Notes under the pieces: model-generated
Seen by the model: only the letters and a program-made list of their open reading frames with translations
The model's database searches: none
Told to the model about the DNA's origin: nothing
Assembly (NCBI GenBank): GCA_937125285.1
Contig: CAKZLH010000165.1
Coordinates: 37,295 to 101,294, forward strand
Reading direction: 5' to 3'
Length of the DNA: 64,000 nucleotides
DNA from: an uncultured Balneolaceae bacterium
GTDB taxonomy: Bacteria > Bacteroidota > Rhodothermia > Balneolales > Balneolaceae
Part shown: positions 1 to 64,000 of the stretch, piece by piece
Numbering within the stretch: position 1 is the first letter of the stretch
How the letters are laid out: each line of letters starts with the position of its first letter
Translations under genes and position numbers: made by a program

Positions 1-45
1 GATCAACTTTTCCGATGGGTAGAGTTTTCGCATAGAAACCGAGCC

Positions 46-549
46 TTATTGAATCAGGATATCCCCAAAAGTGATTAAACGCTGATTTCCATCGTACAAC
101 AGCAAACGATGTAACCCCCGAGCTAATTCGGCATTACTACCAAAGTTCCGTGTATCAATAACAAAGGTTACCAACTCGAATTCTGAGCTTACTATTTCCT
201 GTTGAAGGGGAACCCATCGCTGATTGAAATTGAGATACCCCAATTCTAGATACGACTGAATCGGCGCCCCATTTAGAGTTAATTCAATGTAGGCCGTCCC
301 TCCATAGTTTATAGGATTCGGAAACAGCGGAAGTACTTGCAACAATCCTTCGTAAAAGGGAGAAACTCTCCAATCTTGTTTATCTGCTTCCAGAATATTT
401 TGCTGGAGATCAGTTTTAGTGTAGCCAGTGGGCGGTTGATAGGCTTCTGCTTCAAATTGTTGCTGAGCATCATCTTGTGTACAATTATATCCAAAGAGGG
501 AATGGATAAGAAAAAAAGTAAATAGAAGTAAACGCTTCACGAATTTCAA
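46..549 (-). CDS. hypothetical secreted protein
   Basis: 167-aa ORF with a hydrophobic signal-like N-terminus (MKFVKRLLLFTFFLIHSLFG); ends in TAA; no family recognised. Confidence 0.5.
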   Translation of the reverse strand: MKFVKRLLLFTFFLIHSLFGYNCTQDDAQQQFEAEAYQPPTGYTKTDLQQNILEADKQDWRVSPFYEGLLQVLPLFPNPINYGGTAYIELTLNGAPIQSYLELGYLNFNQRWVPLQQEIVSSEFELVTFVIDTRNFGSNAELARGLHRLLLYDGNQRLITFGDILIQ

Positions 550-634
550 TGGTTCTTGTTTTCAGCTATGGGTTTTGGATTTTTCAACCCGTATGTTTTA
601 GTCAATTGATAACAACCGAATTTTTACGCCTGTC

Positions 635-994
635 ATGTTACATCTTATCGGCATACCCAACTGTAATAAAATTAAAGATACACGTTCTTGGTTAGATGAT
701 AAAGGAATCTCCTATGAATTTATCAATGTTAAAAAGGAACCGCTCTCAAAGGATGAATTGAGTGAGCTCGCCCATAAAGTTGGGCTGGATGTATTGGTCA
801 ACAATCGAGGCACTACGTATCATAAATTAGGAATCAAAGAGATGCAACCATCCGAGGCCGAATTGCTAGAGTTGGCCCACACTCACCAGAATATGTTGAA
901 GCGGCCAATCCTGGTATTGGAGGAATCGGTTTTGGTGGGGTACGACGAGCAGGCGTTTGAGAGTTTTGCACGAGAGCACGAATTATTGAGCTGA
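635..994 (+). CDS. ArsC/Spx-family thioredoxin-fold protein (YffB-like)
   Basis: 119 aa; the N-terminal IGIPNCNKIKDTRSWLDDKGISYEFINVKK pattern is typical of the ArsC family; ends in TGA, so the host uses TGA as stop. Confidence 0.7.
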   Translation: MLHLIGIPNCNKIKDTRSWLDDKGISYEFINVKKEPLSKDELSELAHKVGLDVLVNNRGTTYHKLGIKEMQPSEAELLELAHTHQNMLKRPILVLEESVLVGYDEQAFESFAREHELLS

Positions 995-997
995 GGA

Positions 998-1813
998 ATG
1001 ACCCTTTCAACCCGAAAAAATAGAGTGATTAATCGGCTTGGGTGCTTGGTTATACTCCTGAGTATAAGTTGGAGGCCTGCAATGGCGCAGCAGCCATCGG
1101 TCCCGGATATTCTAAATGCTCAAGAGTGGTTTCGTTATGAGGTGAGTTATGGATTTTTCACTTTGGGATGGGTGGAGGTTTTTATGATGCCGGATACGCT
1201 ATACCAAGGTCAGATGCACCATCACTTGGTTACTCGTATGATTTCAAATGAACGTTTACCCTTGATTGGTTATGAACGGGATGAATTTCATAGTTTTTTC
1301 CGGCTCAATCAGGATGGTTTACCGGTTACCAGTTTGTTTTGGAAGGATAATTGGGATGAAGAGAAGCCCAAAGAAATCGTCTATTCATTTGATCGAGAAA
1401 GGGGCTTGGTCTACTATAAAGAGGAGGATGACACGGAGGGTGAATTGGACCTTTTTGAGCCCGCAACGGCTGGGCATGTGGTATTTGTGTACTCTCGCTT
1501 ATTTGCAGGGTCTCAATCCCAAACTCAACTACCCGTATTTGTAAGTAAGAAGCTAGGTTTTTTAGATTTTAATCACTCTGGGTCAACCGAACAACGCGAA
1601 TACGAAGCTTTTGACGCAGCTGTAACGACCCTGAAAACCACAGGTACTACCATAGATATTGCCGGACCATTCGGTTTTAGTGGCCGTTTCGATGCTTTTT
1701 TTCTGAATGATGAACTACGTGTTCCTTTGGAAGCAAGGGTGAAAATGTTTCTAGGGAGCGCCGTAGTGAAATTAGTAGAATATCGAAGAACCCCAAGTAT
1801 CACTCCTAATTAA
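998..1813 (+). CDS. DUF3108-like secreted protein
   Basis: 271 aa with a signal peptide (LVILLSISWRPAMAQQ); beta-rich with YEVSYGFFTLGWVEV; the family call is from memory only. Confidence 0.4.
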   Translation: MTLSTRKNRVINRLGCLVILLSISWRPAMAQQPSVPDILNAQEWFRYEVSYGFFTLGWVEVFMMPDTLYQGQMHHHLVTRMISNERLPLIGYERDEFHSFFRLNQDGLPVTSLFWKDNWDEEKPKEIVYSFDRERGLVYYKEEDDTEGELDLFEPATAGHVVFVYSRLFAGSQSQTQLPVFVSKKLGFLDFNHSGSTEQREYEAFDAAVTTLKTTGTTIDIAGPFGFSGRFDAFFLNDELRVPLEARVKMFLGSAVVKLVEYRRTPSITPN

Positions 1814-1828
1814 GCGATAGTACCTTTT

Positions 1829-2284
1829 ATGTCATCTTCACTCAATATTTCTTGTATTCAATTAGCCCACGCAAAGGATTTACCCTTACCAAGCTACGAG
1901 AGCGAATCTGCCGCTGGAATGGACCTTCGTGTGGCATTGGATAAGCCACTCACCATATTGCCTGGCCAGCGAGCCTTGTTGCCCACTGGTTTGAAATTAG
2001 CCATACCTGAGGGTTATGAAGTACAGATTCGACCAAGAAGTGGGCTAGCGATTAAACATGGGATCACGATGCTCAATAGTCCTGGAACCATCGATGCTGA
2101 TTTTCGCGGAGAATTGCATCTTATTGCGATTAATCATGGACAAGAAGCATTTACGGTTCAGCATGGAGATCGCATGGCCCAAATGGTGGTTCAAAAAGTC
2201 CATCAGGTCCAACTTATTCAGGTACAGGAATTGGATGAAACGACAAGGGGAGAGCAGGGTTTTGGCTCAACGGGGGTGTCCTAG
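1829..2284 (+). CDS. dut: dUTP diphosphatase
   Basis: 151 aa with [40 protein letters not shown] and a C-terminal [10 protein letters not shown] motif. Confidence 0.95.
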
Positions 2285-2287
2285 ATA

Positions 2288-3676
2288 ATGCCACAAGCAT
2301 CTGCTACTAAGAATACTTTGAAGGATTCATGGGCGCCCTTTGTTCAGTTAATAAGGGATTACCCATCGTTTAGGCGTCTTTGGATAGCTCAGGCTATATC
2401 TAACTTTGGGGATTGGTTTGGTCTATTAGCTCTTTATGCTTTGGTGCAACGCTTTTCAGATTCGGAATTTTTGTTGGGACTCATCATTATAGTCAAGATG
2501 CTAAGTTTAGCGTTGTTCTCTCCCGTTGCTGGCTTTCTGATCGATCGATTCAATCGTCGAAAACTCATGATCGCTTGTGATCTGGGTAGGGCCGTGAGTC
2601 TGCTGCTGATTTTAATGGTACAACAGGAGAGTTTGCTTTGGCTTGCTTATGTTCTAACCGCATTACAGATGATGTTATCAGCGGTTTTTGAACCTGCGAA
2701 AACAGCTTCTATACCCAATGTAACCCCGACCGAACGTCTGGTGGATGCCAATATCATATCCACGGCGACTTGGAGCATCATTTTTACAACAGGCATGGCC
2801 ATCGGTGGTTTTGCTACGGAGTGGATAGGAGTTGAAGGGGTATTTATCTTAGATGCATTGACCTATGTGGTTTCGGCATGGTTCATCTATCGCGCTACCA
2901 TTCCACAAGAGTCACAAGATGCCGATATACTTGGGTTGAATGGAGGTGAATCCATAGATGAACGGGTTGAAAAAGTAGGGGTTCTTCCACCAAAGATAAA
3001 ACCTACATCTCTATGGATGGATTTAAAACAGAATATAGGCAAGGACATTGTACTGGGGGCACGGTATCTAAAAGACAATACTCAAATCTTACGACCTGCC
3101 GTAGCTAAGGCGACTTCAACCATCTTTTTAGGTGGATTGGTATATATGTTGGTACTTATAAGTGAAGATGTACTTCAGATGGGTAGTATTGGCTTGGGTC
3201 TGTTATATGCTGCTAGGGGCATAGGTACAGGTATTGGTCCGGTCATAGCTCGTAAACATTTCACAGATGAAAGGTATTGGGTCCGATTGATGGGGGCTAG
3301 TATTGTCTTATCAGGGGCGATGTATTTAGTCGTTGGCTTGACGCACCTCTGGTGGATGATGTTCGTTTTTGTGTTACTCGCACATGCCGCTTCTGGGGCG
3401 AATTGGGTAACCTCCACGGTACTCCTTCAAAAAAGATCTAAAGATACATTCAGAGGTCGTGTTTTCAGTACCGAATGGTTGTTATTCACTCTGGGGAATT
3501 CAATTTCGGTCATGATTGCTTCTCTGCTCCTTGAATGGAAGCTATTCGAGCTACAAGAGCTTATCGCATATTTTGCCATCGGATTAATCATTGCAGGTTC
3601 CATCTGGCTATTTACAGTAGCAAATTGGGAGAAGCATTGGGTTAATTCGGTGTTGGAACCCGCGGTGGATGCCTAA
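2288..3676 (+). CDS. MFS transporter
   Basis: 462 aa with about 12 hydrophobic segments, a DRFNRRKLM loop motif after TM2 and a long central loop. Confidence 0.75.
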   Translation: MPQASATKNTLKDSWAPFVQLIRDYPSFRRLWIAQAISNFGDWFGLLALYALVQRFSDSEFLLGLIIIVKMLSLALFSPVAGFLIDRFNRRKLMIACDLGRAVSLLLILMVQQESLLWLAYVLTALQMMLSAVFEPAKTASIPNVTPTERLVDANIISTATWSIIFTTGMAIGGFATEWIGVEGVFILDALTYVVSAWFIYRATIPQESQDADILGLNGGESIDERVEKVGVLPPKIKPTSLWMDLKQNIGKDIVLGARYLKDNTQILRPAVAKATSTIFLGGLVYMLVLISEDVLQMGSIGLGLLYAARGIGTGIGPVIARKHFTDERYWVRLMGASIVLSGAMYLVVGLTHLWWMMFVFVLLAHAASGANWVTSTVLLQKRSKDTFRGRVFSTEWLLFTLGNSISVMIASLLLEWKLFELQELIAYFAIGLIIAGSIWLFTVANWEKHWVNSVLEPAVDA

Positions 3677-3880
3677 TTAATTTGGATGATTGTTCTCATC
3701 CATGCTTCCACTTCTAAACTCTATTTGTTCGTATTAGTACGTATTTTCTTTGCTAACTAGACAGTATTGTACCGCTGTGTTCTCTCTTAGTCGTAATAGC
3801 TTGTAAGCGAAGGTGAGTTACTCACCAACTCTATAGGTAATTACTAAAACTAACCAAAATTAAGTCAAGAGAGGATTTCA

Positions 3881-5446
3881 ATGAATCATCCAAAAACATA
3901 TGTGACATGTGCATTTGTCGCATTCAGCGCCCTATTCACGGGGGCATGTGAAACAAGTACAGAACCCGCAAATATCAACCATCCAAAATCATCTGAAGAC
4001 ACAGACTTGTGGGCTGGCGATATAATCGAATTACAAGCCGAACAGTTCTTTAATTCAGACTTTATGAGAAGTTATGAGTCTCAACTCATTGCTAGCTATG
4101 GAGCTGAAATTGTAGCCACTGCGTCACAGTGGAATGCCCAGAATTACAGTAGAGAAGACGACATAGAATCAAGCATGGAAACTTCGAGGTTGCTTGAATC
4201 CATGCCACATAAACCAAGTAGTCGTCAGACGAACACTCCCACACGTATTCGAATTTTACATGCCGAAGATACTTCCCAAGATTTTGTCATGGCAATGACG
4301 ATGTATGGAGGTGAACCTCAAAGCCAATCAAATAGTAAAAGAGAATGGCATACCCGTCATAAAAAACAGGATGAGAGTTATTATTCCTTCATGAGTCCAG
4401 ATCGTTTTTATGCCAACACGAACAGTGATGGGGTAGAAGAATGGCCAATTACGGTTCAAGCTCAATCCTTGGAGAACTCTAATGATGAGATTACGCTCGT
4501 ATTCAACAAGGATGGTTTGCTATGGAATCAACTAGATGATCATGCGTTTGCCGTTGCAAGCAGTGGAAAATTGATTATGTTGGATGCTATTTCTGTAGTT
4601 GAAAATGGTTGTGAGACTATTACAAAGCTTGAAGATTATCAAGCGTGTATGGAAGAAACGGAATCTGAGGAATCTCAAGCATCAGAGCAAGGTGAATGGG
4701 CAACCAAACAAACACCGAAGACTAATTTTGGGCGAGGAATGGATCCGGGTCGATACCAGCCTAATTCACTATATCTCGTTCTTAAAAGTTTACGGATACC
4801 TTTTACAGGTGATGGAGATGGACTTGCCGAATTGCAAATGTTCATGGACGCTGCTGATGATCGTACTTTTCCACTTCGGCATCGTTATCGCTTTGATCGG
4901 GTATATAGTTATAATCCAATTCATGGATGGTCATACAATACCATTATTGAAGGCGCTGATAAGTATTTTCCTTACTATAGGTATTATAAGGTGCCTGACA
5001 TTAATTATAAAAACCGACGCTACACCTTTAAAAACATCATAAGGTATCAAACTCTAGGGAATCCAAATAATCATCAACACTACCCAAGTTATGTCGATTA
5101 CTTTCCTCTGATTAATTTTTCACAGGTTTTTGGAGATTGGGAACTGGTATTAGTGGATGATGATAACATGTATACTCACTTTAGTCGAAGAAGAGTTGGT
5201 TCTACATTCTTTACAAAATTACTCAAGTCATTTAATCTAGAATTGGAGATAGTTGAGGAAATTGAACGCAGATTTACCAACATGACCCATCTTTTTGGTA
5301 GTAGTGATGATGTACTTGTGAATACGGGTGTTCATCAGATCAACTCAAAAACCACTCAAAATATTCTGGGTAGAGAATACGTTACCCGAGTGGTTGCACA
5401 AAATGGTCGTACTGCTGAGTATGGCTTTTCAGGAATTATAGACTAA
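3881..5446 (+). CDS. hypothetical lipoprotein
   Basis: 521 aa; lipobox-like FSALFTGAC; no family recognised. Confidence 0.5.
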   Translation: MNHPKTYVTCAFVAFSALFTGACETSTEPANINHPKSSEDTDLWAGDIIELQAEQFFNSDFMRSYESQLIASYGAEIVATASQWNAQNYSREDDIESSMETSRLLESMPHKPSSRQTNTPTRIRILHAEDTSQDFVMAMTMYGGEPQSQSNSKREWHTRHKKQDESYYSFMSPDRFYANTNSDGVEEWPITVQAQSLENSNDEITLVFNKDGLLWNQLDDHAFAVASSGKLIMLDAISVVENGCETITKLEDYQACMEETESEESQASEQGEWATKQTPKTNFGRGMDPGRYQPNSLYLVLKSLRIPFTGDGDGLAELQMFMDAADDRTFPLRHRYRFDRVYSYNPIHGWSYNTIIEGADKYFPYYRYYKVPDINYKNRRYTFKNIIRYQTLGNPNNHQHYPSYVDYFPLINFSQVFGDWELVLVDDDNMYTHFSRRRVGSTFFTKLLKSFNLELEIVEEIERRFTNMTHLFGSSDDVLVNTGVHQINSKTTQNILGREYVTRVVAQNGRTAEYGFSGIID

Positions 5447-5469
5447 TCAAATAATAAAAAAGGTGGGTT

Positions 5470-6627
5470 ATGAAAGGGTTATCAAGTTGGATATGGATTA
5501 TTCTGTTTGGGTTATGTGGTTTGGGGTGTTATCAAGCTCCTGTACAAGAAGAATGGGAATGGATAGGTCTCGAAAGAAATACTCCCTTTATTATGGGGCA
5601 AATTGAGGCTTCACCGGATACATTGTTGCACTATCCAGAAGTAGTTATTGGATGGGTTAATTCTGCAAGTAGCCTTGAAGAATATGAGCCTATTAAGGAT
5701 TTATATCCGCTCTACAAGCCCACCATGCATTCATCGGTAATTAAACTTTTCAACGAATTACACCTTGACTATAGACCCGATGGTGGTGCAGAAGTCATCA
5801 TCTCGGGTCCATTAGGGCACGCTGATGAGCAACGGGTTTACTTTCAGCATATTGAAAATGGTGTTTATTTAGATTTTAACCGCAGCTTGTCACTAAGAAG
5901 TGGGGCGAGCTATCGATTAGAGGTGACCATGTCCGATGGTAGAGTTTATGAATCACAAACTACCCTCCCGGAGGAATTTGATGTCTATTTTCCCGAGACC
6001 TATACTATGAACAGTTCACTTGAATTTTACGGTACAGGTGAGGCCATGGATTGGGGTCTTGATGAACTTAGAAGCTCCACCTACTATCCTCCAAAAGGTG
6101 CATTTATTGGTGTTGAGCAACTTAATACCAATTATGATCATTTGATATTTGACGTTGAAACAACAGATGACATGCCTTATTCCTACGCAGGAAACCATGC
6201 CAGGCAGGGGGCACGTTTCAACTATATTGGTGATATGCGTATGGGTGTTGTCTCTACCTTTCGATATATGATGGACTTGATAAGGAGGGATCAAGTAATC
6301 TATGATGCTGAAACTTATTTTCGCATTTCATTTCACAATAAAGACATAGGGTCCTATCTCTATCCATTAACCAACAGTGTTGCTTTAGAAGATACGGTCT
6401 CACTGCAGTACATCTATGATATCACGGATCGTGTAGACCTTCATGACCACACTCACCTTCTGTTGGATTCAAATATAGAATTTAAAGGCTTCAGTGCGGA
6501 TTCTATGAATTTGGGAAGGGGAGCAATAGGCAATTTTAGTGGTAGTACAGCGGTGTATCGCACCGTTAAAATAGAGCTTCAAAGAAACTATAATCTAGAC
6601 TCTCTTTTGCAGGTTCTTGGAATTTAA
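5470..6627 (+). CDS. hypothetical lipoprotein
   Basis: 385 aa; signal/lipobox ILFGLCGLGC; no family recognised. Confidence 0.5.
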   Translation: MKGLSSWIWIILFGLCGLGCYQAPVQEEWEWIGLERNTPFIMGQIEASPDTLLHYPEVVIGWVNSASSLEEYEPIKDLYPLYKPTMHSSVIKLFNELHLDYRPDGGAEVIISGPLGHADEQRVYFQHIENGVYLDFNRSLSLRSGASYRLEVTMSDGRVYESQTTLPEEFDVYFPETYTMNSSLEFYGTGEAMDWGLDELRSSTYYPPKGAFIGVEQLNTNYDHLIFDVETTDDMPYSYAGNHARQGARFNYIGDMRMGVVSTFRYMMDLIRRDQVIYDAETYFRISFHNKDIGSYLYPLTNSVALEDTVSLQYIYDITDRVDLHDHTHLLLDSNIEFKGFSADSMNLGRGAIGNFSGSTAVYRTVKIELQRNYNLDSLLQVLGI

Positions 6628-6650
6628 TCATAATTAGAAAAGGGTTAGGT

Positions 6651-7289
6651 ATGCATACAAAAATCAAGCTAAATCAAATGTTTAAAACGCCCATTTTGTG
6701 TTGTTGTATTGGGCTATTTACCGTGTTCAATACTAATTTGTTTGCTCAGAAGCACTCAAATCATGAAGTCAAATCTGACAAATACGTCTATTCATCCTTT
6801 AATGCTCTCTTGAAATCCCAATTTATGCCACTTGTAAATTACAATGAATTAGGTGAGCTCTATTTACAAGAGACACGATTTTTAGAATTGAATTATCAAC
6901 GTATGAATACATTCAGATCTCGATGGAATTTTGGATATCAATTAGGTTTTAGTGCAGCATACCGTGGGTATTCTGATCTGAAATTTAATGTCAGTTCTCC
7001 CTATGCTGCAGTCATAGTTAGGCGTGATACGAAGGAAACGAGCTTTGGCTTTGGTTATATACAGGCGAAATCTGGGCTCACTTGGAACAATAGTATACTC
7101 TATGTAGATCCACTTAGGTTTAAGACCATTGAATTGGAGATGGGAAGTCAGATTGGGTGGATGTTCCTAGATGAGGATAGAAGTGGTTTAAATCTAGAAT
7201 TTGGGCCAAGATGGGGTTTTGGTCGAAGAGGCCATATTCTCACCTATCAGTTAAGCTTAGGAGTAACATTGGGAGGTAGAAAGAAATGA
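6651..7289 (+). CDS. hypothetical secreted protein, possible small beta-barrel
   Basis: 212 aa with a signal peptide ending NLFAQ and alternating aromatic/Gly-rich strands. Confidence 0.4.
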   Translation: MHTKIKLNQMFKTPILCCCIGLFTVFNTNLFAQKHSNHEVKSDKYVYSSFNALLKSQFMPLVNYNELGELYLQETRFLELNYQRMNTFRSRWNFGYQLGFSAAYRGYSDLKFNVSSPYAAVIVRRDTKETSFGFGYIQAKSGLTWNNSILYVDPLRFKTIELEMGSQIGWMFLDEDRSGLNLEFGPRWGFGRRGHILTYQLSLGVTLGGRKK

Positions 7290-8014
7290 TAGCTAGATTA
7301 CCAATTGGGCTGTTTTGGGTTTTTGTACTATCAAGGTTTGCATTTGCCGAACCTGAAACAATGATTTATAAAAACACAACCAATGAATTAGATACCTTGG
7401 AAGTATACGCGGATCAATGGTTGAGTAAAGGAGATATGTTCTCTGAAGTTTCACTAATGGGGCGCTATGGAGTTGTTGTGTTAGGTAAAGAGAGTTTTCC
7501 AGATCAAAGAACATTTCGATTAACCAGTAAGATGAGCCTTCAGTATATGCTTACGAACAGAATCGGTATTGGATTGGCATTTGAAGGAGACATAAGTTCG
7601 TTTTACACAAGCCCAATATCATTAAGCTTGATGTATGACAAACTTACTTTATCATCGAGGATGTGGACGGGCGAAATTTTTTATGGGACTAGTCTGAAAA
7701 AAAGTTGGATAAACACGGGTTACTCTTCTCATCTCTATGGCGGGGTAGGTTTAGGGAAACGAATTGAGTCCACATTGATCATCGATACCAAAAACTACTC
7801 AGCATACAACCAGCTCTTTTCATATCAGTATTTCATTGGTTTTATGAAGCCCTTGTCTAAGCGTGTTGCAATAGGAACGAGATTTGAACGCCGGATATAT
7901 TCGGAGCCTTTTGAGGTAGAAGGTCTCACTCAGACTATCTTTCTAAATGATGAGGTCTTAAACACTTGGAGAAGGGATGTGAGTCTTAGGTTTAGCTTTA
8001 TTTATAAGTGGTAG
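7286..8014 (+). CDS. hypothetical outer-membrane beta-barrel-like protein
   Basis: 242 aa; signal peptide (FAFAEP); C-terminus RFSFIYKW ends in an aromatic residue, as in OMP barrels; start overlaps the upstream stop. Confidence 0.4.
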   Translation: MIARLPIGLFWVFVLSRFAFAEPETMIYKNTTNELDTLEVYADQWLSKGDMFSEVSLMGRYGVVVLGKESFPDQRTFRLTSKMSLQYMLTNRIGIGLAFEGDISSFYTSPISLSLMYDKLTLSSRMWTGEIFYGTSLKKSWINTGYSSHLYGGVGLGKRIESTLIIDTKNYSAYNQLFSYQYFIGFMKPLSKRVAIGTRFERRIYSEPFEVEGLTQTIFLNDEVLNTWRRDVSLRFSFIYKW

Positions 8015-8119
8015 ACAGGGTTGAGTTTTTTGCACATATTTTAAGCGATTTTAGAGCAGAATAAACTGGGGTTTTGTATATTACATTTTCAAAACTAACC
8101 CAAACCCAAATCTGCTCTC

Positions 8120-8788
8120 GTGAAAGCTTGGAAATATCTCATTATAATTTGGATGAGTGTCGTGATTATGGGAGGCTTTCTCATAACAATTCCTTTTATC
8201 CCTATTCTAGAGCAAACGGCTCGTAACATCTTTTTTCATGTTCCAATGTGGATGGCCATGTACACGATGTTTCTCATCAGCCTGTTTTATAGTATACAAT
8301 ACTTAAGAAAACCAAGTTGGTTGTATGATGTGAAAGCAGAGGCTTCTGCTAAGACTGGAATTGTATTTGGTGTGTGTGGATTGCTTACAGGGTCCCTATG
8401 GGCGAGATTTACGTGGGGGACTTGGTGGACTTTTGCAGAACCAAAAATGAATTTAGCGGCTTTGGCACTCATGATTTATGTAGCGTATTTTATGTTGCGT
8501 TCTGCATTTGATGATCAAAAAAAACGAGCACGAATTTCAGCTGTGTACAATATTTTTGCAGTTACCACGATTCCATTTTTACTTTATGTAGTACCTCGCC
8601 AACTAACTAGTCTGCATCCTGGAGCAGATGGTAATCCGGCATTTTCTGAAATTACAGCAGCTGAACTAAGGTTTATCTTATATCCAGCCATGATAGGGTT
8701 CATAGCTCTCTCATATTGGGTATACGACATAACTTACCGAGCAAATCGCGTTCGATACATAGCAGAACATGGTTCAATTACTAGTTAA
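8120..8788 (+). CDS. ccmC: cytochrome c assembly / heme exporter protein CcmC-like
   Basis: 222 aa (GTG start), six TM segments, Trp-rich loop WARFTWGTWWTFAEPKMN; lies directly upstream of ccmE/ccmF. Confidence 0.75.
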   Translation: MKAWKYLIIIWMSVVIMGGFLITIPFIPILEQTARNIFFHVPMWMAMYTMFLISLFYSIQYLRKPSWLYDVKAEASAKTGIVFGVCGLLTGSLWARFTWGTWWTFAEPKMNLAALALMIYVAYFMLRSAFDDQKKRARISAVYNIFAVTTIPFLLYVVPRQLTSLHPGADGNPAFSEITAAELRFILYPAMIGFIALSYWVYDITYRANRVRYIAEHGSITS

Positions 8789-8791
8789 TAT

Positions 8792-9070
8792 ATGATTATG
8801 TTATTCATCCTTTCACTAATACTCTTACAGGTTCAAGATTCTGCGGTTGTTTTGGATACGCTGAGCCAAGCCTATTCAGACAAGTGGATGGCCAGTTCAC
8901 TTGAAACCGAAAGCTTCTTTGCTTCATTTATGAGTTCCAATAACCTTATTTTTGTGGTTTTGGGAGTAACATTAATTATATGGACCGTACTAATTGTTTA
9001 TTTGACCCGTATAGATAAGAAATTATCAATGCTCGAAAACCATCAAAACTATTCTTCAGATGAAGCCTAA
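8792..9070 (+). CDS. small membrane protein, CcmD-like by position
   Basis: 92 aa with one central TM helix, between ccmC and ccmE; positional inference only. Confidence 0.35.
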   Translation: MIMLFILSLILLQVQDSAVVLDTLSQAYSDKWMASSLETESFFASFMSSNNLIFVVLGVTLIIWTVLIVYLTRIDKKLSMLENHQNYSSDEA

Positions 9071-9473
9071 ATTAATTCTTGGAATCATTGCCATTGTTGC
9101 TTTTACCTCCCTTTTACTTTATAACTTTGGAGAAAGCATAAGTACGTATACTGATTTTGAAAAAGCTGAAACTATGAAAAGTGCTCATGTACCTGGTACG
9201 TGGGAATCGGAACGGGACTATGGGTTTTCTAGAGAAACCATGCAGTTCAGTTTTTACATGAAAGATGAATCTGGCGAAGTGAAAAAGGTGATTTACAGCA
9301 AGCCTAAACCGAATAATTTTGAACAAGCAGATCGTCTTGTTGTCATTGGTGAAATGCGAAATGATGTATTTTATGCCAATGAAATGCTCATGAAATGTCC
9401 TTCCAAATATAACGCAACGGATGCTGAGAGCTATGGTGCTCAGCCTGTAGCGGCTGGAATTCAAGGTAAGTAG
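9060..9473 (+). CDS. ccmE: cytochrome c maturation heme chaperone CcmE (CxxxY variant)
   Basis: 137 aa with an N-terminal TM anchor and an OB-fold-like body; the heme-binding position reads MKCPSKY (Cys in place of the canonical His of HxxxY). Confidence 0.8.
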   Translation: MKPKLILGIIAIVAFTSLLLYNFGESISTYTDFEKAETMKSAHVPGTWESERDYGFSRETMQFSFYMKDESGEVKKVIYSKPKPNNFEQADRLVVIGEMRNDVFYANEMLMKCPSKYNATDAESYGAQPVAAGIQGK

Positions 9474-9475
9474 CC

Positions 9476-11974
9476 ATGGAAGGAATTATTGGAAAGTGGC
9501 TCATAAATGCTTCATTTGTGAGTGCAATTGTAAGCTTGGTATTTTATGGCCTAGCAGCACGAGAAGATGATATCAAAAAAATTAAGTGGGCTCATGTCTT
9601 TTTCACCTTAAAAGGCTTGTTCTTACTCATGGCTTCAGTTGTACTGGTAAAGCTGATTTTTGATCATCAATTCCAGTACTACTACGTATTCAATTATACC
9701 AGTCTTGATTTAGCACCGAAATATCTTTGGTCTGCATTTTATGGAGGACAAGAAGGTAGCTTTATGTTATGGATACTCTTTTCATGGATAAGTGGATTCA
9801 TGCTTATCAAGTGGACCAGAGATCCCTACCGTGCACCGGTGATGTTCTTTTTAGTCTTAACACAAGTCTTTCTAATATCCATGATTGTGGGTTGGAAATG
9901 GGATGCCTTTAATTTAGGAGCATCCCCATTTAGAACCATAGCTGAAGAGATGCCTGATGCACCATTCATTCAGGCCAATCCTGATTTTGTGCCCGCTGAT
10001 GGTTCTGGGCTCAATGATTTACTTAAAAGTCCTTGGATGATGATTCATCCGCCTGTTCTATTTATAGGGTTTGCGATGATGACCATTCCCTATTGTTTTG
10101 CAATGGCAGCACTCTGGAAGCGAAAATATAATGAGTGGGTAAGTCCAGCACTACCTTGGACATTGGGCGCTAATTTAGCCTTGCTCACCGCTATTTTTCT
10201 AGGAGGGTACTGGGCTTATATTAGCTTGAGTTTTGGTGGTTATTGGGCTTGGGATCCTGTTGAAAATGCTTCTTTGGTACCTTGGTTAATTGGTACGGCA
10301 GGTATTCATACCATGATCATTCAACGCAAGAGTGCCGTAGCTCAAAAATCTTCCCTGTTATTCGCTATTCTTGCCTACATAGCCATAGTATATGAGACGT
10401 TTTTAACTAGATCGGGCATATTGGCCGATTCCTCTGTTCACAGCTTTGTTGATTTAGGTCTTTATAATCAACTTCTGATTTTCATGTTAGTGGTGATCAT
10501 AGCTGGTTTGGGTATGTTTTTCTATCGATACAAAGAGCTACCTAACCCGGATCAAGAGCATGGTGTGTTGACTCGAGAATTCATGACGGTTTCTGGTGCC
10601 ATGGCGCTATTTATACTAGGAGCTGTGATAATATTGGGTACAAGCTCTCCTATTATTGGCTTATTGTTCAATGAAAATCCAACACCACCAGAAATTAGTT
10701 TTTATAATGACTGGAGTATGCCTATTGCAATTGTTATGGCCTTAATGACCGTTATTGGGCAGATGCTATTTTGGCAAAAACATGACTCGGAATCATTATC
10801 TACTGCACTCATACAGCCTTTAATGGTTACTTCTTTCGTAACTATACTGGCAATTATGATTTATGATGTGAGGAATTTTTACTACATGATTTATCTATTT
10901 GCTGGTTTCTTTGCCATAACGGGTAACCTATGGGTGCTCATACGACTTGCCATGAAGCAGCCCAAGCTCATCGGTGGAACGACTACCCACGTCGGTTTTG
11001 GCTTGTTGTTGGTCGGGATTTTATTCTCATCTGCCTATAACAGCCCTCTTTTAGACCCTAGAACTGCCGATTACAATGAACGAGTACTTGCCGGCGCGGT
11101 TACGGATGAACAGGGTTTTAGAGTTTCTCAGACAGTAGAGATGTTGGAATTAAAGCTGAATACTCCAAAAATCTTGAATGGTCGTTATGAAGTAAACTAC
11201 GGAGGTTATTCCATTGATAACCAAAATAGACCTGGTCAACAAACATACGCACTGAGTTTTAAAGATTTACAGACCGACCGAGTTTTTTACATGAATCCCG
11301 AAGTGTACCCAATGTTAACCACATCTACTGCTGATAATATTCAGTGGTCAGTAGATCCTGATGTAAGAACGGGTTGGTTACATGATATTTATCTGTATGT
11401 GGCGGGTAGTTCCTATATCGAAAAAGTGAACAATCGTAATGCCACTAACGCGGTTATGCAAAATGTCTCGAATAGTGCTGATAGTTTGTCACAGAACACT
11501 AAGAGCATAGAGCAAGTAGTGAGTTTCCGTCGAGGTGAGAATAAAGAATTAGGCCCCTATATTTTTAGGTTCAATGATTTTATTATGGTCGATTCAACAG
11601 ATGTGCCAAATGAGCGAGGAGTAGGTGTTAGGGCACAAATCGACTTTACTCACATACCGAGTAATACCCAATACAGTTTGGAGCCACTGTTTGCAGTTTA
11701 TAATGAGGATGGTGAGAGTTATACGGCCTCATTTCCAGTAAATATTGAAGCCTATGAGTTAGAAGTTCGATTTACAAAACTTGATCCTGAAAATGATAGT
11801 ATCGAATTAACCATAGTTGGTTTACCTGAGGGATTAGAAGACGAATGGATTCTTATTGTGGCTGAAAAAAAACCATTAATATCTGTTGTATGGGCCGGGA
11901 CCTTCTTATTAATGATTGGTTTTAGTATTTCTATTTTCCGACATTGGGGAAGAGAACGTAAACTATCGGTTTAA
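9476..11974 (+). CDS. ccmF: cytochrome c-type biogenesis protein CcmF (long form)
   Basis: 832 aa, polytopic; WWD motif GGYWAWDPVENASLVPWL; has a soluble insert of about 200 aa before the last TM segment. Confidence 0.9.
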   Translation: MEGIIGKWLINASFVSAIVSLVFYGLAAREDDIKKIKWAHVFFTLKGLFLLMASVVLVKLIFDHQFQYYYVFNYTSLDLAPKYLWSAFYGGQEGSFMLWILFSWISGFMLIKWTRDPYRAPVMFFLVLTQVFLISMIVGWKWDAFNLGASPFRTIAEEMPDAPFIQANPDFVPADGSGLNDLLKSPWMMIHPPVLFIGFAMMTIPYCFAMAALWKRKYNEWVSPALPWTLGANLALLTAIFLGGYWAYISLSFGGYWAWDPVENASLVPWLIGTAGIHTMIIQRKSAVAQKSSLLFAILAYIAIVYETFLTRSGILADSSVHSFVDLGLYNQLLIFMLVVIIAGLGMFFYRYKELPNPDQEHGVLTREFMTVSGAMALFILGAVIILGTSSPIIGLLFNENPTPPEISFYNDWSMPIAIVMALMTVIGQMLFWQKHDSESLSTALIQPLMVTSFVTILAIMIYDVRNFYYMIYLFAGFFAITGNLWVLIRLAMKQPKLIGGTTTHVGFGLLLVGILFSSAYNSPLLDPRTADYNERVLAGAVTDEQGFRVSQTVEMLELKLNTPKILNGRYEVNYGGYSIDNQNRPGQQTYALSFKDLQTDRVFYMNPEVYPMLTTSTADNIQWSVDPDVRTGWLHDIYLYVAGSSYIEKVNNRNATNAVMQNVSNSADSLSQNTKSIEQVVSFRRGENKELGPYIFRFNDFIMVDSTDVPNERGVGVRAQIDFTHIPSNTQYSLEPLFAVYNEDGESYTASFPVNIEAYELEVRFTKLDPENDSIELTIVGLPEGLEDEWILIVAEKKPLISVVWAGTFLLMIGFSISIFRHWGRERKLSV

Positions 11975-11993
11975 TCAGCATTTTTGGACTAAT

Positions 11994-12770
11994 ATGAATC
12001 TAAAACAGAAACACATGCAGCGCTTAGGTATAGCAGCTCTGATTTGTTTTGTGGTACTATTTAGCTCTTCAATTTATGCTCAACATTCGATTGTTTATCC
12101 AACACAACATGCTATTGGTCCGTATTCATCACCGAATGAAGGGTCATATTTGTTTGCTGATTTAGGTGAAGAGCCCAAACAACCATCTGCAGCGCTTAGA
12201 AGGTCATTACTGCTTCCAGGTTGGGGAGAATATTATGCTAATCCAAAATCTTGGACTCGTGGACAATGGCATATGGCCGCCGATATCAGTATGATTTTGT
12301 CCTATCTTGGAATTAGCTATCGCTCTATACAGCTTGAAGATGAACTCATTACCTTCGCTCGTAGTAAAGCTGGGATTGATTTGAGTGGGAGGGATCGAGA
12401 ATGGTACCTCGCTGTTTCCAATCATAACACTCTTGATCTCTACAACGATTATTTACTTAGGACCAGGAATTGGAATCAATTAATTGAAGATAATAGTATC
12501 AATCAATGGTCTTGGTCCGAGACTTCCGATAGAAGTGAATTTAATCGTATGCGAGAACAGATAGATAAAAGTAAAAATCAGCTACCCGCTTTACTTACCC
12601 TTATGGTACTCAATCGAGTTGTAAGCGGTATACATGCCTTTGGTTTAGTACGGGATTCCAACAAGTTGATGGATTCTTCGAATGCTACACTATATACTCG
12701 TTTGGGTATCCTTCAACCCGAAAGGAGTAATCAGAGTTATGTAGGACTAGAGCTTCGCCTTAGCTTTTAG
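11994..12770 (+). CDS. hypothetical secreted protein
   Basis: The ORF track starts at 11916, inside ccmF; the ATG at 11994 (MNLKQKHMQRLGIAALICF...) gives a signal peptide and no overlap. Confidence 0.5.
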   Translation: MNLKQKHMQRLGIAALICFVVLFSSSIYAQHSIVYPTQHAIGPYSSPNEGSYLFADLGEEPKQPSAALRRSLLLPGWGEYYANPKSWTRGQWHMAADISMILSYLGISYRSIQLEDELITFARSKAGIDLSGRDREWYLAVSNHNTLDLYNDYLLRTRNWNQLIEDNSINQWSWSETSDRSEFNRMREQIDKSKNQLPALLTLMVLNRVVSGIHAFGLVRDSNKLMDSSNATLYTRLGILQPERSNQSYVGLELRLSF

Positions 12771-12773
12771 GAC

Positions 12774-13616
12774 ATGGCTCGCTATTTCATAGAAATAGAA
12801 TTTAATGGGTCTGATTTTTCGGGATGGCAACTTCAACCCGAAGCGAACACCATTGAAGGGGCTATAGAGCAAGCATTTGAAACTATCTTACAGCGCCCAA
12901 TCGATTTGGTGGGGCAGGGCAGAACAGATGCTGGAGTTCATGCAACGGCGCAGATAGCTCATGTCGATCTTGCCGAAAACGACTGGATTAGGTTGGGACA
13001 GTCTGGCACGGTCAGTGAAAATCATGATTCTGAAATTTCGCTACTCTTGCATCGTGCAAATAGAATGTTGAGCCCTAATGTATTTCTTAGAAGCATGAGA
13101 AGGGTAAAAGAGGTGGCGCACGCCCGGTTTGATGCGTTATCTAGATGCTATGAATATAGGGTACTCATTGAACCAAGCCCTATCCTGGCTCATCAAGCAT
13201 GGTACCCTGGTTTTAAGCCCGATTTGGAGCAGTTAATACCTCTCGCCACGGCACTTTTGGGTGAACATGATTTTGAAGCTATTTCAAAAACTAATCCTGA
13301 TAATTTCACTACCATATGCACTATTTATGAATCTTCGTGGGCGCTTGAGGGTAAGGTTTTAGTCTACCGTGTGAAAGCAAATAGATTCCTAAGGAACATG
13401 GTTAGACGACTTGTAGGCTCCATGGTTCAGCTGGTTCGAGGTAACGACCAATTAATACAGCATACAATAGAAATGATTGCTGGGAATGAGCTAAATACTC
13501 ACGATCTAGATCATTTATGGATTGAACAACTCAAAGACCATCAAAAATTTACAGCTCCTGCAGAGGCCTTATATCTTGTTGCGGTTGATTATCCATCGGA
13601 TTGCTACACCGATTGA
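12774..13616 (+). CDS. truA: tRNA pseudouridine(38-40) synthase TruA
   Basis: 280 aa; catalytic GRTDAGVHA motif and FLRNMVRRLVG block. Confidence 0.9.
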   Translation: MARYFIEIEFNGSDFSGWQLQPEANTIEGAIEQAFETILQRPIDLVGQGRTDAGVHATAQIAHVDLAENDWIRLGQSGTVSENHDSEISLLLHRANRMLSPNVFLRSMRRVKEVAHARFDALSRCYEYRVLIEPSPILAHQAWYPGFKPDLEQLIPLATALLGEHDFEAISKTNPDNFTTICTIYESSWALEGKVLVYRVKANRFLRNMVRRLVGSMVQLVRGNDQLIQHTIEMIAGNELNTHDLDHLWIEQLKDHQKFTAPAEALYLVAVDYPSDCYTD

Positions 13617-13708
13617 TTTTTCGGGTTGAAGAGTATTTATTTAGATTTTTTCTAAATAAGACGAGCTATTTATTAATTTTGTTCTTAATTTAGAATCAGT
13701 CTAATTAA

Positions 13709-16036
13709 ATGCAAGGCTCATCATCAACCCACCTTACTCCAATTATGCCACCACATTGTTGCAATCTAGATTCTTCTAACCGAAAGTCTGAAAAAAGAAT
13801 ACCAACCAAATTTCGCATAACACTGGTTATGTTGATAGCTACCATTTTAGCCTTAGCAGCAACTGAACTGCGTGCTCAAGTAGCCCCTACAGATAGTCAA
13901 AGAGTAAAAGAAATTAGTACCATTGAACTCGACAGAATTACGGTAACCGCACGTCCTCAGTGGAAAAATGAAACACCGGGTGTGGCTTCTTATTTGGGGG
14001 TAGAACAACTTAGCACTTTTGATTATGCTAATGTGCATCGCGTATTAAGTCAAGTAGGAGGTATCTATATACAGGAAGAGGATGGCTTTGGATTACGACC
14101 AAATATAGGAATGCGTGGGACGGGAGTGGCGAGAAGTGCAAAAATCACCTTAATGGAAGATGGTGTACTTGCAGCACCAGCCCCATACAGTGCTCCAGCC
14201 GCTTATTATTTTCCAACGATGGCACGAATGGAAGGGGTTGAAGTGCGTAAAGGTTCTTCACAAATTAAATACGGTCCTTATACTACCGGGGGCGCCTTAA
14301 ACCTATTGTCGGCCCGTATACCCTTTGAGTGGAATGCTTCCGCAAGATTAACAGCAGGTGGTTTTGGAAGCGAGAAATTAGGGTTAAAGATAGGGGATAC
14401 TCGAGGGCAATTTGGATATGTCTTTCAGGGGCTTATACAATCCAATAATGGGTTTAAGGAATTACCGAACGGTATGGAAACGGGTTTCGATATACAGGAT
14501 TATGTGTTGAAATTACGGTTTCAATCCGACTCATCATCCCCCCGTTTTCAGCGTTTAGAAGTAAAAGCAGGTCATTATGATGAATTATCACATGAAACCT
14601 ATCTAGGTTTAAGCTATGATGACTTTAATAAAGATCCTTTTCAACGTTATGCTTCCACAGCATTAGACCAAATGACTGCGGATCAAAATCAGATTAATGC
14701 CAAGTATTTTACTCAGTGGTCGAGTGGATGGAACGCTACATTTACCGTTTATCAACAGATTGTAAGACGTAACTGGTACAAATTAGATAAGGTTTCGGGC
14801 AGTAGTATTTCATCAATAGTAATGAATCCTCATAGGTATACCAGTGAGTATAATGCATTGAAAGGTTTAAATACCGAAGGTGTTGATTATTCTATTAAGG
14901 CCAACAACCGTGAATACTATTCCAGAGGTGTTCAATTACAAGTTTCACAGCAGTGGAGATGGTTGGGCTCCAGCCTTAGATACGAAGCAGGGCTTAGATT
15001 TCATAGCGATGGGATGGACCGCTTTCAGTGGGTAGACTCCTATCGTATGGAAGAGTCATCATTACTCTTGAATCGAGAAGGAACTCCTGGAACAGACAGT
15101 AATCGTTTAGAGACGGCAACTGCTTGGGCGGGATATTCACAGATAGAGTGGGTGAAAGGTGCGTTCAGTATTAGCCCTGGAATTCGGGTCGAACACATCG
15201 ATTTAAACCGAGATGACTATGGAAAAGAAGACCCCAGTAGAAGTGCTAGTAATCTTCGCACAACTAATAATACACTATGGGCCATAATGCCAGGATTGGG
15301 CATCAATTATGAAATTTTAAACGGGTTGAATCTATTTGGCGGCATTCACAAAGGATTTGCCCCTCCATCCCCTGGATCCGAGCAAGGTACCGATGCAGAA
15401 AAGAGTATTAACTATGAATTAGGAGCCCGTTTAAATAATCAAGAAACACTTTTAGTAGAAACGGCTCTATTTTTTAATGCCTATGACAACCTATTGGGCA
15501 ATGACTTATCGGCTGCAGGTGGTGGAGGGGGAACGGCGCAATTTAATGCAGGTGAAGTAAGTGTTTGGGGGCTTGAGTTCACAAGCTCCTATGAAATAAT
15601 AGCTTTGAATGGCGAACTCATCATTCCATTAAGATTGGCATATACCTACACAGGATCTAAATTTCATTCTACTTTTGAAAGTGATTATGAACCATGGGCC
15701 CAAGTTACGATAGGTGATGAATTACCCTATTTACCTAGTCATCAATGGCATGTTAGTGGGGGTATTTCAAAAGGGCCTATTCAGGCAGATGTAAATTATC
15801 GACATCAGTCAAAAGTGCGAATTACAGCTGGACAAGAAATGATTAGTATGGTTAATGGATTGGAAGGGCAACATGTCGTCGATCTTAGTATGTCGTATCG
15901 GTTAAATGAGCGAGCTACTTTGCAAACCCACGTTCGAAATCTAATGAATACACGGTATGCTGTAGCAGCCCGCCCCGCGGGATATCGACCTGGCATGCCT
16001 AGAATGATTGAGGCGGGTGTACGCATAGAGTTTTAA
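13709..16036 (+). CDS. TonB-dependent receptor
   Basis: 775 aa; plug-domain motifs (ITVTA, GLRPNIGMRG), a long beta-barrel and C-terminal GVRIEF; the true start may be an internal Met before the LALAATELRAQ signal. Confidence 0.85.
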   Translation: MQGSSSTHLTPIMPPHCCNLDSSNRKSEKRIPTKFRITLVMLIATILALAATELRAQVAPTDSQRVKEISTIELDRITVTARPQWKNETPGVASYLGVEQLSTFDYANVHRVLSQVGGIYIQEEDGFGLRPNIGMRGTGVARSAKITLMEDGVLAAPAPYSAPAAYYFPTMARMEGVEVRKGSSQIKYGPYTTGGALNLLSARIPFEWNASARLTAGGFGSEKLGLKIGDTRGQFGYVFQGLIQSNNGFKELPNGMETGFDIQDYVLKLRFQSDSSSPRFQRLEVKAGHYDELSHETYLGLSYDDFNKDPFQRYASTALDQMTADQNQINAKYFTQWSSGWNATFTVYQQIVRRNWYKLDKVSGSSISSIVMNPHRYTSEYNALKGLNTEGVDYSIKANNREYYSRGVQLQVSQQWRWLGSSLRYEAGLRFHSDGMDRFQWVDSYRMEESSLLLNREGTPGTDSNRLETATAWAGYSQIEWVKGAFSISPGIRVEHIDLNRDDYGKEDPSRSASNLRTTNNTLWAIMPGLGINYEILNGLNLFGGIHKGFAPPSPGSEQGTDAEKSINYELGARLNNQETLLVETALFFNAYDNLLGNDLSAAGGGGGTAQFNAGEVSVWGLEFTSSYEIIALNGELIIPLRLAYTYTGSKFHSTFESDYEPWAQVTIGDELPYLPSHQWHVSGGISKGPIQADVNYRHQSKVRITAGQEMISMVNGLEGQHVVDLSMSYRLNERATLQTHVRNLMNTRYAVAARPAGYRPGMPRMIEAGVRIEF

Positions 16037-16129
16037 TCACTTAAGTCTTTAATAACTACACTAGCAAAGATCTTTAAGAAAAACTTAAAAAAGTGATTTT
16101 TAGTATTGACTGAAGTGTTTGATTATGTC

Positions 16130-16137
16130 TATATTTG
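16130..16137 (+). promoter_or_regulatory. candidate Bacteroidota-type -7 box (TAnnTTTG) upstream of tRNA-Asn
   Basis: TATATTTG lies 31 nt upstream of the mature tRNA 5' end. Confidence 0.35.
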
Positions 16138-16168
16138 ACCCTCACAAAATTATTTTTGTGTGTCACTT

Positions 16169-16240
16169 TCCTCGGTAGCTCAGTGGCAGAGCAATCGGCT
16201 GTTAACCGATCGGTCGTTGGTTCGAATCCAACCCGGGGAG
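16169..16240 (+). tRNA. tRNA-Asn (anticodon GTT)
   Basis: Hand-folded cloverleaf: acceptor TCCTCGG/CCGGGGA (one G-U pair), D arm GCTCAGTGGCAGAGC, anticodon loop CTGTTAA, T arm GTTGGTTCGAATCCAAC, discriminator G; CCA is not encoded. Confidence 0.9.
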
Positions 16241-16404
16241 CTTCAAAAGCCTCAGATCTATGATCCGGGGCTTTTTTCGTTTAGGCCGATCAACGACCGA
16301 TCGGATCGGTCGTTTGGTTCTGCCGAAGGCATCCCTTTGGGAGAATCCAACCCGGGGAGCCAGGCCTATCAAAGATGCGAACATTCACAGTGTTCGCATT
16401 TTTT
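16233..16404. repeat. left 172-bp direct repeat (attL-like)
   Basis: Checked base by base against 46276-46447. Contains the last 8 nt of the tRNA, hairpin + T-run 16248-16278, a degenerate tRNA-Asn 3' half at 16296-16359 and hairpin + T-run 16377-16404. Confidence 0.9.
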
Positions 16405-17990
16405 ATTTCATCCCATTGTGCCTCTAATCGCTTGTCAGCGAGGTATTTTATATTGATTGTCCCATCGTTAGTTTTTTGGTTAACAAAAGTTTCGACGTTT
16501 TTGACCAAAACTTTCGTTAATTCTCTTCTCATTCCAATATCGCTGTCATTGTACTTAGTAATGAATTCATTCAACAATTTCTTGTGAGCTGTTTTGCCAA
16601 TTGGCTTTCTGAGCTTTAATTGTTCAAGCTGATTTTTTAAAAATTCTATCTCGTTTTCTTTTTCTTCAATATTAAGGATTATGGATTCCAACTGGGAGGC
16701 ATAAGTTTCCTTAAGTGTAGAACTAGCATTATCGGTTACAAGCTTAAGTGTGTTAGTCTTATCCTTCAGAAGAGACTTAAGTGTCTGCTGGATACGTTTG
16801 ATTCTAGATTCAAGTTCTTGAATTTGATCCTCACCTTCAAATTTGAGTCGCTTACGCATGGCTTCCATTAGCTCAGGCGCTTTCAACAAGCATTGTATCG
16901 TTTCTATTACAAAATCATCTAGTATGGTAACAGAAAGATCTTTTGGATTATGTTCTTCTGTACTTCCCATTTTGTTCTTCTCAGAGCATTTATAGTAGTA
17001 GTATTTTTGTTTAGCTCGGTTTGTAGTACTAGAGATAGTCATACCGCCTGCACAAAAACCACATGTACAAATACCTGTAAGTATAGCAGGGGTAGCACTT
17101 TTGATCGGCTGGTGCTTATTTGGATTTACATTATTCGCCTGTAAGAGCTTTTGAACTTGATCAAAAGTTTCCTGTTCAATAATTGAATCATGTATCCCTT
17201 TATAAATAGTGCCATCTATTTCGTATTGACCAATATATAAGCGCGAGTTTAATACACTCAAAATAGAACTGACATTGAATTTTCCACCACCTTTAGCTTT
17301 TCCTTTTCTTGATACATACGATTTATTACGAAAGCCTTCCGCATTAAGAGCTTTCGCAACATCTCTAGATGATTTCAGCTTCAAGTAGCGATAAAATATT
17401 TCCTTAACTAGGATTGATTCTTCTTCATTGATGATCAGTTTTCGATCGACGATATCGTATCCTAATCGAGGAGTACCTCCTGGCCAGAATCCTTGTTTTA
17501 CGGTTTCGATTCTTTTTTCTCGTGTTCGCTCTGAAACCATTTCCCTCTCAAATTCAGCAAAAACCAGTAGCATTCGCTGTAGCGCTTTACCAGCTGCGCT
17601 TGAGGTATCAATTTCCTGTGTTACGGCAGCAATATCTACTTCATATTCTTCTAATCGTTCAAAGAAATTCAAGAAGTCTTTGAGGCTCCGTGATACACGG
17701 TCAATTTTAGTAACTACCAGCAAGTCGAACTTTCCTGCTTTTGCGTCTTTTAGTAAGCGCTCTATACCTGGTCGTTTTAGGTCTTTTCCAGACTTGGTAT
17801 CCCTGTATACTTCACTAACCTTTATATGTGGTGAGCCTGGAGTCGTTATTTGATTTCTTTGCTCAATCCATGTTCTGCATTGATTCTCCTGACCATTCAG
17901 GGAGCTAAATTCATTATCAGACTGTTCGACGGTTGAAACCCTGATATAGATTGCGGCTTTGAGAGTTTGCTTTTTCTTCTTTTTTGCCAT
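16290..17990 (-). CDS. large serine recombinase (integrase)
   Basis: 566 aa; N-terminal resolvase domain AAIYIRVSTVEQ, recombinase domain, Cys cluster CTCGFCAGGM...YYYYKCS, coiled-coil tail; the last ~38 codons lie inside the direct repeat. Confidence 0.9.
   Translation of the reverse strand: MAKKKKKQTLKAAIYIRVSTVEQSDNEFSSLNGQENQCRTWIEQRNQITTPGSPHIKVSEVYRDTKSGKDLKRPGIERLLKDAKAGKFDLLVVTKIDRVSRSLKDFLNFFERLEEYEVDIAAVTQEIDTSSAAGKALQRMLLVFAEFEREMVSERTREKRIETVKQGFWPGGTPRLGYDIVDRKLIINEEESILVKEIFYRYLKLKSSRDVAKALNAEGFRNKSYVSRKGKAKGGGKFNVSSILSVLNSRLYIGQYEIDGTIYKGIHDSIIEQETFDQVQKLLQANNVNPNKHQPIKSATPAILTGICTCGFCAGGMTISSTTNRAKQKYYYYKCSEKNKMGSTEEHNPKDLSVTILDDFVIETIQCLLKAPELMEAMRKRLKFEGEDQIQELESRIKRIQQTLKSLLKDKTNTLKLVTDNASSTLKETYASQLESIILNIEEKENEIEFLKNQLEQLKLRKPIGKTAHKKLLNEFITKYNDSDIGMRRELTKVLVKNVETFVNQKTNDGTINIKYLADKRLEAQWDEIKNANTVNVRIFDRPGSPGWILPKGCLRQNQTTDPIGR
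16296..16359 (+). pseudogene. degenerate copy of the tRNA-Asn 3' half with a T-loop insertion
   Basis: ACCGATCGG..ATCGGTCGTTTGGTTC[TGCCGAAGGCATCCCTTTGGGAG]AATCCAACCCGGGGAG compared with the tRNA CCGATCGGTCGTTGGTTCGAATCCAACCCGGGGAG; no 5' half; a second copy lies at 46339-46402. Confidence 0.7.
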
Positions 17991-18122
17991 TTATGACTGT
18001 TTGTTGTTTAAAACTTGGTACCCTAAATAACCTAATAAATGCGCTAAATTCCTTTTTATTTGTATGATAGTGACATGAAGTGACACTGTTGCTAGTTATA
18101 TTAAAGGTGCTATACTATTATA

Positions 18123-18139
18123 TTGTAGAATAACTACAA
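18123..18139. promoter_or_regulatory. palindromic operator candidate O1 (TTGTAG-N5-CTACAA)
   Basis: Perfect 6-bp arms, located between the divergent recombinase gene and the defence operon. Confidence 0.45.
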
Positions 18140-18148
18140 TAAATTAAA

Positions 18149-18179
18149 TTTGCGCTAAAGAAAAATATATTTATCTTTG
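18149..18179 (+). promoter_or_regulatory. candidate Bacteroidota-type promoter of the defence operon (-33 TTTG / -7 TATCTTTG)
   Basis: TTTG at 18149-18152 and TAnnTTTG at 18172-18179, 19 nt apart, 17 nt upstream of the ATG at 18196. Confidence 0.4.
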
Positions 18180-18193
18180 TAGAAATTCTACAA
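18177..18193. promoter_or_regulatory. palindromic operator candidate O2 (TTGTAG-N5-CTACAA)
   Basis: Same half-sites as O1, centre-to-centre distance 54 bp; overlaps the -7 box and ends 3 nt before the start codon. Confidence 0.45.
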
Positions 18194-18195
18194 TA

Positions 18196-18753
18196 ATGAT
18201 GAAATTAGGAAAAATATCAGATATAAGTTTTGGGTCAGTTACTAGAACTGGTTCAAAAGGGGAAATACCATGTCTTCAAGTTGCTAATATATCAACGGAT
18301 GGAGATTTGGATTTTGATAAGACTTATTATGTAGTAGGTAAGATGAAAGGAGATCATGTTTTACTTCCTTCAAACAGTATAGTATTACCGGCGAAGGGGC
18401 AAAAGTTTTCTTCTGCATTAATAACCGAAGAGCAGTCAAATACTTTTGTAGCGAGTTCATCACTATTTGTGATTCAAGTCAATACTCGTTCAATTATTCC
18501 TGAATATCTGCAATGGTACTTAAATCAGTCTAAAATTAAATGGCGGTTAGAATCACTGTCTACGGGTTCAAACATTTCCTCGTTATCAATAAAAGAGTTG
18601 AGGAATCTTAGAGTTGAGGTGCCTGAGTTAGATATTCAGAGAAAAATCGTTGAACTAAAGAAGATGCAGGAAAAGGAATTAGTTCTTATTCAAAGGCTTG
18701 GCCAAAAAAGAAAAAAATTAATCGAAGCAATAACGAAAGAGTTAATACAATGA
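18196..18753 (+). CDS. hsdS: type I R-M specificity subunit, half-size (single target-recognition domain)
   Basis: 185 aa with one TRD and one C-terminal conserved helix (RKIVELKKMQEKELVLIQRLGQKRKKLIEAI); its stop overlaps the hsdM start. Confidence 0.65.
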   Translation: MMKLGKISDISFGSVTRTGSKGEIPCLQVANISTDGDLDFDKTYYVVGKMKGDHVLLPSNSIVLPAKGQKFSSALITEEQSNTFVASSSLFVIQVNTRSIIPEYLQWYLNQSKIKWRLESLSTGSNISSLSIKELRNLRVEVPELDIQRKIVELKKMQEKELVLIQRLGQKRKKLIEAITKELIQ

Positions 18754-20240
18754 CAGAAGAAATTACCCAGGATAAAATCAACTCCGTAGCATGGAGTGCT
18801 TGCGATACATTTAGAGGTGTTGTTGATCCATCTGAATACAAGAACTACATACTTGTATTCTTGTTCATTAAATATCTATCTGATTTGAGAAAAGATCGCC
18901 TTACCGAGCTTAACGCTCAATATGATGGAGATGAGGTAAGAATTGATCGGGCTTTAAAGCGTGAGCGATTTGTATTGCCAAAGCACTGTACGTATGACCA
19001 CATCTATACAAAAAGAAATGAGGCGAATATCGGTGAAATTATTAACAAAGCACTCCATGATATTGAAGAGAATAACAAAGAGAAGTTGGAAGGCGTATTT
19101 CGGAATATTGATTTTAACTCCACTACAGCCCTTGGAGAAACAAAAGACCGTAATTCCCGCCTTAAAAGCTTAATTGAAGATTTTAGTGATCCAGTGTTGG
19201 ATTTCAGGCCTTCGAAAATTGGTAAGAAAGATGTTATTGGGAATACCTACGAGTATTTGATTCAGAATTTTGCTTCAGATGCAGGAAAGAAAGGAGGGGA
19301 GTTTTATACACCTTCCGAAGTGTCTGAGCTCATGGCGGAACTGTTGAAGCCACAGGAAAAAGAACGGTTGTACGATCCAACTTGTGGTTCCGGGTCATTA
19401 TTGATCAAACTAGCCAAACAGGTGGGGAGTCGTGATTATTCAGTATTTGGTCAGGAGAGCAACGGTAGTACCTGGGCATTATGCAAGATGAACATGTTCT
19501 TACACGACATTGATAATGCGCGGATCGAATGGGGCGATACTATTAAAAACCCAAAATTGTATATCGACGACAAACTCATGAAGTTTGACGTTGTGGCTGC
19601 AAATCCTCCGTTTTCCTTGAAAAAGTGGGGAGAAGCTGAAGCTGAGAATGATCGCTATAACAGGTTTTGGAGAGGAATTCCGCCGAAAACAAAAGGGGAT
19701 TACGGCTTCATTTCACATATGGTGGAAAGCCTTAACGAACATGGTAGGATGGTTGTAGTAGTTCCACATGGTGTACTTTTTAGAGGGAGTAGAGAAGCTA
19801 AGATCAGGGAGCAGTTTATAAAGGAAAACCTATTAGATGCTGTAATAGGCTTGCCCGAGCAATTATTCTTCGGGACTGGTATCCCGGCTGCTTTATTGGT
19901 TTTCAAAAAACGTCGTGAACGTGAAGATGTACTTTTTATCGATGCCAGTAAGGAATATCAGGATGGGAAAAAACAGAACAAACTGCGCGATCAAGACATT
20001 CAAAAAATTGTAAGCACGTATGAGGCTTTTGAGACGAAAGATAAGTACAGTTATGTTTCTACCATAGATGAAATAAAGGAGAACGAGTTTAATCTCAACA
20101 TCCCAAGGTATGTAGATACGTTTGAGGAAGAAGAAGAGATTGATATAGCTGAAGTACAGAAAGAGATTGAGAGCCTTGAGACAGAGCTTGCCGAAGTGAA
20201 AGGGAAGATGAATGAATACCTAAAGGAATTGGGGTTCTAA
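18750..20240 (+). CDS. hsdM: type I R-M N6-adenine DNA methyltransferase
   Basis: 496 aa; N-terminal HsdM domain, AdoMet motif DPTCGSGSLL, catalytic AANPPFS. Confidence 0.92.
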   Translation: MTEEITQDKINSVAWSACDTFRGVVDPSEYKNYILVFLFIKYLSDLRKDRLTELNAQYDGDEVRIDRALKRERFVLPKHCTYDHIYTKRNEANIGEIINKALHDIEENNKEKLEGVFRNIDFNSTTALGETKDRNSRLKSLIEDFSDPVLDFRPSKIGKKDVIGNTYEYLIQNFASDAGKKGGEFYTPSEVSELMAELLKPQEKERLYDPTCGSGSLLIKLAKQVGSRDYSVFGQESNGSTWALCKMNMFLHDIDNARIEWGDTIKNPKLYIDDKLMKFDVVAANPPFSLKKWGEAEAENDRYNRFWRGIPPKTKGDYGFISHMVESLNEHGRMVVVVPHGVLFRGSREAKIREQFIKENLLDAVIGLPEQLFFGTGIPAALLVFKKRREREDVLFIDASKEYQDGKKQNKLRDQDIQKIVSTYEAFETKDKYSYVSTIDEIKENEFNLNIPRYVDTFEEEEEIDIAEVQKEIESLETELAEVKGKMNEYLKELGF

Positions 20241-20241
20241 G

Positions 20242-21399
20242 ATGCCTGTAGAGAGAGCAAGAAAATCAGTTGGGTCAAAAATTTCAAGGCAACTCTGGAT
20301 GCAATCAGGAGGAAGGTGTGAATATTGTAACAAACTACTTTATAGGGATAGTCTTACCGAGCGCTTTATGAACAAGGCTTACATTTCACATATTATTGCC
20401 GCCAAAGAGGGATTTGTAAGGGGGGATTCAAAGTTGTCTGAAGAGCTGGAGGTGGCTTTTGAAAATCTAATGCTCTTATGTGATGAATGTCATAATAGAA
20501 TCGACAAAGCTGATCCTGCTCGACATACTGTTGAAGTGCTACAAAAAATTAAAAAGACTCATGAGGATCGGATTGAATTACTAACTGCGATAAAACCGAA
20601 GAATAAATCTCATATCCTAACCTTCATGGCAAAAATTGGTGAGCATCTTCCTGTAATCGACTTTCAGGATGCTGCAAATGCAATGCTTACCGATTATTAC
20701 CCCGCTTCCCATAGAATGGTTGAATTAGGTATTGAAAACTATCCTAAAGAGGATGATGAGGATGAATACTGGCAGGTACTTGAAAGTACTTTGACTGAGA
20801 ATTTCCAAACAAAAGTTTCCCCTTTGTTAAAATCAGGAGAAGTAAATCATTTTTCTGTTTTTGGGTTAGCCCCTCAACCATTATTGATAAGATTAGGGGT
20901 TCTTTTATCTGATATTAAACATGTTAGAGTTCATACTAATATAAGAGAGCCACAAACATGGAAACATCCCGAAGATGGAGACTCATTAGATTTTCAAATC
21001 GTTGAACCGGAGGATAAGACGGGGCTTCCAGTATTGAATATCTCTGTTACAGCGGATATTAATGAATCAAGGATTCATTCGGTTCTCGGAGAACATGTCT
21101 CCATTTGGAAGCTTACGGTTCCAATACCAGGGAAAGATCTTGTACGCTCTGATCGTACACTGCAGTATTTTAGAAAACGTGTGAGAGAGGTTTTTGAACA
21201 AATTAAACGAGCACATGGTGAGGATGAAACCTTGCGTGTATTCCCGGCAATGCCGAATTCAACAGCCATTGAGTTTGGAAGAGTTTGGCAACCTAAAGCT
21301 GAATTACCCATGATCATTTACGATCAGAATAGAAAACGGGACGGATTTATCAAGACGGTATCAATAATTAAACCCAAGAGGACTCAATATGTTAGCTGA
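20242..21399 (+). CDS. cap5: CBASS effector, HNH endonuclease fused to a SAVED domain (Cap5-like)
   Basis: 385 aa; HNH CEYCN...SHIIA...NLMLLCDECHNRID; C-terminal SAVED-like HFSVFGLAPQPLLIRLGVLL; starts 2 nt after the hsdM stop. Confidence 0.75.
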   Translation: MPVERARKSVGSKISRQLWMQSGGRCEYCNKLLYRDSLTERFMNKAYISHIIAAKEGFVRGDSKLSEELEVAFENLMLLCDECHNRIDKADPARHTVEVLQKIKKTHEDRIELLTAIKPKNKSHILTFMAKIGEHLPVIDFQDAANAMLTDYYPASHRMVELGIENYPKEDDEDEYWQVLESTLTENFQTKVSPLLKSGEVNHFSVFGLAPQPLLIRLGVLLSDIKHVRVHTNIREPQTWKHPEDGDSLDFQIVEPEDKTGLPVLNISVTADINESRIHSVLGEHVSIWKLTVPIPGKDLVRSDRTLQYFRKRVREVFEQIKRAHGEDETLRVFPAMPNSTAIEFGRVWQPKAELPMIIYDQNRKRDGFIKTVSIIKPKRTQYVS

Positions 21400-22909
21400 A
21401 ACCCAGGAAAAACAGAAATATGGTAAGGTACTTGATGAGATGGCTAAGTCTCTGGATCTTACCGAAAATCAATTCAAAGAGGCCGAAGACCGGTATAAAG
21501 CAGTAGGAGAGTATCTTTCAAGAGATGGATCCTCCTTGGCCAGTTTTAACCCTTCTATTGAACCACAAGGTTCTTTTTTATACGGAACAATGGTTCGGCC
21601 AATACTTGATGACGGGCACTACGATATCGATTTGATATGTATCCTTGAAAACCTCCCACTTACAGACACCCAGAAAGACCTAAAGAAAAAGGTTGGGAAA
21701 GAACTGAAAACAGGGAGATACGAACATTTATTGGATGAAGAAGGTCAGCGTTGCTGGACGTTGAATTACGCCGAAGGAACCAAGTTTCATATGGATATTC
21801 TTCCATCAACACCCGACCAATTTCGTAGGACTATTTATGAAGGTAGAGTAGATGAGTCATACTATAATTATGCGCTACGGATGACGGATAAAGAATCTGA
21901 AAGTTATGAATCATCTAATCGTATGGATTGGCCTAAAACTAATCCAAAAGGGTACTCAAAATGGTTTAAAGACCAAATGAGACCACAGTATGATAAACTG
22001 ATTAAGGAAGCAGCTTTGCAATTGAATGCCAGTGTTGAAGATGTGCCACATTGGAAAGTAAAAACTCCGCTACAACGAGCAATCCAGATTCTGAAACGTC
22101 ACCGGGATATTATGTTTGGAGGTGATGATGAAAAGCCAATATCTATCATTCTTACTACTCTTGCCGCTAAAGCATATCGAGGAGAAAGTAATGTTTTTGA
22201 TGCTTTGAAAACGATTCTCGGTGGTATGGAGCATTACATTGAGGAAGAATTCAATGGGTATAATCGTATCAAAGTGGTTAAGAACCCAGTGAATCCGGAA
22301 GAAAACTTTGCAGATAAATGGGAGCATAACCCCACCCTGAAAGATAACTTTTATCTCTGGTTAGCTAAGGCCAAAACAGATCTGATTGAAGTGTTTGATC
22401 TGGGTACCATCTATTCTGCAAAATCCCAACTCGAAACTTCGATGGGTAAGAGTTTAGTCGAAAATGCATACTCAAAAATTGGGGTACCAACACTATCACA
22501 GCCAAGAAAAGCCAGAAATCTACCAGTTGCCACCCATAAACAAGCTCCAAAATGGCCGGTAGTTAAAACGCACAGTGTCTCGGTTATCGGTAGATATAAT
22601 GAAAATGGAACATGGAAGTACATTTCGGAGGGTACGGTAATACCTAAGGGATGCAGTTTAATGTTCGCTGCAAATACCTCTGTGACTGGAAACTTTGAAG
22701 TGTTTTGGCAGATTGTGAACACTGGGTATGAAGCACAAATGGCTAAGTGCTTACGTGGGCAAATACTGCACTCAAAAACTGCGGGTAGAGGCGGGTTGAA
22801 ACAGAAAGAAGCAACCGCCTATAAAGGCACTCACTGGATTGAGTGCTTTATTGTACAGGGTGGAGTATGCGTGGCCAGAAGTGGTGAATTTATCGTGGAG
22901 ATTGGTTGA
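21389..22909 (+). CDS. CD-NTase/SMODS nucleotidyltransferase with a C-terminal extension (AGS-C-like)
   Basis: 506 aa; Pol-beta NTase motifs QGSFLYGTMVRP...DIDLICIL and KFHMDILPS; about 130 extra C-terminal residues; overlaps cap5 by 11 nt. Confidence 0.75.
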   Translation: MLAETQEKQKYGKVLDEMAKSLDLTENQFKEAEDRYKAVGEYLSRDGSSLASFNPSIEPQGSFLYGTMVRPILDDGHYDIDLICILENLPLTDTQKDLKKKVGKELKTGRYEHLLDEEGQRCWTLNYAEGTKFHMDILPSTPDQFRRTIYEGRVDESYYNYALRMTDKESESYESSNRMDWPKTNPKGYSKWFKDQMRPQYDKLIKEAALQLNASVEDVPHWKVKTPLQRAIQILKRHRDIMFGGDDEKPISIILTTLAAKAYRGESNVFDALKTILGGMEHYIEEEFNGYNRIKVVKNPVNPEENFADKWEHNPTLKDNFYLWLAKAKTDLIEVFDLGTIYSAKSQLETSMGKSLVENAYSKIGVPTLSQPRKARNLPVATHKQAPKWPVVKTHSVSVIGRYNENGTWKYISEGTVIPKGCSLMFAANTSVTGNFEVFWQIVNTGYEAQMAKCLRGQILHSKTAGRGGLKQKEATAYKGTHWIECFIVQGGVCVARSGEFIVEIG

Positions 22910-24168
22910 TGTCTAATACAGAAACAAATATGGACGGCTATAAGAAAACCAAACTTGGGTGGATTCCTGAAGAATGGGATTTCATTAAAATGGGTGAAAA
23001 AGTTGATTTATTGACTGGGTACCCATTTTCAAGTAATAGTTATTCTAATAAAGGGATTCGATTATTGCGTGGAGCAAATATTAAGAGAGGAGAGCTTAGT
23101 TGGGGAGACGATATTACAGTTTATTGGGATAATCATTTTGATAAACTGGATAAATTTGAACTCAGATTAGGAGATTTAGTAATTGCGATGGATGGTTCTC
23201 TTGTAGGTAGAAGTTTCGCTCAGGTAAACTCCAGTGATTTACCAAGTTATCTACTTCAACGAGTAGCAAGAATTCGGTCTGAAGAATTGGATATAAATTT
23301 CCTTAAGCACCTAATTAGTAGCATGCATTTTGTAAGATATTGTGACTCAGTCAAAACTGTTACGGCAATACCTCATATAAGCTCAAAGGATTTAAATAAT
23401 TTTAGTATACCTACTCCTTCATATACCGAACAAAAAAAGATTGCCGAAATCCTCTCCACCTGGGATGAAGCCATCCAGAAAACCGAAGCCCTCATTAAGA
23501 AGAAAGAGAGGCTGAAAAAGGGGCTGATGCAGCAGTTATTGACGGGTAAAAGGCGGTTGCCGGGTTTTAATGATAAATGGAGGGAAGTTAAGTTGGGTAA
23601 ACTCATAAGTACCTTTTCAGGCGGGACTCCAAGTCGACAAAAACAAGAGTATTATAATGGTAGTATACCTTGGATAAAGTCAGGTGAACTAAACCAGAGA
23701 AGAATACATACTACTGAAGAAAAGATTAGTTCTGAAGCATTAGCTAAATCTTCTGCAAAGCTAGTTCACAAAGGTGCCTTATTGCTAGCTATTTATGGAG
23801 CAACAGCAGGGGTGATTTCTGTAAATATGATGAGCAGTGCAGCAATTAATCAGGCAATTTTAGCTTTAATCCCACTCGATAATAAGATTGATATCGGTTT
23901 TCTTGAATTGTGGTTCTTATACAATAAAGACAAAATAATACACACATTTACACAGGGGGGGCAGCCTAACCTGAGTGCAAAAATAGTGAAGTCATTAAAA
24001 CTTAATTGTCCCTCAATTGAAGAACAGAAGCGAATTTCAAGACTCCTTTTTGCAATAGAGGATGACATACAAGGTCTAAAGGTATTATCGGATTGTATTA
24101 AATCACAGAAGAAAGGATTAATGCAGCAGCTATTAACTGGTAAGACAAGGGTAAAAGTAAACAAATAA
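22909..24168 (+). CDS. hsdS: type I R-M specificity subunit, full length (two TRDs)
   Basis: About 419 aa; the conserved repeat GLMQQLLTGK(R/T)R occurs twice; the ATG at 22909 overlaps the TGA of the CD-NTase gene (the track uses TTG at 22906). Confidence 0.9.
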   Translation: MSNTETNMDGYKKTKLGWIPEEWDFIKMGEKVDLLTGYPFSSNSYSNKGIRLLRGANIKRGELSWGDDITVYWDNHFDKLDKFELRLGDLVIAMDGSLVGRSFAQVNSSDLPSYLLQRVARIRSEELDINFLKHLISSMHFVRYCDSVKTVTAIPHISSKDLNNFSIPTPSYTEQKKIAEILSTWDEAIQKTEALIKKKERLKKGLMQQLLTGKRRLPGFNDKWREVKLGKLISTFSGGTPSRQKQEYYNGSIPWIKSGELNQRRIHTTEEKISSEALAKSSAKLVHKGALLLAIYGATAGVISVNMMSSAAINQAILALIPLDNKIDIGFLELWFLYNKDKIIHTFTQGGQPNLSAKIVKSLKLNCPSIEEQKRISRLLFAIEDDIQGLKVLSDCIKSQKKGLMQQLLTGKTRVKVNK

Positions 24169-24178
24169 AGAAAGACCT

Positions 24179-24463
24179 ATGACAAGTGAAGAGTTATATG
24201 AGATACTGAACAATTTTGGTGAACAAAACTTACACCGACTTGGCTTTGAAGAGAAGGATGGATTCTGGATGCATCCTAATTCTACTCGAAGATTTCAAGT
24301 AAGCGATAAAAGATTATATGTATATATCAATGAACTAAATGTTGGAAGGTTAAATGCAGCTTTTAATGATCCTGTCAAGCTGTATCAAACCTTTATCGAA
24401 ACGGAAATTCTTCCAACTGAAACTCACTTTCAGTTCTTAAGAGAACAGGGCTTGGAAGTGTGA
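24179..24463 (+). CDS. hypothetical protein
   Basis: 94-aa ORF on the operon strand; no family recognised. Confidence 0.4.
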   Translation: MTSEELYEILNNFGEQNLHRLGFEEKDGFWMHPNSTRRFQVSDKRLYVYINELNVGRLNAAFNDPVKLYQTFIETEILPTETHFQFLREQGLEV

Positions 24464-24496
24464 AAGTCTTTAATTCACATATAATCGGGTTTAAAA

Positions 24497-24991
24497 ATGG
24501 ATGAACTTAAAAATAGTATAATTAAAGAGGCATTTAGGATTGAAGAAGACACAAATCATAGTGCCAGATGCCATTTTAATGCAGCAGCTAGATGGGAAAG
24601 CGTACATTATAAAATAGGGTTGCCATCTGTTATTGCTGTTGCTTTATCAGGTGGAGCATTTATAGGGGAACAAACAGCAATTGGGATAACCTTGGCTGCT
24701 ATTTCAACAGGATTGACGACCACTTTGACATTTCTAAAGCCATCAGAAAAAGCAGAGACTCATAGTATTGCAGGAAACCAATATTTAAGTCTCAGAAATC
24801 AAACAAGGATATTTCGCGAGGTAGATCTTTTAAAATCTTTCGATGTGGACGAAGCAACAACTCAGATAAAAAAGTTGGCAATTGAAAGAGATGATTTAAA
24901 TCAAAATTCTCCATCATTTAGTAGGAAAGATTACGAGAAGGCTAAGAAGAGTATTGAAGGTGGTGAAACGACACATGGGGTAGATAGCTGA
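24497..24991 (+). CDS. SLATT-domain two-TM protein (predicted membrane effector)
   Basis: 164 aa; N-terminal helix with HSARCHFNAAARW, then two TM helices (LPSVIAVALSGGAF / ITLAAISTGLTTTLTF) and a helical tail, the SLATT architecture as recalled. Confidence 0.6.
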   Translation: MDELKNSIIKEAFRIEEDTNHSARCHFNAAARWESVHYKIGLPSVIAVALSGGAFIGEQTAIGITLAAISTGLTTTLTFLKPSEKAETHSIAGNQYLSLRNQTRIFREVDLLKSFDVDEATTQIKKLAIERDDLNQNSPSFSRKDYEKAKKSIEGGETTHGVDS

Positions 24992-25806
24992 TGACAGTGA
25001 ATGGCTATCTTACAAGTATAGCAAAGAAAGCTATAATTAGAGATCAAGAAAAAAAAAGTATTGAGACATCTATTGGTGCATTAAAAAACCGAGTTGAGCA
25101 GTATTTTGGTTCTAATGTTAGCAATCATTTTCAGTTTGGTTCATCTGTGAGAAAAACAATGCTACCTCGAAATTTGGATATTAAATCAGATGTAGATTAT
25201 ATGATTGTATTTAGGGACGATGGCTATCGTCCTCAGACCTATTTAAACCAAATTAGAAGCTTTGTTGAAACAAAGTATTCAAGATCTGAGATTAAACAAT
25301 CAAATCCATCGATCATACTTTTGTTAAGTCATATAAATTTTGAATTGGTTCCAGCATTATCAAGTTTGATGAGTGTTTGTGAATATCGTATTCCTGATAA
25401 ATCCTCATCTTATAATGATTGGATTAGTACATCACCACTTGTTCATGATACTAATCTAGCAAACTCAAACAAGGAGTATAATTATCAAATTAAACCTTTA
25501 ATTCGGATTCTAAAATATTGGAATGCAATCAATAAATATCCATTCAATTCGTATGAATTAGAATGTTTAATCTTAGATTATTTCAACGTGCACCCATTCC
25601 TTTTTGAATACTCTAGTTCTAAAACATTGGCAGATTACCTATTCGAATTTATTACAAATTTAAATTTAAGTTGGAATGATCCAGATTGGAAAAGAAATAA
25701 AATTACTCAGCTCAAAAATCATGTTTATAAAATCAAGGTTTTAATACAAAGAAACAATGAGTTAGGTGCTGTAACTGAGTTAAAAAAACTAATACCCCTT
25801 ACATAA
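24991..25806 (+). CDS. SMODS-family minimal nucleotidyltransferase
   Basis: 271 aa; FGSSVRKTMLPRNLDIKSDVDYMIVF (GS...DxD) and NFELVPA; the start overlaps the SLATT stop (TGATG). Confidence 0.65.
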   Translation: MTVNGYLTSIAKKAIIRDQEKKSIETSIGALKNRVEQYFGSNVSNHFQFGSSVRKTMLPRNLDIKSDVDYMIVFRDDGYRPQTYLNQIRSFVETKYSRSEIKQSNPSIILLLSHINFELVPALSSLMSVCEYRIPDKSSSYNDWISTSPLVHDTNLANSNKEYNYQIKPLIRILKYWNAINKYPFNSYELECLILDYFNVHPFLFEYSSSKTLADYLFEFITNLNLSWNDPDWKRNKITQLKNHVYKIKVLIQRNNELGAVTELKKLIPLT

Positions 25807-25816
25807 CTAATAAACA

Positions 25817-26308
25817 ATGGATTGGTATAAAATTATTGAGAGCGTGATACAAATTGGGATTACTGGAGTAGCCGCTTTAATTGTAACATGGTTTTATAGC
25901 AAAAAGCAGAGTGATTTAAGCCATGATGAGTTTCAGAGAGATCTATTTAGGGAGCTAAATCATCGTTATGATGCTCTTAATGATAATCTTCACGATATAT
26001 ATGAACTTCAAAAGAAATCTGAATCATCATTAAGTTTAAAGAAGCTTTCAATTAAGTCACCAGAATTACTAAAGTGCCTAAATGACTATCTAAATCTTTG
26101 TGCTGAGGAATATTTTTGGTACAAAAAAGGAAGGGTAGATGATGCTGTATGGAAATCGTGGAATATTGGTATGAATTGGTGGTATAGTAAATTGCAACCA
26201 CTTCAGGAGCTTTGGGATGAGGAGAAAGAAAATGGAAATTTTGAATCCTATTATTTGGAAGCTGGTGAAGACTTATTTGATAGTTCTACAAAAGTCTCCG
26301 TAAGATGA
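25817..26308 (+). CDS. hypothetical single-TM protein
   Basis: 163 aa; N-terminal TM (VIQIGITGVAALIVTWF) and a Trp-rich helical C-terminal part; its stop overlaps the hsdR start (ATGA). Confidence 0.45.
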   Translation: MDWYKIIESVIQIGITGVAALIVTWFYSKKQSDLSHDEFQRDLFRELNHRYDALNDNLHDIYELQKKSESSLSLKKLSIKSPELLKCLNDYLNLCAEEYFWYKKGRVDDAVWKSWNIGMNWWYSKLQPLQELWDEEKENGNFESYYLEAGEDLFDSSTKVSVR

Positions 26309-29300
26309 ATACTCCCTCATACCTAGAAGACCATTCCAGCCAAATTCCAGCTTTAATGCTTTTGCAAAAGATGGGTTTCTCATATTTGAGTCCATCGGAG
26401 GTGGATGAGCTTCGTGGTAGTAGCTCCCAGGTATTATTAAAACCAGTTCTGGATGAGTGCCTTCGCAATATAAATCATATCGATTTTCGCGGAAAAAGGT
26501 ATCCATTTTCTAATCACAATATTACCAGTGCCGTACAAAAGATAAGTGACCTACCACTGGTAGATGGGCTGATTAAAACCAATGAGAATCTATATCACAT
26601 TCTTACCTTAGGTAGCAGTTTCGAGGAAACTATAGAGGGGGATAAAAAGAGCTTTACACTAAAGTATGTCGATTGGGAGCATCCGGAGAATAACCAGTAT
26701 CATGTGGCTGAGGAGTTCAGTGTACAACGAGTGGGTAGCTACAAAGAATACCGACCTGACATTGTGCTGTTTGTAAATGGAATTCCACTCGTAGTCCTTG
26801 AGAGCAAACGCCCTGATCTGAAAGTAAAAGAAAAGGATCAGAACCCTGTCGAACAAGCAGTATCACAGCATTTACGAAATCAAAAGCATGACGGTATACC
26901 AAACTTGTATGTGTATTCCCAAATGCTATTGAGTCTGGCAGTAAACGAAAATAAATATGCGACTACGGGCACTCCTCAAAAGTTTTGGAGTACCTGGAAA
27001 GAGAAGTTTGACACGTTAAGTGAAGAAAAAGAATACGAGGATACCATACGTTCTCTTGTTAATCAAAAGCTGCAAGATTCAGACTTTGATAAACTATTCT
27101 CGGAACGCTTTAACTACGTTAAATCCTATTTCCAGGCTTTACAAGATCAAGAGCTTTCAATTACCGATCAGGATAAAATTCTTTACGGGTTATGTAGGCC
27201 GGAAAGATTATTACGATTTATAAAGCGATATACATTATATGATGCAGGTCTAAAAAAAGTAGCCCGATATCAACAGTTTAATGCTGTCGAAAAGACATTA
27301 GAACGAATTCGCCTTTTAGAATCGGGTAAAAGAACGGGCGGTGTAATATGGCACACTCAAGGCTCAGGGAAATCACTTACTATGGTGATGCTTGCAAAAG
27401 GGATTGCTTTGGATGGCAGCATCCCTGATGCACGCATCGTATTGGTTACTGATCGAGTGGATTTAGATGATCAGATCTATAAAACCTTTGACGATTGTGA
27501 TTTGGAACCGGTACAGGCTGCAACAGGCAATCATTTAATATCCTTACTCAGGGAAAAAAAGCGAGCCGTAATAACTACTATCATAAATAAGTTTGAAGCG
27601 GTGGTTAAAAAAAGCAAGGTTAAAGAGGACTCACCCAATATTTTTGTGTTGGTGGATGAAGGTCACCGAACCCAATACGGAACAGCCAATATCCGAATGC
27701 AGCAAACGTTCCCTAATGCGTGCTTTATTGCGTTTACTGGTACTCCTTTAATGAAGAAGGAGAAGAATACAGCCAGAAAATTTGGTGGTACAATTGATAC
27801 CTATACCATTAAAGAAGCCGTAGAAGACAAAGCTGTGGTTCCATTGTTATATGAAGGCAGACACATACCACAGCAAGTCAATAAGACTCCCATTGACACC
27901 TACTTTGAACGTATTTCTGTGCGCTTAAATGAAAAAGAAAAAGCCGATTTAAAAAAGAAGTTCAGTCGTTCTGAGCAGCTTAATGAAGCAGAGCAAAAAT
28001 TGATGACGATCTGCTATGATATTAGTGATCATTACTCTAAGACCTGGCAAGGGACGGGATTCAAAGGTCAATTAACGGTGCATTCCAAAACGGCGGCTAT
28101 CAAGTGTAAACAGTTTCTGGATGAATTTGGGAAAGTGACATCTGATGTGATAATATCTCCGCCAGACACCCGTGAAGGACATGAAGATATAGACGATGAT
28201 CACACAGATATTGTACAGAAATTCTGGAAAAAAATGATGGAGAGATTTGGCACTGAGAAGGAATACAACAAACAGTTGATATACCGTTTTAAAAGTGATG
28301 AAGCTCCGGAAATCATGATTGTGGTTGATAAGCTAATCACTGGATTTGATGCACCAAGGAATATTGTACTGTATATTGCACGAAGTTTAAAAGAGCACAA
28401 ACTTCTACAAGCAATTGCCAGAGTAAATCGTCTTCATGAAGGGAAAGATTTCGGTTACATCATCGACTACTATGGAATTTTAGGGGAGCTGGATGAAGCA
28501 TTAACTACCTATAGTGAATTGGAAGACTTCGATCAGCAGGAGCTTGAAGGAACCCTTTCAGATATACATGAAGAGATAGAGAAATTACCGGAGCGTCATT
28601 CTCATGTATGGGATATTTTTAAAGGGATGGATAGAAGTTTGGACAGCCAGAAGTATGAATTATTCTTGGATGATGAAGCATTAAGAGATGAGTTTTATGA
28701 TCGGGTTTCCATCTTTTCGAGGACGTTGAAATTGGCTCTTTCCACCTTTGATTTTGTTCAGGAAACAGATCCTAAGAAAGTTGCAGAGTATAAAGAAGAC
28801 GCAAAATTCTTTATGAGTCTTAGAGCATCTGTTAAAGCCAGGTATTCGGACGCTGTAGATTATCGTCAGTACGAAAAGCAGGTTCAGAAACTCATTGATA
28901 CTCATGTCACCTCAAGCGAAATAGTTAAGCTTACCGAACAAGTAAATATATTTGATCGGGAGAAATTTGAGGAAGAGCTGGCAAAAGTAGAAGGGGACGC
29001 GGCACGTGCTGATCGAATTGCATCTCGTACCCAAAAAACGATAAGCATGGTCATGGAAGAAGATCCTGCCTTGTATAAAAAGTTCTCTGAAATGTTGATG
29101 CAAACCATCAATGACTGGAAAGCTCGTAGACTATCGGATGCTCAATACCTGAATAAGGTGAAAGAGATCATGGAAAAAGTTCGGAGTAGATCTGATAGTG
29201 AGGTACCAGAAGAACTTGAAGGGAAAAAAGTGGCTCATGCCGTATATGGGGTAGTGAACGAAGTTCTAAAGGTAGAGGAAGAATCTGTTACATACGGTAC

Positions 29301-29514
29301 AAGCACACCTTCAATGGGTTTAAAAATTGATGAGATTATCCAAAAGCATTTAGTTGTTGACTGGCAACATAAAACTGATGTGAAAAATGCAATGCGACAG
29401 GATATTGATGACTACTTGTTTTCACTTAGAAATGAAGGTGTTGAGCTTACTATTGAGGAAATAGACACCATAATTGAGAAATCCATCGAACTAGCAATAC
29501 GGAATTATTCATGA
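26305..29514 (+). CDS. hsdR: type I restriction enzyme R subunit (helicase-nuclease)
   Basis: 1069 aa; N-terminal nuclease region (RPDIVLFVNGIPLVVLESK), Walker A HTQGSGKSLTM, DEAH-like VLVDEGHRTQ, motif VI QAIARVNR. Confidence 0.93.
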   Translation: MNTPSYLEDHSSQIPALMLLQKMGFSYLSPSEVDELRGSSSQVLLKPVLDECLRNINHIDFRGKRYPFSNHNITSAVQKISDLPLVDGLIKTNENLYHILTLGSSFEETIEGDKKSFTLKYVDWEHPENNQYHVAEEFSVQRVGSYKEYRPDIVLFVNGIPLVVLESKRPDLKVKEKDQNPVEQAVSQHLRNQKHDGIPNLYVYSQMLLSLAVNENKYATTGTPQKFWSTWKEKFDTLSEEKEYEDTIRSLVNQKLQDSDFDKLFSERFNYVKSYFQALQDQELSITDQDKILYGLCRPERLLRFIKRYTLYDAGLKKVARYQQFNAVEKTLERIRLLESGKRTGGVIWHTQGSGKSLTMVMLAKGIALDGSIPDARIVLVTDRVDLDDQIYKTFDDCDLEPVQAATGNHLISLLREKKRAVITTIINKFEAVVKKSKVKEDSPNIFVLVDEGHRTQYGTANIRMQQTFPNACFIAFTGTPLMKKEKNTARKFGGTIDTYTIKEAVEDKAVVPLLYEGRHIPQQVNKTPIDTYFERISVRLNEKEKADLKKKFSRSEQLNEAEQKLMTICYDISDHYSKTWQGTGFKGQLTVHSKTAAIKCKQFLDEFGKVTSDVIISPPDTREGHEDIDDDHTDIVQKFWKKMMERFGTEKEYNKQLIYRFKSDEAPEIMIVVDKLITGFDAPRNIVLYIARSLKEHKLLQAIARVNRLHEGKDFGYIIDYYGILGELDEALTTYSELEDFDQQELEGTLSDIHEEIEKLPERHSHVWDIFKGMDRSLDSQKYELFLDDEALRDEFYDRVSIFSRTLKLALSTFDFVQETDPKKVAEYKEDAKFFMSLRASVKARYSDAVDYRQYEKQVQKLIDTHVTSSEIVKLTEQVNIFDREKFEEELAKVEGDAARADRIASRTQKTISMVMEEDPALYKKFSEMLMQTINDWKARRLSDAQYLNKVKEIMEKVRSRSDSEVPEELEGKKVAHAVYGVVNEVLKVEEESVTYGTSTPSMGLKIDEIIQKHLVVDWQHKTDVKNAMRQDIDDYLFSLRNEGVELTIEEIDTIIEKSIELAIRNYS

Positions 29515-30209
29515 AAAGTATTACCTATGGTAATCATCAAATCGAATTTGAACTCAATTTTTCAAGCAGAAAAACGCTTGGTTTGACTGTGTATCCCGAT
29601 CAAACAGTGGTCGTTAATGCTCCATTAGGAACAGAGTATGAAAGCGTAGAAAAGAAAGTAAAGTCGAAAGCTCGATGGATTCTAAAACAACTTCGGCAAT
29701 TTGAGAAATATTTGCCGAATACAAAGAAAAAGGAATATGTATCCGGTGAAACCCATCTATATCTAGGTAGGCAATACATTCTAAAAATCACGTCTAATTC
29801 TGGGGCTTCTAGCCATGTAAAATTGAAAGGAAGGTATTTGAATGTGCAGGTAAATAATAAAAGAAGGGTAGAGGCTACTTTAAAAGAATGGTACAGAGCA
29901 AGAGCTAGTATTCATTTCCAGACTATTGTAGAAGATCTGCTTCCAGAATTTGAGAATCACGATCTTAAAGTGAAAGAATTGAAGATTCGTGAAATGAAAA
30001 AAAGATGGGGTAGTTGTACTACAGAAGGGGTTATTACCTTAAATAGTGAATTGATAAAAGCACCGAAACGATGTATTCAATATGTAATCCTGCACGAACT
30101 TTGTCACCTGATTTATCATAAACATGATGCTAATTTCTACCGACTTTTGAATTCAATGATGCCAAACTGGAAACGTTGGAAAGAAAAGCTGGAGATAACT
30201 TTGGCATAA
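29511..30209 (+). CDS. M48/YgjP-like (DUF45) zinc metallopeptidase
   Basis: 232 aa; HELCHL (HExxH) near the C-terminus; the start overlaps the hsdR stop. Confidence 0.75.
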   Translation: MKSITYGNHQIEFELNFSSRKTLGLTVYPDQTVVVNAPLGTEYESVEKKVKSKARWILKQLRQFEKYLPNTKKKEYVSGETHLYLGRQYILKITSNSGASSHVKLKGRYLNVQVNNKRRVEATLKEWYRARASIHFQTIVEDLLPEFENHDLKVKELKIREMKKRWGSCTTEGVITLNSELIKAPKRCIQYVILHELCHLIYHKHDANFYRLLNSMMPNWKRWKEKLEITLA

Positions 30210-30229
30210 CACTTTAAGCTGACTCACTC

Positions 30230-31534
30230 ATGTTAAAAATATTCAAAGGGGTAGAAAGATTACATGTAATTAAGGCCTCTGAAATTCTAAAGCAAAAGGA
30301 TATAGTAATAAGTCCCAGACAACAGTACTGGGTAAGAATGCCAGATGGCAATGAGTGGCCCTATAAAGAACTTGTAAGAGAATCGGTCTACCAAGCAACT
30401 AAAATTATACTAGGAGATGAATTTCAGAGCAATGAAACCAATAGATCGAAATTTGAGAGTCTATACGACCTTGAAATCGTAGATTATAAGAAGCTTCCAT
30501 CTGTTGAATACTTATGTGAAAGGCTTAAAAGTAATTTCAAGAATATTTGGAGATGTGCGGATTCTGCTAAATGGTATATCCTTAAAAACACAAACCTGTT
30601 TACGTTTGATTGGTTTGATTCTGAAGTAAACTACTTAGGTAAAAGAAAGGAGAAAATAGGAAAAGGTAAAATGTCTATATATCCGTGGGTAAATGAACTG
30701 AGGATAGGTGATCTTATTTTCGTAATGAGTAAAAATCATTATTTCGGGACAGCCATAGCTAGATCAGAGTATAATTGGAGAGGCCCATTATTAGACATTG
30801 GTGGGGGGCGCAAGAAACCCGCTATTAAAGTAGAATATTTACATAAGTTAGATCAGCCAATTCTTCATGAGTTGAAGACCCATAATAGGCCAACCACATT
30901 TGCTAACATAGAGCACTATAGTTTTGGGTTATACAATACTCTTAGTTTTTTGAAAGACAGATTGCCGGGTGTATATGAGTCATTGAATGTTGTTGTTCAG
31001 GAAGTTGAGTACCCATCAAAAGTGCCAAGTGAAGCACTGGAATATATTGGGCAATCTAATCCTCCATCGTCTATTATAAGTTTTATATCAGATTCTCCAA
31101 GTTTTAAGGCTAACGAAGTCGACTACGAGAAAGAACATAGAAGAAATAAAGAAAAAGGAGATTTTGGAGAACGATACTTCGAATCATTGATTGAAAAGAA
31201 CCCAGATTTAATCGAGTTAGGTAGTCCTATTGCGAATATAGAAAAACAGAAGGATGGGGTTGGATATGATTATATGGTGAACACAGAAGATGGCAACCTG
31301 TACTATATTGAAATCAAATCTACTACTAGTTCAGCAAGTACTCCATTTTATATGTCTCATAATGAGAGGTCTTTTATGAAACAAGAATGCGAGAATTATA
31401 GGCTGATTAGATTCTACGATCTAAAACAAAAAAGAAGAGAAGGGTCATTTTTTGTACTAACTGCTAATGAGTTAAAATCAGGAGAATTCGATTTCAAGCC
31501 TACTAATTTTGAGATTTCCAGAACATTAAGTTGA
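30230..31534 (+). CDS. DUF3883-type PD-(D/E)xK nuclease-fold protein with N-terminal putative reader domains
   Basis: 434 aa; C-terminal GDFGERYFE...GVGYDYMV...YYIEIKST...FYMSHNERSF...YRLIRFY matches the DUF3883 pattern as recalled; the N-terminal domains were not identified. Confidence 0.55.
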   Translation: MLKIFKGVERLHVIKASEILKQKDIVISPRQQYWVRMPDGNEWPYKELVRESVYQATKIILGDEFQSNETNRSKFESLYDLEIVDYKKLPSVEYLCERLKSNFKNIWRCADSAKWYILKNTNLFTFDWFDSEVNYLGKRKEKIGKGKMSIYPWVNELRIGDLIFVMSKNHYFGTAIARSEYNWRGPLLDIGGGRKKPAIKVEYLHKLDQPILHELKTHNRPTTFANIEHYSFGLYNTLSFLKDRLPGVYESLNVVVQEVEYPSKVPSEALEYIGQSNPPSSIISFISDSPSFKANEVDYEKEHRRNKEKGDFGERYFESLIEKNPDLIELGSPIANIEKQKDGVGYDYMVNTEDGNLYYIEIKSTTSSASTPFYMSHNERSFMKQECENYRLIRFYDLKQKRREGSFFVLTANELKSGEFDFKPTNFEISRTLS

Positions 31535-31606
31535 GTGGCCGTAACTTAATTGTCAGGATCTATTATCTGAAATAGTCATGTTTACTAATCTGAATGCTCA
31601 AAAATG

Positions 31607-32062
31607 TTATTTCTTTTCAACAACCACCAGATCTCCACAAGCTGTCCACTTTTTAAAAATGTAGTTGTCATCATAATGCTGGTGAGGGATAGTTTTCAAG
31701 TTTATTATTCCATTAGCCCCTTTTAAGAAGGCATTGAATTTGAGTTCCCATATTGCTTTCTCAAAATCATCGTGTTCGAATATCGTTTCGAGATAAAAAA
31801 GATTTTCAACTATTCTGTGCTTCCCAATATGGTTGCTACGAACTGCAATAATTGAGTCAACTTTTTTTTCGCGTTCAATATTGCATTCATTACACAAATC
31901 CATTGGTTTTGAATATCCTGAATCATCCATATTTGCTTGATAAGTCTGGATTCTGTGGTCGCTACAGAGGTGGCCTCCGCAATCTGCACACCAATGGTCA
32001 CCAACTGGAATTAACCAAAGCCATTTATCTCTAGAGTCATTATTGCAGTATTTACATTTCAT
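31607..32062 (-). CDS. zinc-ribbon protein with a YbjQ/UPF0145-like C-terminal domain
   Basis: 151 aa; CKYCN...CADCGGHLCSDH...CNEC Cys clusters; C-terminal FLKGANGIINLK resembles the YbjQ signature. Confidence 0.4.
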   Translation of the reverse strand: MKCKYCNNDSRDKWLWLIPVGDHWCADCGGHLCSDHRIQTYQANMDDSGYSKPMDLCNECNIEREKKVDSIIAVRSNHIGKHRIVENLFYLETIFEHDDFEKAIWELKFNAFLKGANGIINLKTIPHQHYDDNYIFKKWTACGDLVVVEKK

Positions 32063-32157
32063 ACGTAGTATTTAAGATTAATATATAAAAATTAATTAGA
32101 TGAATCCGTTTTTTAAAAACACTTTAAAAGAGAAAGCTGGGCTTTCTCTTAATAATC

Positions 32158-32673
32158 TCACATATCTTTGAATTCTGGTTCCAATTTAAATTTGTACCTC
32201 ATTGTCTTGGAGTACCTGTCATAATGTCCCCAATAAAGATTGTCAAGACTTACGCTACCAGGAATCCTATACCCAATTCTTAATGGTTCTGTTTTAGCAT
32301 TGGGTTGAACAAAGCGAGCATTTTCTCCATTGGTAGGGGCATATAAGTTTCCGTCATCTGTAACTAAGTATTTATTACGGTATTCAAAGAAGTATTCTGC
32401 AGGTTCATTTTCCAGATTCATAGCTTGCCACATTACAAGTATTAAGTGATCGTTACCCTGAGTGTCGTAGACGCTAACTACTTGAATTGAGTCACTTCTA
32501 GTAATCCATTCACCTGAGTAATAAGAATATTCAAAAAATGTCCATGTATTCTCTTTTCCAACTTCTTCTTTATTCGAACACGACACCAAAAGAAGTACGA
32601 TGCTTATAAATAGAAATAGAATTATAGTTAGCTGCTTTATTTTGAGATAGTAGTTGGGGTTGATTGTATTCAT
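32158..32673 (-). CDS. hypothetical lipoprotein
   Basis: 171 aa; lipobox LLLVSCSN. Confidence 0.5.
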   Translation of the reverse strand: MNTINPNYYLKIKQLTIILFLFISIVLLLVSCSNKEEVGKENTWTFFEYSYYSGEWITRSDSIQVVSVYDTQGNDHLILVMWQAMNLENEPAEYFFEYRNKYLVTDDGNLYAPTNGENARFVQPNAKTEPLRIGYRIPGSVSLDNLYWGHYDRYSKTMRYKFKLEPEFKDM

Positions 32674-32706
32674 GTTGATGTCTTTTGGTTATTTATAGTA
32701 TGCAAT

Positions 32707-32726
32707 ATCCATACCATAGTATGGAT
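32707..32726. promoter_or_regulatory. palindromic operator candidate ATCCATAC-N4-GTATGGAT
   Basis: Perfect 8-bp arms in the divergent region between the lipoprotein gene and the XRE gene. Confidence 0.45.
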
Positions 32727-32757
32727 AGTCAAGATTATATTTCCTGCATGTTCCTCC

Positions 32758-33000
32758 ATGCATACAAAGGAAGAAATACAAGAAGCTTTATCTGTTGTGA
32801 TAAAGCGCGAACGAGATCAGAGAGGTTTATCTCAGTTCGATTTAGCTGTCGGCAGTGATCTGCACAGAACAATGATTGAGTTCATCGAGCGTAGAAAGCG
32901 AATGCCAACAATACATTCATTTTTAAAGATTGCTGAGGCGTTGGAAGTTTCACCAAGCTACCTCATGCAAGAGCTTGAAAGCGAGTTAGGTAAGAAATAA
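32758..33000 (+). CDS. XRE-family helix-turn-helix transcriptional regulator
   Basis: 80 aa; RGLSQFDLAVGSDLHRTMIEFIERRKRMPTIHSFLKIAEAL is a typical Cro/CI-type HTH. Confidence 0.8.
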   Translation: MHTKEEIQEALSVVIKRERDQRGLSQFDLAVGSDLHRTMIEFIERRKRMPTIHSFLKIAEALEVSPSYLMQELESELGKK

Positions 33001-33004
33001 AAAA

Positions 33005-33020
33005 GAAGCCCGAAGGCTTC
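33005..33020. terminator. shared hairpin terminator between convergent genes
   Basis: GAAGCC-CGAA-GGCTTC; on the minus strand it is followed by TTTTTTATTT, immediately after the TGA of the 33023..33538 gene. Confidence 0.6.
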
Positions 33021-33022
33021 TC

Positions 33023-33538
33023 TCAACTAGTCACACCATTCGCTGAAAACTCTTCAGCGGGTTTATAATCCGGGCGATCTATAACCCGAATATACTCTCC
33101 GGAAGGTTTTAGCGCAAAGTAAGAGACTTCGCCAGTATTGGGATCTTTGAAAGGTATAATACTTTCTATATTTGCGTATGTACGCTCATCTGTCTCATTA
33201 TGCACAAGGAATAAGGTGGCACTCATCCCTACGAAATGCTCAAGATTGATCCCATCATGAAGCTCCTTTGGCGAGTATTTTTCACCTCGCCACTTCTCCA
33301 GGAATTTGCGAAGGGAAGCTTTTTCGTTCAGGCTTTTAGTGAACCGTTTTCCAACTACAAAACACTTACCGTTTTCATCGGTAGATTCAAGCTCGAACAT
33401 CAAGCTTACTTTTTCTTTAGAACCCCAAGGGGTTTCGACCCGTCCAATGGAAATTGCGTCTACGCACACCCCATGGTGTAAGCCTTCATCCGGAATTGGA
33501 TATTGGGAAGGATCTTCGATAATTATTAAATCAGACAT
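33023..33538 (-). CDS. phage-type protein, DUF669-like (possible ssDNA-binding partner of the exonuclease)
   Basis: 171 aa directly downstream of the YqaJ gene; family recalled from overall pattern only; ends in TGA-G followed by a terminator hairpin. Confidence 0.35.
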   Translation of the reverse strand: MSDLIIIEDPSQYPIPDEGLHHGVCVDAISIGRVETPWGSKEKVSLMFELESTDENGKCFVVGKRFTKSLNEKASLRKFLEKWRGEKYSPKELHDGINLEHFVGMSATLFLVHNETDERTYANIESIIPFKDPNTGEVSYFALKPSGEYIRVIDRPDYKPAEEFSANGVTS

Positions 33539-33553
33539 TTCTGCCTCCAGTAG

Positions 33554-34522
33554 TTAATTGACGGTAAACCGTCGAGTTGTTATTTGGTTTAAGAATTGTT
33601 TGTAAAGCTCAGGGTGGGCCTTTTTGAAAGCTGGAGTATTCAACCGGTTTTGAGTCGAGCTTTTCCAGCTTATAAGTTTCTTACCGACGCATACCAGCTG
33701 TTCAGAATCTCCAAGATCCTGTTTGAGCTTTATGCGAAGGTGCTCTTCCATTCTTTCCAGATCGGAAATTCGATCTCTTACTTCTTTTAGCTCGGTGTAA
33801 TAGCCATAGGCTTTAGGAGTGGCCTCAAGCGTTTTATTCTCCATGCTATCAGGGTAGAGTAAAAGCATATCATCATCAGAGGTTGGTTCAGGTGGAATAT
33901 CCGCAATGATATGCCGGTTCCACCATGCCACTGCTTTTTCAAAGAGCTCATCAATTAGCTCTTGATTGCGTTGGATAAGAATTGGCTCATGAAAGATGCC
34001 AGTGTCTCTTTCCATAATGGCGAGGTACGCATAGGAGTAACCTGTCAGAAACATGTACCACTGAATCTGATACTCCCAGCTTAAGGGATACAGGTTTTCC
34101 TCACTTTTAAGGCGCATTGAACTTGTTGACTTTATTTCGAGGACACCGGGAGAACCATGAAGCTCAGAGGAAATGATTTGCCGATCTATATTTCCACGTA
34201 GGAAACTAAAATCCGGATGTTCATACGCCTCAGAGATATTGCGGACTTTCAGGCCAGTGGTCTGACAGAATTTTTCTGCAATCACAGGTTCCAAAATATG
34301 TCCGAGTTCAGTAATCGGCGTTGAACCTTGCGGTTCTATTCTTCCAGTTTTAATCAGCCAAAGCTGTAGCGGTGTTTGGTACTTTGATTTCCCAAAGGCA
34401 GCGGCAAGCTCGCTTCCTCCCAAATATTGTATTCGAGCGTGAACCCATTCTTTAGAAGGGATGTTGTCTAACAGTTTTGTCATAGGATATAGATTGAGAT
34501 TAGTAGAAATAGAAAAGGCCAC
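33554..34522 (-). CDS. YqaJ-like viral recombinase-domain exonuclease
   Basis: 322 aa; GGSELAAAFGKSKYQTPLQLWLIKTGR and later PD-(D/E)xK-like blocks (GNIDRQI, LEIKST). Confidence 0.8.
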   Translation of the reverse strand: MAFSISTNLNLYPMTKLLDNIPSKEWVHARIQYLGGSELAAAFGKSKYQTPLQLWLIKTGRIEPQGSTPITELGHILEPVIAEKFCQTTGLKVRNISEAYEHPDFSFLRGNIDRQIISSELHGSPGVLEIKSTSSMRLKSEENLYPLSWEYQIQWYMFLTGYSYAYLAIMERDTGIFHEPILIQRNQELIDELFEKAVAWWNRHIIADIPPEPTSDDDMLLLYPDSMENKTLEATPKAYGYYTELKEVRDRISDLERMEEHLRIKLKQDLGDSEQLVCVGKKLISWKSSTQNRLNTPAFKKAHPELYKQFLNQITTRRFTVN

Positions 34523-34525
34523 AGA

Positions 34526-34648
34526 TTATTCTGAAGCCTTTTCGGATTGGTTTTCTTTAGGTGGAGGAGGTGGAGGTGGTAGAAAGAATTTTAGAAGTTC
34601 TTTCACAAGCTCCGCGCTAGCATTAATTAGCTCTGTAGGATCGTTCAT
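34526..34648 (-). CDS. possible 40-aa micro-ORF with a poly-proline run
   Basis: MNDPTELINASAELVKELLKFFLPPPPPPPKENQSEKASE; not in the ORF track; the Pro run is encoded by the GGTGGAGG tandem repeat, so it may be non-coding. Confidence 0.2.
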   Translation of the reverse strand: MNDPTELINASAELVKELLKFFLPPPPPPPKENQSEKASE

Positions 34649-34703
34649 GATTTGTTACCAGTAATTATGATTATGATTACCTTAACTATCAGTTTGGGAA
34701 TGC

Positions 34704-35522
34704 TCATAGCGCAAACACCTTACTCACGTTTTCTTGATAACGAGCTTGTAGGTGAGGTTCCATCTCGTGGCTAATGTGATTGGTTAACCTGTTGAGCAGC
34801 CTCCATTGAGTGATGCGTCCAATTTCTTCTTCTTGAATGCATTGCTCAGCCAGGCGCTTAGAGATCTTGGTACTTACGTTCTCTACGAGTTGTTCATCTA
34901 CCCGTAGTAGCTCAAGGCGATTGATACGCTCTTGAATCTCCGGGAAGAAGGAACGTGCTTCGGCTAGCTTTTCACCTAAATCATCAAATGAGAATCCTTT
35001 GGTGTGACGAGAATAGTATTTACTAAGCACCGTCCCGAATACCATTCCGTTTGAGCAAATTGCTCGGATAGCTCCAAAATAAAAACGAATTCCTTCGCTC
35101 TGGTCGTAGGAGTTATGAATGAAGGCGGACAAGGCAATGTCTGACTCGCGATCACGAAGCCGAAGCTCTGGAAAGGTAATCTGTAGTCGCATACGCTCAT
35201 TGGTTACAAAGGAATGTGAGGCATCCACTTTAAAGCTTTGCCCGCAGGTTGCAAGTTGGCGCAGAAGCGCATCAATGAGCTCAGAGTTGGTCACGATTTT
35301 GTAAGTGTCGCGTACTATGGAAATGACCTCGTTCGTGTCTTCCCGAACAATGGCTTTATAACCATTGGACAGAAAGGTATCAGGGTTTTCCAGATTGATA
35401 ATGGGAGACTGAAAATCGTCGACAGCGACTTTTCGCTCAACCACCGGAAAGCAGAAAGGTTGAAGATTCATTAGAATTGGGTTAAGAGTTAATGGGATTA
35501 TTCCCATTGTTCTTATACCCAA
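34704..35522 (-). CDS. DUF932-domain protein (phage/ICE-associated)
   Basis: 272 aa; hallmark FIHNSYDQSEGIRFYFGAIRAICSNGMVFG. Confidence 0.7.
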   Translation of the reverse strand: MGIRTMGIIPLTLNPILMNLQPFCFPVVERKVAVDDFQSPIINLENPDTFLSNGYKAIVREDTNEVISIVRDTYKIVTNSELIDALLRQLATCGQSFKVDASHSFVTNERMRLQITFPELRLRDRESDIALSAFIHNSYDQSEGIRFYFGAIRAICSNGMVFGTVLSKYYSRHTKGFSFDDLGEKLAEARSFFPEIQERINRLELLRVDEQLVENVSTKISKRLAEQCIQEEEIGRITQWRLLNRLTNHISHEMEPHLQARYQENVSKVFAL

Positions 35523-35625
35523 ATATGCCTCAGAATGATGTCAAAGTTATCTTAGAGCATCATTAATTCGTAGTTAAACAGTTAATCAATCACATACCTT
35601 GTAGTGGATTTAAAAGCTCAAGTGC

Positions 35626-35835
35626 TTACTTAATACCTTGAACTTTCATTCTAGCTCGGTGACCAGCTACATACCCTAAGTTTTCAAGTTGTTCATACTC
35701 CAAGATTAAAACCTGCGAATCTCCTATAAACACTGGCTCATACCATTGATGTGCTGAGCGGTAAAAGTTTCCAGGATCATTCACTTCAATGGTTGCGGTT
35801 TGTCCGGGATCAGGCTCTATGGTATAGTCATCCAT
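35626..35835 (-). CDS. hypothetical protein
   Basis: 69-aa ORF on the module strand; ends in TAA. Confidence 0.35.
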   Translation of the reverse strand: MDDYTIEPDPGQTATIEVNDPGNFYRSAHQWYEPVFIGDSQVLILEYEQLENLGYVAGHRARMKVQGIK

Positions 35836-35954
35836 TTTTTAAAGAAAAGATAGAATCGGATAATGTCAGCTTACGTCACCGTACTTTGGGGAATTTGGTA
35901 TAAGAATGGTGAAGGCCATTACGCTTTCACTACTCATAACTAACCTTATTAGCC

Positions 35955-36407
35955 ATGCATACTGTCTCTGAAGTCTCCCTCAAATACCAAACTCAAACAT
36001 CTTTCGAAGAAAAGCCCGTAATAAGTTCACCGGAACAAGCTCACCGGTTTCTCAAGAAAATCTGGGATTCAGATACTATTGAGCTCCGAGAAGAATTTGT
36101 TATTGTCTTATTGAACCATTCCAAAAAAGTGCTTGGGTGGAGTAAAGTTTCGACAGGAGGGCCATTTGCTACTATCGTACATCCAACTACGGTATTCCAA
36201 CTCATACTCTTAGGTAATGCTGCAAGTGTGATTTTGGCTCACAATCATCCTTCTGGAACTTTAAAACCGAGCCTAGCTGATATTGAGCTAACTAAACGCT
36301 TGTCGAAGGCTGGAAAGCTGTTTTCAATTGGCGTAGACGATCACTTAATTCTAACACGCGATAATTATCTATCCTTTCGGGAAGAGGGGTTAATGAAAGA
36401 GGGGTAA
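35955..36407 (+). CDS. radC: RadC-like JAB/MPN domain protein
   Basis: 150 aa; JAMM motif ILAHNHPSGTLKPSLADIELTKRL. Confidence 0.85.
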   Translation: MHTVSEVSLKYQTQTSFEEKPVISSPEQAHRFLKKIWDSDTIELREEFVIVLLNHSKKVLGWSKVSTGGPFATIVHPTTVFQLILLGNAASVILAHNHPSGTLKPSLADIELTKRLSKAGKLFSIGVDDHLILTRDNYLSFREEGLMKEG

Positions 36408-36540
36408 CTCTCTTTTTTTTAGATTATTAATCGCCTATAGGGAGACGAAAAAAAATTGGGAAAAAAATTTTCGGAATCCGTTTTTCAAATCAAAAAGGCT
36501 TTTTTCTGAATGAGGGTTTAATGCTTGGAATCTGGGTAGA

Positions 36541-36567
36541 TTGCCGGGAGTATGGGACCCGGCAATT
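36541..36567. terminator. stem-loop between the convergent radC-like and TGA-containing genes
   Basis: TTGCCGGG-N11-CCCGGCAA (8-bp GC-rich stem); no clear T-run. Confidence 0.35.
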
Positions 36568-36632
36568 ACCTCAAAAATGATATTAATTCGAATTTAGTGT
36601 CCCACCAGAAAGTGTTTAATCCGATTGATTAG

Positions 36633-37157
36633 CTAGCTATCTGCTTGCTCCTTAAGGTACAGGCTGTAGGCTTCTTCAATTTTTCGAAAGTGGCGCTCAA
36701 CATACCTTCCGGATTTATCTTCCTTCAAAACTTGTTTAAGCTCCTCTGGTGTGGTGATTCAATCTTTTGTTTTTTCATTATCAATCCAGTGAAAAATCTC
36801 CCGGCAGTACATACGATCCGCATTTTCTATGACTCATCCCATAAAAGTCCCTTTTTTTCTCATTATATAGATTGCTTTTCTGATTTCACGAGGGGTGGAG
36901 GAGCCAGGTTGAAGTCCGAAATCTAACGTTGGGTAGTTTCAAGGCGAAGTTCTTCCACGCAACACGGCCTCCATAATATTTGGGCAATTTGTTGCCGGAC
37001 GTTTTCAATCATTTCATTCTGCAATACGCCGAATCAGTATGATTGAAGTGTTAAATTTGCTCGCAGTTGCACGATGGCCGTGTTTCATTCAATATGCTTT
37101 GATGTCTTTCTCTTTGTGTTCCTTAAAAAGATCTGCTTTTCTTTTAATCTTTATCAT
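36633..37157 (-). CDS. 174-aa basic protein with six in-frame TGA codons (read as Trp); possible HTH protein
   Basis: 525 nt = 175 codons from ATG 37157 (AGGAGA 7 nt upstream) to TAG 36633-36635; TGA at 37089-91, 37014-16, 37005-07, 36939-41, 36834-36 and 36759-61; no TAA/TAG in frame; missing from the ORF track. Confidence 0.6.
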
Positions 37158-37554
37158 TGTTTATTCTCCTTTTAAATTAATGGGGTGGGGGAAGTCCGAT
37201 TTTCATCCCAAAACATTTGAATTTTGTTTTGAGAAGAATTTCAACTCTTTTGAAGCGATTTTGCCTCTCCTCCACCCCGGTTGTTGTTTTTTATTAGCCA
37301 AACAAAGGTTTATCCTGTGTGTCTGGTGGGTATGAAAGCTTACGTTCTACTTTATAGCGGTACATTCCTTTGAGCAATCTCCTTGGAAATCCATGTTTTA
37401 CTAGGAGTTTGCCTAAATACGCAGCGTTTGTTCCTTTTTGAACCCAATTTCGATCACGCATATCTTGTAATAGTTCAGAACTAGTCATTTCTTGCGTGCT
37501 TGCTCCACCCCGGTGCCCAGGCGTATAATGAAGTAAAAGCATTTCCTCCACCCC
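36892..37554. repeat. cluster of G-rich GGGGTGGAG(GAG) motifs, iteron-like (candidate ori)
   Basis: GGGGTGGAGGAG at 36892-36903 (+) and 37267-37278 (-); GGGGTGGAG at 37503-37511 (-) and 37546-37554 (-); variant GGGGTGGGGG at 37182-37191 (+); an AT-rich spacer at 37192-37266 lies between two inverted copies. Confidence 0.5.
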
Positions 37555-39330
37555 GCTTATATGAGCGTACCTGATATTATGAGCATTAATTCGTTGAATT
37601 TCTTCCCCCTCGAACCAGTACTGAAAACCGGAACGATAGAGTCCATACACCTGTGCCCAAAATAGTGTTCAGTCGATAGGAGTTTTGTAATCAATTTCGG
37701 TTACTGTATGAATGAGCATTCTTCGGCTTCCACTCACGTCAGAAATGAGCTGTTCCATGTTTGTGGAGCTTGCAAAACTAGCCCTTCGAACCATGGTTTG
37801 AGCAAACCGGCCATACGGTCTGCGCACCTTAATGCTTTGTAGGGTAATAAGTTCTTTTAACTCCGCTTCTTTTGTCCTATTAATTCCGTCTAATTCATTA
37901 ATGATTACTAGAATATTCTCTGCTAAGTTAATGATAGAATCCTTGTCTAACGGGTTCACCACCGTTGACACCACATACTCCGAAAGTGGTTGAAGCAGGT
38001 TGTATAGGAACGTACTCTTACCAATGCCCTGGCCGCCGACTAAAACTAGCATTGTTTGGTTTACCACCTTAGGGTTAACTGCTCCCGCTACCAGGCCAAC
38101 CATTCATTTCATAAATGTGAAGCGGAAATAATCCGGATCATCGGAAGTTACTGTAGCTATAAGTTTATCAATTTCCGAAGTGCCGTCCTCCTTTGGAAGA
38201 CTTTTAAAAAAGTGTACAAAGGGATCAAAGGAAGGGCAAAAGTCAGAAGTTATCAAACTGTGTAAGGCTCCCTCTCCCAGTGTGCCTCTTTGGTTTCGAA
38301 GGTGGCGTAGAATAGTAGCAAAGCCCCGATCATCGAGTAGCTGCCAGTCAGAGACTCCACGTTTGCGCCATTCCACCATTCCTCGCACTTCATTGTAGCG
38401 AAATCCATAATGAAACTGCAAAAACCCTTCCGTTTCTCCTTTATGTCGTACAAACCTGGTAAGTAAGACTTTTTCAATCGTCATTTGTCCATAGGTTGCT
38501 CCATCATGTCGATGCCCAGTATCCCATTTTTTTCTGAATAACTTAGAAGCGCGAATGATTCGATCTATAGCAGCCTCATCAAATCCCACAACATTAGCCA
38601 CTAAAGTAGTCAACCGTAAATCGGCCTTAGACTGATCACCACCATATCGACCAAGATCTCCATAAAGGAACAATGCCCGGAATTCAGCGCCATGTTTTTC
38701 ATCGCGTTCTAAACGTTCAATATTTCGTTCGTCTTTTTTTGTAAGAATGGCGGTAGTGGGACTGCAGCCTTGAGCAGTCTTGCTACCTGAATGGCCCAAC
38801 ATAGGAAGTATGGTTAACCACTTATCATTTTCAAATTTACGAAGTGGGGTAGGTGTTTCACTCCAAATCTCTCCTGTGATGGTTACGTACCGGCTATGTT
38901 CATAAATTTCGATCCCTTTTGTTCCATTCATACTGAAACGATTACTCATGCCTAGAGGCATTTGCCCATTGATCATAATACGGATTCCTTGGCCGCTGGG
39001 TGAAATTTCTGTATAGGAATCAAACGTTTTAATGAGTTGCTGGGTGGCATCTGAGATGTGGCCATCTTGAATGCATCCATCAATGTCAATAGCTACAAAA
39101 GGATCAGCATTGGTAAGTACAAACCCAACTCCGCTAAAGAACGAAGGTTGTTGGTTGTAGGCCTCGATTACATTGGTAAATGTAGTTCAGGTCGCTGGAT
39201 TGGTTACACTTGCATATGATCTGTTTGTCTGACGGGGCACTTTTGTTGCTTTGCCGTCTCTTTGTTCCAGTGTTCAGTTCACCCACTGGTCGGTGTTCGT
39301 TAGTTCATTAGGAATATGGTTATCTATCAT
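37294..39330 (-). CDS. Prim-Pol (AEP) primase fused to a VirE/D5-type P-loop NTPase, with four in-frame TGA codons (read as Trp)
   Basis: 2037 nt = 679 codons in a single frame with no TAA/TAG; TGA at 39274-76, 39187-89, 38104-06 and 37669-71; motifs FVAIDIDGC, YTEISPSGQG, LVLVGGQGIGKSTF; the ORF track splits it into 3 ORFs and misses the N-terminus. Confidence 0.75.
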
Positions 39331-39466
39331 CTTCTCTTAACCTCTATATTTTGATTTTATTTTTTGGACGTGTACATGTATTACATCCCTTTATTAATTC
39401 TATTCATTGTTAGAGGATTTGTCAAATTCTAGGTGGAAAAATTTCAATCTTTTTTTAACATAAGGC

Positions 39467-40039
39467 ATGAGTAATCCATATCAAGACTTTTTTAGCCGGA
39501 ATAATCTCCAAATGAACAAGCCCGGTAAAACATTAGTTGATGTATTAGACTGGCTGGAAGCGTCTGATCTTATGAGGGAGGGAGGATTGGATACTATTCA
39601 GTCAATGCTGCATGAGGTACACCAGTTTTCTTTTAAAACACCGGCAGAGTTTGTTGGGATGATCCGGATTTATCTACATGTGTTCCATCGTTTTCCACTT
39701 CATACAGGGCTGCGTATAAGCTACTTTAGCCTATGGCAGGATTTTTTGGATAGGTATTATACCGAGTTATCCATAGCCTCTATAAAGGCAGCACAATATA
39801 TATTGGAGCATCAAGTGAGGTATCTTCAAGTGTATTGTGATGGATACGATGCACTTCGTGTTACTTGTGAAGGGCTAGTCTACCGGATTCAAGCCCTCAC
39901 TGATCCAGTGCGAAAAACTATTCCCGAAGTAGATAATATAGATGTTCAGTCGGTAAAAGAAGTTTACCAAGTTAATCTTTCCGATCAGGAAGCTCTGGAT
40001 GTGGCAAGCCAGCAAATTTTATACAACCTTCGAAAATAG
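39467..40039 (+). CDS. hypothetical protein
   Basis: 190-aa ORF divergent from the primase operon; ends in TAG. Confidence 0.45.
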   Translation: MSNPYQDFFSRNNLQMNKPGKTLVDVLDWLEASDLMREGGLDTIQSMLHEVHQFSFKTPAEFVGMIRIYLHVFHRFPLHTGLRISYFSLWQDFLDRYYTELSIASIKAAQYILEHQVRYLQVYCDGYDALRVTCEGLVYRIQALTDPVRKTIPEVDNIDVQSVKEVYQVNLSDQEALDVASQQILYNLRK

Positions 40040-40094
40040 GCGAATATATTTAGATGGGTTAGAGAGTTAGATTCAGTGCATACGTGTTATAAGA

Positions 40095-42356
40095 CTACTT
40101 TTTGGTAAACCAATATCTAAATGGTTGATGCATTATAGTTAGATTTAGAGGAATTCCTACTCCACTCATACTTTGTTTACCTTTTTCGTCTTTCGGTAAA
40201 TGAGGGAAATGATGGCTTTCACTCTTAATGGTACCTAATGTTCTAAACCACTTATATAATTGGGTGTTATTTGGATAATATTCCTGCAATGGGGTATTTT
40301 TCCAAATATCTTTTGGAAACCAGCAGAAATTGCCGTCAATTACATAAGCATCAAAAGTAGAGTCATTAGACCAGTCCTTAAGCATTTTAGCAAAAGCTCG
40401 TTGCTCTTTCATACTGTGTGCTAAAGAGTAGTTCCAAATACTATCCAAACCGAACAAGATTTCTTGTTCCACTTTTGAAATGCCCCCAGCCATTTCGTCG
40501 ATAATCTTTCCTATCACGATAAGGGGCTTAGCCAATTGAAATTTTCGGTTGTCCAGTTTTTTACCGGATATCGGCATTTGAATATCAGTGGGGATCGATC
40601 CAATGGTATTTAGGATAATCTGGGTATGTAAAAGTGGAAGAGCAAGTGCTGAAGTTCTTATTAATTCTTGCTGATGTTCTACTTGTCGGTCAAACTCCAT
40701 AAACCCATCGAGTTGAATCTGTTTTGGTTTTTCCTCAGTGGGTATGGGGATTGTTCTAGAGGAAAGAGTATCCAGGTTTATTCCCCCAGTTCCACCAAAA
40801 GCTTTTGGAGAGTAGGTATGAAGTGTCTGAGAGGATTTCCCAGCTTTTTTAGTATATGTTCCTTTGTAGTTATAGCCACCGTTTAAAAATCGGGAAAGAT
40901 CATCATGAGTATTTTTAGAGGAAGAAAAATCCTCGAATTCATCAACGCACAATGTGGAAGAACTCAAATCAACAAGTTCTGTCATTGCCGCAACAGTAGC
41001 TTTTGTTTTGACTTCCCCGTTAAAAGAAAGAGCAGCAATAACATCAAGAATGGTGGTTTTTCCACTTCCTTTAATTCCTTGGAAATGTAAGTAGGGATAA
41101 GCGGGAAATGCTTTGTAAAAATAAGTTCCAAGAATCCATGCAGTAAGAACCGAATACCATGAATCTTCTTTGAGGTATATGTAACGCTTTATGAAATCCA
41201 GAGTGGATGTAAACAATTCATCAAATGGAACAATGCGTTCTTCCTGGATCCTTTGAATAATATCTGGTGTACAGACTGTACGAAATGGCTCAAAATGTCG
41301 GAATTCAACAAATTCAAAAGCCTTCAGATCGTTAACCGAGAGAATACGAAAAGGATTAGATATCGCCACCGAGTCTGCATCACCAATCTGAAAGAAAAAC
41401 CTATTTCCCTGAATATCTTGGGCGGGGTCAATTTCTGGAATCCTTTGAGAACGAGCAGCATTATATGCTTTTTTAGAAGGGATATCTCCAGGAATCAGGG
41501 AATGGGAGAATTTTCTGATTCTGTTTTCAAAAGCCTCAATCCCATATTTAGCCAAGAAATCCTCGGCTTTTTGTTTACCAAAAGCGCCTGCTGAATTGAT
41601 TCGATATACAGAAATGCCAGCCTTAAGACAAAGCTCTGCAAACGGATAGATAGAATAATCAAAAGTGACTCCTTCATGATCTGCAAGTAGGTAAACATCT
41701 GTTTCAGAAAGCAAATCAGAGTAATTGAAATGGGAAAGTTCATTTTGACTTGGCAGAGAGAGGGCCTTTATACCTTGCTCATTGAAATAATCGGCCACTA
41801 AAGGATCCCAGGTTACCAATACCGAGGTAGGATTTTGTTGGAGAATATTTGGATGAATTCGTTGTACCCCATAGGATTCCCATTGTATTCCTATTTCATT
41901 AATAACGACATCTCGGGTAGCAATGCAGTATCCTGCCGAAGACAAACAATGGTAACGTAGAATATTATCCGAAGCATCTCCTTCTTTCCACACTCTCATT
42001 GACTTATATCCGTCTATCAAGTTAGCATGGTTGGAGGGGGTGTCACAAAAGTCAGCTACTCTTGTAAAGCTTGTTTCATAAGTTTCAGCAACCGCTAATC
42101 CATCAGGTTCAGTTATTCCATATATGAGATCTAAAAGCTCAGATACTGGTGTAAGTTTATTATCTACTTCGATATAGTCCTTTTGATATCGTAAAGAACG
42201 CTTATTGCCAAAACGATCAATAAAATTCAGGTCAATGGGATACTCTTCAAGAAAATAGGCCTCCTGATCAAAGTCAGGAAAAGTAATACGTACAAATTCA
42301 CCTTGTTTCTGAGTGGAGAGGAGCTTTTTATGTGCCTTTTTGAAATTAATACCCAT
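40095..42356 (-). CDS. Toprim-like + DUF3631-like P-loop protein
   Basis: 753 aa; Toprim-like DVYLLADHEGVTFDY...GISVYRI...AEDFLAKYG; Walker A GIKGSGKTT, Walker B LCVDEFED, then LNGGYNYKG...SPKAFGG...LSSRTIPIP as in DUF3631. Confidence 0.55.
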   Translation of the reverse strand: MGINFKKAHKKLLSTQKQGEFVRITFPDFDQEAYFLEEYPIDLNFIDRFGNKRSLRYQKDYIEVDNKLTPVSELLDLIYGITEPDGLAVAETYETSFTRVADFCDTPSNHANLIDGYKSMRVWKEGDASDNILRYHCLSSAGYCIATRDVVINEIGIQWESYGVQRIHPNILQQNPTSVLVTWDPLVADYFNEQGIKALSLPSQNELSHFNYSDLLSETDVYLLADHEGVTFDYSIYPFAELCLKAGISVYRINSAGAFGKQKAEDFLAKYGIEAFENRIRKFSHSLIPGDIPSKKAYNAARSQRIPEIDPAQDIQGNRFFFQIGDADSVAISNPFRILSVNDLKAFEFVEFRHFEPFRTVCTPDIIQRIQEERIVPFDELFTSTLDFIKRYIYLKEDSWYSVLTAWILGTYFYKAFPAYPYLHFQGIKGSGKTTILDVIAALSFNGEVKTKATVAAMTELVDLSSSTLCVDEFEDFSSSKNTHDDLSRFLNGGYNYKGTYTKKAGKSSQTLHTYSPKAFGGTGGINLDTLSSRTIPIPTEEKPKQIQLDGFMEFDRQVEHQQELIRTSALALPLLHTQIILNTIGSIPTDIQMPISGKKLDNRKFQLAKPLIVIGKIIDEMAGGISKVEQEILFGLDSIWNYSLAHSMKEQRAFAKMLKDWSNDSTFDAYVIDGNFCWFPKDIWKNTPLQEYYPNNTQLYKWFRTLGTIKSESHHFPHLPKDEKGKQSMSGVGIPLNLTIMHQPFRYWFTKK

Positions 42357-44523
42357 GAGGCTTCTCCAGTAGGTTGGTAATTATTTCATCGGTGAGGGGA
42401 TCTCCATCTTTAGTGTGGACACGTAAATATCTTAGCAGTTGTTGGAAGAACCCAGTGACTTCTGCTTGAGAATATGGACGGTCGGGATGCGCAAAATGAG
42501 CTACTACTAGTTCGACAGTCTTTTCACCTACCGTATTTTTAATGGAGCTTAATAGCCCGGAAAACTGGGTTCGATACCCTTCCTCATCAGGGTATGTGAC
42601 TTCGACATGAAGTCCAAAACGGCCAGTACGTTTTAAAGCTGGATCAATGTCTTCAAATAAATTGGTAGCAGCCATGCATAGTACACCTTCATTGTCATTT
42701 GCACCACTCAACTGGGTAAGCATAGCATTTATAGCATCATTTTGGTGAGCTTCAGCACTTGCTTGTCTATTACCCAAGCTATCGATTTCATCAAAGAATA
42801 AAAGAATGGGACGAAATAGCCTTGCCTTTTCAAAGAGTGAGGCAATATTCTTGCTTGTATCTCCAACATACTTAGATTTGAGTTCTCCAAGATTGACTTC
42901 CATAAACAATACATTGAGTTCATTAGCAATCGCATTTGCCAGAGAGGTTTTACCTGTTCCCGGTTTTCCATGTAGCAAAATTCCATTAGCCTGAATCTCG
43001 GGTAGATCTTGACGGTATATTTCAGGTTGTATCGAAAATAGGAGTTCTTGCTTTAGTTGGTTATAGATCTTTTCGGCCCCATATAGTTCATCAATAGTAA
43101 GAGTGGGTATCGTAATGTTAAGCTCCAGTTCACACAACGGAGTAACTGATTTTAAAGCTTCCTCAAAGTCCGAGGATATGATAAATGAGGAAGTTTCAGT
43201 TGAAGTTTGTTTAATACGATGTCGTTGATGTGCGACAACTTTTTCGATAAAGGTCTTAATATCTGCTCCTACAAAGCCAATTATACGATTGGAGAGGTCT
43301 TTCAAATACTGGTGTGTAATCTGACTAGTATCTACTTGTAGCTTTTTAACTAGAGAACCAATTATCTCAAATCTGCCAGTAGAATCGGGTGGGGGAACGG
43401 CAATTTTCGTGTCAAAACGACCGGAACGAAGTACAGCAGTATCTAACTCGGATATATAGTTAGTTGCAGCAATGACCAAAACATGGGGTGCACGTTTTTG
43501 GGGGTCGAGTTCTTGCAGTAAAGTATTTACATTTTCCTTGTCGTGGGTGCTCATACCGGAGCGATGCCCGGCTATGGCATCAATTTCATCGATAAAAAGA
43601 ATTGCTCCCTGAGAATAAGAAGCAGCTTCTTGAAATTTCTCTGCGATTTTTAGTGAGGTTTCATGAACATAAGGAGAGCCTATGCCTTCCAAGTCCATTC
43701 GAACTAAAGGAAGATCCAAATCATGGGCGATAGCTTTTGCAAGCTGAGTTTTACCTGTTCCAGGAGGACCGTACAAAAGGACACCACCTACTGGAGTTGG
43801 ATCGGAGTATAATTGTTGATTAAGAAAGTCGCTGAAAGGATGAATAACCTCAATAAGAAGACGTTCAATAACAGTATCTATTCCCTTAAGCTCATTTAGT
43901 GAGCTTTTGGAAAAAGGTCTCCGGGATCTTAAAGGAGGATAACTGGTTAGCTGTGGATCATTGATTGGATTAACCACAGACTCTAAGGAACCTGATTCTT
44001 CTGATTTTTCCGACTTATTGTCTTTGTTTGATTCTGAAGGTCGAGGCAGATAATTCCGTTTGATTTCAGTGTTGTATGTAAGAATACCGGCTTCCATTTT
44101 GGGTGAAATCTTACTTACTTCAAACACAAGCCCTTCTACATAAACCTTTTGATTTTTGAATACGATAACCTTGTCGTCTATCTCATGGGTGATGAGAGGA
44201 AATTCCGGATCATCATCATTTTCATCTCCTTCGGTTTTTATTTCTTGTAGGGAAACCTTGTTAATAAATGAGAGGCTCGGAAAAGAAAGAAATCCGTATT
44301 CTTTATCATCACAATAAAGTTTGCTCCATGAGTCATCAACGATTACGACTTCTTGTTGATGGTACTTGGCATGTACAGGTGCAATTCGCCCCTCTATGTG
44401 TTTGTCGGTTTCCCATTCTATTCTACATTCACGGCCATACTTAGCTTGAGACTGTATAATGAGTCTTGGGCTTACCCCAATTCCTTCAAAACCGGGAACA
44501 TAAATGATTCGGACTTTTTGCAT
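42346..44523 (-). CDS. CDC48/VCP-like tandem AAA+ ATPase
   Basis: 725 aa; two AAA modules (LLYGPPGTGKTQLA...ILFIDEID and LLHGKPGTGKTSLA...LLFFDEID) after a ~190-aa N-domain and an acidic/Ser-rich linker; overlaps the downstream gene by 11 nt. Confidence 0.8.
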   Translation of the reverse strand: MQKVRIIYVPGFEGIGVSPRLIIQSQAKYGRECRIEWETDKHIEGRIAPVHAKYHQQEVVIVDDSWSKLYCDDKEYGFLSFPSLSFINKVSLQEIKTEGDENDDDPEFPLITHEIDDKVIVFKNQKVYVEGLVFEVSKISPKMEAGILTYNTEIKRNYLPRPSESNKDNKSEKSEESGSLESVVNPINDPQLTSYPPLRSRRPFSKSSLNELKGIDTVIERLLIEVIHPFSDFLNQQLYSDPTPVGGVLLYGPPGTGKTQLAKAIAHDLDLPLVRMDLEGIGSPYVHETSLKIAEKFQEAASYSQGAILFIDEIDAIAGHRSGMSTHDKENVNTLLQELDPQKRAPHVLVIAATNYISELDTAVLRSGRFDTKIAVPPPDSTGRFEIIGSLVKKLQVDTSQITHQYLKDLSNRIIGFVGADIKTFIEKVVAHQRHRIKQTSTETSSFIISSDFEEALKSVTPLCELELNITIPTLTIDELYGAEKIYNQLKQELLFSIQPEIYRQDLPEIQANGILLHGKPGTGKTSLANAIANELNVLFMEVNLGELKSKYVGDTSKNIASLFEKARLFRPILLFFDEIDSLGNRQASAEAHQNDAINAMLTQLSGANDNEGVLCMAATNLFEDIDPALKRTGRFGLHVEVTYPDEEGYRTQFSGLLSSIKNTVGEKTVELVVAHFAHPDRPYSQAEVTGFFQQLLRYLRVHTKDGDPLTDEIITNLLEKPHGY

Positions 44524-44725
44524 GGCCGCAACCTATATGTTGTTATTGTGATTTATGTGACCGTAGGGGAAAAATCGTGCCAATTAAGAACTCAAGTTTA
44601 TTTTAAGCTACATCAGAGTCCTTTTTTGAAAATATCATTCAATATAATGCAAGCTAGTGTAGTACTGCCATTTCTTCAGGCTCTATCATAACAAAAATGA
44701 GCTTAAGCCTTCAAACCTAATAATT

Positions 44726-45706
44726 ATGGCTTTATTCAGAGCTAATTTGGTTCATTTTGATTTGAGGAATTACATTCCAAATATCATTTGCATTATAAGC
44801 GTTATCAATTCAGAATCCAGCAATTCAAACATGCCAAATACCAAAACAATTTACACTAACCCAAGAGATGTAATTGCGCAGATTTACAAGATTCTCTTCA
44901 CCCAGTCTGATTGGAGTGAACCACAAAAGAAAGATTTTCAACGTTGGAAGAAACGAACAAGCCTTGATGAAAAAGATAATGAGTGGTTCCAGAGGCTATT
45001 CCGAGAAATATTAGTAGGTTTATCAGATCAGTTTCCTATCGTAACTAAAGATGGTGTCAATTTTATAGCCAAGGAAGCGGATTTATATTCAGGGCAACTA
45101 TTTGCTTTTACAATCTCTCATCCTCTTTGGTTTAAAGTTCGGCCTTTTTTTGCAGGTTGGATTATTGAATATCACAAGGAGAGTGTGGATAAACAGGAAT
45201 TGGCGATTAACACCCTAAGTAACCTACTGCATAATTGGAAAGACTTTGAGAACCGTCTAGAGGAAGAATCTGTAACCTTTGAGAGAAAACTAACTGATTT
45301 ATTTGGGAAGTACTGGTATTTACCATCTCAGGCAAATAGCGAAGATGAGCAACGTATTATTTTACCAATAGAAAAACTTATGACACGAATCGAACTAATC
45401 ATTCAAGCTGACAGTACGCATGATTTAATCGAAAGAGTCTCAGAGGCAGATAGGGATTACAATGGAGTTAAAAAAGCAGTGTACAAACTAAAGAAAGGCA
45501 AACCTATTTCAATTGAACAGCTTAGAAAACTAAGGAAACTACAAATGGGTAAGTACTATGAAATGGGTGAATATTTCAAAGACTGTGCTAATGGATTTTA
45601 TATTACTGCGTTACTTGTTTCATCTGTAGTCAGTGAAGCTATTACTGAGCTCTCTAAGTATGATCCCTCTTTAAAGGATACTTTATGTAAGCTTTCAATT
45701 GAGTAA
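44726..45706 (+). CDS. hypothetical protein
   Basis: 326-aa ORF; an alternative start at 44831 (MPNTKTIY) is plausible. Confidence 0.45.
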   Translation: MALFRANLVHFDLRNYIPNIICIISVINSESSNSNMPNTKTIYTNPRDVIAQIYKILFTQSDWSEPQKKDFQRWKKRTSLDEKDNEWFQRLFREILVGLSDQFPIVTKDGVNFIAKEADLYSGQLFAFTISHPLWFKVRPFFAGWIIEYHKESVDKQELAINTLSNLLHNWKDFENRLEEESVTFERKLTDLFGKYWYLPSQANSEDEQRIILPIEKLMTRIELIIQADSTHDLIERVSEADRDYNGVKKAVYKLKKGKPISIEQLRKLRKLQMGKYYEMGEYFKDCANGFYITALLVSSVVSEAITELSKYDPSLKDTLCKLSIE

Positions 45707-45964
45707 TGTCCATTACTTGGTCTAAAGTTTTAGCGCGTTTGAAAGTATTATTAGCTCAGCCAGATTAATGGTAGATAAACTAAAACTAAACTTATCAATA
45801 TGTTACATTCGAATAACATCAAACAAGCTAACAATGACCGGCAATCTGATCATCCTGATCCAGGTGGAAACTGGCCAAGCACTACTGGTGAACCTTCCGG
45901 TTCTGGAAGAGGTAACGGTATCTAATAATTCAAAAAGGATGTGTAAGTAATTTTGCATCCTATT

Positions 45965-46264
45965 CTATTTCAAAACCTTAGTCACCCAAGCCCGGCTTAC
46001 CCCGAACTTTCGAGCAAGCTCGGCTTGGTTTTTTACTTTACCAGAGTCTAGTAATTTCCTATAAAGCTTAGCCTGCCGGGCCCGTGTATTTTTCATATCG
46101 GTCCTTGCAGGTTGGTTAACATATTTTCGTGTTAACTCCGTGTTCGCATGATCAAAAAAAGGAAGTGATTTTTGGAGCTTTTTTAGGTCAATTTCAAAAC
46201 GAGTGCCATTAGAACCGCCTTTTATAACCCCAATAGGCCATTTTATTTCGAACAATATTCGCAA
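45965..46264 (-). CDS. small HTH DNA-binding protein next to the right repeat (possible directionality factor)
   Basis: 99 aa; C-terminal NQAELARKFGVSRAWVTKVLK is a resolvase/Hin-type HTH; the role is inferred from position only. Confidence 0.45.
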   Translation of the reverse strand: MRILFEIKWPIGVIKGGSNGTRFEIDLKKLQKSLPFFDHANTELTRKYVNQPARTDMKNTRARQAKLYRKLLDSGKVKNQAELARKFGVSRAWVTKVLK

Positions 46265-46275
46265 GTTTGCAACTG

Positions 46276-46447
46276 CCGGGGAGCTTCAAAAGCCTCAGAT
46301 CTATGATCCGGGGCTTTTTTCGTTTAGGCCGATCAACGACCGATCGGATCGGTCGTTTGGTTCTGCCGAAGGCATCCCTTTGGGAGAATCCAACCCGGGG
46401 AGCCAGGCCTATCAAAGATGCGAACATTCACAGTGTTCGCATTTTTT
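46276..46447. repeat. right 172-bp direct repeat (attR-like)
   Basis: Identical to 16233-16404; the flank differs immediately outside both ends (aactg|ccgggg versus ccaac|ccgggg; tttttt|ttt versus tttttt|att). Confidence 0.9.
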
Positions 46448-46614
46448 TTTTGAAGTTGAATCATTACGCCTTTCATAGAGTCAATCCTTGAAAAATCGGT
46501 CATAATCATGATCATTTTCAAATAAGCTTCCTCAGACTCATAGCATAAAAGGGGAGTGTTTGCTGGATTATCTCTCCAATGTTGCCTAACACGTTAAAAG
46601 AGTATACTTTATTT

Positions 46615-46628
46615 TGTTATCGTTAACA
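46615..46628. promoter_or_regulatory. LacI/GalR-type operator TGTTATCGTTAACA
   Basis: 14-bp CG-centred near-palindrome 20 nt upstream of the LacI-family gene; its exact reverse complement recurs at 47767-47780. Confidence 0.6.
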
Positions 46629-46647
46629 CTAATCTATACCCATCATT

Positions 46648-47670
46648 TTGAGTTCAAACGTTACATTAAAAGAGATAGCACAAGAATTAGGTTTGTCTAC
46701 TATGACCGTATCGAGGGCTATTAATAATAAGGGTAATGTAGAGAAGGGTACCAGAGATAAAATATTGGCGAAAGCTAAAAGTATGGGCTATACCCCTAAT
46801 TATTTAGCGAAGGGCCTTGTTTCAAAAAAGACTTTCACTATTGGAGTCGTTATTCCGGAAATATCTCATTCTTTCTTTCCTGAGGCGTTAAGAGGAATTG
46901 AGGAGGTAGTCTATGAGGGTGGGTATCAACTGATCCTGACTCATTCTGCTGAACAATTTGAAAGAGAGAAGAAGGCTATAGAAATGCTAAAATCTAAGAG
47001 AGTAGATGGCATAATGATATCCAGTTCTCAGACAAAGAATGATTATAGCTATTACGAATCACTGAAAAACAGTGGCATTCCTTTTATTTTTTTTGATCGA
47101 TGTATCGAAGGTTTGGGTGTAAGCTGTATTAGTGTGAATGATAAAATTGGTTCAAAAAAAATTACACAACATCTAATCGACCACGGCTACAAAAAAATAG
47201 CTCACTTATCAGGCCCTATAAATGTATCGATTGGAAAAAAGCGATTCGAGGGTTTTGAAGAGGCTATGGAAGAAAACGGCTTGGCAATTAATGATAAGTG
47301 GATAGTAGAATCGGGATTTCAGGAAGAAGGTGGTAAGTTAGCTATGGAAAAGATATTAAGTGCTCCAAGAAAGGATTGGCCTGAAGCGATATTTGCCGTA
47401 AATGACCCATCTGCTTTTGGGGCGATAGAGGCTCTGAAAGGACATGGTCTTTCAATCCCTGAAGACATGGCAATTGTTGGCTTTTCAGATGATATAAGAG
47501 CTGAGCTTCTTTCAACACCACTCACGACCGTGAAACAGCCGGCCTACCGGGTAGGGAAAAAGGCAGCTGAAAAGCTCATCAGTATTATAACCAGCGATAC
47601 TGAGCACGCTGAGAATATTGAAGTACTTACCGAATTGAGAATCCGAAATTCCTGCGGAGCTCATAAGTGA
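46648..47670 (+). CDS. LacI-family transcriptional regulator
   Basis: 340 aa (TTG start); HTH VTLKEIAQELGLSTMTVSRAIN plus a periplasmic-binding-protein-like sugar-binding core. Confidence 0.9.
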   Translation: MSSNVTLKEIAQELGLSTMTVSRAINNKGNVEKGTRDKILAKAKSMGYTPNYLAKGLVSKKTFTIGVVIPEISHSFFPEALRGIEEVVYEGGYQLILTHSAEQFEREKKAIEMLKSKRVDGIMISSSQTKNDYSYYESLKNSGIPFIFFDRCIEGLGVSCISVNDKIGSKKITQHLIDHGYKKIAHLSGPINVSIGKKRFEGFEEAMEENGLAINDKWIVESGFQEEGGKLAMEKILSAPRKDWPEAIFAVNDPSAFGAIEALKGHGLSIPEDMAIVGFSDDIRAELLSTPLTTVKQPAYRVGKKAAEKLISIITSDTEHAENIEVLTELRIRNSCGAHK

Positions 47671-47766
47671 TTTTTTTTCTTTTATTTGAGCTAGATTAAG
47701 CAAGATTTTATTTCAGTCTACTTTTTTGTTTGACTATTAATTGAAGAGAGTTATATTGGCTTGAAA

Positions 47767-47780
47767 TGTTAACGATAACA
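47767..47780. promoter_or_regulatory. LacI/GalR-type operator TGTTAACGATAACA upstream of the susC-like gene
   Basis: Exact reverse complement of the 46615-46628 site. Confidence 0.6.
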
Positions 47781-47842
47781 TAGCTTGATCAATTAGGAAA
47801 GCGCTTTTAGTGCTTATTATTTTCTGTGAATGGGCAAATTAG

Positions 47843-47856
47843 AGTTAACGATATCA
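47843..47856. promoter_or_regulatory. second operator-like site AGTTAACGATATCA upstream of the susC-like gene
   Basis: Shares the GTTAACGATA core with 47767-47780 and lies 76 bp downstream of it. Confidence 0.45.
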
Positions 47857-47891
47857 CATAGTGTTTCTCTGAAATAAAATTCGTTAAAAAC

Positions 47892-50800
47892 ATGAGTAAA
47901 GTAATTAGCTATCTATCTTCTATCGTAATAGCTCTACTATTAACTTCTGGATTAAGTGCGCAGGTAACAGTTTCCGGAACAGTTACAGATGCCAGCGATG
48001 GTGAGACCTTGCCGGGTGTTAATGTTATAGTTAAAGGATCTCCTACTGTCGGAACTTCCACTAATGTTGATGGCTATTATGAGCTGAGGGTTCCACAGGT
48101 AGCTGATACGTTAATATTCTCTTACCTGGGATACGAAACTATGGTTGTACCTATCCAGGGAAGACTCACAATTGATGTTGAATTATTAGCCGCGATTCTC
48201 AGCGGTGAGGAAATTGTTAAGGTAGGTTATTCTTCTCAACGACAAAGGGATGTAACCGGCGCTATTTCAACAATAACCTCGGAGGATCTCCAAAGTGTTG
48301 CCCGGACTTCTATTAATCAAATGCTTATTGGTACTGCAGCCGGTCTGAACTTACAAACAAGGTCGGCTCAGCCTGGTGGTGGGGTTAATGTTAATATCAG
48401 AGGTGCTTTATCACCCAACGGTAATAACTCACCACTATACGTAATTGATGGTGTCCCGATAACAAATAACTCATCTTCTGTAGCTGGATTAAATGATAAT
48501 GAACTCGGCTTTTTTGGAGGGGTTGACAGAGATCCGCTTAGTTATCTCAATCCAGGAGATATTGAATCTATAAATGTTTTGAAAGATGCAAGTGCAACGG
48601 CTATTTATGGCTCATCAGCGGCTAATGGAGTAATACTGATCACCACTAAATCAGGAAGGTCGGGCGAGATACAAGTGGATTATAGCGGTAGCCTTAGTAG
48701 TCAGATTGTAACTGATTATTTCCCTATGCTGAACGCCTCACAGTTTATGCAGCAACAGGATCGTTTGGCATATGACAGATACTTATATGATAATAGTCTT
48801 GCTCCATATGGAAATGCAGATGCGAGTTCAGCCCAGCCGTATAACCGTCTATTTACCCAGCAACAAATAGATCAGGCTGGAGTGGGTACCGATTGGTACG
48901 ATCTGATCATAAGAGACGGTCTGATAAATGAACATAATCTGGCAATATCCGGAGGGGATGCAAACACCAAAGTATACTCATCCTTTAATTATCAGGATAA
49001 CAATGCTGTTTTGAGGGGATCGGCCTTAACAAGAATAAGTGGCCGTCTTAATATTGAGCAGATTCTTTCTGATAGAATAAAATTGAATTTAAAGTCGACT
49101 GTAAGTCGCCTTATCGGTAATAACAGCTCAACAGGAGGTAATTCAGGTGGCTCTGAAAAGTTTAATATGATACAGGCTGCTTATGCTTACAGTCCTACAG
49201 TTGATGTATTTCAGCCAGACGGTAGTTATTCGTCAACATTCGATCCCCTGATCATGAGCCCAGCTGCTTTTCTTGCAATTACTGATAATACCGAAACCAC
49301 AAAAATATTTGCGGCCCCTCAGTTAGAGGTTAAAATCAATAAATGGCTAAACTTTAATGCAGTTGGGCAAATAGATTACGAGTCAACAAACAGAAACTTT
49401 TACCTGCCAAGAAGCGCCAATAATGCCCAATTAATGGAAGGTATGGCTCAGAAGAATGATAATACTATAGAGAACTATAGTACGGAAGCCTATTTAACCT
49501 TCTCAAAGCCAGTAATGAATGGTGACTTAAGTATGGTGTTGGGAACGGGTTATTATGAGAGTAGTAGCGAGGGTTTTAGTTTACAAGCAGTGGGCTTTTT
49601 CACTGATGCATTTAGAGACAACAATGTAGGTGTATCCAGTGACTTATTGAGGAATACAGTCAATTCTTATCGTAACGCTCGAACAAAGCTTTCGCAGTTC
49701 TTCAGGGCAAATTACAGTTACAGAGACAAATATATATTTTCAGTTGTTGCCCGAAGGGATGGATCCAGTATTTTTTCTGAAAATAACCGATATGGCATCT
49801 TTCCCGGAGTTTCAGCAGCATGGATTATTTCCGATGAACAGTTCATGAAGCCTCTAAAAAGCCTGAACAATTTGAAGATAAGAGTGGGTTATGGGTTATC
49901 AGGAAATGAAAGTATTCTAAGTGGTAATACCCTCCAGTTGTACAGCCCGGGTTATCCGTTCATAATAGGACAGACACGATTTAACGGAATAGCCTTATCA
50001 CAAGTCGCTAATCCGGATCTGACCTGGGAAACGATAAGTACGCTTAACCTAGGGTTTGACTTCGGGGTAATGAAAAACAGAATAGTTGGTAGCCTCGACC
50101 TATTTCAAAGGACTGCGAATGATCTTCTGGATTTCAATATACTACCTGCAAATAATGCTGTTGGTTTGGTGGCTGATAATGTAGGATCAACACGAAGTGA
50201 AGGAATAGAGTTAGAACTGACCACAGCGAATGTACTGAAGAACGACTTTTCATGGTACACTACCTTTAATGCCTCATACACCAAAAGCTTTTGGTTAAAT
50301 AGAAATCCGGAAGTTGCTTTACCAGCCTTTGTTGGTGAAAATGATGAATTAGGTACTATCTACGGTTGGAAAACAAATGGCATCATACAAAGTGTTGATG
50401 ACATACCCGGACATATGCCTAATGCTAATCTGGGTAACATTGAATATGTCGATATTAATAATGACGGCCTACTGAACAGTGATGATGTAGTAAAACTTGG
50501 TAACAGCACTCCTAGATGGATATTTGGTTTTAATTCCGATTTCAAGTACAAAAACTTTGACTTAAGTGTATTCTTATACGGTAATTTCGGTTTTCAGCTT
50601 TATAACAACTTCGCCCCGAATGTTTTTACTATCTCACAGGCTACAAATCCATCAAACACGACTATTTACGCCAGAGACATCTGGTCTGCAGATAACCGGG
50701 AGGGTACCTTCCCCGGTATAGCACCTAATCCATATGACGGGAACAACCCGGCCAGCAATGATTTCACCCTGGAAAATGGTAATTTTGTCAGACTAAGTAG

Positions 50801-50984
50801 TATAAATCTCGGCTACACACTTCCTTCCTACTTCACAGGGTCGATAAAATCTATACGACTGAATTTCTCGTTACGGGATATTGCAACTTTTACAAACTAC
50901 TCAGGTTTTGACCCGGAATTTTCTGAAGTAAATCCATATCCATTCGCCTATTCGGCTACACTGGGTGTAGATATAAAATTTTAA
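47892..50984 (+). CDS. SusC/RagA-family TonB-dependent outer-membrane transporter
   Basis: 1030 aa; carboxypeptidase-regulatory-like N-domain (VSGTVTDASDGETLPGVNVIVKG), plug motif NVLKDASATAIYGSSAANGVILITTKSG, C-terminal F. Confidence 0.92.
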   Translation: MSKVISYLSSIVIALLLTSGLSAQVTVSGTVTDASDGETLPGVNVIVKGSPTVGTSTNVDGYYELRVPQVADTLIFSYLGYETMVVPIQGRLTIDVELLAAILSGEEIVKVGYSSQRQRDVTGAISTITSEDLQSVARTSINQMLIGTAAGLNLQTRSAQPGGGVNVNIRGALSPNGNNSPLYVIDGVPITNNSSSVAGLNDNELGFFGGVDRDPLSYLNPGDIESINVLKDASATAIYGSSAANGVILITTKSGRSGEIQVDYSGSLSSQIVTDYFPMLNASQFMQQQDRLAYDRYLYDNSLAPYGNADASSAQPYNRLFTQQQIDQAGVGTDWYDLIIRDGLINEHNLAISGGDANTKVYSSFNYQDNNAVLRGSALTRISGRLNIEQILSDRIKLNLKSTVSRLIGNNSSTGGNSGGSEKFNMIQAAYAYSPTVDVFQPDGSYSSTFDPLIMSPAAFLAITDNTETTKIFAAPQLEVKINKWLNFNAVGQIDYESTNRNFYLPRSANNAQLMEGMAQKNDNTIENYSTEAYLTFSKPVMNGDLSMVLGTGYYESSSEGFSLQAVGFFTDAFRDNNVGVSSDLLRNTVNSYRNARTKLSQFFRANYSYRDKYIFSVVARRDGSSIFSENNRYGIFPGVSAAWIISDEQFMKPLKSLNNLKIRVGYGLSGNESILSGNTLQLYSPGYPFIIGQTRFNGIALSQVANPDLTWETISTLNLGFDFGVMKNRIVGSLDLFQRTANDLLDFNILPANNAVGLVADNVGSTRSEGIELELTTANVLKNDFSWYTTFNASYTKSFWLNRNPEVALPAFVGENDELGTIYGWKTNGIIQSVDDIPGHMPNANLGNIEYVDINNDGLLNSDDVVKLGNSTPRWIFGFNSDFKYKNFDLSVFLYGNFGFQLYNNFAPNVFTISQATNPSNTTIYARDIWSADNREGTFPGIAPNPYDGNNPASNDFTLENGNFVRLSSINLGYTLPSYFTGSIKSIRLNFSLRDIATFTNYSGFDPEFSEVNPYPFAYSATLGVDIKF

Positions 50985-51013
50985 TCCATATTAACAGATC
51001 ATTAAGCAGAGTC

Positions 51014-52495
51014 ATGAAAGATATAGCAGACAGAAAATATATTCTTCTTGTGCTTTTACTAAGCATGGTGACAACCACAAACTGTTCCGACATTCTGGAG
51101 CCAAGGGTTTATGGAGATCTAACACCAGAAACTTTTTTTAAATCTGAATCAGATTTCAGAAATGCTGTAGTCGCATTATACAATCCATTTTCTACAGATT
51201 GGGGGACTGTGGATGCAGGTGCCAATACTTGGTACGCTTCATTGTACAATGCGGATCCAAAGACATATCTCATGCGGAGTATGATAACAACGGATGAGAT
51301 GTTTAGTCCATGGGTTCCAGACTTTACTGATTTTAATTTCGGTCCAGCCACCATGGAAGGGTTCATTGCCTCGACGTATGCTAAAATAAGGTATGTAGCC
51401 AGGGCTACTGATGTAATTGATAAGATTGAAACATCAGATGCGGACGTGCCCGAAAGTATCAAGGCGATTTATATCGCAGAGGCTAAAGCACTAAGAGCCT
51501 GGACTATGTATATCATTTATGACTTTTATGGTCCTGTCAATGTAAAGCTTGATCCAGAAACATTGAGTGATACTGAGATCACCCCCAGGTTATCAGATGA
51601 AGATTATATAGCCGCAATGATAAAAGATCTGGAAGAGGCAATACCTGATCTCCGTGACCAGTATAACAATGACCCTTCCAATTGGGGACGTATTTCCAAA
51701 GGCACAGCACGAATGGTTTTGCTAAAAATTTATATGCACAAAAAGCAGTGGGATATGGCGGAGCAAACGGCCAGAGACATCATAGCGATGAACTACTCAC
51801 TAATGGATTACTACCCGGATGTGTTTAACGTAGATAGAAATAATGAGATCATATATGCGGTTCCGGCAAATGAATCATCCCCGAATTTCTATACACAGGA
51901 AATCATACCGACAAACTTCGTCAGAAGTGGATCGTTTACCAGAAGTCCCGGTTGGTATGGTTTTTGGATACCATGGGATTTCTATGACAATTTTGAGTCT
52001 GGTGATGAACGGTTAGACACTATTCTTGATAGTTACCAAAATTCAAGAGGAAATACGGTTAACAGAAATAGTGGTCTTCAGGGTGCTATTCCTTTGAAAT
52101 ATACAGAGGGGGTTTCAGAAGGAGGGCCAGGACACTCTAATGATCAGGTGGTATTTCGATATGCGGAAGTTCTTCTGTCTTTAGCAGAGGCAATTAATGA
52201 ACAAAGAGGCCCTGCAGATGCATATCAGTATGTAAATCAGGTACGTGAGCGGTCAGGATTATCACCTTGGGGCGGTCTCAGTGAAGATCAATTCAGAGAC
52301 TCAATCCTGGTAGAGAGGGGCAGAGAATTATATGCTGAGGGTGTAAGAAGGCAGGACTTGATCAGACACGGGAAATTCATTGAATATGCTCAAGCAAGGG
52401 GAGCAAATGCACAAGCTCACCAAACTCTTTTCCCAATCCCATTAAGTGTGATTATTCAGGGAGAAGGCATAATTGAACAAAATCCAGGCTACTAA
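51014..52495 (+). CDS. SusD/RagB-family nutrient-binding lipoprotein
   Basis: 493 aa; lipobox TTTNCS; C-terminal ERGRELYAEGVRRQDLIRHGKF block; adjacent to susC. Confidence 0.9.
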   Translation: MKDIADRKYILLVLLLSMVTTTNCSDILEPRVYGDLTPETFFKSESDFRNAVVALYNPFSTDWGTVDAGANTWYASLYNADPKTYLMRSMITTDEMFSPWVPDFTDFNFGPATMEGFIASTYAKIRYVARATDVIDKIETSDADVPESIKAIYIAEAKALRAWTMYIIYDFYGPVNVKLDPETLSDTEITPRLSDEDYIAAMIKDLEEAIPDLRDQYNNDPSNWGRISKGTARMVLLKIYMHKKQWDMAEQTARDIIAMNYSLMDYYPDVFNVDRNNEIIYAVPANESSPNFYTQEIIPTNFVRSGSFTRSPGWYGFWIPWDFYDNFESGDERLDTILDSYQNSRGNTVNRNSGLQGAIPLKYTEGVSEGGPGHSNDQVVFRYAEVLLSLAEAINEQRGPADAYQYVNQVRERSGLSPWGGLSEDQFRDSILVERGRELYAEGVRRQDLIRHGKFIEYAQARGANAQAHQTLFPIPLSVIIQGEGIIEQNPGY

Positions 52496-52557
52496 ATGCC
52501 ACAGCTTCCTATAAAAATTTCTAAATATAAACCTGAACCCCATAAATGGAATAAATC

Positions 52558-53592
52558 ATGAAAAGATTGCCACTATTTATAATTATAACCCTAATACTGT
52601 CTGCAGGATCTTATCTAAAGGCGCAGGACGTCATTGCTGAAGATAATGCAGGTAACTACACTGTTGAACAAATCGAATCACTTGAAAATTTAGGTAATGG
52701 ATTTGGACAATGGATGAAGACTGTAAACGGCGACGACGCAAGCGTGACAGTAAAAGATGCCACAGGTGTTGGAAGCAATGGAAGTGTCATCAATACCTCC
52801 GGCAAAGCGTTTGTATTGATCGCATCAGACTCAGATCAATCCGGAAATCAAGTCTCCCTGGGAAGAGAGTTTTCTGCTGCCCTTAACAACGGTGATACTC
52901 TGACGTTTCAACTATCCTGGAATTGGGCTGACGGCCTTAAAGGTTTTACGCTCTATGACGGCGGTTGGGACTCCGCAAGCACATCTATTAATATAGATTT
53001 TGATAAATCAGGCTATTACGTAAATGGCGACTCTGTTGAAGCGCATGCAAGTCAGGATGATTGGGATACATGGAGACCAGAGGGAGTAGCTCTTTCCATT
53101 GTAATTGTTCAAAATGAACAGAATATCGATTACAAGGTTACAGCGATCACTGAAGAATCACATGTTGATTTCAGTGGAACTGTAGAAGATGCTTCAGCGG
53201 ATCGCATCATGTTCTACAACTACTATCAGGCAGATTGGAACACGGATGATAGGGGAAGTATGTTTCTAAATAATCTCAAAATTACAGCTAGTGGAACTAC
53301 GACCAACAACGAAGAAGAAAATGTTGCACAAGCTTTTGAGTTGTCTCAAAATTTCCCAAACCCATTTAACCCAGCTACAAATATCTCATATACACTTGAT
53401 AGACAAACAAACGTCCGTCTTTCAGTATACAATATGCTAGGTCAGGAAATACAGGTACTTGATCAGGGTTTTAGAGCACCCGGTAATTACTCTGTTAACT
53501 TTAATGCTTCTGGTCTCAATTCCGGTATGTACATATATCAACTGCAAACAAGCTATGGTAACATTACGAGAAGGATGATGCTTATTAAGTAA
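52558..53592 (+). CDS. secreted surface protein with a T9SS C-terminal sorting domain
   Basis: 344 aa; signal peptide; C-terminal LSQNFPNPFNPATNISYTL...GMYIYQLQT is the Por secretion tail pattern. Confidence 0.75.
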   Translation: MKRLPLFIIITLILSAGSYLKAQDVIAEDNAGNYTVEQIESLENLGNGFGQWMKTVNGDDASVTVKDATGVGSNGSVINTSGKAFVLIASDSDQSGNQVSLGREFSAALNNGDTLTFQLSWNWADGLKGFTLYDGGWDSASTSINIDFDKSGYYVNGDSVEAHASQDDWDTWRPEGVALSIVIVQNEQNIDYKVTAITEESHVDFSGTVEDASADRIMFYNYYQADWNTDDRGSMFLNNLKITASGTTTNNEEENVAQAFELSQNFPNPFNPATNISYTLDRQTNVRLSVYNMLGQEIQVLDQGFRAPGNYSVNFNASGLNSGMYIYQLQTSYGNITRRMMLIK

Positions 53593-53659
53593 GCTAATTT
53601 TAAGGTATGAGATGGTTGTAGTCATCTCATACCATTTATTTCATTTACCTAAAATTATC

Positions 53660-54841
53660 ATGAGATCATTAAACAATTTTGCCCTTTTCAAACTCATAAT
53701 CACTATTACAGTGTTGATTTTAGGATGTCATAATCAATCTGTATCCGTCGACGATGAAGTTTCCAATGATGTTAATCCTGAATTCATCATGGGGGTTGAC
53801 TTGTCTTATGTAAATCAAATACTAGATTTTAATGGTGAATATAAAATTGATGGCCAGGTTGAGGATCCATATGAAATTTTTGCAAAAAAGGGAGCAACAA
53901 CAGCAAGGTTTCGTCTATTTCATAACCCTAGCTGGTTTAAGGATATTTATGGGGAGGAGACTCAGTTATATAATGATTTGGAGGACGTAAAACTTGGAAT
54001 AGAACGGTCTCAAGAAGCTGGAATGTCCGTTCTACTGAATTTTCACTATTCAGATATATGGGCTGATCCTGGTAAACAAGAAGTTCCTTCGGCATGGGAG
54101 GGAAAAGAATTTAGAGCCGTTGTAGACTCTATTTACCAGTACACTTTCAATTCTCTTCAATATCTAAGCCAAAATAATGCCTTACCTGAGATGGTTCAAA
54201 TAGGAAATGAAAACAACTGTGGCTTAGTCCATCCTTATGGAGATGTTTGTGGCAATTCCAACTGGAGCCAACTTGGAGAGCTGATTAATAGTGGAATAAA
54301 AGCCGTTCGGGATATTGAAAATTTGACTGGAAAGGAGATAAAGATAATTCTACATGTTGCTCAACCCGAAAATGTAACAGATTGGTTTAATAGCCTCATA
54401 CAAGATGGCGAGGTTACAGATTTTGATGTTGTTGGTTACTCGTACTACACCAAATGGTCAGAGATTCCTTTATCAAGAATAGCGGCTTTTACTGAGAACT
54501 TCAGGCTCGTCTATAAAAGAGAAGTAATGATCCTGGAAACAGCATACTCATGGACTACAGACAATGCAGATTCATATGGCAATATATTTGATGATCAAAG
54601 TTTGATCAACGGATATCCGGCAACAAATGAAGGACAGAGACAATTTATGATCGATTTGGTCTCACAAGTCAAAAAGGGTGGTGGACAGGGAGTGTTTTAT
54701 TGGGAACCTGCATGGATCACCTCCGATATGAAAGATCTTTGGGGAACGGGTTCGTCCTGGGAAAACAATGCCCTTTTTGACTTTGAGGGTAATGCAAATA
54801 TTGGCTTTGAATACATGTCTCATGATTATGATAACATGTAA
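53660..54841 (+). CDS. GH53 arabinogalactan endo-beta-1,4-galactanase (lipoprotein)
   Basis: GVDLSYVNQ, FHYSDIWADPGKQEVPSAW, MVQIGNENN, ILETAY; the ATG at 53660 gives the lipobox LILGC (the track starts at 53612). Confidence 0.85.
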   Translation: MRSLNNFALFKLIITITVLILGCHNQSVSVDDEVSNDVNPEFIMGVDLSYVNQILDFNGEYKIDGQVEDPYEIFAKKGATTARFRLFHNPSWFKDIYGEETQLYNDLEDVKLGIERSQEAGMSVLLNFHYSDIWADPGKQEVPSAWEGKEFRAVVDSIYQYTFNSLQYLSQNNALPEMVQIGNENNCGLVHPYGDVCGNSNWSQLGELINSGIKAVRDIENLTGKEIKIILHVAQPENVTDWFNSLIQDGEVTDFDVVGYSYYTKWSEIPLSRIAAFTENFRLVYKREVMILETAYSWTTDNADSYGNIFDDQSLINGYPATNEGQRQFMIDLVSQVKKGGGQGVFYWEPAWITSDMKDLWGTGSSWENNALFDFEGNANIGFEYMSHDYDNM

Positions 54842-54961
54842 GAAGCACTTTATGATCAGTGATGCAGTATTCGGTGAATATCAGGAGTAGTCTACAAAAA
54901 TCAGACTCGATTTTTATCTGCAAATCAAAAGCATCAACAAACTACTAGCAGTAATTAGTAT

Positions 54962-57358
54962 ATGTTTTCAAAAATATCCCAATTGTGTTCGCTGTTCTTC
55001 CTATTGCTCATATTTCTGCCGGGTTGCAGATCATCAACAGATCCTGTTTTAATAAATACGGAGTTCAACTTTAACAACGACTGGGAATTTGTAAAAGATA
55101 TTGATCCAACGATAAGTATAGAATCATTGGGAAAACCGGTGCCTGGAGTAGAATGGGATTCGATACGAATACCCCATACCATGAATGTTGAACCCCTGAT
55201 CATTACGAAGCAGCAGTGGCAGGGTACCGGATATTATCGTAAGCAATTCAATCCTGATAAAGCCTGGGAAGGAAAGCACATTACCCTGAAATTTGAAGGG
55301 GCTATGCATGAGGCAGAGGTATATCTGAACGGAGTTAAAGCAGGCTACAATGCTGGTGGTTATTTACCCTTCACTATCAATATTTCTGACGAGTTACGCT
55401 TTGATCAGGAGAATACCTTGTTGGTGAAATTAAATAACGAGGATAATCCTCAAATACCCCCCGGAAAAGCCATTGATGTACTCGATTTCAACTATTACGG
55501 GGGCATCTACCGGGATGTGTATTTATCTGTTAAGGATCCCCTTCGAATATCGGACCCTATAGAAGCAGAACGTATAGCAGCAGGCGGCATCATGGTGTCG
55601 TATGAGGACGTTTCTGAGAGTCAGGCTGTGGTTTCTGTTCAGGCAGATATTGAAAATGGACGAGATCTGGATGAAGAGATTGAAATACGTTTCGTCCTTC
55701 AGGATGAAAACAATAATACGGTAGCTGAATCAACTTCATCTGCTGTAGTAGATTCGGGATCTAATGTACTGCATACTGAAAGACTCATGGTTAAAGATCC
55801 AATTTTGTGGTCCACGGATAAACCATACCTCTATACGCTTACCGTTCAACTGTTTGATGAAGATGACCTCATTGATAGTGATCAGCAGAAGATCGGTATA
55901 AGGACATTTGGATTTGATGATGACAATCAATTCACCTTGAATGGTGAGCGATTGTATTTGCGAGGAACGAATCGCCATCAGGAGTATCCTTACATCGGGT
56001 ATGCACTTTCAAATGAAGCTCAATACCGGGATGCATACAAAATAAAGAAAGCCGGGTTTAACTTTATCCGTACTGCCCATTACCCGCCTGATCCGGCTTT
56101 TTTGGAAGCTGCAGACGAACTGGGACTGTTATTCATGAATGCGATACCAGGATGGCAATTCTATGATGATGGAATTTTTGCAGAACGGGCTTTTATGGAT
56201 ATACGAAAAATGATTCGACGTGATCGAAATCATCCCAGTATTGCTATTTGGGAGGCTTCATTGAATGAATCCGGAATGCCCGAAGAGTTTATGGAAAGGG
56301 CACATGAAATTGTTAAAGAAGAGTTGCCTTTCTCGCAGACTTATACAAGCGGTTGGCTGGATCATGCTTATGATATCTTTATACCAGCCAGACAACATTC
56401 CACACCGCCCGATTACTGGGCTAGTTACTCCAGGGAAAAGCCATTACTTATAGCAGAATATGGTGATTGGGAATATTACGCCCAGAATGCAGGATTCAAC
56501 CAGGATGCATTTGAAGACCTCAATGAGGAAGAAAGAACTTCCAGGCAACTTCGGGGAGATGGGCAGAAACGGTTAGCCCAGCAGGCTTTAAATTTTCAGG
56601 AAGCTCATAACTCCAATCTCAAAGGGCATTCTTTCGGGGATGCCAATTGGCTAATGTTCGACTATAACCGTGGTTATGCCCCTGATATTGAATCATCAGG
56701 TATTCAGGATATCTTCAGAATCCCAAAATTCGCCAATTATTTCTATCAGAGTCAGGCAGACCCAAAATTCGGTGTATCTGATACAGCTTTTCATGTCCCG
56801 ATGGTTTATATCGCAAATTATTGGTCAGATCCTGATTTCAAGGAGGTTAAAGTTTACAGTAATACAGACGAGGTGATACTGTCACTCAACGACAAACAAA
56901 TTGCCCGTTTAAAACCTGATTCCAATCGAATATCATCCCATTTGAACTATCCGCCTTTCAGCTTTTTTCCCTCTACATTCACTGAAGGAACCCTTAAAGC
57001 AGAAGCGTACATAGACGGAGAAGTTGTTGCGAGGCATGTACGCAGAACCCCACAAGAACCGGTTAGTATTGATATCAGCGTAGATGAGAGTGGCAAATCG
57101 ATCAAAAGCGGTGTTCATGACGTAGTATTTGTTTATGCCACCATTAAAGATAAGAATGGCACAACAGTACATGAGGCATCAAATAGTGTTCGTTTTGAGT
57201 TAGAGGGTGATGCCACCTTAATTGGCCACAATCCCATTACGGCAGAAGCAGGAATAGCCAGTATTCTTATGCGGGTGGGTGAAACACCCGGTGAGATCAC
57301 GATAAAAGCGACCACTGAAGGGTTGGAGACAGGTAGCCTTACATTAATCTCGAAATGA
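54962..57358 (+). CDS. GH2 beta-galactosidase
   Basis: 798 aa; GTNRHQEYPYIGYA, FIRTAHYPPDP, NHPSIAIWEASLNES. Confidence 0.85.
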   Translation: MFSKISQLCSLFFLLLIFLPGCRSSTDPVLINTEFNFNNDWEFVKDIDPTISIESLGKPVPGVEWDSIRIPHTMNVEPLIITKQQWQGTGYYRKQFNPDKAWEGKHITLKFEGAMHEAEVYLNGVKAGYNAGGYLPFTINISDELRFDQENTLLVKLNNEDNPQIPPGKAIDVLDFNYYGGIYRDVYLSVKDPLRISDPIEAERIAAGGIMVSYEDVSESQAVVSVQADIENGRDLDEEIEIRFVLQDENNNTVAESTSSAVVDSGSNVLHTERLMVKDPILWSTDKPYLYTLTVQLFDEDDLIDSDQQKIGIRTFGFDDDNQFTLNGERLYLRGTNRHQEYPYIGYALSNEAQYRDAYKIKKAGFNFIRTAHYPPDPAFLEAADELGLLFMNAIPGWQFYDDGIFAERAFMDIRKMIRRDRNHPSIAIWEASLNESGMPEEFMERAHEIVKEELPFSQTYTSGWLDHAYDIFIPARQHSTPPDYWASYSREKPLLIAEYGDWEYYAQNAGFNQDAFEDLNEEERTSRQLRGDGQKRLAQQALNFQEAHNSNLKGHSFGDANWLMFDYNRGYAPDIESSGIQDIFRIPKFANYFYQSQADPKFGVSDTAFHVPMVYIANYWSDPDFKEVKVYSNTDEVILSLNDKQIARLKPDSNRISSHLNYPPFSFFPSTFTEGTLKAEAYIDGEVVARHVRRTPQEPVSIDISVDESGKSIKSGVHDVVFVYATIKDKNGTTVHEASNSVRFELEGDATLIGHNPITAEAGIASILMRVGETPGEITIKATTEGLETGSLTLISK

Positions 57359-58431
57359 AGAAACTTATGAAACGGATCCTTTTCACATGTACAACTCTTT
57401 TGGTCAGCATCTCAGTTATCGCTCAGGAATCAGAACCTTCAACTTATCAACTCAATTATGCTGTGGGCGCTGACCTTTCATTTCTAAAAATGGCTGAGGA
57501 CAGTGGTTCCGTATTCAAAGAAAACGGAATGGCTAAGCCAGGCTTGGATATTTTCAGAGACCATGGCTACGACTGGATAAGGCTAAGGCTATTTCACACT
57601 CCGGATGAACTACCTAACGACCTGGAGTATACAATTGAACTAGCAAAGGAAGCAAAGAGCAAGGGGTTCAAGTTTTTATTGGATTATCACTATGCAGATA
57701 GCTGGGCCGATCCTGCTAAGCAGCCGGTGCCTGCGGCGTGGCAGGGACTTGAGCTTGAGGTCTTACGGGATTCCGTTTATGAATATACTAAACGGACTAT
57801 CGAGGCTTTTCGGGAGGCAGGAGTGATGCCCGAAATGGTTCAGATCGGGAATGAGATCAGGGTAGGGATGATGTGGCCAATAGGGAAGCTGCCTGATGGC
57901 TGGGATGCCTTTGCAGAACTTTTGAAAGCAGGAATTGAAGGTGTTGAAGCTGGCCAAGGTCAGGAAATGCGCCCCTTGATCATGATCCACTATGATAACG
58001 GTGCTGATGTTGAAGGAAATCGATATTTCTATGATAAGATACTGGCATATAATATCTCTTTTGATATAATCGGACTTTCCTATTATCCCTGGTGGCATGG
58101 TAATTTACTTGAATTAAGGGAGAATCTGATCAGCCTGACAGAGCATTATGAACATGATATTATTCTGGTAGAAACCGCATATAATTGGCGTAAAAGTGAG
58201 TACCAGGAAGAGGAACTAGCCCCATATCCAGAGACACCCGAGGGACAAAAGGATTTTTTAATATCTGTTAATGAGACACTGTTGAACATTCCCAGCAGAA
58301 AGATAAAGGGAATCTTTTGGTGGGAACCTGCTGTGATGGAGAACGTGGTGATCCGATCTCGTGGAATCTTTGATGACGAAGGTAATGTGTTACCAGTTAT
58401 AGATGTATTCAATAAGTATAAAAGGGATTGA
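57355..58431 (+). CDS. GH53 endo-beta-1,4-galactanase (second copy)
   Basis: 358 aa; GADLSFL, DYHYADSWADPAKQPVPAAW, MVQIGNEIR, LVETAY. Confidence 0.85.
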   Translation: MKKLMKRILFTCTTLLVSISVIAQESEPSTYQLNYAVGADLSFLKMAEDSGSVFKENGMAKPGLDIFRDHGYDWIRLRLFHTPDELPNDLEYTIELAKEAKSKGFKFLLDYHYADSWADPAKQPVPAAWQGLELEVLRDSVYEYTKRTIEAFREAGVMPEMVQIGNEIRVGMMWPIGKLPDGWDAFAELLKAGIEGVEAGQGQEMRPLIMIHYDNGADVEGNRYFYDKILAYNISFDIIGLSYYPWWHGNLLELRENLISLTEHYEHDIILVETAYNWRKSEYQEEELAPYPETPEGQKDFLISVNETLLNIPSRKIKGIFWWEPAVMENVVIRSRGIFDDEGNVLPVIDVFNKYKRD

Positions 58432-59417
58432 TCGTGGAAAAATCAGAAGTATTACTCAATTCTATAGAGACATATGAACCACAGAATGTTGAGCATTTAA
58501 CTTTACAGAATGAGTTTGTTGCTATATCGGTATGTCCTGATTTTGGGGGCAAATTGACCAGCATAAAAAGCCAGGTGTCAGGCATTGAGTTTCTTAAACA
58601 ACCCATAGAAGAAATAAATGATATTAAAAAACCTCAATATGGATCTTCTTTTCTACCACCCTACTCTTTTGGCTTTGATGAGTGTTTTCCAACCATTACA
58701 TCATGTGATTATGAATTGAATGGTGAAATAATAAAACTACCAGATCATGGTGAGGTATGGTCAAGAAAATGGAGAGTAAACGAACAAAATTCCTCAATAT
58801 ATGTAGAGGTCGAAGGTGAACAGTTAGATTACAAGTTAACCAGGAAGATCACTTTACATAAAAATTTGATCCTGATTACCTATGTATTAGAAAACACAGG
58901 AGTAACAGAATTTGAATATTTATGGTCATGTCATCCGCTTTTGAGTATAGAAGCTTTTGATGAGATCTTGCTACCATTCCAGGCAAAGGAAGCTCAAATA
59001 TACTACTCTACAGATGAAGATCTTGAAAGGTACGGATCGGTCAGATGGCCTTTACCTTTGGAAGATGAAAGTAATTGTGATGTCATACCGCATGCAGACT
59101 CGAATTTCGCATTGAAGATCTTCTTTCATAGACTGGCTGAGAAGAAGGCTGGTCTTTACCGTAAAAGGAGTGATCAGTCAATTATTTTTGACTATTCAAA
59201 TGCCAATGTAGATGAACTTGGTATTTGGATGAATTATGGTGGTTGGCCTTTAACAAAACCCCATAATGAGAACACAGTAGCTCTTGAGCCCACCACAGCT
59301 AGAACAGACAGCTTATCTGAGGCAATCGAAACAGGATCTTCAAGAAATATTAAAGCAGGTCAGTCCGTAAGTTGGGCACTTAAAATGGTTATTGAAGAAG
59401 GCCATGTTGCACTATAA
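58428..59417 (+). CDS. galactose mutarotase-like (aldose 1-epimerase superfamily) protein
   Basis: 329 aa, beta-rich, LPDHGEVW motif; sits between the galactanase and galK; family call is tentative. Confidence 0.45.
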   Translation: MIVEKSEVLLNSIETYEPQNVEHLTLQNEFVAISVCPDFGGKLTSIKSQVSGIEFLKQPIEEINDIKKPQYGSSFLPPYSFGFDECFPTITSCDYELNGEIIKLPDHGEVWSRKWRVNEQNSSIYVEVEGEQLDYKLTRKITLHKNLILITYVLENTGVTEFEYLWSCHPLLSIEAFDEILLPFQAKEAQIYYSTDEDLERYGSVRWPLPLEDESNCDVIPHADSNFALKIFFHRLAEKKAGLYRKRSDQSIIFDYSNANVDELGIWMNYGGWPLTKPHNENTVALEPTTARTDSLSEAIETGSSRNIKAGQSVSWALKMVIEEGHVAL

Positions 59418-59464
59418 AGGAGAACTAAAAATTTGTATGTAGTGAGTCAGGAGATATTAAGGTT

Positions 59465-60640
59465 ATGACGGAGTTGATAAAAAAGGTGTACACCGAGTTT
59501 AAGGAACTGTTTAAAGAAAAACCGATACTTATCGAATCTCCGGGCAGAGTAAATTTGATCGGTGAACACACTGACTATAATGATGGCTTTGTATTGCCGG
59601 CTACTATACAAAAAAAAATAATTCTGGGTATATCCGGAAATAATAGTAATACCATCCGAGCCTACTCAATAGATATGAATGAGTATGCAGAAATAGATGC
59701 CACATCCCTTGATGAGCATAAATACCAGTGGGCGAATTACATAAAAGGAATAAGCTCAGAGCTCCAAAAAGATGGTCATCAGATACATGGATTCGATGTT
59801 GTATTCAGTGGTGATATTCCTATTGGTGCAGGCATGTCATCATCCGCCGCTCTTGAAGGGGGGTTACTTACCGGACTTAATAAGCTTATGGATCTTGGCT
59901 TATCTAAAGAGAAAATGTCTAAGATTGGTCAGCTGACCGAGCATCATCATATAGGTGTTAATTGTGGCATAATGGATCAGTTTGTAAATCTGCATGGTAA
60001 AGCGAATCATGTATTGAGACTGGATTGCCGGTCGTTAGATTATTCATTGTACCCCTTCGAGAGGGAAGACTTGATGATCGTACTTTGCAACACTATGGTG
60101 AGCCACAATCTTGCTGACTCTGAATATAACACACGCCGTAAGCAGTGTGAACAGGGAGTAGCAGTTCTTCAAAGATATTCGCCTGAAATAAAAAACTTAC
60201 GTGATGTCTCAATGGATCAGCTTGAGGCTCATAAGGATGAAATGGATGCGGTTGTTTACCGGAGATGTAAGTTCGTGCTGGAGGAAAACCAAAGAGTACT
60301 GGACGCTTGTACGGATCTGGAAAACGATCATTTCGAAGCGTTTGGTCAAAGGATGTTTGAGTCACATCAAGGGCTAAGGCATGAGTATGAGGTAAGCTGT
60401 CAGGAATTGGATCTGCTTGTAGATATAGCCCGAGAACAGCCGGGAGTGTACGGGTCGCGAATGATGGGTGGAGGATTTGGAGGCTGTACCATTAACCTGG
60501 TACAAAAAGGCGATGTGGATTCTTTTAAGGAGGTAATAAAACGTGAATATCTTAGCCAGACCGGGATAACCACCGAGATCTATTGCACCCAAATTGGATC
60601 TGGTGCCCATGTCCCGGACTCGAATTACTCAGAAGTGTAA
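59465..60640 (+). CDS. galK: galactokinase
   Basis: 391 aa; GRVNLIGEHTDYNDGFVLP and GHMP-kinase motif PIGAGMSSSAALE. Confidence 0.95.
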   Translation: MTELIKKVYTEFKELFKEKPILIESPGRVNLIGEHTDYNDGFVLPATIQKKIILGISGNNSNTIRAYSIDMNEYAEIDATSLDEHKYQWANYIKGISSELQKDGHQIHGFDVVFSGDIPIGAGMSSSAALEGGLLTGLNKLMDLGLSKEKMSKIGQLTEHHHIGVNCGIMDQFVNLHGKANHVLRLDCRSLDYSLYPFEREDLMIVLCNTMVSHNLADSEYNTRRKQCEQGVAVLQRYSPEIKNLRDVSMDQLEAHKDEMDAVVYRRCKFVLEENQRVLDACTDLENDHFEAFGQRMFESHQGLRHEYEVSCQELDLLVDIAREQPGVYGSRMMGGGFGGCTINLVQKGDVDSFKEVIKREYLSQTGITTEIYCTQIGSGAHVPDSNYSEV

Positions 60641-60659
60641 TAATTGATTGTTGAAGCTC

Positions 60660-61718
60660 ATGGAATTAGATACCAACAGCCATCCACATCGTCGTTTGAA
60701 CATTATGACAGGGGAGTGGGTACAAGTGTCCCCACATCGCACAAAACGACCCTGGCAGGGACAGGAAGAACATACCTCAGAGAATGATTCGCAGAGTTAT
60801 GACGCGACTTGTTATTTATGTCCCGGAAACGACAGGGCAGCCGGATCAAGTAATCCGGAATATCAATCCACATACTCATTCATAAACGATTTTAGTGCAC
60901 TACTACCCGACTCACCATCTGAAGAGTTCAATCATCGCGATCTGCTGGTTGCAAAAGGGGAAAGAGGGATCTGTAAAGTGATCTGCTTTTCCCCAAGGCA
61001 TGATCTAACGCTTCCTGAAATGGAGCAATCCCATATTGAAGATGTGGTAGACCTATGGGTCCATGAATACCGGGAACTTGGTGAAAAACCCTTCGTCAAT
61101 TATGTTCAGATCTTCGAGAATAAAGGAGAGGTCATGGGATGCAGTAATCCGCATCCTCATGGACAGATCTGGGCGCAGGAGACGGTGCCTGAGGAACCTG
61201 CAAAAGAGCAGATACAATTTAAGAAGTACTTTGATACACATGGGCGTACTCTTCTGGAAGATTATCTTGAGATAGAGCTTGAGACCAAAGAGCGAGTAGT
61301 AACAGAAAACGATGACTTCGTGGTCTTAGTACCTTTCTGGGCATTCTGGCCTTTTGAGACGATCGTGATCAGCAGACGGCCATTTGCACGACTAACAGAT
61401 ATGACGGTTGATGAGAAGAGATCCCTGGCGGATATCATCAGGAAACTGACCATCAAATACGATAATCTGTTTAGCATACCATTCCCCTATTCAGCAGGAC
61501 ACCATCCGGCGCCTACAGATGGAAGAGACCACCCTGAATGGCATTATCACATGCACTTTTATCCGCCTTTGCTACGCTCTGCAACCGTCAAGAAATTCAG
61601 AGTAGGATACGAGATGCTGGCAAACCCGCAACGGGACATAACGGCAGAGTACAGCGCGAATATATTAAGGGAATCACCAGATACTCATTATAAATCCAAT
61701 AATAATATCAATGGTTAA
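60660..61718 (+). CDS. galT: galactose-1-phosphate uridylyltransferase
   Basis: CYLCPGN zinc site and the HPHGQIWA active-site HxH; ATG at 60660 is preferred over the track's TTG at 60648. Confidence 0.93.
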
Positions 61719-61775
61719 ATGTTCAACCGTTTATTTGGTGTTAATAGATGATAAACAGAGGCTTATGATCCGATC

Positions 61776-63407
61776 ATGTCAACAATAGATATCATCGTAT
61801 TCATAACCTACGTTCTGATGATCATAGGAGTCGGTCTTTGGGTATCCCGGGATAAGAAAGGTCACCAGAAAAACGCCGAGGATTATTTTCTTGCAGGCAA
61901 ATCGCTGCCCTGGTGGGCGATCGGGGCCTCGCTGATCGCGGCCAATATTTCTGCCGAGCAGATCATCGGGATGTCGGGTTCGGGATTTGCCGTGGGACTG
62001 GCCATTGCCTCGTATGAATGGATGGCGGCGGTGACGCTGATCGTGGTGGGTAAGTATCTGCTGCCGATCTTCATCGAGAAGAAGCTCTACACCATCCCGG
62101 AGTTCATTGAACACCGCTTCAACACCACGCTGAAGACCATTCTGGCTATTTTCTGGATCGCACTGTTCGTGTTTGTGAACCTTACCACAGTGATGTTTCT
62201 CGGGGCAAAGGCACTTGATACCATCTGGGGCACGGGCGACGGCAGTCTGCTGGTGTATGCGCTGATCGGGCTTGCGGTGATAGCAGCTGCCTATTCTTTG
62301 TATGGGGGATTATCCGCCGTGGCCTGGACCGATGTGATACAGGTGGCGCTGCTGGTGCTGGGCGGACTGGTGACCACCATCATAGCGCTGAATCATGTAA
62401 CGCCTGATGGAGGAGTCTTCAACGGTCTGGCTCATATTTATGACGTGGCGGGCGACAAATTCCATATGATCCTGGACCGCTCCAATCCCGAATTCGAAAA
62501 CCTTCCGGGGATCGCCGTACTTATCGGCGGGATGTGGGTGGCCAACCTGTACTACTGGGGGTTCAATCAATATATCATTCAGCGAACACTGGCCGCCAAG
62601 TCGCTGAAAGAATCGCAGAAAGGGATCGTCTTTGCGGCCTTTTTGAAGCTTATCATACCCCTCATCGTGGTGGTACCGGGTATCATCGCCTATGTGATGT
62701 ACACCCAGCCGGAGGGCACTGCGAATATCCCGGGCGTGGTGGATGCCTTCATGAAGCAGGGCGGCGGAGTGGATAACGACAATGCCTACCCGTGGCTGAT
62801 CAGCGAGTTTGTACCAAAGGGATTCATGGGACTGGTGGTAGCGGCGCTGGCTGCAGCGATTGTGTCGTCGATGGCCTCGATGCTGAACTCGATCGCGACC
62901 ATTTTCACCATGGATATCTACAAACCGTATCTAAACAAGAATGCCACCGACCGTCAGTCGGTGAATGTAGGTCGTATAACAGCAGCCGTTTCGCTGATCA
63001 TCGCGGTACTGCTTGCACCTCAGCTAAGCAGTGTACCTCAGGTGTTCCAGTTCATACAGGAATATACCGGGCTGGTGAGTCCCGGGATCCTGGCTGTGTT
63101 TCTGATGGGGCTGTTCTCCAAAAAGACCACCACACGTGCGGCGATCATCGGGGTTCTTTCTTCCATTGTGATCGCGTTGCTGCTCAAACTTCCTGCAGTT
63201 GGATTGCCCTTCCTGGATCAGATGTTCTATACGCTGATCATCACGATTGTGATCATAGCCGGAGTTAGTCTGACCACCAACCCGAATGACGATGATCCGA
63301 AGGCCATTCACACCCGTGCTGAGACCTTCAGAACAGGCCCCGGATTCAACATCGGAGCCTATGGAGTACTCATCATTACCGCATTCTTGTATGCAGTATT
63401 TTGGTAG
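61776..63407 (+). CDS. sodium:solute (SGLT-type, probably galactose/glucose) symporter
   Basis: 543 aa, about 14 TM segments, GGMWVANLYYWGFNQYIIQR; the interior is visibly more GC-rich than its neighbours. Confidence 0.88.
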   Translation: MSTIDIIVFITYVLMIIGVGLWVSRDKKGHQKNAEDYFLAGKSLPWWAIGASLIAANISAEQIIGMSGSGFAVGLAIASYEWMAAVTLIVVGKYLLPIFIEKKLYTIPEFIEHRFNTTLKTILAIFWIALFVFVNLTTVMFLGAKALDTIWGTGDGSLLVYALIGLAVIAAAYSLYGGLSAVAWTDVIQVALLVLGGLVTTIIALNHVTPDGGVFNGLAHIYDVAGDKFHMILDRSNPEFENLPGIAVLIGGMWVANLYYWGFNQYIIQRTLAAKSLKESQKGIVFAAFLKLIIPLIVVVPGIIAYVMYTQPEGTANIPGVVDAFMKQGGGVDNDNAYPWLISEFVPKGFMGLVVAALAAAIVSSMASMLNSIATIFTMDIYKPYLNKNATDRQSVNVGRITAAVSLIIAVLLAPQLSSVPQVFQFIQEYTGLVSPGILAVFLMGLFSKKTTTRAAIIGVLSSIVIALLLKLPAVGLPFLDQMFYTLIITIVIIAGVSLTTNPNDDDPKAIHTRAETFRTGPGFNIGAYGVLIITAFLYAVFW

Positions 63408-63446
63408 CAAAATAAATTATGAAAAGTAAATATGTTAACTAATAAG

Positions 63447-64000
63447 ATGTTCATTATGATAAAGTATATAGTAAGTTTAATTATACCTCTATTAAGTGTT
63501 ACTATGGTTATGGTATCATGTGGGGTAAATGATAACACAGTAGAAGAAATGAGTTGTGATTTTCCATTGTACCCGCCAGAGGGTCTTGTAATAGAGTCAC
63601 ATACAGAATGGACCAAAAATCACTATCAAGTCAGAATACGTTCTTTTAAGCAAGATTCTATCATGCCTAACAGTATAGTCATGCTTGGCAATAGTTTGAC
63701 AGAACAAGGTGGGAACTGGGCATCAAGACTAAATACAGAAAATGTCAGTAACAGAGGTATTGCAGGCGACAATACCGAAGGCGTACTTGCGAGGTTAGGA
63801 GAGATTAAGTGTGCAAAGCCCAAAGCCATTTTTCTGATGATTGGTACCAATGATCTTTGGACTAATCTTACAGAAGAAGAGGTGGTTGTAAATATCGAAA
63901 AAATTGGAAATGATTTGGCTACGTCATTGCCAGAGACTTCAGTATTTGTACAAACAATTATGCCGGTTGAAGAAGGTCATAATCAAACAGGAAGATTATT
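63447..64000 (+). CDS. SGNH/GDSL hydrolase lipoprotein (3' end truncated by the window edge)
   Basis: Not in the ORF track (no stop before the window edge); lipobox MVMVSCG; SGNH blocks MLGNSLTEQGG, NRGIAGDNT, LMIGTNDL. Confidence 0.7.
   Translation, partial: MFIMIKYIVSLIIPLLSVTMVMVSCGVNDNTVEEMSCDFPLYPPEGLVIESHTEWTKNHYQVRIRSFKQDSIMPNSIVMLGNSLTEQGGNWASRLNTENVSNRGIAGDNTEGVLARLGEIKCAKPKAIFLMIGTNDLWTNLTEEEVVVNIEKIGNDLATSLPETSVFVQTIMPVEEGHNQTGRL

What the first reader, a model, noticed from the sequence alone, without database searches (positions are those of the whole stretch)
16233..46447. Satellite-like integrative element whose only Prim-Pol/VirE replication operon appears translationally locked
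The element has a recombinase, a recombination module (YqaJ exonuclease, DUF669-like), DUF932, RadC, a primase-helicase, candidate iterons and a large defence cargo. I recognised no capsid, portal, terminase, tail, lysis or conjugation genes. That profile resembles phage satellites or mobilisable islands that also serve as defence hotspots (P4-like, PICI-like). Inference (speculative): under the standard code, the ten UGA codons would keep the primase operon untranslated. Infection by a TGA-recoded phage that brings a tRNA(UCA) suppressor could then unlock island replication. In that model the helper's genetic code is the induction signal.
Basis: inference. Interest (0 to 1): 0.8.

Follow-up and report, generated by a model that had tools for sequence, protein, structure and literature searches.

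The report
Island replication genes written with UGA-as-tryptophan
A 30-kb mobile island in a marine Balneolaceae bacterium spells ten tryptophans of its primase and a neighbouring gene with the stop codon TGA, although the host and the rest of the island use TGA as stop; this spelling is conserved under selection in related islands, so these two genes can probably be translated only when something outside the island makes the cell read TGA as tryptophan.

Summary
The island lies between 176-nt direct repeats (16233-16408 / 46276-46451) beside tRNA-Asn. It carries a large serine recombinase, defence cargo and no recognisable capsid, lysis or conjugation genes.

Two adjacent minus-strand genes hold 4 + 6 in-frame TGAs and no other internal stop: a Prim-Pol/VapE primase (37294-39330) and a 174-aa gene I call g2 (36633-37157). 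No other gene in the window has one, and 12 of 36 end in TGA.

These are not pseudogenes:
- The TGAs fall on conserved Trp columns.
- Related Balneolaceae islands, down to 40-43% protein identity and including the cultured Fodinibius salinus, keep intact frames with TGAs only.
- TGA and TGG swap between relatives.
- dN/dS is 0.08-0.21.
- A second island in one genome has an unrelated replicase that is also TGA-interrupted.
- TGAs are preferentially followed by A.

No tRNA lies in the island or within 10 kb of the relatives' cassettes. I infer a replication module translatable only when UGA is decoded as Trp by a factor supplied from elsewhere. Whether a recoded helper phage supplies it is untested.

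An MCM/Cch-like helicase and an NGO0469-family protein are encoded in standard code, and no iterons were found.

The parts
16169..16241 (+). tRNA-Asn(GTT), the integration target. Its 3' 18 nt, GAATCCAACCCGGGGAGC, recur at 16343-16360 and 46386-46403.
   Evidence: ARAGORN; Rfam tRNA, 69 bits; pattern search gave 3 exact copies against 0.04 expected
16233..16408 (.). Left copy of the 176-nt direct repeat (island boundary). It contains the 3' end of the recombinase gene.
46276..46451 (.). Right copy of the 176-nt direct repeat (island boundary).
16290..17990 (-). Large serine recombinase (Resolvase + Recombinase + Zn-ribbon domains). Ends in TGA.
   Evidence: Pfam; NCBIfam CcrB/XisF-like, below the equivalog cut-offs
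18196..31534 (+). Defence cargo: HsdS fragment 18196-18753, HsdM 18750-20240, CBASS HNH-SAVED effector 20242-21399, CD-NTase 21389-22909, HsdS 22906-24168, SLATT_4 24497-24991, SMODS 24991-25806, HsdR 26305-29514, YgjP peptidase 29511-30209, NOV_C/PDC-S36-like protein 30230-31534.
   Evidence: Pfam; PADLOC
32758..33000 (+). HTH_3 (XRE-type) regulator.
   Evidence: Pfam
33023..33538 (-). Standard code.
   Evidence: NCBIfam NF046043, 106.8 bits against a cut-off of 75
33554..34522 (-). YqaJ-like exonuclease.
   Evidence: Pfam
34704..35522 (-). DUF932 protein.
   Evidence: Pfam
35955..36407 (+). RadC-like JAB domain protein.
   Evidence: Pfam
36633..37157 (-). g2: a 174-aa protein of unknown function with a helical, possibly HTH, N-terminus. 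It has 6 in-frame TGAs (37091, 37016, 37007, 36941, 36836, 36761) and 1 TGG.
   Evidence: dN/dS is 0.21 against L002. Homologues P0121 and P0122 were called with code 4. The AF2 model has pLDDT 60 and no significant fold match.
37294..39330 (-). Prim-Pol (NrS-1 polymerase HBD) + VapE/D5-like primase-helicase, 678 aa. It has 4 in-frame TGAs (39276 = W19, 39189 = W48, 38106 = W409, 37671 = W554) and 9 TGG, and ends TAA TAA.
39397..39425 (-). Promoter-like site TTGACA-17-TAGAAT (11 of 12 matches) upstream of the primase ATG at 39330.
   Evidence: a consensus match only
39467..40039 (+). 190-aa protein of unknown function, transcribed divergently from the primase. It co-varies with the primase and g2 as one cassette: 42% identity in L003, where flanking genes are 79-89% identical.
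   Evidence: no family hits
40095..42356 (-). 753-aa MCM/Cch-like AAA+ helicase related to DUF3631 proteins. Standard code.
   Evidence: homologues; AF2 pLDDT 84; Foldseek matches to SCCmec Cch 5dgk (E = 1.4e-5), MCM2-7, PriRep1 and Mpox E5
42346..44523 (-). Double AAA+ (CDC48/IetA-like) ATPase, overlapping the start of the helicase gene. Standard code.
   Evidence: Pfam; PADLOC; NCBIfam
44726..45706 (+). 326-aa protein of unknown function, conserved in L029 and L002.
45965..46264 (-). 99-aa small protein with a weak Mor/late-activator/ParB-like HTH, conserved in related islands.
   Evidence: all weak hits

Best explanation
The primase-helicase and g2 are a working replication cassette written in 'code 4' (UGA = Trp), inside an island and a host that otherwise read UGA as stop.

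Shown:
- The ten UGAs stand at tryptophan positions.
- The frames are kept intact and under purifying selection in many related Balneolaceae islands.
- UGA and UGG interchange between relatives.
- The island has no tRNA of its own.

Inferred: full-length primase and g2 are made only when the cell acquires an efficient UGA-to-Trp decoder. That could be a tRNA-Trp(UCA) suppressor, or an RF2 block that lets tRNA-Trp read UGA. The decoder must come from outside the island. Until then ribosomes stop at codon 19 of the primase and codon 23 of g2, so priming, and with it autonomous replication, stays off. Meanwhile the recombinase, the MCM/Cch-like helicase, the AAA+ ATPase, the recombination genes and the defence cargo, all in standard code, can be expressed.

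The A that usually follows the UGAs is the context known to favour suppression over RF2 termination. That fits decoding in competition with a live release factor.

Most speculative step: the decoder is brought by an infecting or co-resident TGA-recoded phage or other mobile element. The code state of the cell would then be the licensing signal for island replication.
For: TGAs stand at tryptophan positions:
- TGA#1-3 of the primase align with strongly conserved Trp columns (the WxxW motif, TW, and KW = W409, which is at least 90% conserved) in 19 homologues.
- No ATG, GTG or TTG lies in frame between codon 49 and codon 118. The catalytic DxD region therefore cannot be made by restarting after the TGAs.

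Related loci keep stop-free frames with TGAs only:
- L001 and L029 (97-99% identity) have the same four TGAs.
- L002 (88%) has TGA at W19, W48, W330 and W555, but TGG at the W409 column.
- L003 (43%) has TGA at W19, W48 and W404.
- Fodinibius salinus L060 and its relative L062 (40%) have four TGAs, including the W48 column.
- g2 is conserved with aligned TGAs, and with swaps, in L001, L029, L002, L003, L057 and L058.

Purifying selection:
- Primase dN/dS is 0.11 (dS 0.585) for the window against L002.
- Four of the five inter-TGA segments have dN/dS of 0.04-0.15.
- The exception, codons 49-118, has 0.51 from only 14 changes.
- g2 dN/dS is 0.21.
- Type D primase dN/dS is 0.08 at dS 1.31.
- W codons swap TGA/TGG in 2 of 19 cases, against 16% A/G third-base change in conserved K/E/Q codons.

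Independent recurrence:
- A second island in the same genome as L001 (L059) has a g2 homologue with 2 TGAs and an unrelated 826-aa replicase with 3 TGAs.
- All its other genes were called intact in standard code.

Context and mutation spectrum:
- 9 of 10 window TGAs are followed by A, against 36% of 247 TGG codons in other genes (p = 7e-4).
- Over three cassette types the counts are 15 of 21 against 9 of 35 (Fisher p = 0.0018).
- Transitions are symmetric (83 A/G, 80 C/T) and GA is not depleted, so this is not deaminase hypermutation.

No decoder in the island:
- ARAGORN and Rfam (E <= 1) find only tRNA-Asn in the island.
- No tRNA lies in the stretches fetched around seven related cassettes, up to 10 kb each side where the contig allows. 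L060-L063 were not scanned.

Precedent:
- Recoded phages and prophages in standard-code hosts use suppressor tRNAs, and recoding has been proposed as a translational switch (bioRxiv 10.1101/2021.08.26.457843).
Against: - No decoder was identified. I could not scan the host genomes for tRNA(UCA), tRNA-Trp variants or prfB.
- No recoded phage, and no phage related to these islands, was found in IMG/VR or INPHARED.
- In known recoded phages, replication genes are usually the standard-code part and late genes are recoded. This is the reverse arrangement.
- If the UGAs were only a lock, one or two would be enough. TGA/TGG exchange at near the synonymous rate in type A fits drift in a permissive decoding environment as well as it fits selection for a lock.
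- There is no expression, proteomic or copy-number evidence.
Confidence: 0.5

Rival explanations
1. Host-intrinsic leaky decoding used as an attenuator. The Balneolaceae tRNA-Trp(CCA), for example a variant with a 4-bp anticodon stem, A9C or G24A, or a chromosomal suppressor tRNA, reads UGA at moderate efficiency all the time or under stress. The multiple UGAs then simply hold the replication initiator at a very low, tunable level. No helper is involved.
For: - tRNA-Trp(CCA) variants that read UGA occur in many standard-code bacteria, and suppressor tRNAs occur in about 0.3% of standard-code genomes (PMC13092985).
- The A after the UGA favours near-cognate readthrough by tRNA-Trp as well as suppression (my own knowledge: Kopelowitz et al. 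1992, J Mol Biol).
- Two such islands coexist in one genome (L001 and L059), and the trait is spread across Balneolaceae genera. That is easy to explain if the decoder belongs to the lineage.
- TGA/TGG swaps run at roughly the synonymous rate.
Against: - A third of the genes in the window end in TGA, with no avoidance of TGA-A. That would be costly if UGA were read efficiently.
- With ordinary leak of a few per cent or less per site, 4 to 6 UGAs in series would give about 1e-6 to 1e-9 of full-length product.
- In-frame TGAs are confined to the replication cassette and absent from every other island and host gene examined.
Confidence: 0.3
2. Sensor or decoy for code-switching phages. The recoded genes are not primarily for island spread. 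They are translated only when a recoded phage turns on UGA suppression, and they then trigger island amplification, raising the dosage of defence genes, or an abortive response. This is a variant of the main model with a defensive pay-off.
For: - The same evidence as for trans-decoding applies.
- The window, L002 and the F. salinus-type islands carry dense defence cargo next to the cassette: type I R-M, CBASS, SMODS/SLATT, TIR/SLATT/Nmad2/MazG and OLD-like genes.
Against: - No recoded phage is known for this lineage.
- Primase and helicase genes are ordinary replication functions.
- The minimal island L001 (integrase, 219-aa protein, helicase-like protein, primase, g2, RadC) has no recognised defence cargo.
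Confidence: 0.1
3. Decaying pseudogenes, or hypermutated genes. The operon was inactivated by nonsense mutations, TGG to TGA, for example by a TC-specific DNA deaminase.
For: - TGG to TGA is a single G-to-A change.
- The bias towards A after the TGA would fit a GA-to-AA mutational context.
- Standard annotation fragments these genes.
Against: - Across about ten independent assemblies there are no frameshifts and no TAA or TAG, down to 40% identity.
- dN/dS is 0.08-0.21, including downstream of the TGAs.
- Changes from TGA back to TGG are seen.
- The transition spectrum is symmetric and GA is at its expected frequency.
- TGG-A codons remain in the same genes.
- The effect is confined to 2.7 kb.
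Confidence: 0.02
4. The UGAs are removed or bypassed by another route: A-to-I mRNA editing (UGA to UGI, read as UGG), selenocysteine insertion, or termination-reinitiation giving separate polypeptides.
For: - A-to-I editing would restore Trp.
- TGA#3 is followed directly by ATG in the window.
Against: - The only known bacterial mRNA editor, TadA, needs a U-A-C-G loop context (my own knowledge), which is absent at these sites.
- Ten SECIS elements are implausible, and the columns are Trp, not Cys or Sec.
- TGA#3 is followed by ATT, ATT and TTG in relatives.
- No restart codon exists after TGA#1 or TGA#2 before the catalytic motif.
Confidence: 0.03

Closest known systems
Stop-codon-recoded phages and prophages of standard-code hosts (TGA-to-Trp Jade, Sapphire and Agate phages; TAG-to-Gln crAss-like, Lak, Garnet and Topaz phages; Borges et al., bioRxiv 10.1101/2021.08.26.457843)
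   Same: - A mobile element lives in a standard-code bacterium.
- A subset of its genes carries in-frame stop codons at sense positions.
- The integrase or recombinase stays in standard code.
- Recoding has been proposed there as a translational switch between life-cycle states.
   Different: - This is not a phage: no structural or lysis genes were found.
- It has no suppressor tRNA, TrpRS or release factor of its own.
- Only two genes are recoded, and they are replication genes, which in most recoded phages are the standard-code part.
- The host lineage is Balneolaceae and at least one instance is from an ocean metagenome (TARA), rather than gut.
- The decoder must come from outside the element.
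SCCmec-type replicating islands (Ccr large serine recombinases plus the Cch MCM-like helicase) and SaPI Pri-Rep modules
   Same: - A large serine recombinase whose best NCBIfam hits are CcrB and XisF.
- A 753-aa protein whose best structural match is the SCCmec Cch helicase.
- A separate primase function.
- No transfer genes of its own.
   Different: - The recombinase scores far below the Ccr equivalog cut-offs (173 bits against 900).
- It integrates at tRNA-Asn, not rlmH.
- The primase is a Prim-Pol/VapE fusion rather than CCPol-MP.
- It is found in Balneolaceae.
- No recoding is known in SCC elements.
P4-like and PICI-like phage satellites
   Same: - An integrase and a Prim-Pol or D5/VapE-type primase-helicase.
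- Small regulators and no full structural gene set.
- Defence cargo hotspots.
- The minimal relative L001 is about 8.5 kb.
   Different: - No Sid/Psu/Delta, capsid-remodelling, TerS, AlpA or Stl-type genes were detected.
- No helper is known.
- At 30 kb the window island is larger than typical satellites.
- Induction in known satellites works through protein anti-repressors or transcription, not through the genetic code.
E. coli CP4-type integrative islands (DUF932 - antirestriction - RadC/YeeS clusters); comparison from my own knowledge
   Same: DUF932 and RadC-like genes next to an integrase in an island targeted to a tRNA.
   Different: No CbtA/CbeA toxin-antitoxin pair or antirestriction gene was detected here, and those islands are not recoded.

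Membership tests
Stop-codon-recoded phage or prophage | In-frame reassigned stop codons at conserved sense positions, in genes under selection | tested here: met
Stop-codon-recoded phage or prophage | A phage genome with capsid, portal, terminase, tail and lysis genes, which are the mainly recoded ones | tested here: not met
   Pfam, PHROGs and NCBIfam found none across the island ORFs. The recoded genes are a primase and a small unknown protein.
Stop-codon-recoded phage or prophage | Code-change machinery encoded by the element itself (suppressor tRNA, with or without aaRS or RF); common in these phages but not universal | tested here: not met
   Only tRNA-Asn at the border; none in the fetched flanks of seven relatives
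Phage satellite (P4-like, PICI, cfPICI, PLE) | Integrase plus its own replication module (primase-helicase), and lack of a complete virion gene set | tested here: met
Phage satellite (P4-like, PICI, cfPICI, PLE) | Helper-exploitation genes (capsid size redirection, small terminase or pac/cos, helper-responsive repressor or AlpA) | tested here: not met
   No family hit was found. Several small or unknown ORFs remain unassigned: 190 aa, 326 aa, 99 aa, 69 aa and g2.
Phage satellite (P4-like, PICI, cfPICI, PLE) | Induction, replication and packaging that depend on a helper phage | not testable with these tools
   This needs infection experiments or read-depth and junction data from the source samples.
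SCC-like element | Ccr-family large serine recombinase | tested here: inconclusive
   The domain architecture is met. NCBIfam CcrB scores 173 bits against a 900 cut-off.
SCC-like element | Cch-type MCM-like self-loading helicase | tested here: met
   AF2 pLDDT 84; Foldseek top hit 5dgk Cch, E = 1.4e-5, probability 1.0, but TM only 0.23-0.35
SCC-like element | Integration at the 3' end of rlmH (orfX) | tested here: not met
   It is integrated at tRNA-Asn.
ICE or IME | Relaxase or oriT, with or without type IV secretion genes | tested here: not met
   No Pfam or NCBIfam hit
Genome with genetic code 4 | TGA absent as a terminator and used as Trp throughout the genome | tested here: not met
   12 of 36 window genes end in TGA, several with ATGA stop/start overlaps. 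There is no in-frame TGA outside the two genes.
Pseudogene | Relaxed constraint: dN/dS near 1, mixed stop types, frameshifts, loss in relatives | tested here: not met

The most novel reading that the evidence does not exclude
Balneolaceae carry a family of integrative islands that use the cell's genetic-code state as the licence for replication. Their interchangeable replication cassettes, of at least four types including two unrelated replicases, are kept in UGA = Trp code with no decoder of their own. They fire only when a still-undiscovered TGA-recoded phage, or another code-switching element, supplies a suppressor tRNA. The islands would then be the first satellites, or defence islands, induced by a change in genetic code.
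Probability: 0.3. Interest if true: 0.92.

Novelty: new variant of a known kind. Interest (0 to 1): 0.8.

Why it matters
Stop-codon recoding as a regulatory device has so far been described for phages that carry their own suppressor tRNA. Here a non-phage island keeps only its replication cassette in the alternative code and carries no decoder. That implies cross-talk between elements, or between host and element, at the level of the genetic code.

If the decoder comes from a phage, this would be a new induction principle for satellites or defence islands. It would also point to recoded phages in marine or saline Balneolaceae, where none are known.

If the decoder belongs to the host, it would be a case of a standard-code bacterium reading UGA as Trp efficiently for a defined gene set.

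Either way it makes a practical point. Annotation pipelines fragment these genes or call them pseudogenes, so similar cases are probably being missed. A cultured carrier, Fodinibius salinus, makes the question directly testable.

Tried and rejected
- **Pseudogene or hypermutation:** rejected by the comparative frames, dN/dS and the substitution spectrum.
- **Code-4 host:** rejected by TGA terminators in host and island genes.
- **L025, an IMG/VR contig that seemed to have in-frame TGAs in a Prim-Pol homologue:** this was a frame error in my extension, not recoding.
- **Iterons:** none found by TRF or the repeat finder in the intergenic regions.
- **Suppressor tRNA:** not found in the island or in the stretches fetched around seven related cassettes (ARAGORN; Rfam at E <= 1).
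- **Looking for a helper in IMG/VR:** I searched with the primase, a primase alignment, a g2 alignment, YqaJ, the 753-aa helicase, the L059 replicase and the tRNA-Asn att core. There were no close relatives. INPHARED gave only distant VapE or Prim-Pol hits.
- **g2 function:** no Pfam, PHROG or NCBIfam hit. The AF2 model was poor (pLDDT 60) and gave no significant fold match.
- **Source record of the window:** exact look-ups failed.
- **Literature:** I found no report of recoded satellites or islands, or of Balneolaceae code anomalies.

Full report
**1. The observation**

The element is bounded by a 176-nt direct repeat, 99% identical, at 16233-16408 and 46276-46451. The left copy begins inside the last 9 nt of the only tRNA in the window, tRNA-Asn(GTT) at 16169-16241. 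The 18-nt 3' end of that tRNA occurs three times, at 16224, 16343 and 46386.

Profile searches of the island ORFs (Pfam, PHROGs, PADLOC, NCBIfam) give this content:
- a large serine recombinase, 16290-17990(-)
- a 13-kb defence block: a type I R-M system with a CBASS operon inserted between hsdM and hsdS, a second SMODS/SLATT pair, a YgjP peptidase and a NOV_C protein
- an XRE-type HTH protein
- YqaJ, DUF932 and RadC
- a Prim-Pol (NrS-1 HBD) + VapE primase-helicase
- a double AAA+ ATPase and several unknown proteins

No capsid, portal, terminase, tail, lysis, relaxase or T4SS family was hit.

**2. The ten TGAs**

On the minus strand, the frame 39330 to 37294 encodes a 678-aa primase-helicase. 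It is interrupted only by four TGAs, at 39276, 39189, 38106 and 37671, and it ends TAA TAA. After a 136-nt gap, a second frame (37157 to 36633, 174 aa, 'g2') has six TGAs and a single TGG.

From base composition alone, frames of this length without TAA or TAG are expected at about 7e-14 and 1e-4. No other long ORF in the 64-kb window has an in-frame TGA. Twelve of 36 genes, in both host and island, terminate in TGA, several with ATGA stop/start overlaps. The host and the rest of the island therefore use the standard code.

**3. The TGAs are tryptophan codons in genes under selection**

In an alignment with 19 homologues (at most 37% identity), TGA#1-3 fall on the conserved WxxW, TW and KW tryptophans; W409 is conserved in at least 90% of sequences. 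No in-frame ATG, GTG or TTG lies between codon 49 and codon 118. The catalytic DxD region therefore cannot be made by restarting after the TGAs.

Scans of genome and metagenome collections recovered relatives only in Balneolaceae:

| Locus | Source | Primase identity to window |
|---|---|---|
| L001 | MAG chromosome OZ245822.1 | 98-99% |
| L029 | Ga0189275 metagenome contig | 97-98% |
| L002 | Balneola sp. | 88% |
| L003 | Balneolaceae MAG | 43% |

All keep a 679-682-codon frame with TGAs as the only internal stops:
- L001 and L029 have the same four TGAs.
- L002 has TGA at W19, W48, W330 (TGG in the window) and W555, and TGG at W409.
- L003 has TGA at W19, W48 and W404.

g2 is likewise conserved with aligned TGAs, and with further TGA/TGG swaps, in L001, L029, L002 and L003 and in two short contigs: L057 (a Logan run) and L058 (TARA oceans). 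On those two contigs gene callers had in fact used code 4.

Nei-Gojobori estimates, treating TGA as Trp:

| Comparison | dN/dS | Note |
|---|---|---|
| Primase, window vs L002 | 0.11 | dS 0.585 |
| Primase, four of the five inter-TGA segments | 0.04-0.15 | |
| Primase codons 49-118 | 0.51 | only 14 changes |
| g2, window vs L002 | 0.21 | |

The transition spectrum is symmetric (83 A/G against 80 C/T) and GA dinucleotides are not depleted. A deaminase-type hypermutation origin is therefore excluded.

**4. The trait belongs to a replication cassette, not to one gene lineage**

In L003 the flanking genes are 79-89% identical to the window, but the block of 190-aa gene, primase and g2 is only 42-43% identical. 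That is a cassette exchange, and both alleles are recoded.

L001 carries the window-type cassette (98-99% identity) in a minimal island of about 8.5 kb. That island has a tyrosine integrase instead of the serine recombinase.

Looking up homologues of the neighbouring 753-aa protein revealed two more cassette types:
- **L059**, a second island in the same genome as L001. A g2 homologue (2 TGA, 4 TGG) precedes an unrelated 826-aa replicase with a PTGLGKT / DEDP helicase core and no Pfam hit (3 TGA, 6 TGG). All other genes there were called intact in standard code.
- **Fodinibius salinus**, a named genome assembly of a cultured species (GCA_008124865.1; L060, with relatives L061-L063). Its primase is 40% identical to the window's and has four TGAs; a g2-like ORF has two. 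Between L060 and L062 the primase has dS 1.31 and dN/dS 0.08, and all 4 TGA and 7 TGG codons are unchanged.

The Trp of the TW[ST][ST][FY] motif (W48 in the window) is TGA in every Prim-Pol cassette type.

W-codon swaps occur in 2 of 19 cases in type A, against 16% third-base A/G change in conserved K/E/Q codons. That is consistent with near-synonymous behaviour. In type D the figures are 0 of 11 against 28% (p = 0.03), which hints at some conservation of the TGA or TGG state.

**5. Context**

Nine of the ten window TGAs are followed by A. The same is true of 36% of the 247 TGG codons in 36 other genes (binomial p = 7e-4) and of 2 of 10 TGG codons in the same two genes (Fisher p = 0.005). Over three independent cassette types the counts are 15 of 21 against 9 of 35 (p = 0.0018).

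From my own knowledge (Kopelowitz et al. 1992; Bossi 1983; Miller and Albertini 1983), an A immediately 3' of the stop codon is the context most favourable to suppression and readthrough, and least favourable to release-factor action. This fits decoding that has to compete with RF2 in a standard-code cell.

**6. No decoder is present in cis**

ARAGORN, and Rfam at E <= 1, find no tRNA in the island other than the border tRNA-Asn. No tRNA lies in the stretches fetched around seven related cassettes (L001-L003, L029, L057-L059), up to 10 kb each side where the contig allows. The F. salinus-type loci L060-L063 were not scanned.

With ordinary leak of a few per cent or less per site, 4 to 6 UGAs in series would give a vanishing yield. 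Yet selection shows that the full-length proteins matter. The simplest reading is that efficient UGA-to-Trp decoding is supplied in trans, at least under some condition.

**7. Other replication functions, and what kind of element this is**

The 753-aa protein next to the cassette has DUF3631/Toprim-containing relatives. A confident AF2 model (pLDDT 84) finds its best structural matches in the SCCmec Cch helicase, MCM2-7, PriRep1 and poxvirus E5 (E = 1e-5 to 1e-4). It is an MCM/Cch-like replicative helicase, in standard code.

Together with the Ccr/XisF-like serine recombinase, this gives an SCC-like flavour. The primase-helicase, small size of relatives and defence cargo give a satellite-like flavour. 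No defining helper-exploitation, packaging or transfer gene was found, so I do not file the element under either family.

What is locked is the priming enzyme and g2, not every replication protein. No iterons were detected. A promoter-like TTGACA-17-TAGAAT lies upstream of the primase.

**8. Who decodes?**

This is unresolved. I found no relative of the island genes, and no Balneolaceae tRNA-Asn att core, in IMG/VR. INPHARED gave only distant hits.

Known recoded phages and prophages carry their own suppressor tRNAs. They mostly recode late genes and keep replication genes standard.

A 2026 survey shows that tRNA-Trp(CCA) variants that read UGA, and occasional suppressor tRNAs, exist in standard-code bacteria. 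A host-encoded decoder, making the UGAs a constitutive or stress-tuned attenuator, is therefore a serious rival. Against it stand the normal use of TGA, including TGA-A, as a terminator and the strict confinement of in-frame TGAs to the cassette.

My probabilities:
- about 0.5 for a conditional lock opened in trans; within that, the phage-helper version is about 0.3 overall
- about 0.3 for host-intrinsic leaky decoding
- about 0.1 for a defensive 'code-switch sensor' variant
- under 0.05 for pseudogenes, editing or other bypass

**9. Novelty and verdict**

In the literature library I found no report of non-phage islands with a recoded replication cassette, of satellites induced through the genetic code, or of code anomalies in Balneolaceae. 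The phenomenon is real and conserved. It is most simply described as a new variant of stop-codon recoding used as a translational switch. It is also experimentally accessible in Fodinibius salinus.

The helper-phage mechanism remains an attractive hypothesis without direct support.

Noticed in passing
window 16224-16241, 16343-16360, 46386-46403; direct repeat 16233-16408 / 46276-46451: The 176-nt boundary repeat is unusually long for a serine-recombinase element. It holds a second copy of the 18-nt tRNA-Asn 3' end, a degenerate tRNA 3' half, and the last 39 codons of the recombinase gene. This suggests repeated or tandem integrations at this tRNA, or an attP that overlaps the recombinase gene.
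   Followed up: partly
window 18196-29514: A complete CBASS operon (HNH-SAVED effector 20242-21399, CD-NTase 21389-22909) is inserted between hsdM and hsdS of a type I R-M system, with overlapping stop and start codons. A truncated extra HsdS (18196-18753) precedes hsdM, and a SLATT_4 + SMODS pair sits before hsdR.
   Followed up: partly
L003 9293-12828 compared with window 36633-40039: The block of 190-aa gene, primase and g2 is only 42-43% identical between the window and L003. The genes on both sides (AAA+, helicase, RadC, DUF932) are 79-89% identical. Replication cassettes are exchanged as units between islands.
   Followed up: yes
L001 5126-13369 (OZ245822.1): The same primase/g2 cassette, at 98-99% identity, sits in a minimal island of about 8.5 kb. 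That island has a tyrosine integrase, a 219-aa protein, a 750-aa helicase-like protein (27% identical to the window's) and RadC. It lies between the host AdoHcyase gene and an O-antigen-ligase-like gene.
   Followed up: partly
L059 13067-16223 (same genome as L001): A second island in one genome has a g2 homologue followed by an unrelated 826-aa replicase. The replicase has a PTGLGKT / DEDP helicase core and no Pfam hit. Both genes carry in-frame TGAs, and the gene order is swapped relative to the window.
   Followed up: partly
L060 12481-15110 (Fodinibius salinus GCA_008124865.1, VNHY01000001.1): The genome assembly of a named, cultured species carries a recoded primase (4 TGA) and a g2-like ORF (2 TGA). 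They sit next to AAA+ and helicase genes and a TIR/SLATT/Nmad2/MazG defence cluster. The gene calls on record for this stretch are short fragments. This is a tractable organism for experiments.
   Followed up: partly
P0121/L057, P0122/L058, L063 5470-7536: On short metagenomic contigs, gene callers chose genetic code 4 and predicted full-length g2 and primase proteins. On long contigs the same genes are fragmented. Protein databases therefore hold these recoded products only by accident.
   Followed up: yes
window 42346-44523 and 40095-42356; L029, L002, L003, L059-L063: A double AAA+ (CDC48/IetA-like) ATPase gene overlaps the start of the MCM/Cch-like helicase gene in the window. The pair recurs next to the recoded cassette in all the related islands listed. 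It is absent from minimal island L001. The role of the ATPase is unknown.
   Followed up: partly
window 34526-34648 and 34559-34580: A short G/C-rich repeat (AGGTGGAGG, 2.4 copies) just upstream of the YqaJ gene encodes a poly-Pro run on one strand and a poly-Gly run on the other.
   Followed up: no
window 61000-64000: GC content rises to 0.48-0.50, against about 0.40 for the rest of the window. I did not examine what lies there.
   Followed up: no

What the first reader, a model, noticed from the sequence alone, without database searches (positions are those of the whole stretch)
18196..31534. Thirteen-gene, translationally coupled operon in which a type I R-M system is interleaved with two cyclic-nucleotide-type modules
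Seen: all 13 ORFs are on one strand with overlapping or abutting stops and starts (18750/18753, 20240/20242, 21389/21399, 22907/22909, 24989/24991, 26305/26308, 29511/29514). The order is hsdS-half, hsdM, [HNH-SAVED, CD-NTase], hsdS, [94 aa, SLATT, SMODS, 1-TM protein], hsdR, M48 peptidase, DUF3883. Established: defence genes cluster, and the E. coli prr locus embeds the PrrC anticodon nuclease between hsdS and hsdR, where it is held latent by the R-M proteins. Inference: the embedded abortive-infection-type modules here may be co-expressed with the R-M complex, or even gated by it. This would be a layered system rather than neighbouring independent systems.
Basis: partly seen in the sequence, partly recalled or inferred. 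Interest (0 to 1): 0.7.

Follow-up and report, generated by a model that had tools for sequence, protein, structure and literature searches.

The report
Restriction operon carrying two embedded CBASS modules
A bacterial DNA-restriction (type I R-M) operon carries two small cyclic-nucleotide suicide-defence modules between its own genes; this is a clean new example of the already documented habit of defence genes nesting inside restriction operons, not a new kind of system.

Summary
Window 18196-31534 has 12 (not 13) same-strand genes with junctions of -11 to +33 nt: half-HsdS, HsdM, [Cap5, CD-NTase+AGS_C], HsdS, [p94, SLATT_4, SMODS, p163], HsdR, YgjP/M48 peptidase and a NOV_C/DUF3883 protein. 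All family calls are confirmed.

About 60 hsdR-related loci from many phyla share one backbone: half-HsdS-HsdM-[slot 1]-HsdS-[slot 2]-HsdR-M48. Both slots are occupied in 38 of 56 loci. The cargo is nearly always on the same strand and highly variable (Fic, RhuM, Shedu, TIR, HEPN, RT, patatin-CBASS and others). The nearest relatives swap cargo, and the breakpoints fall inside conserved genes.

Relatives of both CBASS modules also occur outside R-M loci. They are nonetheless often embedded: 9 of 25 assessable CD-NTase relatives and 4 of 8 SMODS relatives.

A conserved pair of palindromes and a -7-like box lie just upstream of the first gene, which points to one regulated promoter.

The best reading is autonomous CBASS cargo that is co-transcribed and co-inherited with an intact R-M system, as in the published EPEC RptR-RM-DarTG-M48 island. 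PrrC-style gating is not supported but not excluded. The operon lies in a 30-kb island beside tRNA-Asn. It is a new member of a known kind, of modest interest.

The parts
16169..16241 (+). tRNA-Asn (GTT), the chromosomal landmark at the left edge of the island
   Evidence: ARAGORN and Rfam (69 bits). It is conserved (87% over 78 nt) at the same side of the related island in L002.
16233..16408 (.). Left copy of a 176-nt direct repeat. It starts in the last 9 nt of tRNA-Asn and overlaps the 3' end of the recombinase gene.
   Evidence: the repeat finder family D1: 99% identical to 46276-46451, spacing 30043 nt.
46276..46451 (.). Right copy of the 176-nt direct repeat, marking the right end of the ~30-kb island
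   Evidence: The genes beyond it are host-type LacI and SusC/SusD.
16290..17990 (-). Large serine recombinase, divergent from the operon
   Evidence: Pfam Resolvase, Recombinase and Zn_ribbon_recom.
18123..18139 (.). Distal palindrome TTGTAG-N5-CTACAA (operator-like)
   Evidence: Exact match; 0.9 matches expected by chance at up to 2 mismatches. Conserved in L002, L004 and L005.
18172..18179 (+). TATCTTTG, a match to the Bacteroidetes-type -7 promoter motif TAnnTTTG, 17 nt before the first ATG
   Evidence: It is identical in L002. The motif alone is not enriched in the window, so only its position and conservation count as evidence.
18177..18193 (.). Proximal palindrome TTGTAGAAATTCTACAA, overlapping the -7 box and abutting the start codon
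   Evidence: The 51-54 nt spacing to the distal site is kept in all four loci.
18196..18753 (+). Half-size HsdS (one target-recognition domain plus one conserved helix); first gene of the backbone
   Evidence: Pfam Methylase_S and PDB HsdS hits. It is only 24% identical to the full HsdS. A homologue sits in the same position in 50 of 54 assessable loci.
18750..20240 (+). HsdM, N6-adenine methyltransferase (NPPF and DPTCGSGS motifs present)
   Evidence: Pfam HsdM_N and N6_Mtase, E 6e-110; PADLOC MTase_I; motifs read.
20242..21399 (+). Cap5-type CBASS effector, HNH nuclease fused to a SAVED sensor (slot 1 cargo)
   Evidence: Pfam SAVED E 2e-46 and HNH; PADLOC Effector/SAVED_HNH E 2e-142.
21389..22909 (+). 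CD-NTase (SMODS/DncV-like nucleotidyltransferase) with a C-terminal AGS_C sensor domain (slot 1 cargo)
   Evidence: Pfam; PADLOC cyclase PDLC00770 E 2e-173 over the full length; GS and DxD motifs read.
22906..24168 (+). Full-length HsdS with two target-recognition domains (probable start ATG 22909)
   Evidence: Pfam Methylase_S, two stretches; PADLOC Specificity_I E 9e-85; 419-aa gene call in L001.
24179..24463 (+). p94, an orphan 94-aa protein (slot 2 cargo or accessory)
   Evidence: No Pfam, PADLOC or NCBIfam hit. Only 4 other 94-95-aa cluster representatives match at E <= 0.001 among 1.84 billion. AF2 pLDDT 94.6, with no fold match. Among the hsdR-related loci it is present only in L002, L004 and L005.
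24497..24991 (+). SLATT_4 two-transmembrane CBASS effector (slot 2 cargo)
   Evidence: Pfam SLATT_4; NCBIfam E 1e-37; PADLOC 2TM effector E 2e-59.
24991..25806 (+). Minimal SMODS cyclase partnered with SLATT (slot 2 cargo)
   Evidence: Pfam SMODS E 4e-32; PADLOC cyclase PDLC00769 E 3e-95.
25817..26308 (+). p163, an N-terminal transmembrane helix plus a helical domain with the NLCAEEYFWYKKGR motif; an independent single-gene cargo
   Evidence: No family hit. 20 homologues. It is also embedded in a different type I R-M locus (L082) and sits in a SIR2/McrBC island (L084). AF2 pLDDT 86, with no fold match.
26305..29514 (+). HsdR, restriction/translocase subunit (D..ExK nuclease motif, GSGKS, DEGH)
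   Evidence: Pfam HSDR_N, SWI2_SNF2, T1R_D3-like and T1RH-like_C; PADLOC REase_I E 2e-224.
29511..30209 (+). YgjP-like (M48-type) zinc metallopeptidase with HELCH; the conserved last gene of the backbone
   Evidence: Pfam YgjP-like E 4e-59, with weaker SprT-like and WLM hits. It follows hsdR in nearly every related locus.
30230..31534 (+). NOV_C/DUF3883 protein; a variable downstream neighbour, not part of the backbone
   Evidence: Pfam NOV_C; PADLOC PDC-S36 E 2e-17. It is shared only with L002. A TAACTTTG -7-like box at 30196-30203 could give it its own promoter.

Best explanation
The locus is one intact type I restriction-modification operon. It belongs to a widespread lineage with the fixed backbone half-HsdS, HsdM, HsdS, HsdR and a YgjP/M48 peptidase. 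The two internal junctions, hsdM-hsdS and hsdS-hsdR, act as cargo slots for other defence genes.

In this window slot 1 holds a two-gene type I CBASS: a Cap5 HNH-SAVED effector and a CD-NTase with an AGS_C domain. Slot 2 holds three separate units: the orphan p94, a second two-gene type I CBASS (SLATT_4 pore-type effector plus SMODS cyclase), and the orphan membrane protein p163.

Inferred mechanism:
- The twelve genes are transcribed from one regulated promoter upstream of the half-HsdS gene and are partly translationally coupled.
- R-M cuts unmodified incoming DNA as the first line of defence.
- Each CBASS module independently senses infection, makes its own nucleotide signal and kills or arrests the cell (DNA degradation by Cap5, membrane disruption by SLATT) if the phage escapes restriction.
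- Embedding gives co-regulation and co-inheritance.
- Cargo is exchanged between related R-M operons by homologous recombination in the conserved flanking R-M sequences.

Shown here: the gene content, intact motifs, tight junctions, conserved upstream sites, slot variability, mosaic breakpoints, and the existence of related CBASS pairs outside R-M. Inferred: the single transcript, activity of each system, and their functional independence.
For: Gene content and motifs:
- Family assignments and catalytic motifs are intact.
- Junctions are 33 nt or shorter, and seven of the eleven overlap or sit within 1 nt. Terminator-like and sigma-70-like sites are not above shuffled expectation.

Upstream region:
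- The 205-nt upstream region carries TATCTTTG and two TTGTAG-N5-CTACAA palindromes. They are conserved with the same spacing in L002, L004 and L005 while the flanks diverge.

Conserved backbone and variable slots:
- The backbone is conserved in about 60 loci from Balneolales, Bacteroidia, Chitinophagales, Ignavibacteria, Nitrospirae, Sericytochromatia, Chloroflexi, Planctomycetes, Proteobacteria and others, at 45-91% HsdR identity.
- Both slots are occupied in 38 of 56 loci, only one slot in 12, and neither in 6. Of the cargo ORFs of at least 100 aa, 164 of 168 are on the operon strand.
- Cargo families are diverse and defence-linked: Fic, RhuM, Bro-N, YhcG, Schlafen/AlbA_2, DUF3800, TIR/ThsB, Shedu, RT, HEPN, Hypoth_Ymh, patatin and SMODS.
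- The nearest relatives differ in cargo.

Recombination:
- The window and L002 form a mosaic. Breakpoints lie inside the Cap5 N-terminal (HNH) part, at the hsdS conserved regions, and inside p94 and p163. The last two flank a swap of SLATT-SMODS for Hypoth_Ymh.

Autonomy of the cargo:
- 16 of 25 assessable CD-NTase relatives have no type I R-M within 5 kb.
- SMODS relatives occur in non-R-M contexts.
- SLATT-nucleotidyltransferase pairs stand alone on Methylobacterium and Rhizobium plasmids.

Published analogue:
- The EPEC island rptR-hsdM-hsdS-darTG-hsdR-M48 is driven by a single repressed promoter (PMC12255303). The general pattern is described in bioRxiv 10.1101/2024.01.29.577857.
Against: - Both CBASS clades sit inside this same R-M lineage more often than I would expect for unrelated defence systems; no background rate was measured here. 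This holds for 9 of 25 assessable CD-NTase relatives, 8 of them with the same backbone. It also holds for 4 of 8 sampled SMODS relatives, always in the order hsdS-SLATT-SMODS.
- In L095 the cyclase and Cap5 are separated by hsdS, which is hard to see as a simple cassette.
- Cargo and backbone divergence are moderately correlated (Mantel r 0.3-0.7, small n).
- No transcript data exist. TAnnTTTG matches inside the operon (13 on the + strand) could be internal promoters.
- Whether Balneolaceae use that promoter type was not established.
- No regulator for the palindromes was identified.
Confidence: 0.7

Rival explanations
1. R-M-gated abortive infection, as for PrrC. One or both CD-NTases (or their effectors) are held inactive by the HsdM/HsdS/HsdR complex. 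They fire when a phage anti-restriction protein disables or remodels the R-M complex. The CBASS modules would then guard the R-M system rather than act as independent sensors.
For: - These particular CBASS clades recur inside one R-M lineage across phyla.
- The position hsdS-SLATT-SMODS is fixed in 8 loci.
- L095 has a split arrangement, cyclase-hsdS-Cap5.
- Translational coupling of p163 to hsdR and of the CD-NTase to hsdS would favour co-assembly.
- PrrC/EcoprrI is a precedent (own knowledge; cited in 10.1101/2024.01.29.577857 as almost exclusively embedded).
Against: - Related Cap5-CD-NTase and SLATT-SMODS pairs occur without any type I R-M nearby.
- The same backbone accepts dozens of unrelated cargo types and also exists empty.
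- The nearest relatives replace SLATT-SMODS with Hypoth_Ymh or Shedu.
- The same CD-NTase clade is found in slot 1 or slot 2.
- The enrichment can be explained by cassette spread through homologous recombination within one R-M lineage.
Confidence: 0.1
2. Merely adjacent, independently transcribed systems. The slots are recombination hot spots. Each cargo unit brings its own promoter embedded in the upstream coding sequence, so co-orientation is only a by-product of selection against head-on transcription.
For: - TAnnTTTG -7-like motifs occur on the + strand inside the operon. Examples are 20117 (about 120 nt before Cap5), 26111 (about 190 nt before hsdR) and 30196 (27 nt before the DUF3883 gene).
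- DUF3883 is not part of the conserved backbone.
- The cargo is autonomous elsewhere.
Against: - Gaps of 33 nt or less, and overlapping stop/start codons at 7 of 11 junctions, leave no room for dedicated regulatory regions.
- The motif is not enriched in the window overall (69 found, 66 expected).
- hsdS and hsdR would be cut off from the upstream promoter unless transcription reads through the cargo.
- 164 of 168 cargo ORFs across the lineage are co-oriented.
- The published RRDM island is driven from one upstream promoter (PMC12255303).
Confidence: 0.15
3. A decaying R-M locus. The type I system has been broken up by insertions and is no longer functional, and the half-HsdS is a remnant of a disrupted gene.
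For: - The first gene is only half the usual HsdS length.
- The locus lies in a mobile island.
Against: - All R-M genes are full length with intact motifs.
- The half-HsdS is only 24% identical to the full HsdS and is not a fragment of it.
- It is conserved in first position in 50 of 54 assessable loci across phyla.
- There are no frameshifts or stops, and the architecture is maintained at 67-73% nucleotide identity in L004.
- Engineered half-HsdS proteins form active enzymes (PMC2877798).
Confidence: 0.03

Closest known systems
EPEC RRDM island (RptR - type I R-M - DarTG2 - M48), PMC12255303
   Same: The layout is hsdM, hsdS, cargo between hsdS and hsdR, hsdR, then an M48-family metallopeptidase. 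The cargo is an abortive-infection-type module. There is a single upstream promoter whose -10 region is overlapped by short palindromic repeats. That paper calls the hsdS-hsdR site a possible recombination hot spot.
   Different: - The cargo here is CBASS, not a DarTG toxin-antitoxin pair.
- A second slot (hsdM-hsdS) is also filled.
- The first gene is a half-size HsdS, not the 79-aa repressor RptR.
- The binder of the palindromes is unknown here.
- The host is Balneolaceae.
- Homology of the two backbones was not tested directly.
E. coli prr locus (PrrC anticodon nuclease inside EcoprrI)
   Same: An abortive-infection effector is encoded between type I R-M genes on the same strand.
   Different: PrrC is held latent by physical contact with the R-M complex and is almost exclusively found embedded (10.1101/2024.01.29.577857). 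The CBASS clades here also occur free of R-M, and nothing here shows contact.
Guilt-by-embedding survey of BREX, DISARM, Hma and type I R-M (Payne et al., bioRxiv 10.1101/2024.01.29.577857)
   Same: Defence genes sit between genes of a host defence system, in the same orientation in 96.7% of cases, and co-regulation is proposed. Some relatives of this locus carry that paper's candidates (PDC-S05 and PDC-M41 in L007, PDC-S36-like DUF3883 here).
   Different: That text does not mention CBASS, the two-slot backbone with half-HsdS and M48, or p94/p163. Its figures and tables could not be read here.
V. cholerae VPI-2 type I R-M with embedded TgvAB (PMC11411939) and Campylobacter jejuni Rlo genes
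   Same: Two or more unrelated defence genes are embedded in a type I R-M cluster. In V. cholerae the embedded system works on its own when cloned separately.
   Different: The cargo there is a GmrSD-like type IV restriction system, only one slot is used, and the R-M lineage is different.
Type I CBASS (cyclase plus effector only), Cap5 and 2TM/SLATT classes
   Same: Each module is a CD-NTase/SMODS cyclase next to a single effector, with no Cap2/Cap3 or HORMA/TRIP13 accessory genes. There are full-length matches to the PADLOC CBASS cyclase and effector models.
   Different: They have no dedicated regulatory region. They sit inside another system's operon, and in one relative (L095) the pair is split by hsdS.

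Membership tests
Type I restriction-modification system | HsdM with an HsdM_N domain, an N6-adenine methyltransferase domain and the NPPF motif | tested here: met
   Pfam E 6e-110 and 4e-28; PADLOC MTase_I; the NPPF motif (in AANPPFS) read.
Type I restriction-modification system | HsdS with two target-recognition domains separated by conserved helices | tested here: met
   Two Methylase_S stretches. The conserved regions line up with relatives while the recognition domains diverge.
Type I restriction-modification system | HsdR with an N-terminal PD-(D/E)xK nuclease and an SF2 translocase | tested here: met
   HSDR_N, SWI2_SNF2/ResIII and T1R_D3-like domains; GSGKS, DEGH and D..ESK motifs read.
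Type I restriction-modification system | Sequence-specific m6A methylation and ATP-dependent restriction | not testable with these tools
   Needs methylome data and restriction assays.
Type I CBASS (Cap5 class) | CD-NTase with the GS...DxD...D active site | tested here: met
   SMODS and DncV-like NTFase domains; PADLOC cyclase E 2e-173; QGSF, YDIDL and HMDIL read.
Type I CBASS (Cap5 class) | Adjacent effector with a SAVED sensor fused to an HNH nuclease | tested here: met
   SAVED E 2e-46 and HNH; PADLOC SAVED_HNH E 1e-127.
Type I CBASS (Cap5 class) | No Cap2/Cap3 (type II) or HORMA/TRIP13 (type III) accessory genes | tested here: met
   None of the 12 operon proteins matches these. The TRIP13/IetA-like AAA+ protein at 42346-44523 lies 11 kb away on the other strand.
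Type I CBASS (2TM/SLATT class) | SMODS cyclase paired with a SLATT two-transmembrane effector | tested here: met
   The same pair and order is seen in L004, L014, L022, L067, L166-L168 and L172.
Type I CBASS (both modules) | Phage-triggered nucleotide signal that activates the effector | not testable with these tools
   Needs biochemistry and phage challenge.
Embedded defence system (sensu Payne et al.) | Cargo lies between genes of a host defence system, all on one strand, with no pseudogenes | tested here: met
   the lineage survey is.
PrrC-like R-M-gated effector | Cargo family is (almost) confined to type I R-M operons | tested here: not met
   16 of 25 assessable CD-NTase relatives, 4 of 8 SMODS relatives and two plasmid SLATT-NTase pairs lack R-M.
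PrrC-like R-M-gated effector | Physical association with, and inhibition by, the R-M complex | not testable with these tools
   Needs pull-down or two-hybrid tests and genetic tests.
Single regulated operon (RRDM-like) | One upstream promoter with operator repeats and no internal terminators | tested here: inconclusive
   In favour: conserved palindromes and a -7-like box upstream, and no terminator signal above chance. Against a firm call: internal -7-like motifs exist, and there are no transcript data.

The most novel reading that the evidence does not exclude
The half-HsdS-HsdM-HsdS-HsdR-M48 lineage may be more than a passive carrier. It and its recurrent CBASS clades (SLATT_4-SMODS directly after hsdS, and Cap5/CD-NTase-AGS_C) could form a functionally integrated two-layer system. 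In that system the state of the R-M complex would be the trigger, or a licensing signal, for cyclic-nucleotide synthesis. That state could be inhibition by a phage anti-restriction protein, stalled translocation, or the DNA ends it produces. This would be a CBASS counterpart of PrrC/EcoprrI. The conserved M48/SprT-like peptidase and the orphans p94 and p163 could take part in that coupling.
Probability: 0.1. Interest if true: 0.8.

Novelty: new member of a known kind. Interest (0 to 1): 0.35.

Why it matters
What activates most CBASS cyclases is still an open question, and this locus is relevant to it. It belongs to a cross-phylum R-M lineage that repeatedly carries the same two CBASS clades. 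That makes it a compact natural test bed for two questions: whether embedding only gives co-regulation and co-inheritance, or whether R-M status feeds into CBASS activation.

Practically, the two-slot backbone is a good anchor for mining new defence genes by embedding. The half-HsdS, the M48 peptidase and the conserved ends of hsdM, hsdS and hsdR serve as markers. p94, p163 and many unannotated slot ORFs are candidates.

If, as seems most likely, the modules are independent, the locus is one more well-resolved example of a published pattern.

Tried and rejected
- The sigma-70 promoter and intrinsic-terminator scan was uninformative: counts were at or below shuffled expectation, and the consensus is probably wrong for this phylum. 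Folding the region after the last gene gave no significant hairpin.
- Phase-variable hsdS shuffling driven by the neighbouring recombinase was rejected. The two hsdS genes are 24% identical, lie on the same strand, and share no direct or inverted repeats. The recombinase is also absent next to the operon in L004 and L005, while the palindromes stay.
- I considered p94 as the operator-binding regulator, because it co-occurs with the palindromes in exactly the same four loci (counting the window). There is no support: the confident AF2 model has no HTH/RHH-like fold and no PDB or BFVD match, and the co-occurrence is confounded by relatedness.
- The half-HsdS as binder of the palindromes is unlikely. 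It diverges to 43-48% identity among loci that keep the same palindrome.
- p163 as part of the SLATT-SMODS module was rejected. L014, L022, L067 and L166-L168 have SLATT-SMODS without it, and L002, L082 and L084 have it without SLATT-SMODS.
- Sequence and fold searches for p94 and p163 gave no function.
- The co-divergence (Mantel) test of cargo against backbone was inconclusive with 8-9 loci.
- Burroughs et al. 2015, the original SMODS/SLATT/SAVED paper, could not be opened. I therefore could not check whether it already notes R-M linkage.
- Rfam found nothing but the tRNA.

Full report
**1. Observation**

Between 18196 and 31534 every ORF of at least 90 aa that tiles the region is on the + strand. 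The gaps between consecutive genes are -4, +1, -11, -1 (or -4), +10, +33, -1, +10, -4, -4 and +20 nt.

Pfam, PADLOC and NCBIfam reproduce every family call:
- half-size HsdS
- HsdM
- HNH-SAVED (Cap5)
- CD-NTase with an AGS_C domain
- full HsdS with two recognition domains
- an unassigned 94-aa protein (p94)
- SLATT_4
- SMODS
- an unassigned 163-aa protein with an N-terminal membrane helix (p163)
- HsdR
- a YgjP-like (M48-type) metallopeptidase
- a NOV_C/DUF3883 protein

The catalytic motifs can be read directly in the translations: NPPF in HsdM; GSGKS, DEGH and D..ExK in HsdR; GS and DxD in both cyclases; the HNH motif; and HELCH in the peptidase. The same locus is present at 100% identity on an ENA metagenome contig.

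**2. Host and setting**

The closest HsdR relatives are from Balneola (91%) and other Balneolaceae (76-84%), followed by a drop to about 55%.

The operon lies in a roughly 30-kb island. A 176-nt direct repeat (99% identical) occurs at 16233-16408 and 46276-46451. The left copy begins in the last 9 nt of a tRNA-Asn gene.

Inside the island are:
- a large serine recombinase (16290-17990, minus strand)
- the operon
- YqaJ, DUF932, RadC, VapE-like and primase-polymerase-like genes
- an IetA-like AAA+ gene pair

Outside it are a TonB-dependent receptor on the left and LacI plus SusC/SusD on the right. A Balneola genome (L002) has a related island at the same tRNA-Asn, with a different recombinase at 38% identity.

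**3. The R-M backbone is a conserved lineage with two cargo slots**

I ran tblastn of the window proteins against 80 loci fetched with HsdR. The order half-HsdS, HsdM, HsdS, HsdR, M48 peptidase recurs at 45-91% HsdR identity. It is found in Bacteroidia, Chitinophagales, Ignavibacteria, Nitrospirae, Sericytochromatia, Chloroflexi, Planctomycetes, Spirochaetes, Proteobacteria and other groups.

The half-HsdS homologue sits directly upstream of hsdM in 50 of 54 assessable loci. It is therefore a backbone component, not a remnant. It is only 24% identical to the full HsdS of the same locus. Engineered half-HsdS proteins are known to form active enzymes with symmetric targets (PMC2877798).

Occupancy of the slots in the 56 loci with all three anchors:

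| Slots occupied | Loci |
|---|---|
| Both (hsdM-hsdS and hsdS-hsdR) | 38 |
| Only hsdS-hsdR | 8 |
| Only hsdM-hsdS | 4 |
| Neither | 6 |

Of the cargo ORFs of at least 100 aa, 164 of 168 are on the operon strand. A doubly interleaved layout is therefore the norm for this lineage, not a peculiarity of the window.

**4. What the slots carry**

Pfam scans of the 168 cargo proteins found Fic/DOC, RhuM, Bro-N, YhcG/DUF1016, Schlafen AlbA_2, DUF3800, TIR and ThsB-TIR. They also found Shedu, reverse transcriptases, HEPN families, Hypoth_Ymh, patatin, a SLOG domain, kinases, a few transposases, and SMODS cyclases in 12 proteins.

The nearest relatives already differ in cargo:

| Locus | HsdR identity | Slot 1 | Slot 2 |
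|---|---|---|---|
| L002 | 91% | Cap5 + CD-NTase | p94, a Hypoth_Ymh protein, p163 |
| L004 | 80% | same set as the window | same set as the window |
| L005 | 80% | HEPN_LA2681 pair | Shedu + p94 |
| L007 | 76% | RhuM/PDC-S05, PDC-M41A/B | patatin + DncV-like CD-NTase |

**5. How cargo moves**

The nucleotide comparison of the window with L002 is a mosaic.
- Homology runs through the upstream region, the half-HsdS gene and hsdM.
- It breaks over the N-terminal (HNH) part of Cap5. As a result Cap5 is 63% identical while the adjacent cyclase is 91%.
- It resumes through SAVED, the cyclase and the first 70 nt of hsdS.
- It breaks at each recognition domain of hsdS and resumes at the central and distal conserved regions.
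- It breaks again from the middle of p94 to the start of p163, the interval where SLATT-SMODS is replaced by Hypoth_Ymh.
- It then runs through hsdR, M48 and the DUF3883 gene.

Recombination in conserved backbone or flanking segments therefore swaps both specificity domains and cargo.

**6. Are these CBASS modules tied to R-M?**

*CD-NTase module.* A metagenome scan with a profile of the CD-NTase returned 80 relatives at 35-48% identity.
- 24 of them lie next to type I R-M genes.
- Among the 25 with at least 4 kb on both sides, 9 are embedded (8 in the same backbone) and 16 have no detectable type I R-M within 5 kb.
- The module occurs in slot 1 in most cases and in slot 2 in L035, L115, L156 and L158.
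- In L095 the cyclase is in slot 1 and Cap5 in slot 2, with hsdS between them.

*SMODS module.* Eight homologues on long contigs were looked up.
- Four (45-49% identity) are in the order hsdS-SLATT-SMODS-...-hsdR-YgjP, with a half-HsdS upstream of hsdM.
- Four (43-46%) are elsewhere, with other partners.
- On plasmids, SLATT-nucleotidyltransferase pairs stand alone in Methylobacterium and Rhizobium. In Aeromonas one lies just downstream of a different type I R-M.

Both clades are therefore frequent, but not obligate, residents of this R-M lineage. A Mantel test of cargo against backbone divergence gave r of 0.3-0.7 with 8-9 loci, which is inconclusive.

**7. Regulation**

The only sizeable non-coding stretch is the 205 nt before the first gene. 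It contains TATCTTTG, a match to the Bacteroidetes-type -7 motif, 17 nt before the ATG. It also contains two TTGTAG-N5-CTACAA palindromes at 18123-18139 and 18177-18193. The proximal one overlaps the -7 box and abuts the start codon. Two exact copies are found where 0.9 matches are expected even at two mismatches.

Both sites, with 51-54 nt spacing, are conserved in L002, L004 and L005 while the flanks diverge. They are absent from the other 77 loci.

This resembles the RptR operators of the EPEC RptR-RM-DarTG-M48 island, where one repressed promoter drives the whole island (PMC12255303). The binding protein is unknown. p94 co-occurs with the sites, but its confident model has no DNA-binding fold that I could recognise. 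Internal TAnnTTTG matches exist, notably 27 nt before the DUF3883 gene, so internal promoters cannot be excluded.

**8. The orphans**

p94 is rare: only four other 94-95-aa representatives match at E <= 0.001 among 1.84 billion clusters.

p163 has 20 homologues with an invariant NLCAEE...W..W..G core. They include one directly after hsdS in a different type I R-M that also carries GmrSD cargo, and one in a SIR2/McrBC island. It is an independent single-gene cargo, not part of the SLATT-SMODS module. Neither protein has a family or fold match.

**9. Comparison with what is known**

Embedding of defence genes in type I R-M operons is established. Examples are PrrC, the Campylobacter Rlo genes, TgvAB in V. 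cholerae (PMC11411939) and DarTG2 in EPEC (PMC12255303). There is also a systematic survey reporting 96.7% co-orientation and proposing co-regulation (bioRxiv 10.1101/2024.01.29.577857).

I found no paper in the held library that describes CBASS inside type I R-M, or the two-slot half-HsdS/M48 backbone. However, the figures of the survey and the original SMODS/SLATT paper could not be read.

**10. Verdict**

The locus is best read as an intact type I R-M operon carrying autonomous CBASS and orphan cargo in two recombination-prone slots, probably under one regulated promoter.

Co-expression is plausible. PrrC-style gating is not supported by the comparative evidence, but it is kept alive at about 10% by the recurrent association of these two CBASS clades with this R-M lineage and by the split arrangement in L095.

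It is a new member of a known kind, of modest interest.

Noticed in passing
window 16233-16408 and 46276-46451: A 176-nt direct repeat (99% identical) bounds a ~30-kb island next to tRNA-Asn. The repeat includes the tRNA 3' end, two terminator-like hairpins and what looks like a degenerate second tRNA-Asn 3' half. It also overlaps the last ~39 codons of the serine recombinase gene. Such long repeats are unusual for a serine-recombinase element.
   Followed up: partly
window 40095-44523 (minus strand): A 725-aa double-AAA+ protein matches the PADLOC IetA models (E 4e-63). It overlaps by 11 nt a 753-aa protein with no family hit. This may be an IetAS-like defence pair in the same island.
   Followed up: partly
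window 18123-18193; L002 2107-2177; L004 1551-1619; L005 2572-2637: Two TGTAR-N5-CTACA palindromes 51-54 nt apart lie directly before the half-HsdS start codon. They occur only in the four loci (counting the window) that also encode p94. No candidate DNA-binding protein was found in the operon.
   Followed up: partly
L095 3624-13658: The gene order is half-HsdS, HsdM, CD-NTase, HsdS, Cap5, HsdR, M48, so the CBASS cyclase and its effector are separated by hsdS. Several other loci (L086, L092, L093, L097, L098) have the cyclase directly before hsdS with no Cap5 upstream.
   Followed up: partly
window 20242-20848 vs L002 4224-4821: Nucleotide homology to L002 is lost over roughly the first 200 codons of Cap5 (the HNH nuclease part). 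The SAVED part and the cyclase stay 87% identical in DNA. This looks like an effector-domain swap within a CBASS pair.
   Followed up: no
window 29511-30209 and nearly all of L002-L081: A YgjP-like/M48 metallopeptidase with weaker SprT-like and WLM matches follows hsdR in almost every locus of this R-M lineage, often overlapping its stop codon. Its role is unknown; it might act on the R-M complex itself.
   Followed up: no
L166 3511-3756, L167 3469-3714: In some gammaproteobacterial members of the lineage an 81-aa DUF2188 gene sits between the half-HsdS gene and hsdM.
   Followed up: no
window 25817-26308; L082 6001-6438; L084 6001-6510: The p163 family (N-terminal transmembrane helix, invariant NLCAEE..W..W..G core) recurs inside or beside other defence clusters: a type I R-M with GmrSD cargo, and a SIR2/McrBC island. 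It is a candidate single-gene defence or accessory protein with no known fold.
   Followed up: partly
window 31607-33538 (minus strand): Three small unassigned ORFs (151, 171 and 171 aa) lie between the operon and the YqaJ gene. The 151-aa protein is cysteine-rich (weak FYVE-like zinc-finger hit). The third (33023-33538) is 77% identical to a protein in L002.
   Followed up: no

What the first reader, a model, noticed from the sequence alone, without database searches (positions are those of the whole stretch)
24179..26308. Second signalling module: 94-aa protein + SLATT + SMODS + Trp-rich single-TM protein between hsdS and hsdR
Seen: four tightly packed ORFs. The second has the two-TM SLATT architecture. 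The third has a minimal GS/DxD nucleotidyltransferase core (FGSSVRKT...SDVDYMIVF). The first and fourth have no family I can recognise, though the fourth has an N-terminal TM helix. Established: SMODS-SLATT pairs were predicted computationally as nucleotide-activated membrane-disrupting suicide systems. Inference: the two extra conserved-looking partners may make this a four-component variant, with a sensor or antitoxin plus a second membrane protein. This is the least characterised defence candidate in the island.
Basis: partly seen in the sequence, partly recalled or inferred. Interest (0 to 1): 0.62.

Follow-up and report, generated by a model that had tools for sequence, protein, structure and literature searches.

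The report
Two-gene CBASS inside restriction operon
The SLATT and SMODS genes form an ordinary two-gene CBASS anti-phage module sitting inside a type I restriction-modification operon; the two small flanking genes belong to the restriction operon's frame, not to CBASS, although the 163-aa membrane protein represents an undescribed family found almost only in such operons.

Summary
Four tightly packed + strand ORFs lie between hsdS and hsdR. ORF2 is a SLATT_4 two-TM effector. ORF3 is a 271-aa SMODS/CD-NTase with intact GS, DxD and E motifs. ORF1 (94 aa, "A") and ORF4 (163 aa, "D") match no Pfam, NCBIfam, PADLOC or PHROG family.

The four-component interpretation is not supported.
- The SLATT-SMODS pair occurs without A or D in Legionella, Saccharospirillum, a Chromatiaceae MAG and Mesorhizobium. 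In some of these it is flanked directly by hsdS and hsdR.
- In the closest sister operon (hsdR 91% identical), A and D are both kept but a HEPN-type Hypoth_Ymh gene replaces the pair. The DNA breakpoints of that swap fall inside A and inside D.
- D's divergence tracks hsdR and YgjP (r = 0.88 and 0.91), not the cyclase (r = 0.21).
- On a 97-member tree, D falls in a clade of 35, of which 33 are embedded in type I R-M operons and none is in an R-M-free context. These usually abut hsdS or hsdR. The cargo beside them varies: GmrSD pairs, nucleases, CBASS, HEPN or nothing.
- A occurs only in Balneolaceae and tracks a DUF2188 gene.

Verdict: a known kind of system (type I CBASS embedded in type I R-M). 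The by-product is a new R-M-dedicated membrane-protein clade whose function is unknown; I suggest a guardian or tether role.

The parts
24497..24991 (+). B: SLATT_4 two-TM effector (164 aa), the predicted membrane-disrupting effector of the CBASS pair
   Evidence: NF033632 1.3e-37, PF18186 1.4e-07, PADLOC 2TM effector PDLC00712 2.1e-59. Two hydrophobic segments at about 39-57 and 60-80. Adjacent to the cyclase in 18 of 25 related genome loci.
24991..25806 (+). C: minimal SMODS/CD-NTase cyclase (271 aa), the signal synthase of the CBASS pair
   Evidence: PF18144 4.5e-32, PADLOC cyclase PDLC00769 2.8e-95. Aligns to solved CD-NTases 9sa4 and 6p8u with GS, DxD and third-acid positions matched. G50-S51, D67-V-D69 and E118 are conserved in 17 of 18 homologues; L020 has K at the third-acid position. 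Start codon overlaps the stop of B by 1 nt.
24179..24463 (+). A: 94-aa acidic soluble alpha/beta protein of unknown function. It is a Balneolaceae-specific gene of the R-M operon frame, not a CBASS component.
   Evidence: No family hit. AF2 pLDDT 94 with no PDB fold match. Ten homologues, all in type I R-M operons of Gracilimonas/Balneola. It precedes SLATT-SMODS in 4 operon types and Hypoth_Ymh in 3. Its identity tracks DUF2188 (r=0.95), not hsdR (r=0.25).
25817..26308 (+). D: 163-aa single-pass membrane protein with a conserved cytosolic helical domain (N93, C95, E97, E98, W112, W115, G118, Y145, Y146). It belongs to a clade embedded in type I R-M operons and is translationally coupled to hsdR.
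   Evidence: TM at residues 6-24. AF2 pLDDT 86, all-alpha, with no PDB or BFVD fold match. Family of 1374 clusters with no Pfam or PADLOC model. In the clade of 35, 33 are R-M-embedded. Members abut hsdS or hsdR. Identity tracks hsdR (0.88) and YgjP (0.91).
22906..24168 (+). hsdS (full-length specificity subunit), the upstream border of the slot
   Evidence: PF01420 2.2e-36; PADLOC Specificity_I 9e-85.
26305..29514 (+). hsdR (restriction subunit), the downstream border of the slot; its ATG overlaps the stop of D
   Evidence: 91% identical to the hsdR of L026/L039/L040, which carry HSDR_N/ResIII/T1R_D3 domains.
29511..30209 (+). YgjP-like metallopeptidase coupled to hsdR; co-inherited with D and hsdR
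   Evidence: PF01863 4e-59; identity correlation with hsdR 0.99 and with D 0.91.
20242..22909 (+). First, separate CBASS in the hsdM-hsdS slot: SAVED-HNH effector plus CD-NTase with AGS-C domain
   Evidence: PF18145 2.4e-46; PADLOC endonuclease effector 2e-142; cyclase PDLC00770 1.7e-173; AGS_C 3.9e-30.

Best explanation
Genes B (SLATT_4) and C (SMODS/CD-NTase) are a self-contained two-gene type I CBASS cassette inserted in the hsdS-hsdR slot of a type I restriction-modification operon. The operon is carried on a mobile island of a Balneolaceae bacterium. The inferred mechanism comes from family knowledge and was not shown here. On phage infection the cyclase makes a cyclic di- or oligonucleotide, this activates the two-TM SLATT protein, and SLATT permeabilises the inner membrane and aborts the infection. 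Genes A and D are not CBASS parts. They belong to the operon frame into which alternative toxic cassettes (SLATT-SMODS, or a HEPN-type Hypoth_Ymh gene) are swapped by recombination whose breakpoints lie inside A and D. D belongs to a distinct one-TM clade of a large uncharacterised membrane-protein family. That clade is found essentially only inside type I R-M operons, abutting hsdS or hsdR and often translationally coupled to them. My favoured guess (about 40%, inference only) is that D is a PrrC-style 'R-M guardian': a latent membrane-acting abortive-infection effector held in check by the Hsd complex. The next guess (about 25%) is that D tethers or regulates HsdR at the membrane. A is a small acidic soluble protein restricted to Balneolaceae that travels with a DUF2188 gene; its role is unknown.
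For: Pair identity:
- Profile hits for B and C, conserved catalytic motifs, and no Cap2/Cap3/HORMA/TRIP13-type genes in the operon.
- Pair autonomy: an adjacent SLATT gene in 18 of 25 cyclase loci, A in 1 and D in 2. In L004, L006 and L007 the order is hsdS-B-C-hsdR with no room for extra genes. Mesorhizobium loci carry the pair with no R-M gene within 6 kb.
- Experimental precedent: CD-NTase+SLATT6 type I CBASS operons give >=10^4-fold defence (bioRxiv 10.1101/2023.05.21.541620).

A and D independence:
- L026/L039/L040 (hsdR 91%, hsdM 92-95% identical to the window) have DUF2188-A-Ymh-D in place of A-B-C-D.
- blastn of the window against L040 is colinear at 82-87% identity, except from 24301 (inside A) to 25883 (inside D).
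- L001 versus L002: B 89% and C 88% identical, but D 45% and hsdR 47%. Correlations: D-hsdR 0.88, D-YgjP 0.91, D-C 0.21.

D clade:
- 35-member clade (SH-aLRT 96) with 33 R-M-embedded and 0 in an R-M-free context; label clustering was matched in 0 of 500 shuffles.
- D lies directly after hsdS in 15, directly before hsdR in 9, and directly after hsdR in 3.
- The cargo beside D varies: GmrSD pairs, REase-ARP, a NucS-like nuclease, CBASS, HEPN, or none.
- Of 4 more distant genome hits (23-35% identity), the 3 closer ones (28-35%) lie within 7 kb of an hsdR.

Embedding of defence genes in type I R-M operons, and PrrC as an R-M guardian, are established (bioRxiv 10.1101/2024.01.29.577857; PMC12707154; PMC11411939).
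Against: The signal molecule and the activation trigger of this cyclase subfamily are unknown. SLATT_4 effectors, unlike SLATT_6, have not to my knowledge been tested. A and D bracket the toxic cassette in every Balneolaceae operon that has A (8 loci, 7 operon types), so a regulatory influence on whichever effector lies between them cannot be excluded. The D-hsdR co-divergence may reflect simple linkage rather than interaction. The guardian and tether ideas for D have no direct support: there is no fold match, no catalytic motif was recognised, and no complex prediction was possible. My R-M detection in metagenome loci used home-made HMMs, so some 'no R-M' calls outside the clade may be false negatives.
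Confidence: 0.8

Rival explanations
1. Four-component SMODS-SLATT system: A is a sensor or antitoxin and D a second membrane effector, and both are needed together with B and C.
For: A-B-C-D occur in that order in five operon types: the window, L002, L032, L037, and L001 (which lacks A). The genes are tightly packed.
Against: All of these operons are from one family (Balneolaceae). Outside it the pair never has A or D. A and D persist when Hypoth_Ymh replaces the pair. D's phylogeny follows hsdR, not the cyclase. D occurs with GmrSD pairs or alone in R-M operons.
Confidence: 0.04
2. Panoptes/PanDA-like inverted signalling. The minimal cyclase C constitutively makes a nucleotide that keeps SLATT B closed. 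Phage sponges or nucleases directed against the neighbouring SAVED-HNH CBASS deplete that nucleotide and release B. The second module would then guard the first.
For: C is unusually small (271 aa, no regulatory extension). In the window it lies 1.3 kb downstream of a canonical CBASS in the same operon. Panoptes and PanDA are minimal-cyclase plus 2TM-effector pairs, and about half of them lie next to CBASS operons (PMC12657218, PMC13640721).
Against: The cyclase is a SMODS/CD-NTase, not mCpol or DAC. The effector is SLATT_4, not S-2TM-beta. The pair occurs with no hsdM-hsdS insert, and so no CBASS there, in L001, L037 and L004, and with no R-M gene within 6 kb in Mesorhizobium; a CBASS elsewhere in those loci was not searched for directly. 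CD-NTase+SLATT operons behave as conventional type I CBASS against many phages.
Confidence: 0.1
3. A-X-D is a three-part module with a swappable toxic effector X (SLATT-SMODS or HEPN Ymh). A and D would be common regulators, for example an antitoxin-like brake and a membrane sensor, for whichever effector sits between them.
For: In all 8 A-containing loci, A immediately precedes X and D immediately follows it. Both kinds of X are abortive-infection-type toxic effectors. The swap breakpoints lie inside A and D.
Against: D occurs without A (L001, L028, L030, L034 and more than 20 metagenomic operons) and without an X between it and hsdS. L030 has an unrelated 100-aa gene in A's place. One protein regulating two unrelated effector folds is unparsimonious. 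Both X types work or occur alone elsewhere.
Confidence: 0.08

Closest known systems
Type I CBASS with a transmembrane SLATT effector (e.g. EcCdnF04-SLATT6, EcCdnF05-SLATT6; bioRxiv 10.1101/2023.05.21.541620). SMODS-SLATT pairs were first predicted by Burroughs et al. 2015 (from my own knowledge).
   Same: A two-gene operon of a CD-NTase/SMODS cyclase with intact GS/DxD/acid motifs plus a two-TM SLATT protein, with no Cap2/Cap3/HORMA ancillary genes.
   Different: The effector is SLATT family 4 rather than 6. The cyclase is very short (271 aa) and below NCBIfam's equivalog cut-offs (101 bits against 200). The effector gene comes first. The pair is embedded inside a type I R-M operon. The product and trigger are unknown.
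Defence genes embedded in type I R-M operons: PrrC in EcoprrI, TgvAB in V. cholerae VPI-2, and the 'guilt-by-embedding' PDC candidates (PMC12707154; PMC11411939; bioRxiv 10.1101/2024.01.29.577857)
   Same: Cargo lies between hsdS and hsdR on the same strand and is co-transcribed. D, like PrrC, belongs to a clade found almost exclusively inside type I R-M operons.
   Different: D has no ABC-ATPase or anticodon-nuclease domain, no GmrSD domain, and hits none of PADLOC's PDC/HEC models. It is a 150-170-aa single-pass membrane protein.
Panoptes (OptS/OptE) and PanDA (PanS/PanE) decoy-nucleotide systems (PMC12657218; PMC13640721)
   Same: A minimal nucleotide cyclase plus a small two-TM effector, sitting next to a canonical CBASS.
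   Different: A different cyclase fold family (SMODS rather than mCpol or DAC) and a different effector family (SLATT_4 rather than S-2TM-beta). Adjacency to CBASS is not conserved for this pair.

Membership tests
Type I CBASS | CD-NTase/SMODS cyclase with catalytic GS ... [D/E]xD ... [D/E] residues | tested here: met
   PF18144 4.5e-32; PADLOC PDLC00769 2.8e-95. G50-S51, D67/D69 and E118 align with the catalytic positions of solved CD-NTases and are conserved in 17 of 18 homologues; L020 has K at the third-acid position. The score is below NCBIfam's equivalog cut-off, so this is a divergent subfamily.
Type I CBASS | One adjacent effector (Cap) gene in the same operon | tested here: met
   SLATT_4 gene overlapping the cyclase start by 1 nt; PADLOC 2TM effector 2.1e-59; adjacency conserved in 18 of 25 loci.
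Type I CBASS | No ancillary Cap2/Cap3 (type II), HORMA/TRIP13 (type III) or OGG/TGT (type IV) genes | tested here: met
   A and D hit none of these. The only hint, D against the PADLOC E2 model at E=0.011 (13 bits, over the TM/stalk helix), is noise, and D's model is all-alpha. In L004 and L006 the pair has no extra genes at all.
Type I CBASS | Cyclic-nucleotide synthesis on infection and effector-dependent abortive defence | not testable with these tools
   Needs biochemistry and plaque assays. Precedent exists only for CD-NTase+SLATT6 operons.
SLATT effector family | Two adjacent TM helices flanked by conserved helices; match to a SLATT profile | tested here: met
   NF033632 129 bits (cut-off 55); PF18186 31.9 bits (cut-off 27). 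Hydrophobic hairpin at about residues 39-80. Conserved TFLKP and LNQxSP motifs.
   A in 1 and D in 2 of 25 cyclase loci. A and D are retained where Ymh replaces the pair. D tracks hsdR, not C.
Panoptes / PanDA | mCpol or minimal DAC synthase with an S-2TM-beta (Cap15/OptE-like) effector | tested here: not met
   The synthase is SMODS and the effector is SLATT_4. The working principle (constitutive repressing signal) could not be tested.
PrrC-type R-M guardian | Gene found (almost) exclusively embedded in type I R-M operons | tested here: met
   For D: of the 35-member clade, 33 are R-M-embedded and none is in an R-M-free context; members abut hsdS or hsdR.
PrrC-type R-M guardian | ABC-ATPase N-domain plus anticodon-nuclease C-domain; activated when the R-M enzyme is inhibited | tested here: not met
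   D has no such domains, so it is not a PrrC family member. Activation by R-M inhibition is untestable here.
SLATT (for protein D) | Profile similarity of D to SLATT | tested here: not met
   hhalign of the D family against the SLATT_4 family gives probability 1%. Only 1 of 50 members gave a weak SLATT_6 hit, at E=0.0056.

The most novel reading that the evidence does not exclude
Protein D defines a new accessory class dedicated to type I R-M. It is a one-TM membrane protein with a conserved cytosolic NLCAEE...W..W..G...YY domain, it is translationally coupled to hsdS or hsdR, and it physically works with the Hsd complex. It could act as a PrrC-like guardian that kills through the membrane when restriction is blocked, or as a tether that places or regulates HsdR at the membrane where phage DNA enters. 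It would also mark the point at which other defence cassettes (GmrSD pairs, CBASS, HEPN) are exchanged.
Probability: 0.35. Interest if true: 0.65.

Novelty: new member of a known kind. Interest (0 to 1): 0.36.

Why it matters
For the finding as posed, the answer removes a false lead. This is not a new four-part signalling system but a standard two-gene CBASS, one more example of defence cassettes nested in type I R-M operons.

Two by-products have some value:
- The window and its sister operon (L040) form a natural swap experiment. The same R-M frame carries either SLATT-SMODS or a HEPN gene, with breakpoints inside the flanking genes A and D. This shows how nested cassettes are exchanged.
- D exposes a sizeable protein family (1374 clusters at 50% identity) that is not in Pfam or PADLOC. 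Its one-TM clade is as tightly tied to type I R-M as PrrC is. If D modulates or guards restriction, it would add a membrane component to a system regarded as purely cytosolic. It would also be a cheap, testable single-gene candidate.

Tried and rejected
- Fold searches found nothing. D against PDB gave a best E of 1.8. D against BFVD gave a best E of 0.85. A against PDB gave a best E of 0.57. The folds therefore give no functional hint.
- D as a divergent SLATT: hhalign probability 1%.
- D as a Cap2/E2-like protein: a 13-bit PADLOC hit over the TM helix, rejected.
- D as HEPN: no conserved Rx4-6H motif in the alignment.
- Pfam and PADLOC scans of 50 diverse D-family members gave only scattered single weak hits.
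- The word-indexed homologue search for A alone found only the query itself. Re-seeding with a 4-sequence alignment found 10.
- D is absent from PLSDB plasmids.
- The promoter and terminator scan of the operon found no more sites than shuffled sequence, so it gives no evidence for or against internal promoters.
- I could not assign the cyclase to a lettered CD-NTase clade with the libraries at hand.
Full report
OBSERVATION

The four + strand ORFs are real and tightly packed:
- A, 24179-24463 (94 aa), starts 10 nt after the hsdS stop.
- B, 24497-24991 (164 aa), starts 33 nt after A.
- C, 24991-25806 (271 aa), overlaps B by one base (TGATG).
- D, 25817-26308 (163 aa), starts 10 nt after C. Its stop overlaps the hsdR start (ATGA).

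No intrinsic terminator is predicted on the + strand between 21573 and 32000, and promoter-like sites are no more frequent than in shuffled sequence. This fits one long operon: hsdS-half, hsdM, [SAVED-HNH + CD-NTase/AGS-C], hsdS, [A, B, C, D], hsdR, YgjP-like peptidase, NOV_C protein.

WHAT B AND C ARE

B matches SLATT_4 (NCBIfam NF033632, 129 bits against a cut-off of 55; Pfam PF18186, 31.9 against 27). It also matches a PADLOC CBASS '2TM effector' model at 2.1e-59. It has the expected hydrophobic hairpin at about residues 39-80.

C matches SMODS (4.5e-32) and a PADLOC CBASS cyclase model over its full length (2.8e-95). It aligns to solved CD-NTases (9sa4, 6p8u), with its G50-S51, D67-x-D69 and E118 on the catalytic positions. 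The GS and DxD motifs are invariant across 18 homologues. The third acid is E or D in 17 of them and K in one, L020.

None of the genes beside the pair resembles Cap2, Cap3, HORMA, TRIP13 or other ancillary CBASS genes. By the usual definition, one synthase plus one Cap gene (PMC10419184), this is a type I CBASS. CD-NTase+SLATT operons of this architecture have been shown to give >=10^4-fold protection (bioRxiv 10.1101/2023.05.21.541620). Those used SLATT_6 effectors rather than SLATT_4.

ARE A AND D PART OF IT? NO.

(i) The pair stands alone elsewhere. A scan of one genome per species found 25 loci with a relative of C.
- tblastn finds a SLATT gene directly upstream in 18 of them, A in one and D in two; both D loci are Gracilimonas.
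- In a Saccharospirillum MAG and two Legionella species the order is hsdS-B-C-hsdR-YgjP. The intergenic gaps are too short for any further gene.
- In nine Mesorhizobium/Rhizobium loci the pair has no R-M gene within 6 kb.

(ii) A and D persist without the pair.
- The nearest operons are L026/L027, L039 and L040, with hsdM 92-95%, hsdR 91% and YgjP 86-87% identical to the window. They read hsdM-SAVED-CD-NTase-hsdS-DUF2188-A'-Hypoth_Ymh-D'-hsdR-YgjP.
- L040 also shares the NOV_C gene and a neighbouring serine recombinase, so it is the same island type.
- At DNA level the window and L040 are colinear at 82-87% identity from 18118 to 22977 and from 25883 to 31519. Homology ends at 24301, which is 123 nt into A. 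It resumes at 25883, which is 67 nt into D.
- The SLATT-SMODS/Ymh replacement therefore has its breakpoints inside A and D. These two genes act as the flanks of a cassette-exchange site, not as parts of the cassette.

(iii) Divergence patterns across 12 operons.
- D's pairwise identity correlates with that of hsdR (Pearson 0.88, 66 pairs) and YgjP (0.91). It does not correlate with C (0.21, 10 pairs).
- L001 and L002 carry nearly the same cassette (B 89%, C 88%) in frames whose D and hsdR are only 45% and 47% identical.
- B and C co-vary with each other (0.97).
- A co-varies with the small DUF2188 gene that usually precedes it (0.95), not with hsdR (0.25).
- A copies that are 77-80% identical sit before SLATT-SMODS (L002, L032) or before Ymh (L041).

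WHAT D IS

D has one strong N-terminal TM helix at residues 6-24, followed by Lys-Lys, so the C-terminal domain is probably cytosolic. Its confident all-alpha model (pLDDT 86) is a long TM-plus-stalk helix followed by a helical bundle. No fold match was found in PDB or BFVD, and D is unrelated to SLATT.

A full HMM search shows a large unnamed family: 1374 clusters at 50% identity with E<=1e-3. Invariant positions are N93, E97, W112, W115 and G118; near-invariant positions are C95, E98, Y145 and Y146. Fifty diverse members hit no consistent Pfam or PADLOC model.

A metagenome scan returned 80 further loci. On a tree of 97 members, the window's D lies in a clade of 35 (SH-aLRT 96). Of these, 33 sit in type I R-M operons on the same strand, 2 are on contigs too short to tell, and none has an R-M-free context. 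The clustering of the label was matched in 0 of 500 shuffles.

Within the clade:
- D lies within 80 nt downstream of hsdS in 15 loci (often with an ATGA overlap), within 80 nt upstream of hsdR in 9, and within 80 nt downstream of hsdR in 3.
- 31 of 35 have one TM helix, against two TM helices in most members outside the clade.
- The other embedded cargo varies: TgvAB-like GmrSD pairs (L028, L051, L053, L071), REase-ARP plus GmrSD (L056), a NucS-like nuclease (L063), SLATT-SMODS, Ymh, or nothing between D and a core gene (L034 and L059: hsdR-D-YgjP).

More distant members in complete genomes (23-35% identity): the three closer ones (28-35%) lie within 7 kb of an hsdR, next to a reverse transcriptase, AbiE or an AAA_21 ATPase. 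The most distant, at 23%, does not.

D is rare, in 5 of 401 genomes of the phylum, and absent from PLSDB plasmids.

D is therefore a gene of the type I R-M operon frame. In this it is comparable to PrrC, which is found almost exclusively embedded in type I R-M (bioRxiv 10.1101/2024.01.29.577857; PMC12707154). It shares no domain with PrrC.

WHAT A IS

A is a small acidic (pI 4.95) soluble alpha/beta protein with a very confident model (pLDDT 94) and no PDB fold match. Only ten homologues were found, all in Gracilimonas/Balneola type I R-M operons. It follows hsdS, DUF2188 or Shedu, and it always precedes the toxic cassette. Its function is unknown.

MECHANISM

Shown here: gene identities, catalytic motif integrity, operon architecture, the autonomy of the pair, and the linkage of D to type I R-M.

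Inferred from family knowledge: C senses infection and makes a cyclic nucleotide, B is opened by it and collapses the membrane, and the cell dies before phage release.

Guesses for D:
- About 40%: a latent membrane-acting abortive-infection effector guarded by the Hsd complex.
- About 25%: a membrane tether or regulator of HsdR.
- The remainder: other roles.

RIVALS
- The four-component idea is effectively refuted.
- A Panoptes/PanDA-like inverted logic (PMC12657218, PMC13640721) is suggested by the small cyclase and the neighbouring CBASS. However, the domain families differ, and the neighbouring CBASS is not a conserved feature of the pair's loci.
- An 'A-X-D' module with a swappable effector fits the Balneolaceae operons. 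It conflicts with the many operons that have D but neither A nor X.

NOVELTY AND SCORE

The pair is a new member of a known kind: a type I CBASS nested in a type I R-M operon, a situation already described in general terms. The modest extra interest lies in the R-M-dedicated D clade and the naturally swapped cassettes.

LIMITS

R-M detection in metagenome loci relied on HMMs that I built from 8-13 sequences per family. The 80 metagenome loci are the best of at least 492 matches and are therefore biased towards relatives of the window's D.

Noticed in passing
window 24301-25883 versus L040 7123-8181: Natural cassette swap. In an otherwise 82-87% identical island (Balneola sp. MAG), DUF2188 plus Hypoth_Ymh (a HEPN-type RNIFSH motif, read by eye) stand where the window has SLATT-SMODS. 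The homology breakpoints lie inside genes A and D.
   Followed up: yes
L051, L053, L061, L071, L028, L066, L073 (metagenome/Logan loci): Recurrent architecture hsdM-hsdS-D-[GmrSD_N protein]-[GmrSD protein]-hsdR. This is a TgvAB-like two-gene type IV restriction pair preceded by a D-family gene whose start overlaps the hsdS stop. The published V. cholerae TgvAB operon is described with only two embedded genes. Pfam confirmed the GmrSD pair for L028, L051 and L053 and the first gene for L071; the others were inferred from ORF sizes.
   Followed up: partly
L006, L007 (Legionella drozanskii, L. santicrucis), L004, L005: The same SLATT_4-SMODS pair (cyclase 44-47% identical) sits between hsdS and hsdR-YgjP in Gammaproteobacteria. 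This cyclase subfamily therefore recurs in this slot across phyla.
   Followed up: partly
L002, L026, L032, L039-L041 (gene just upstream of A): A 78-aa DUF2188 gene precedes A in most operons and co-diverges with it (r=0.95). It is missing in the window, where A starts 10 nt after hsdS, and in L037, where a Shedu (SduA) gene takes its place. In L032 it is fused in frame to an AAA-ATPase N-terminal fragment.
   Followed up: partly
L001 4403-5498: Between hsdS and the SLATT gene of Gracilimonas sp. BCB1 lie a 301-aa and a 98-aa ORF in different frames (N-terminus ...LILGNGFS...). This is possibly one frameshifted defence-type gene occupying A's position. I did not run a profile search on it.
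   Followed up: no
L034/L035 upstream of hsdR; L030/L031 slot between hsdM and hsdS: Other cargo in related R-M frames: a PycTM (Pycsar-type) effector gene before hsdR; and SAVED + CD-NTase + E2-CBASS + Fic between hsdM and hsdS. The hsdM-hsdS slot is as variable as the hsdS-hsdR slot.
   Followed up: no
phage record CP067352.1 6532-7242: The only phage-record homologue of the cyclase (47.6% identity over 89% of its length) is in Clostridioides phage ES-S-0173-01. PHROG phrog_23526 matches the cyclase at 8e-61 and phrog_36926 matches the SLATT at 4e-10, so some phages or prophages carry such pairs.
   Followed up: partly
D family outside the R-M clade (e.g. L029, L081, L114, L123): Most non-R-M members have two N-terminal TM helices instead of one and lie in contexts I did not annotate. 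L029 (Chitinophaga) sits between a glycoside hydrolase and an alcohol dehydrogenase, so the wider family may not be defence-specific.
   Followed up: partly
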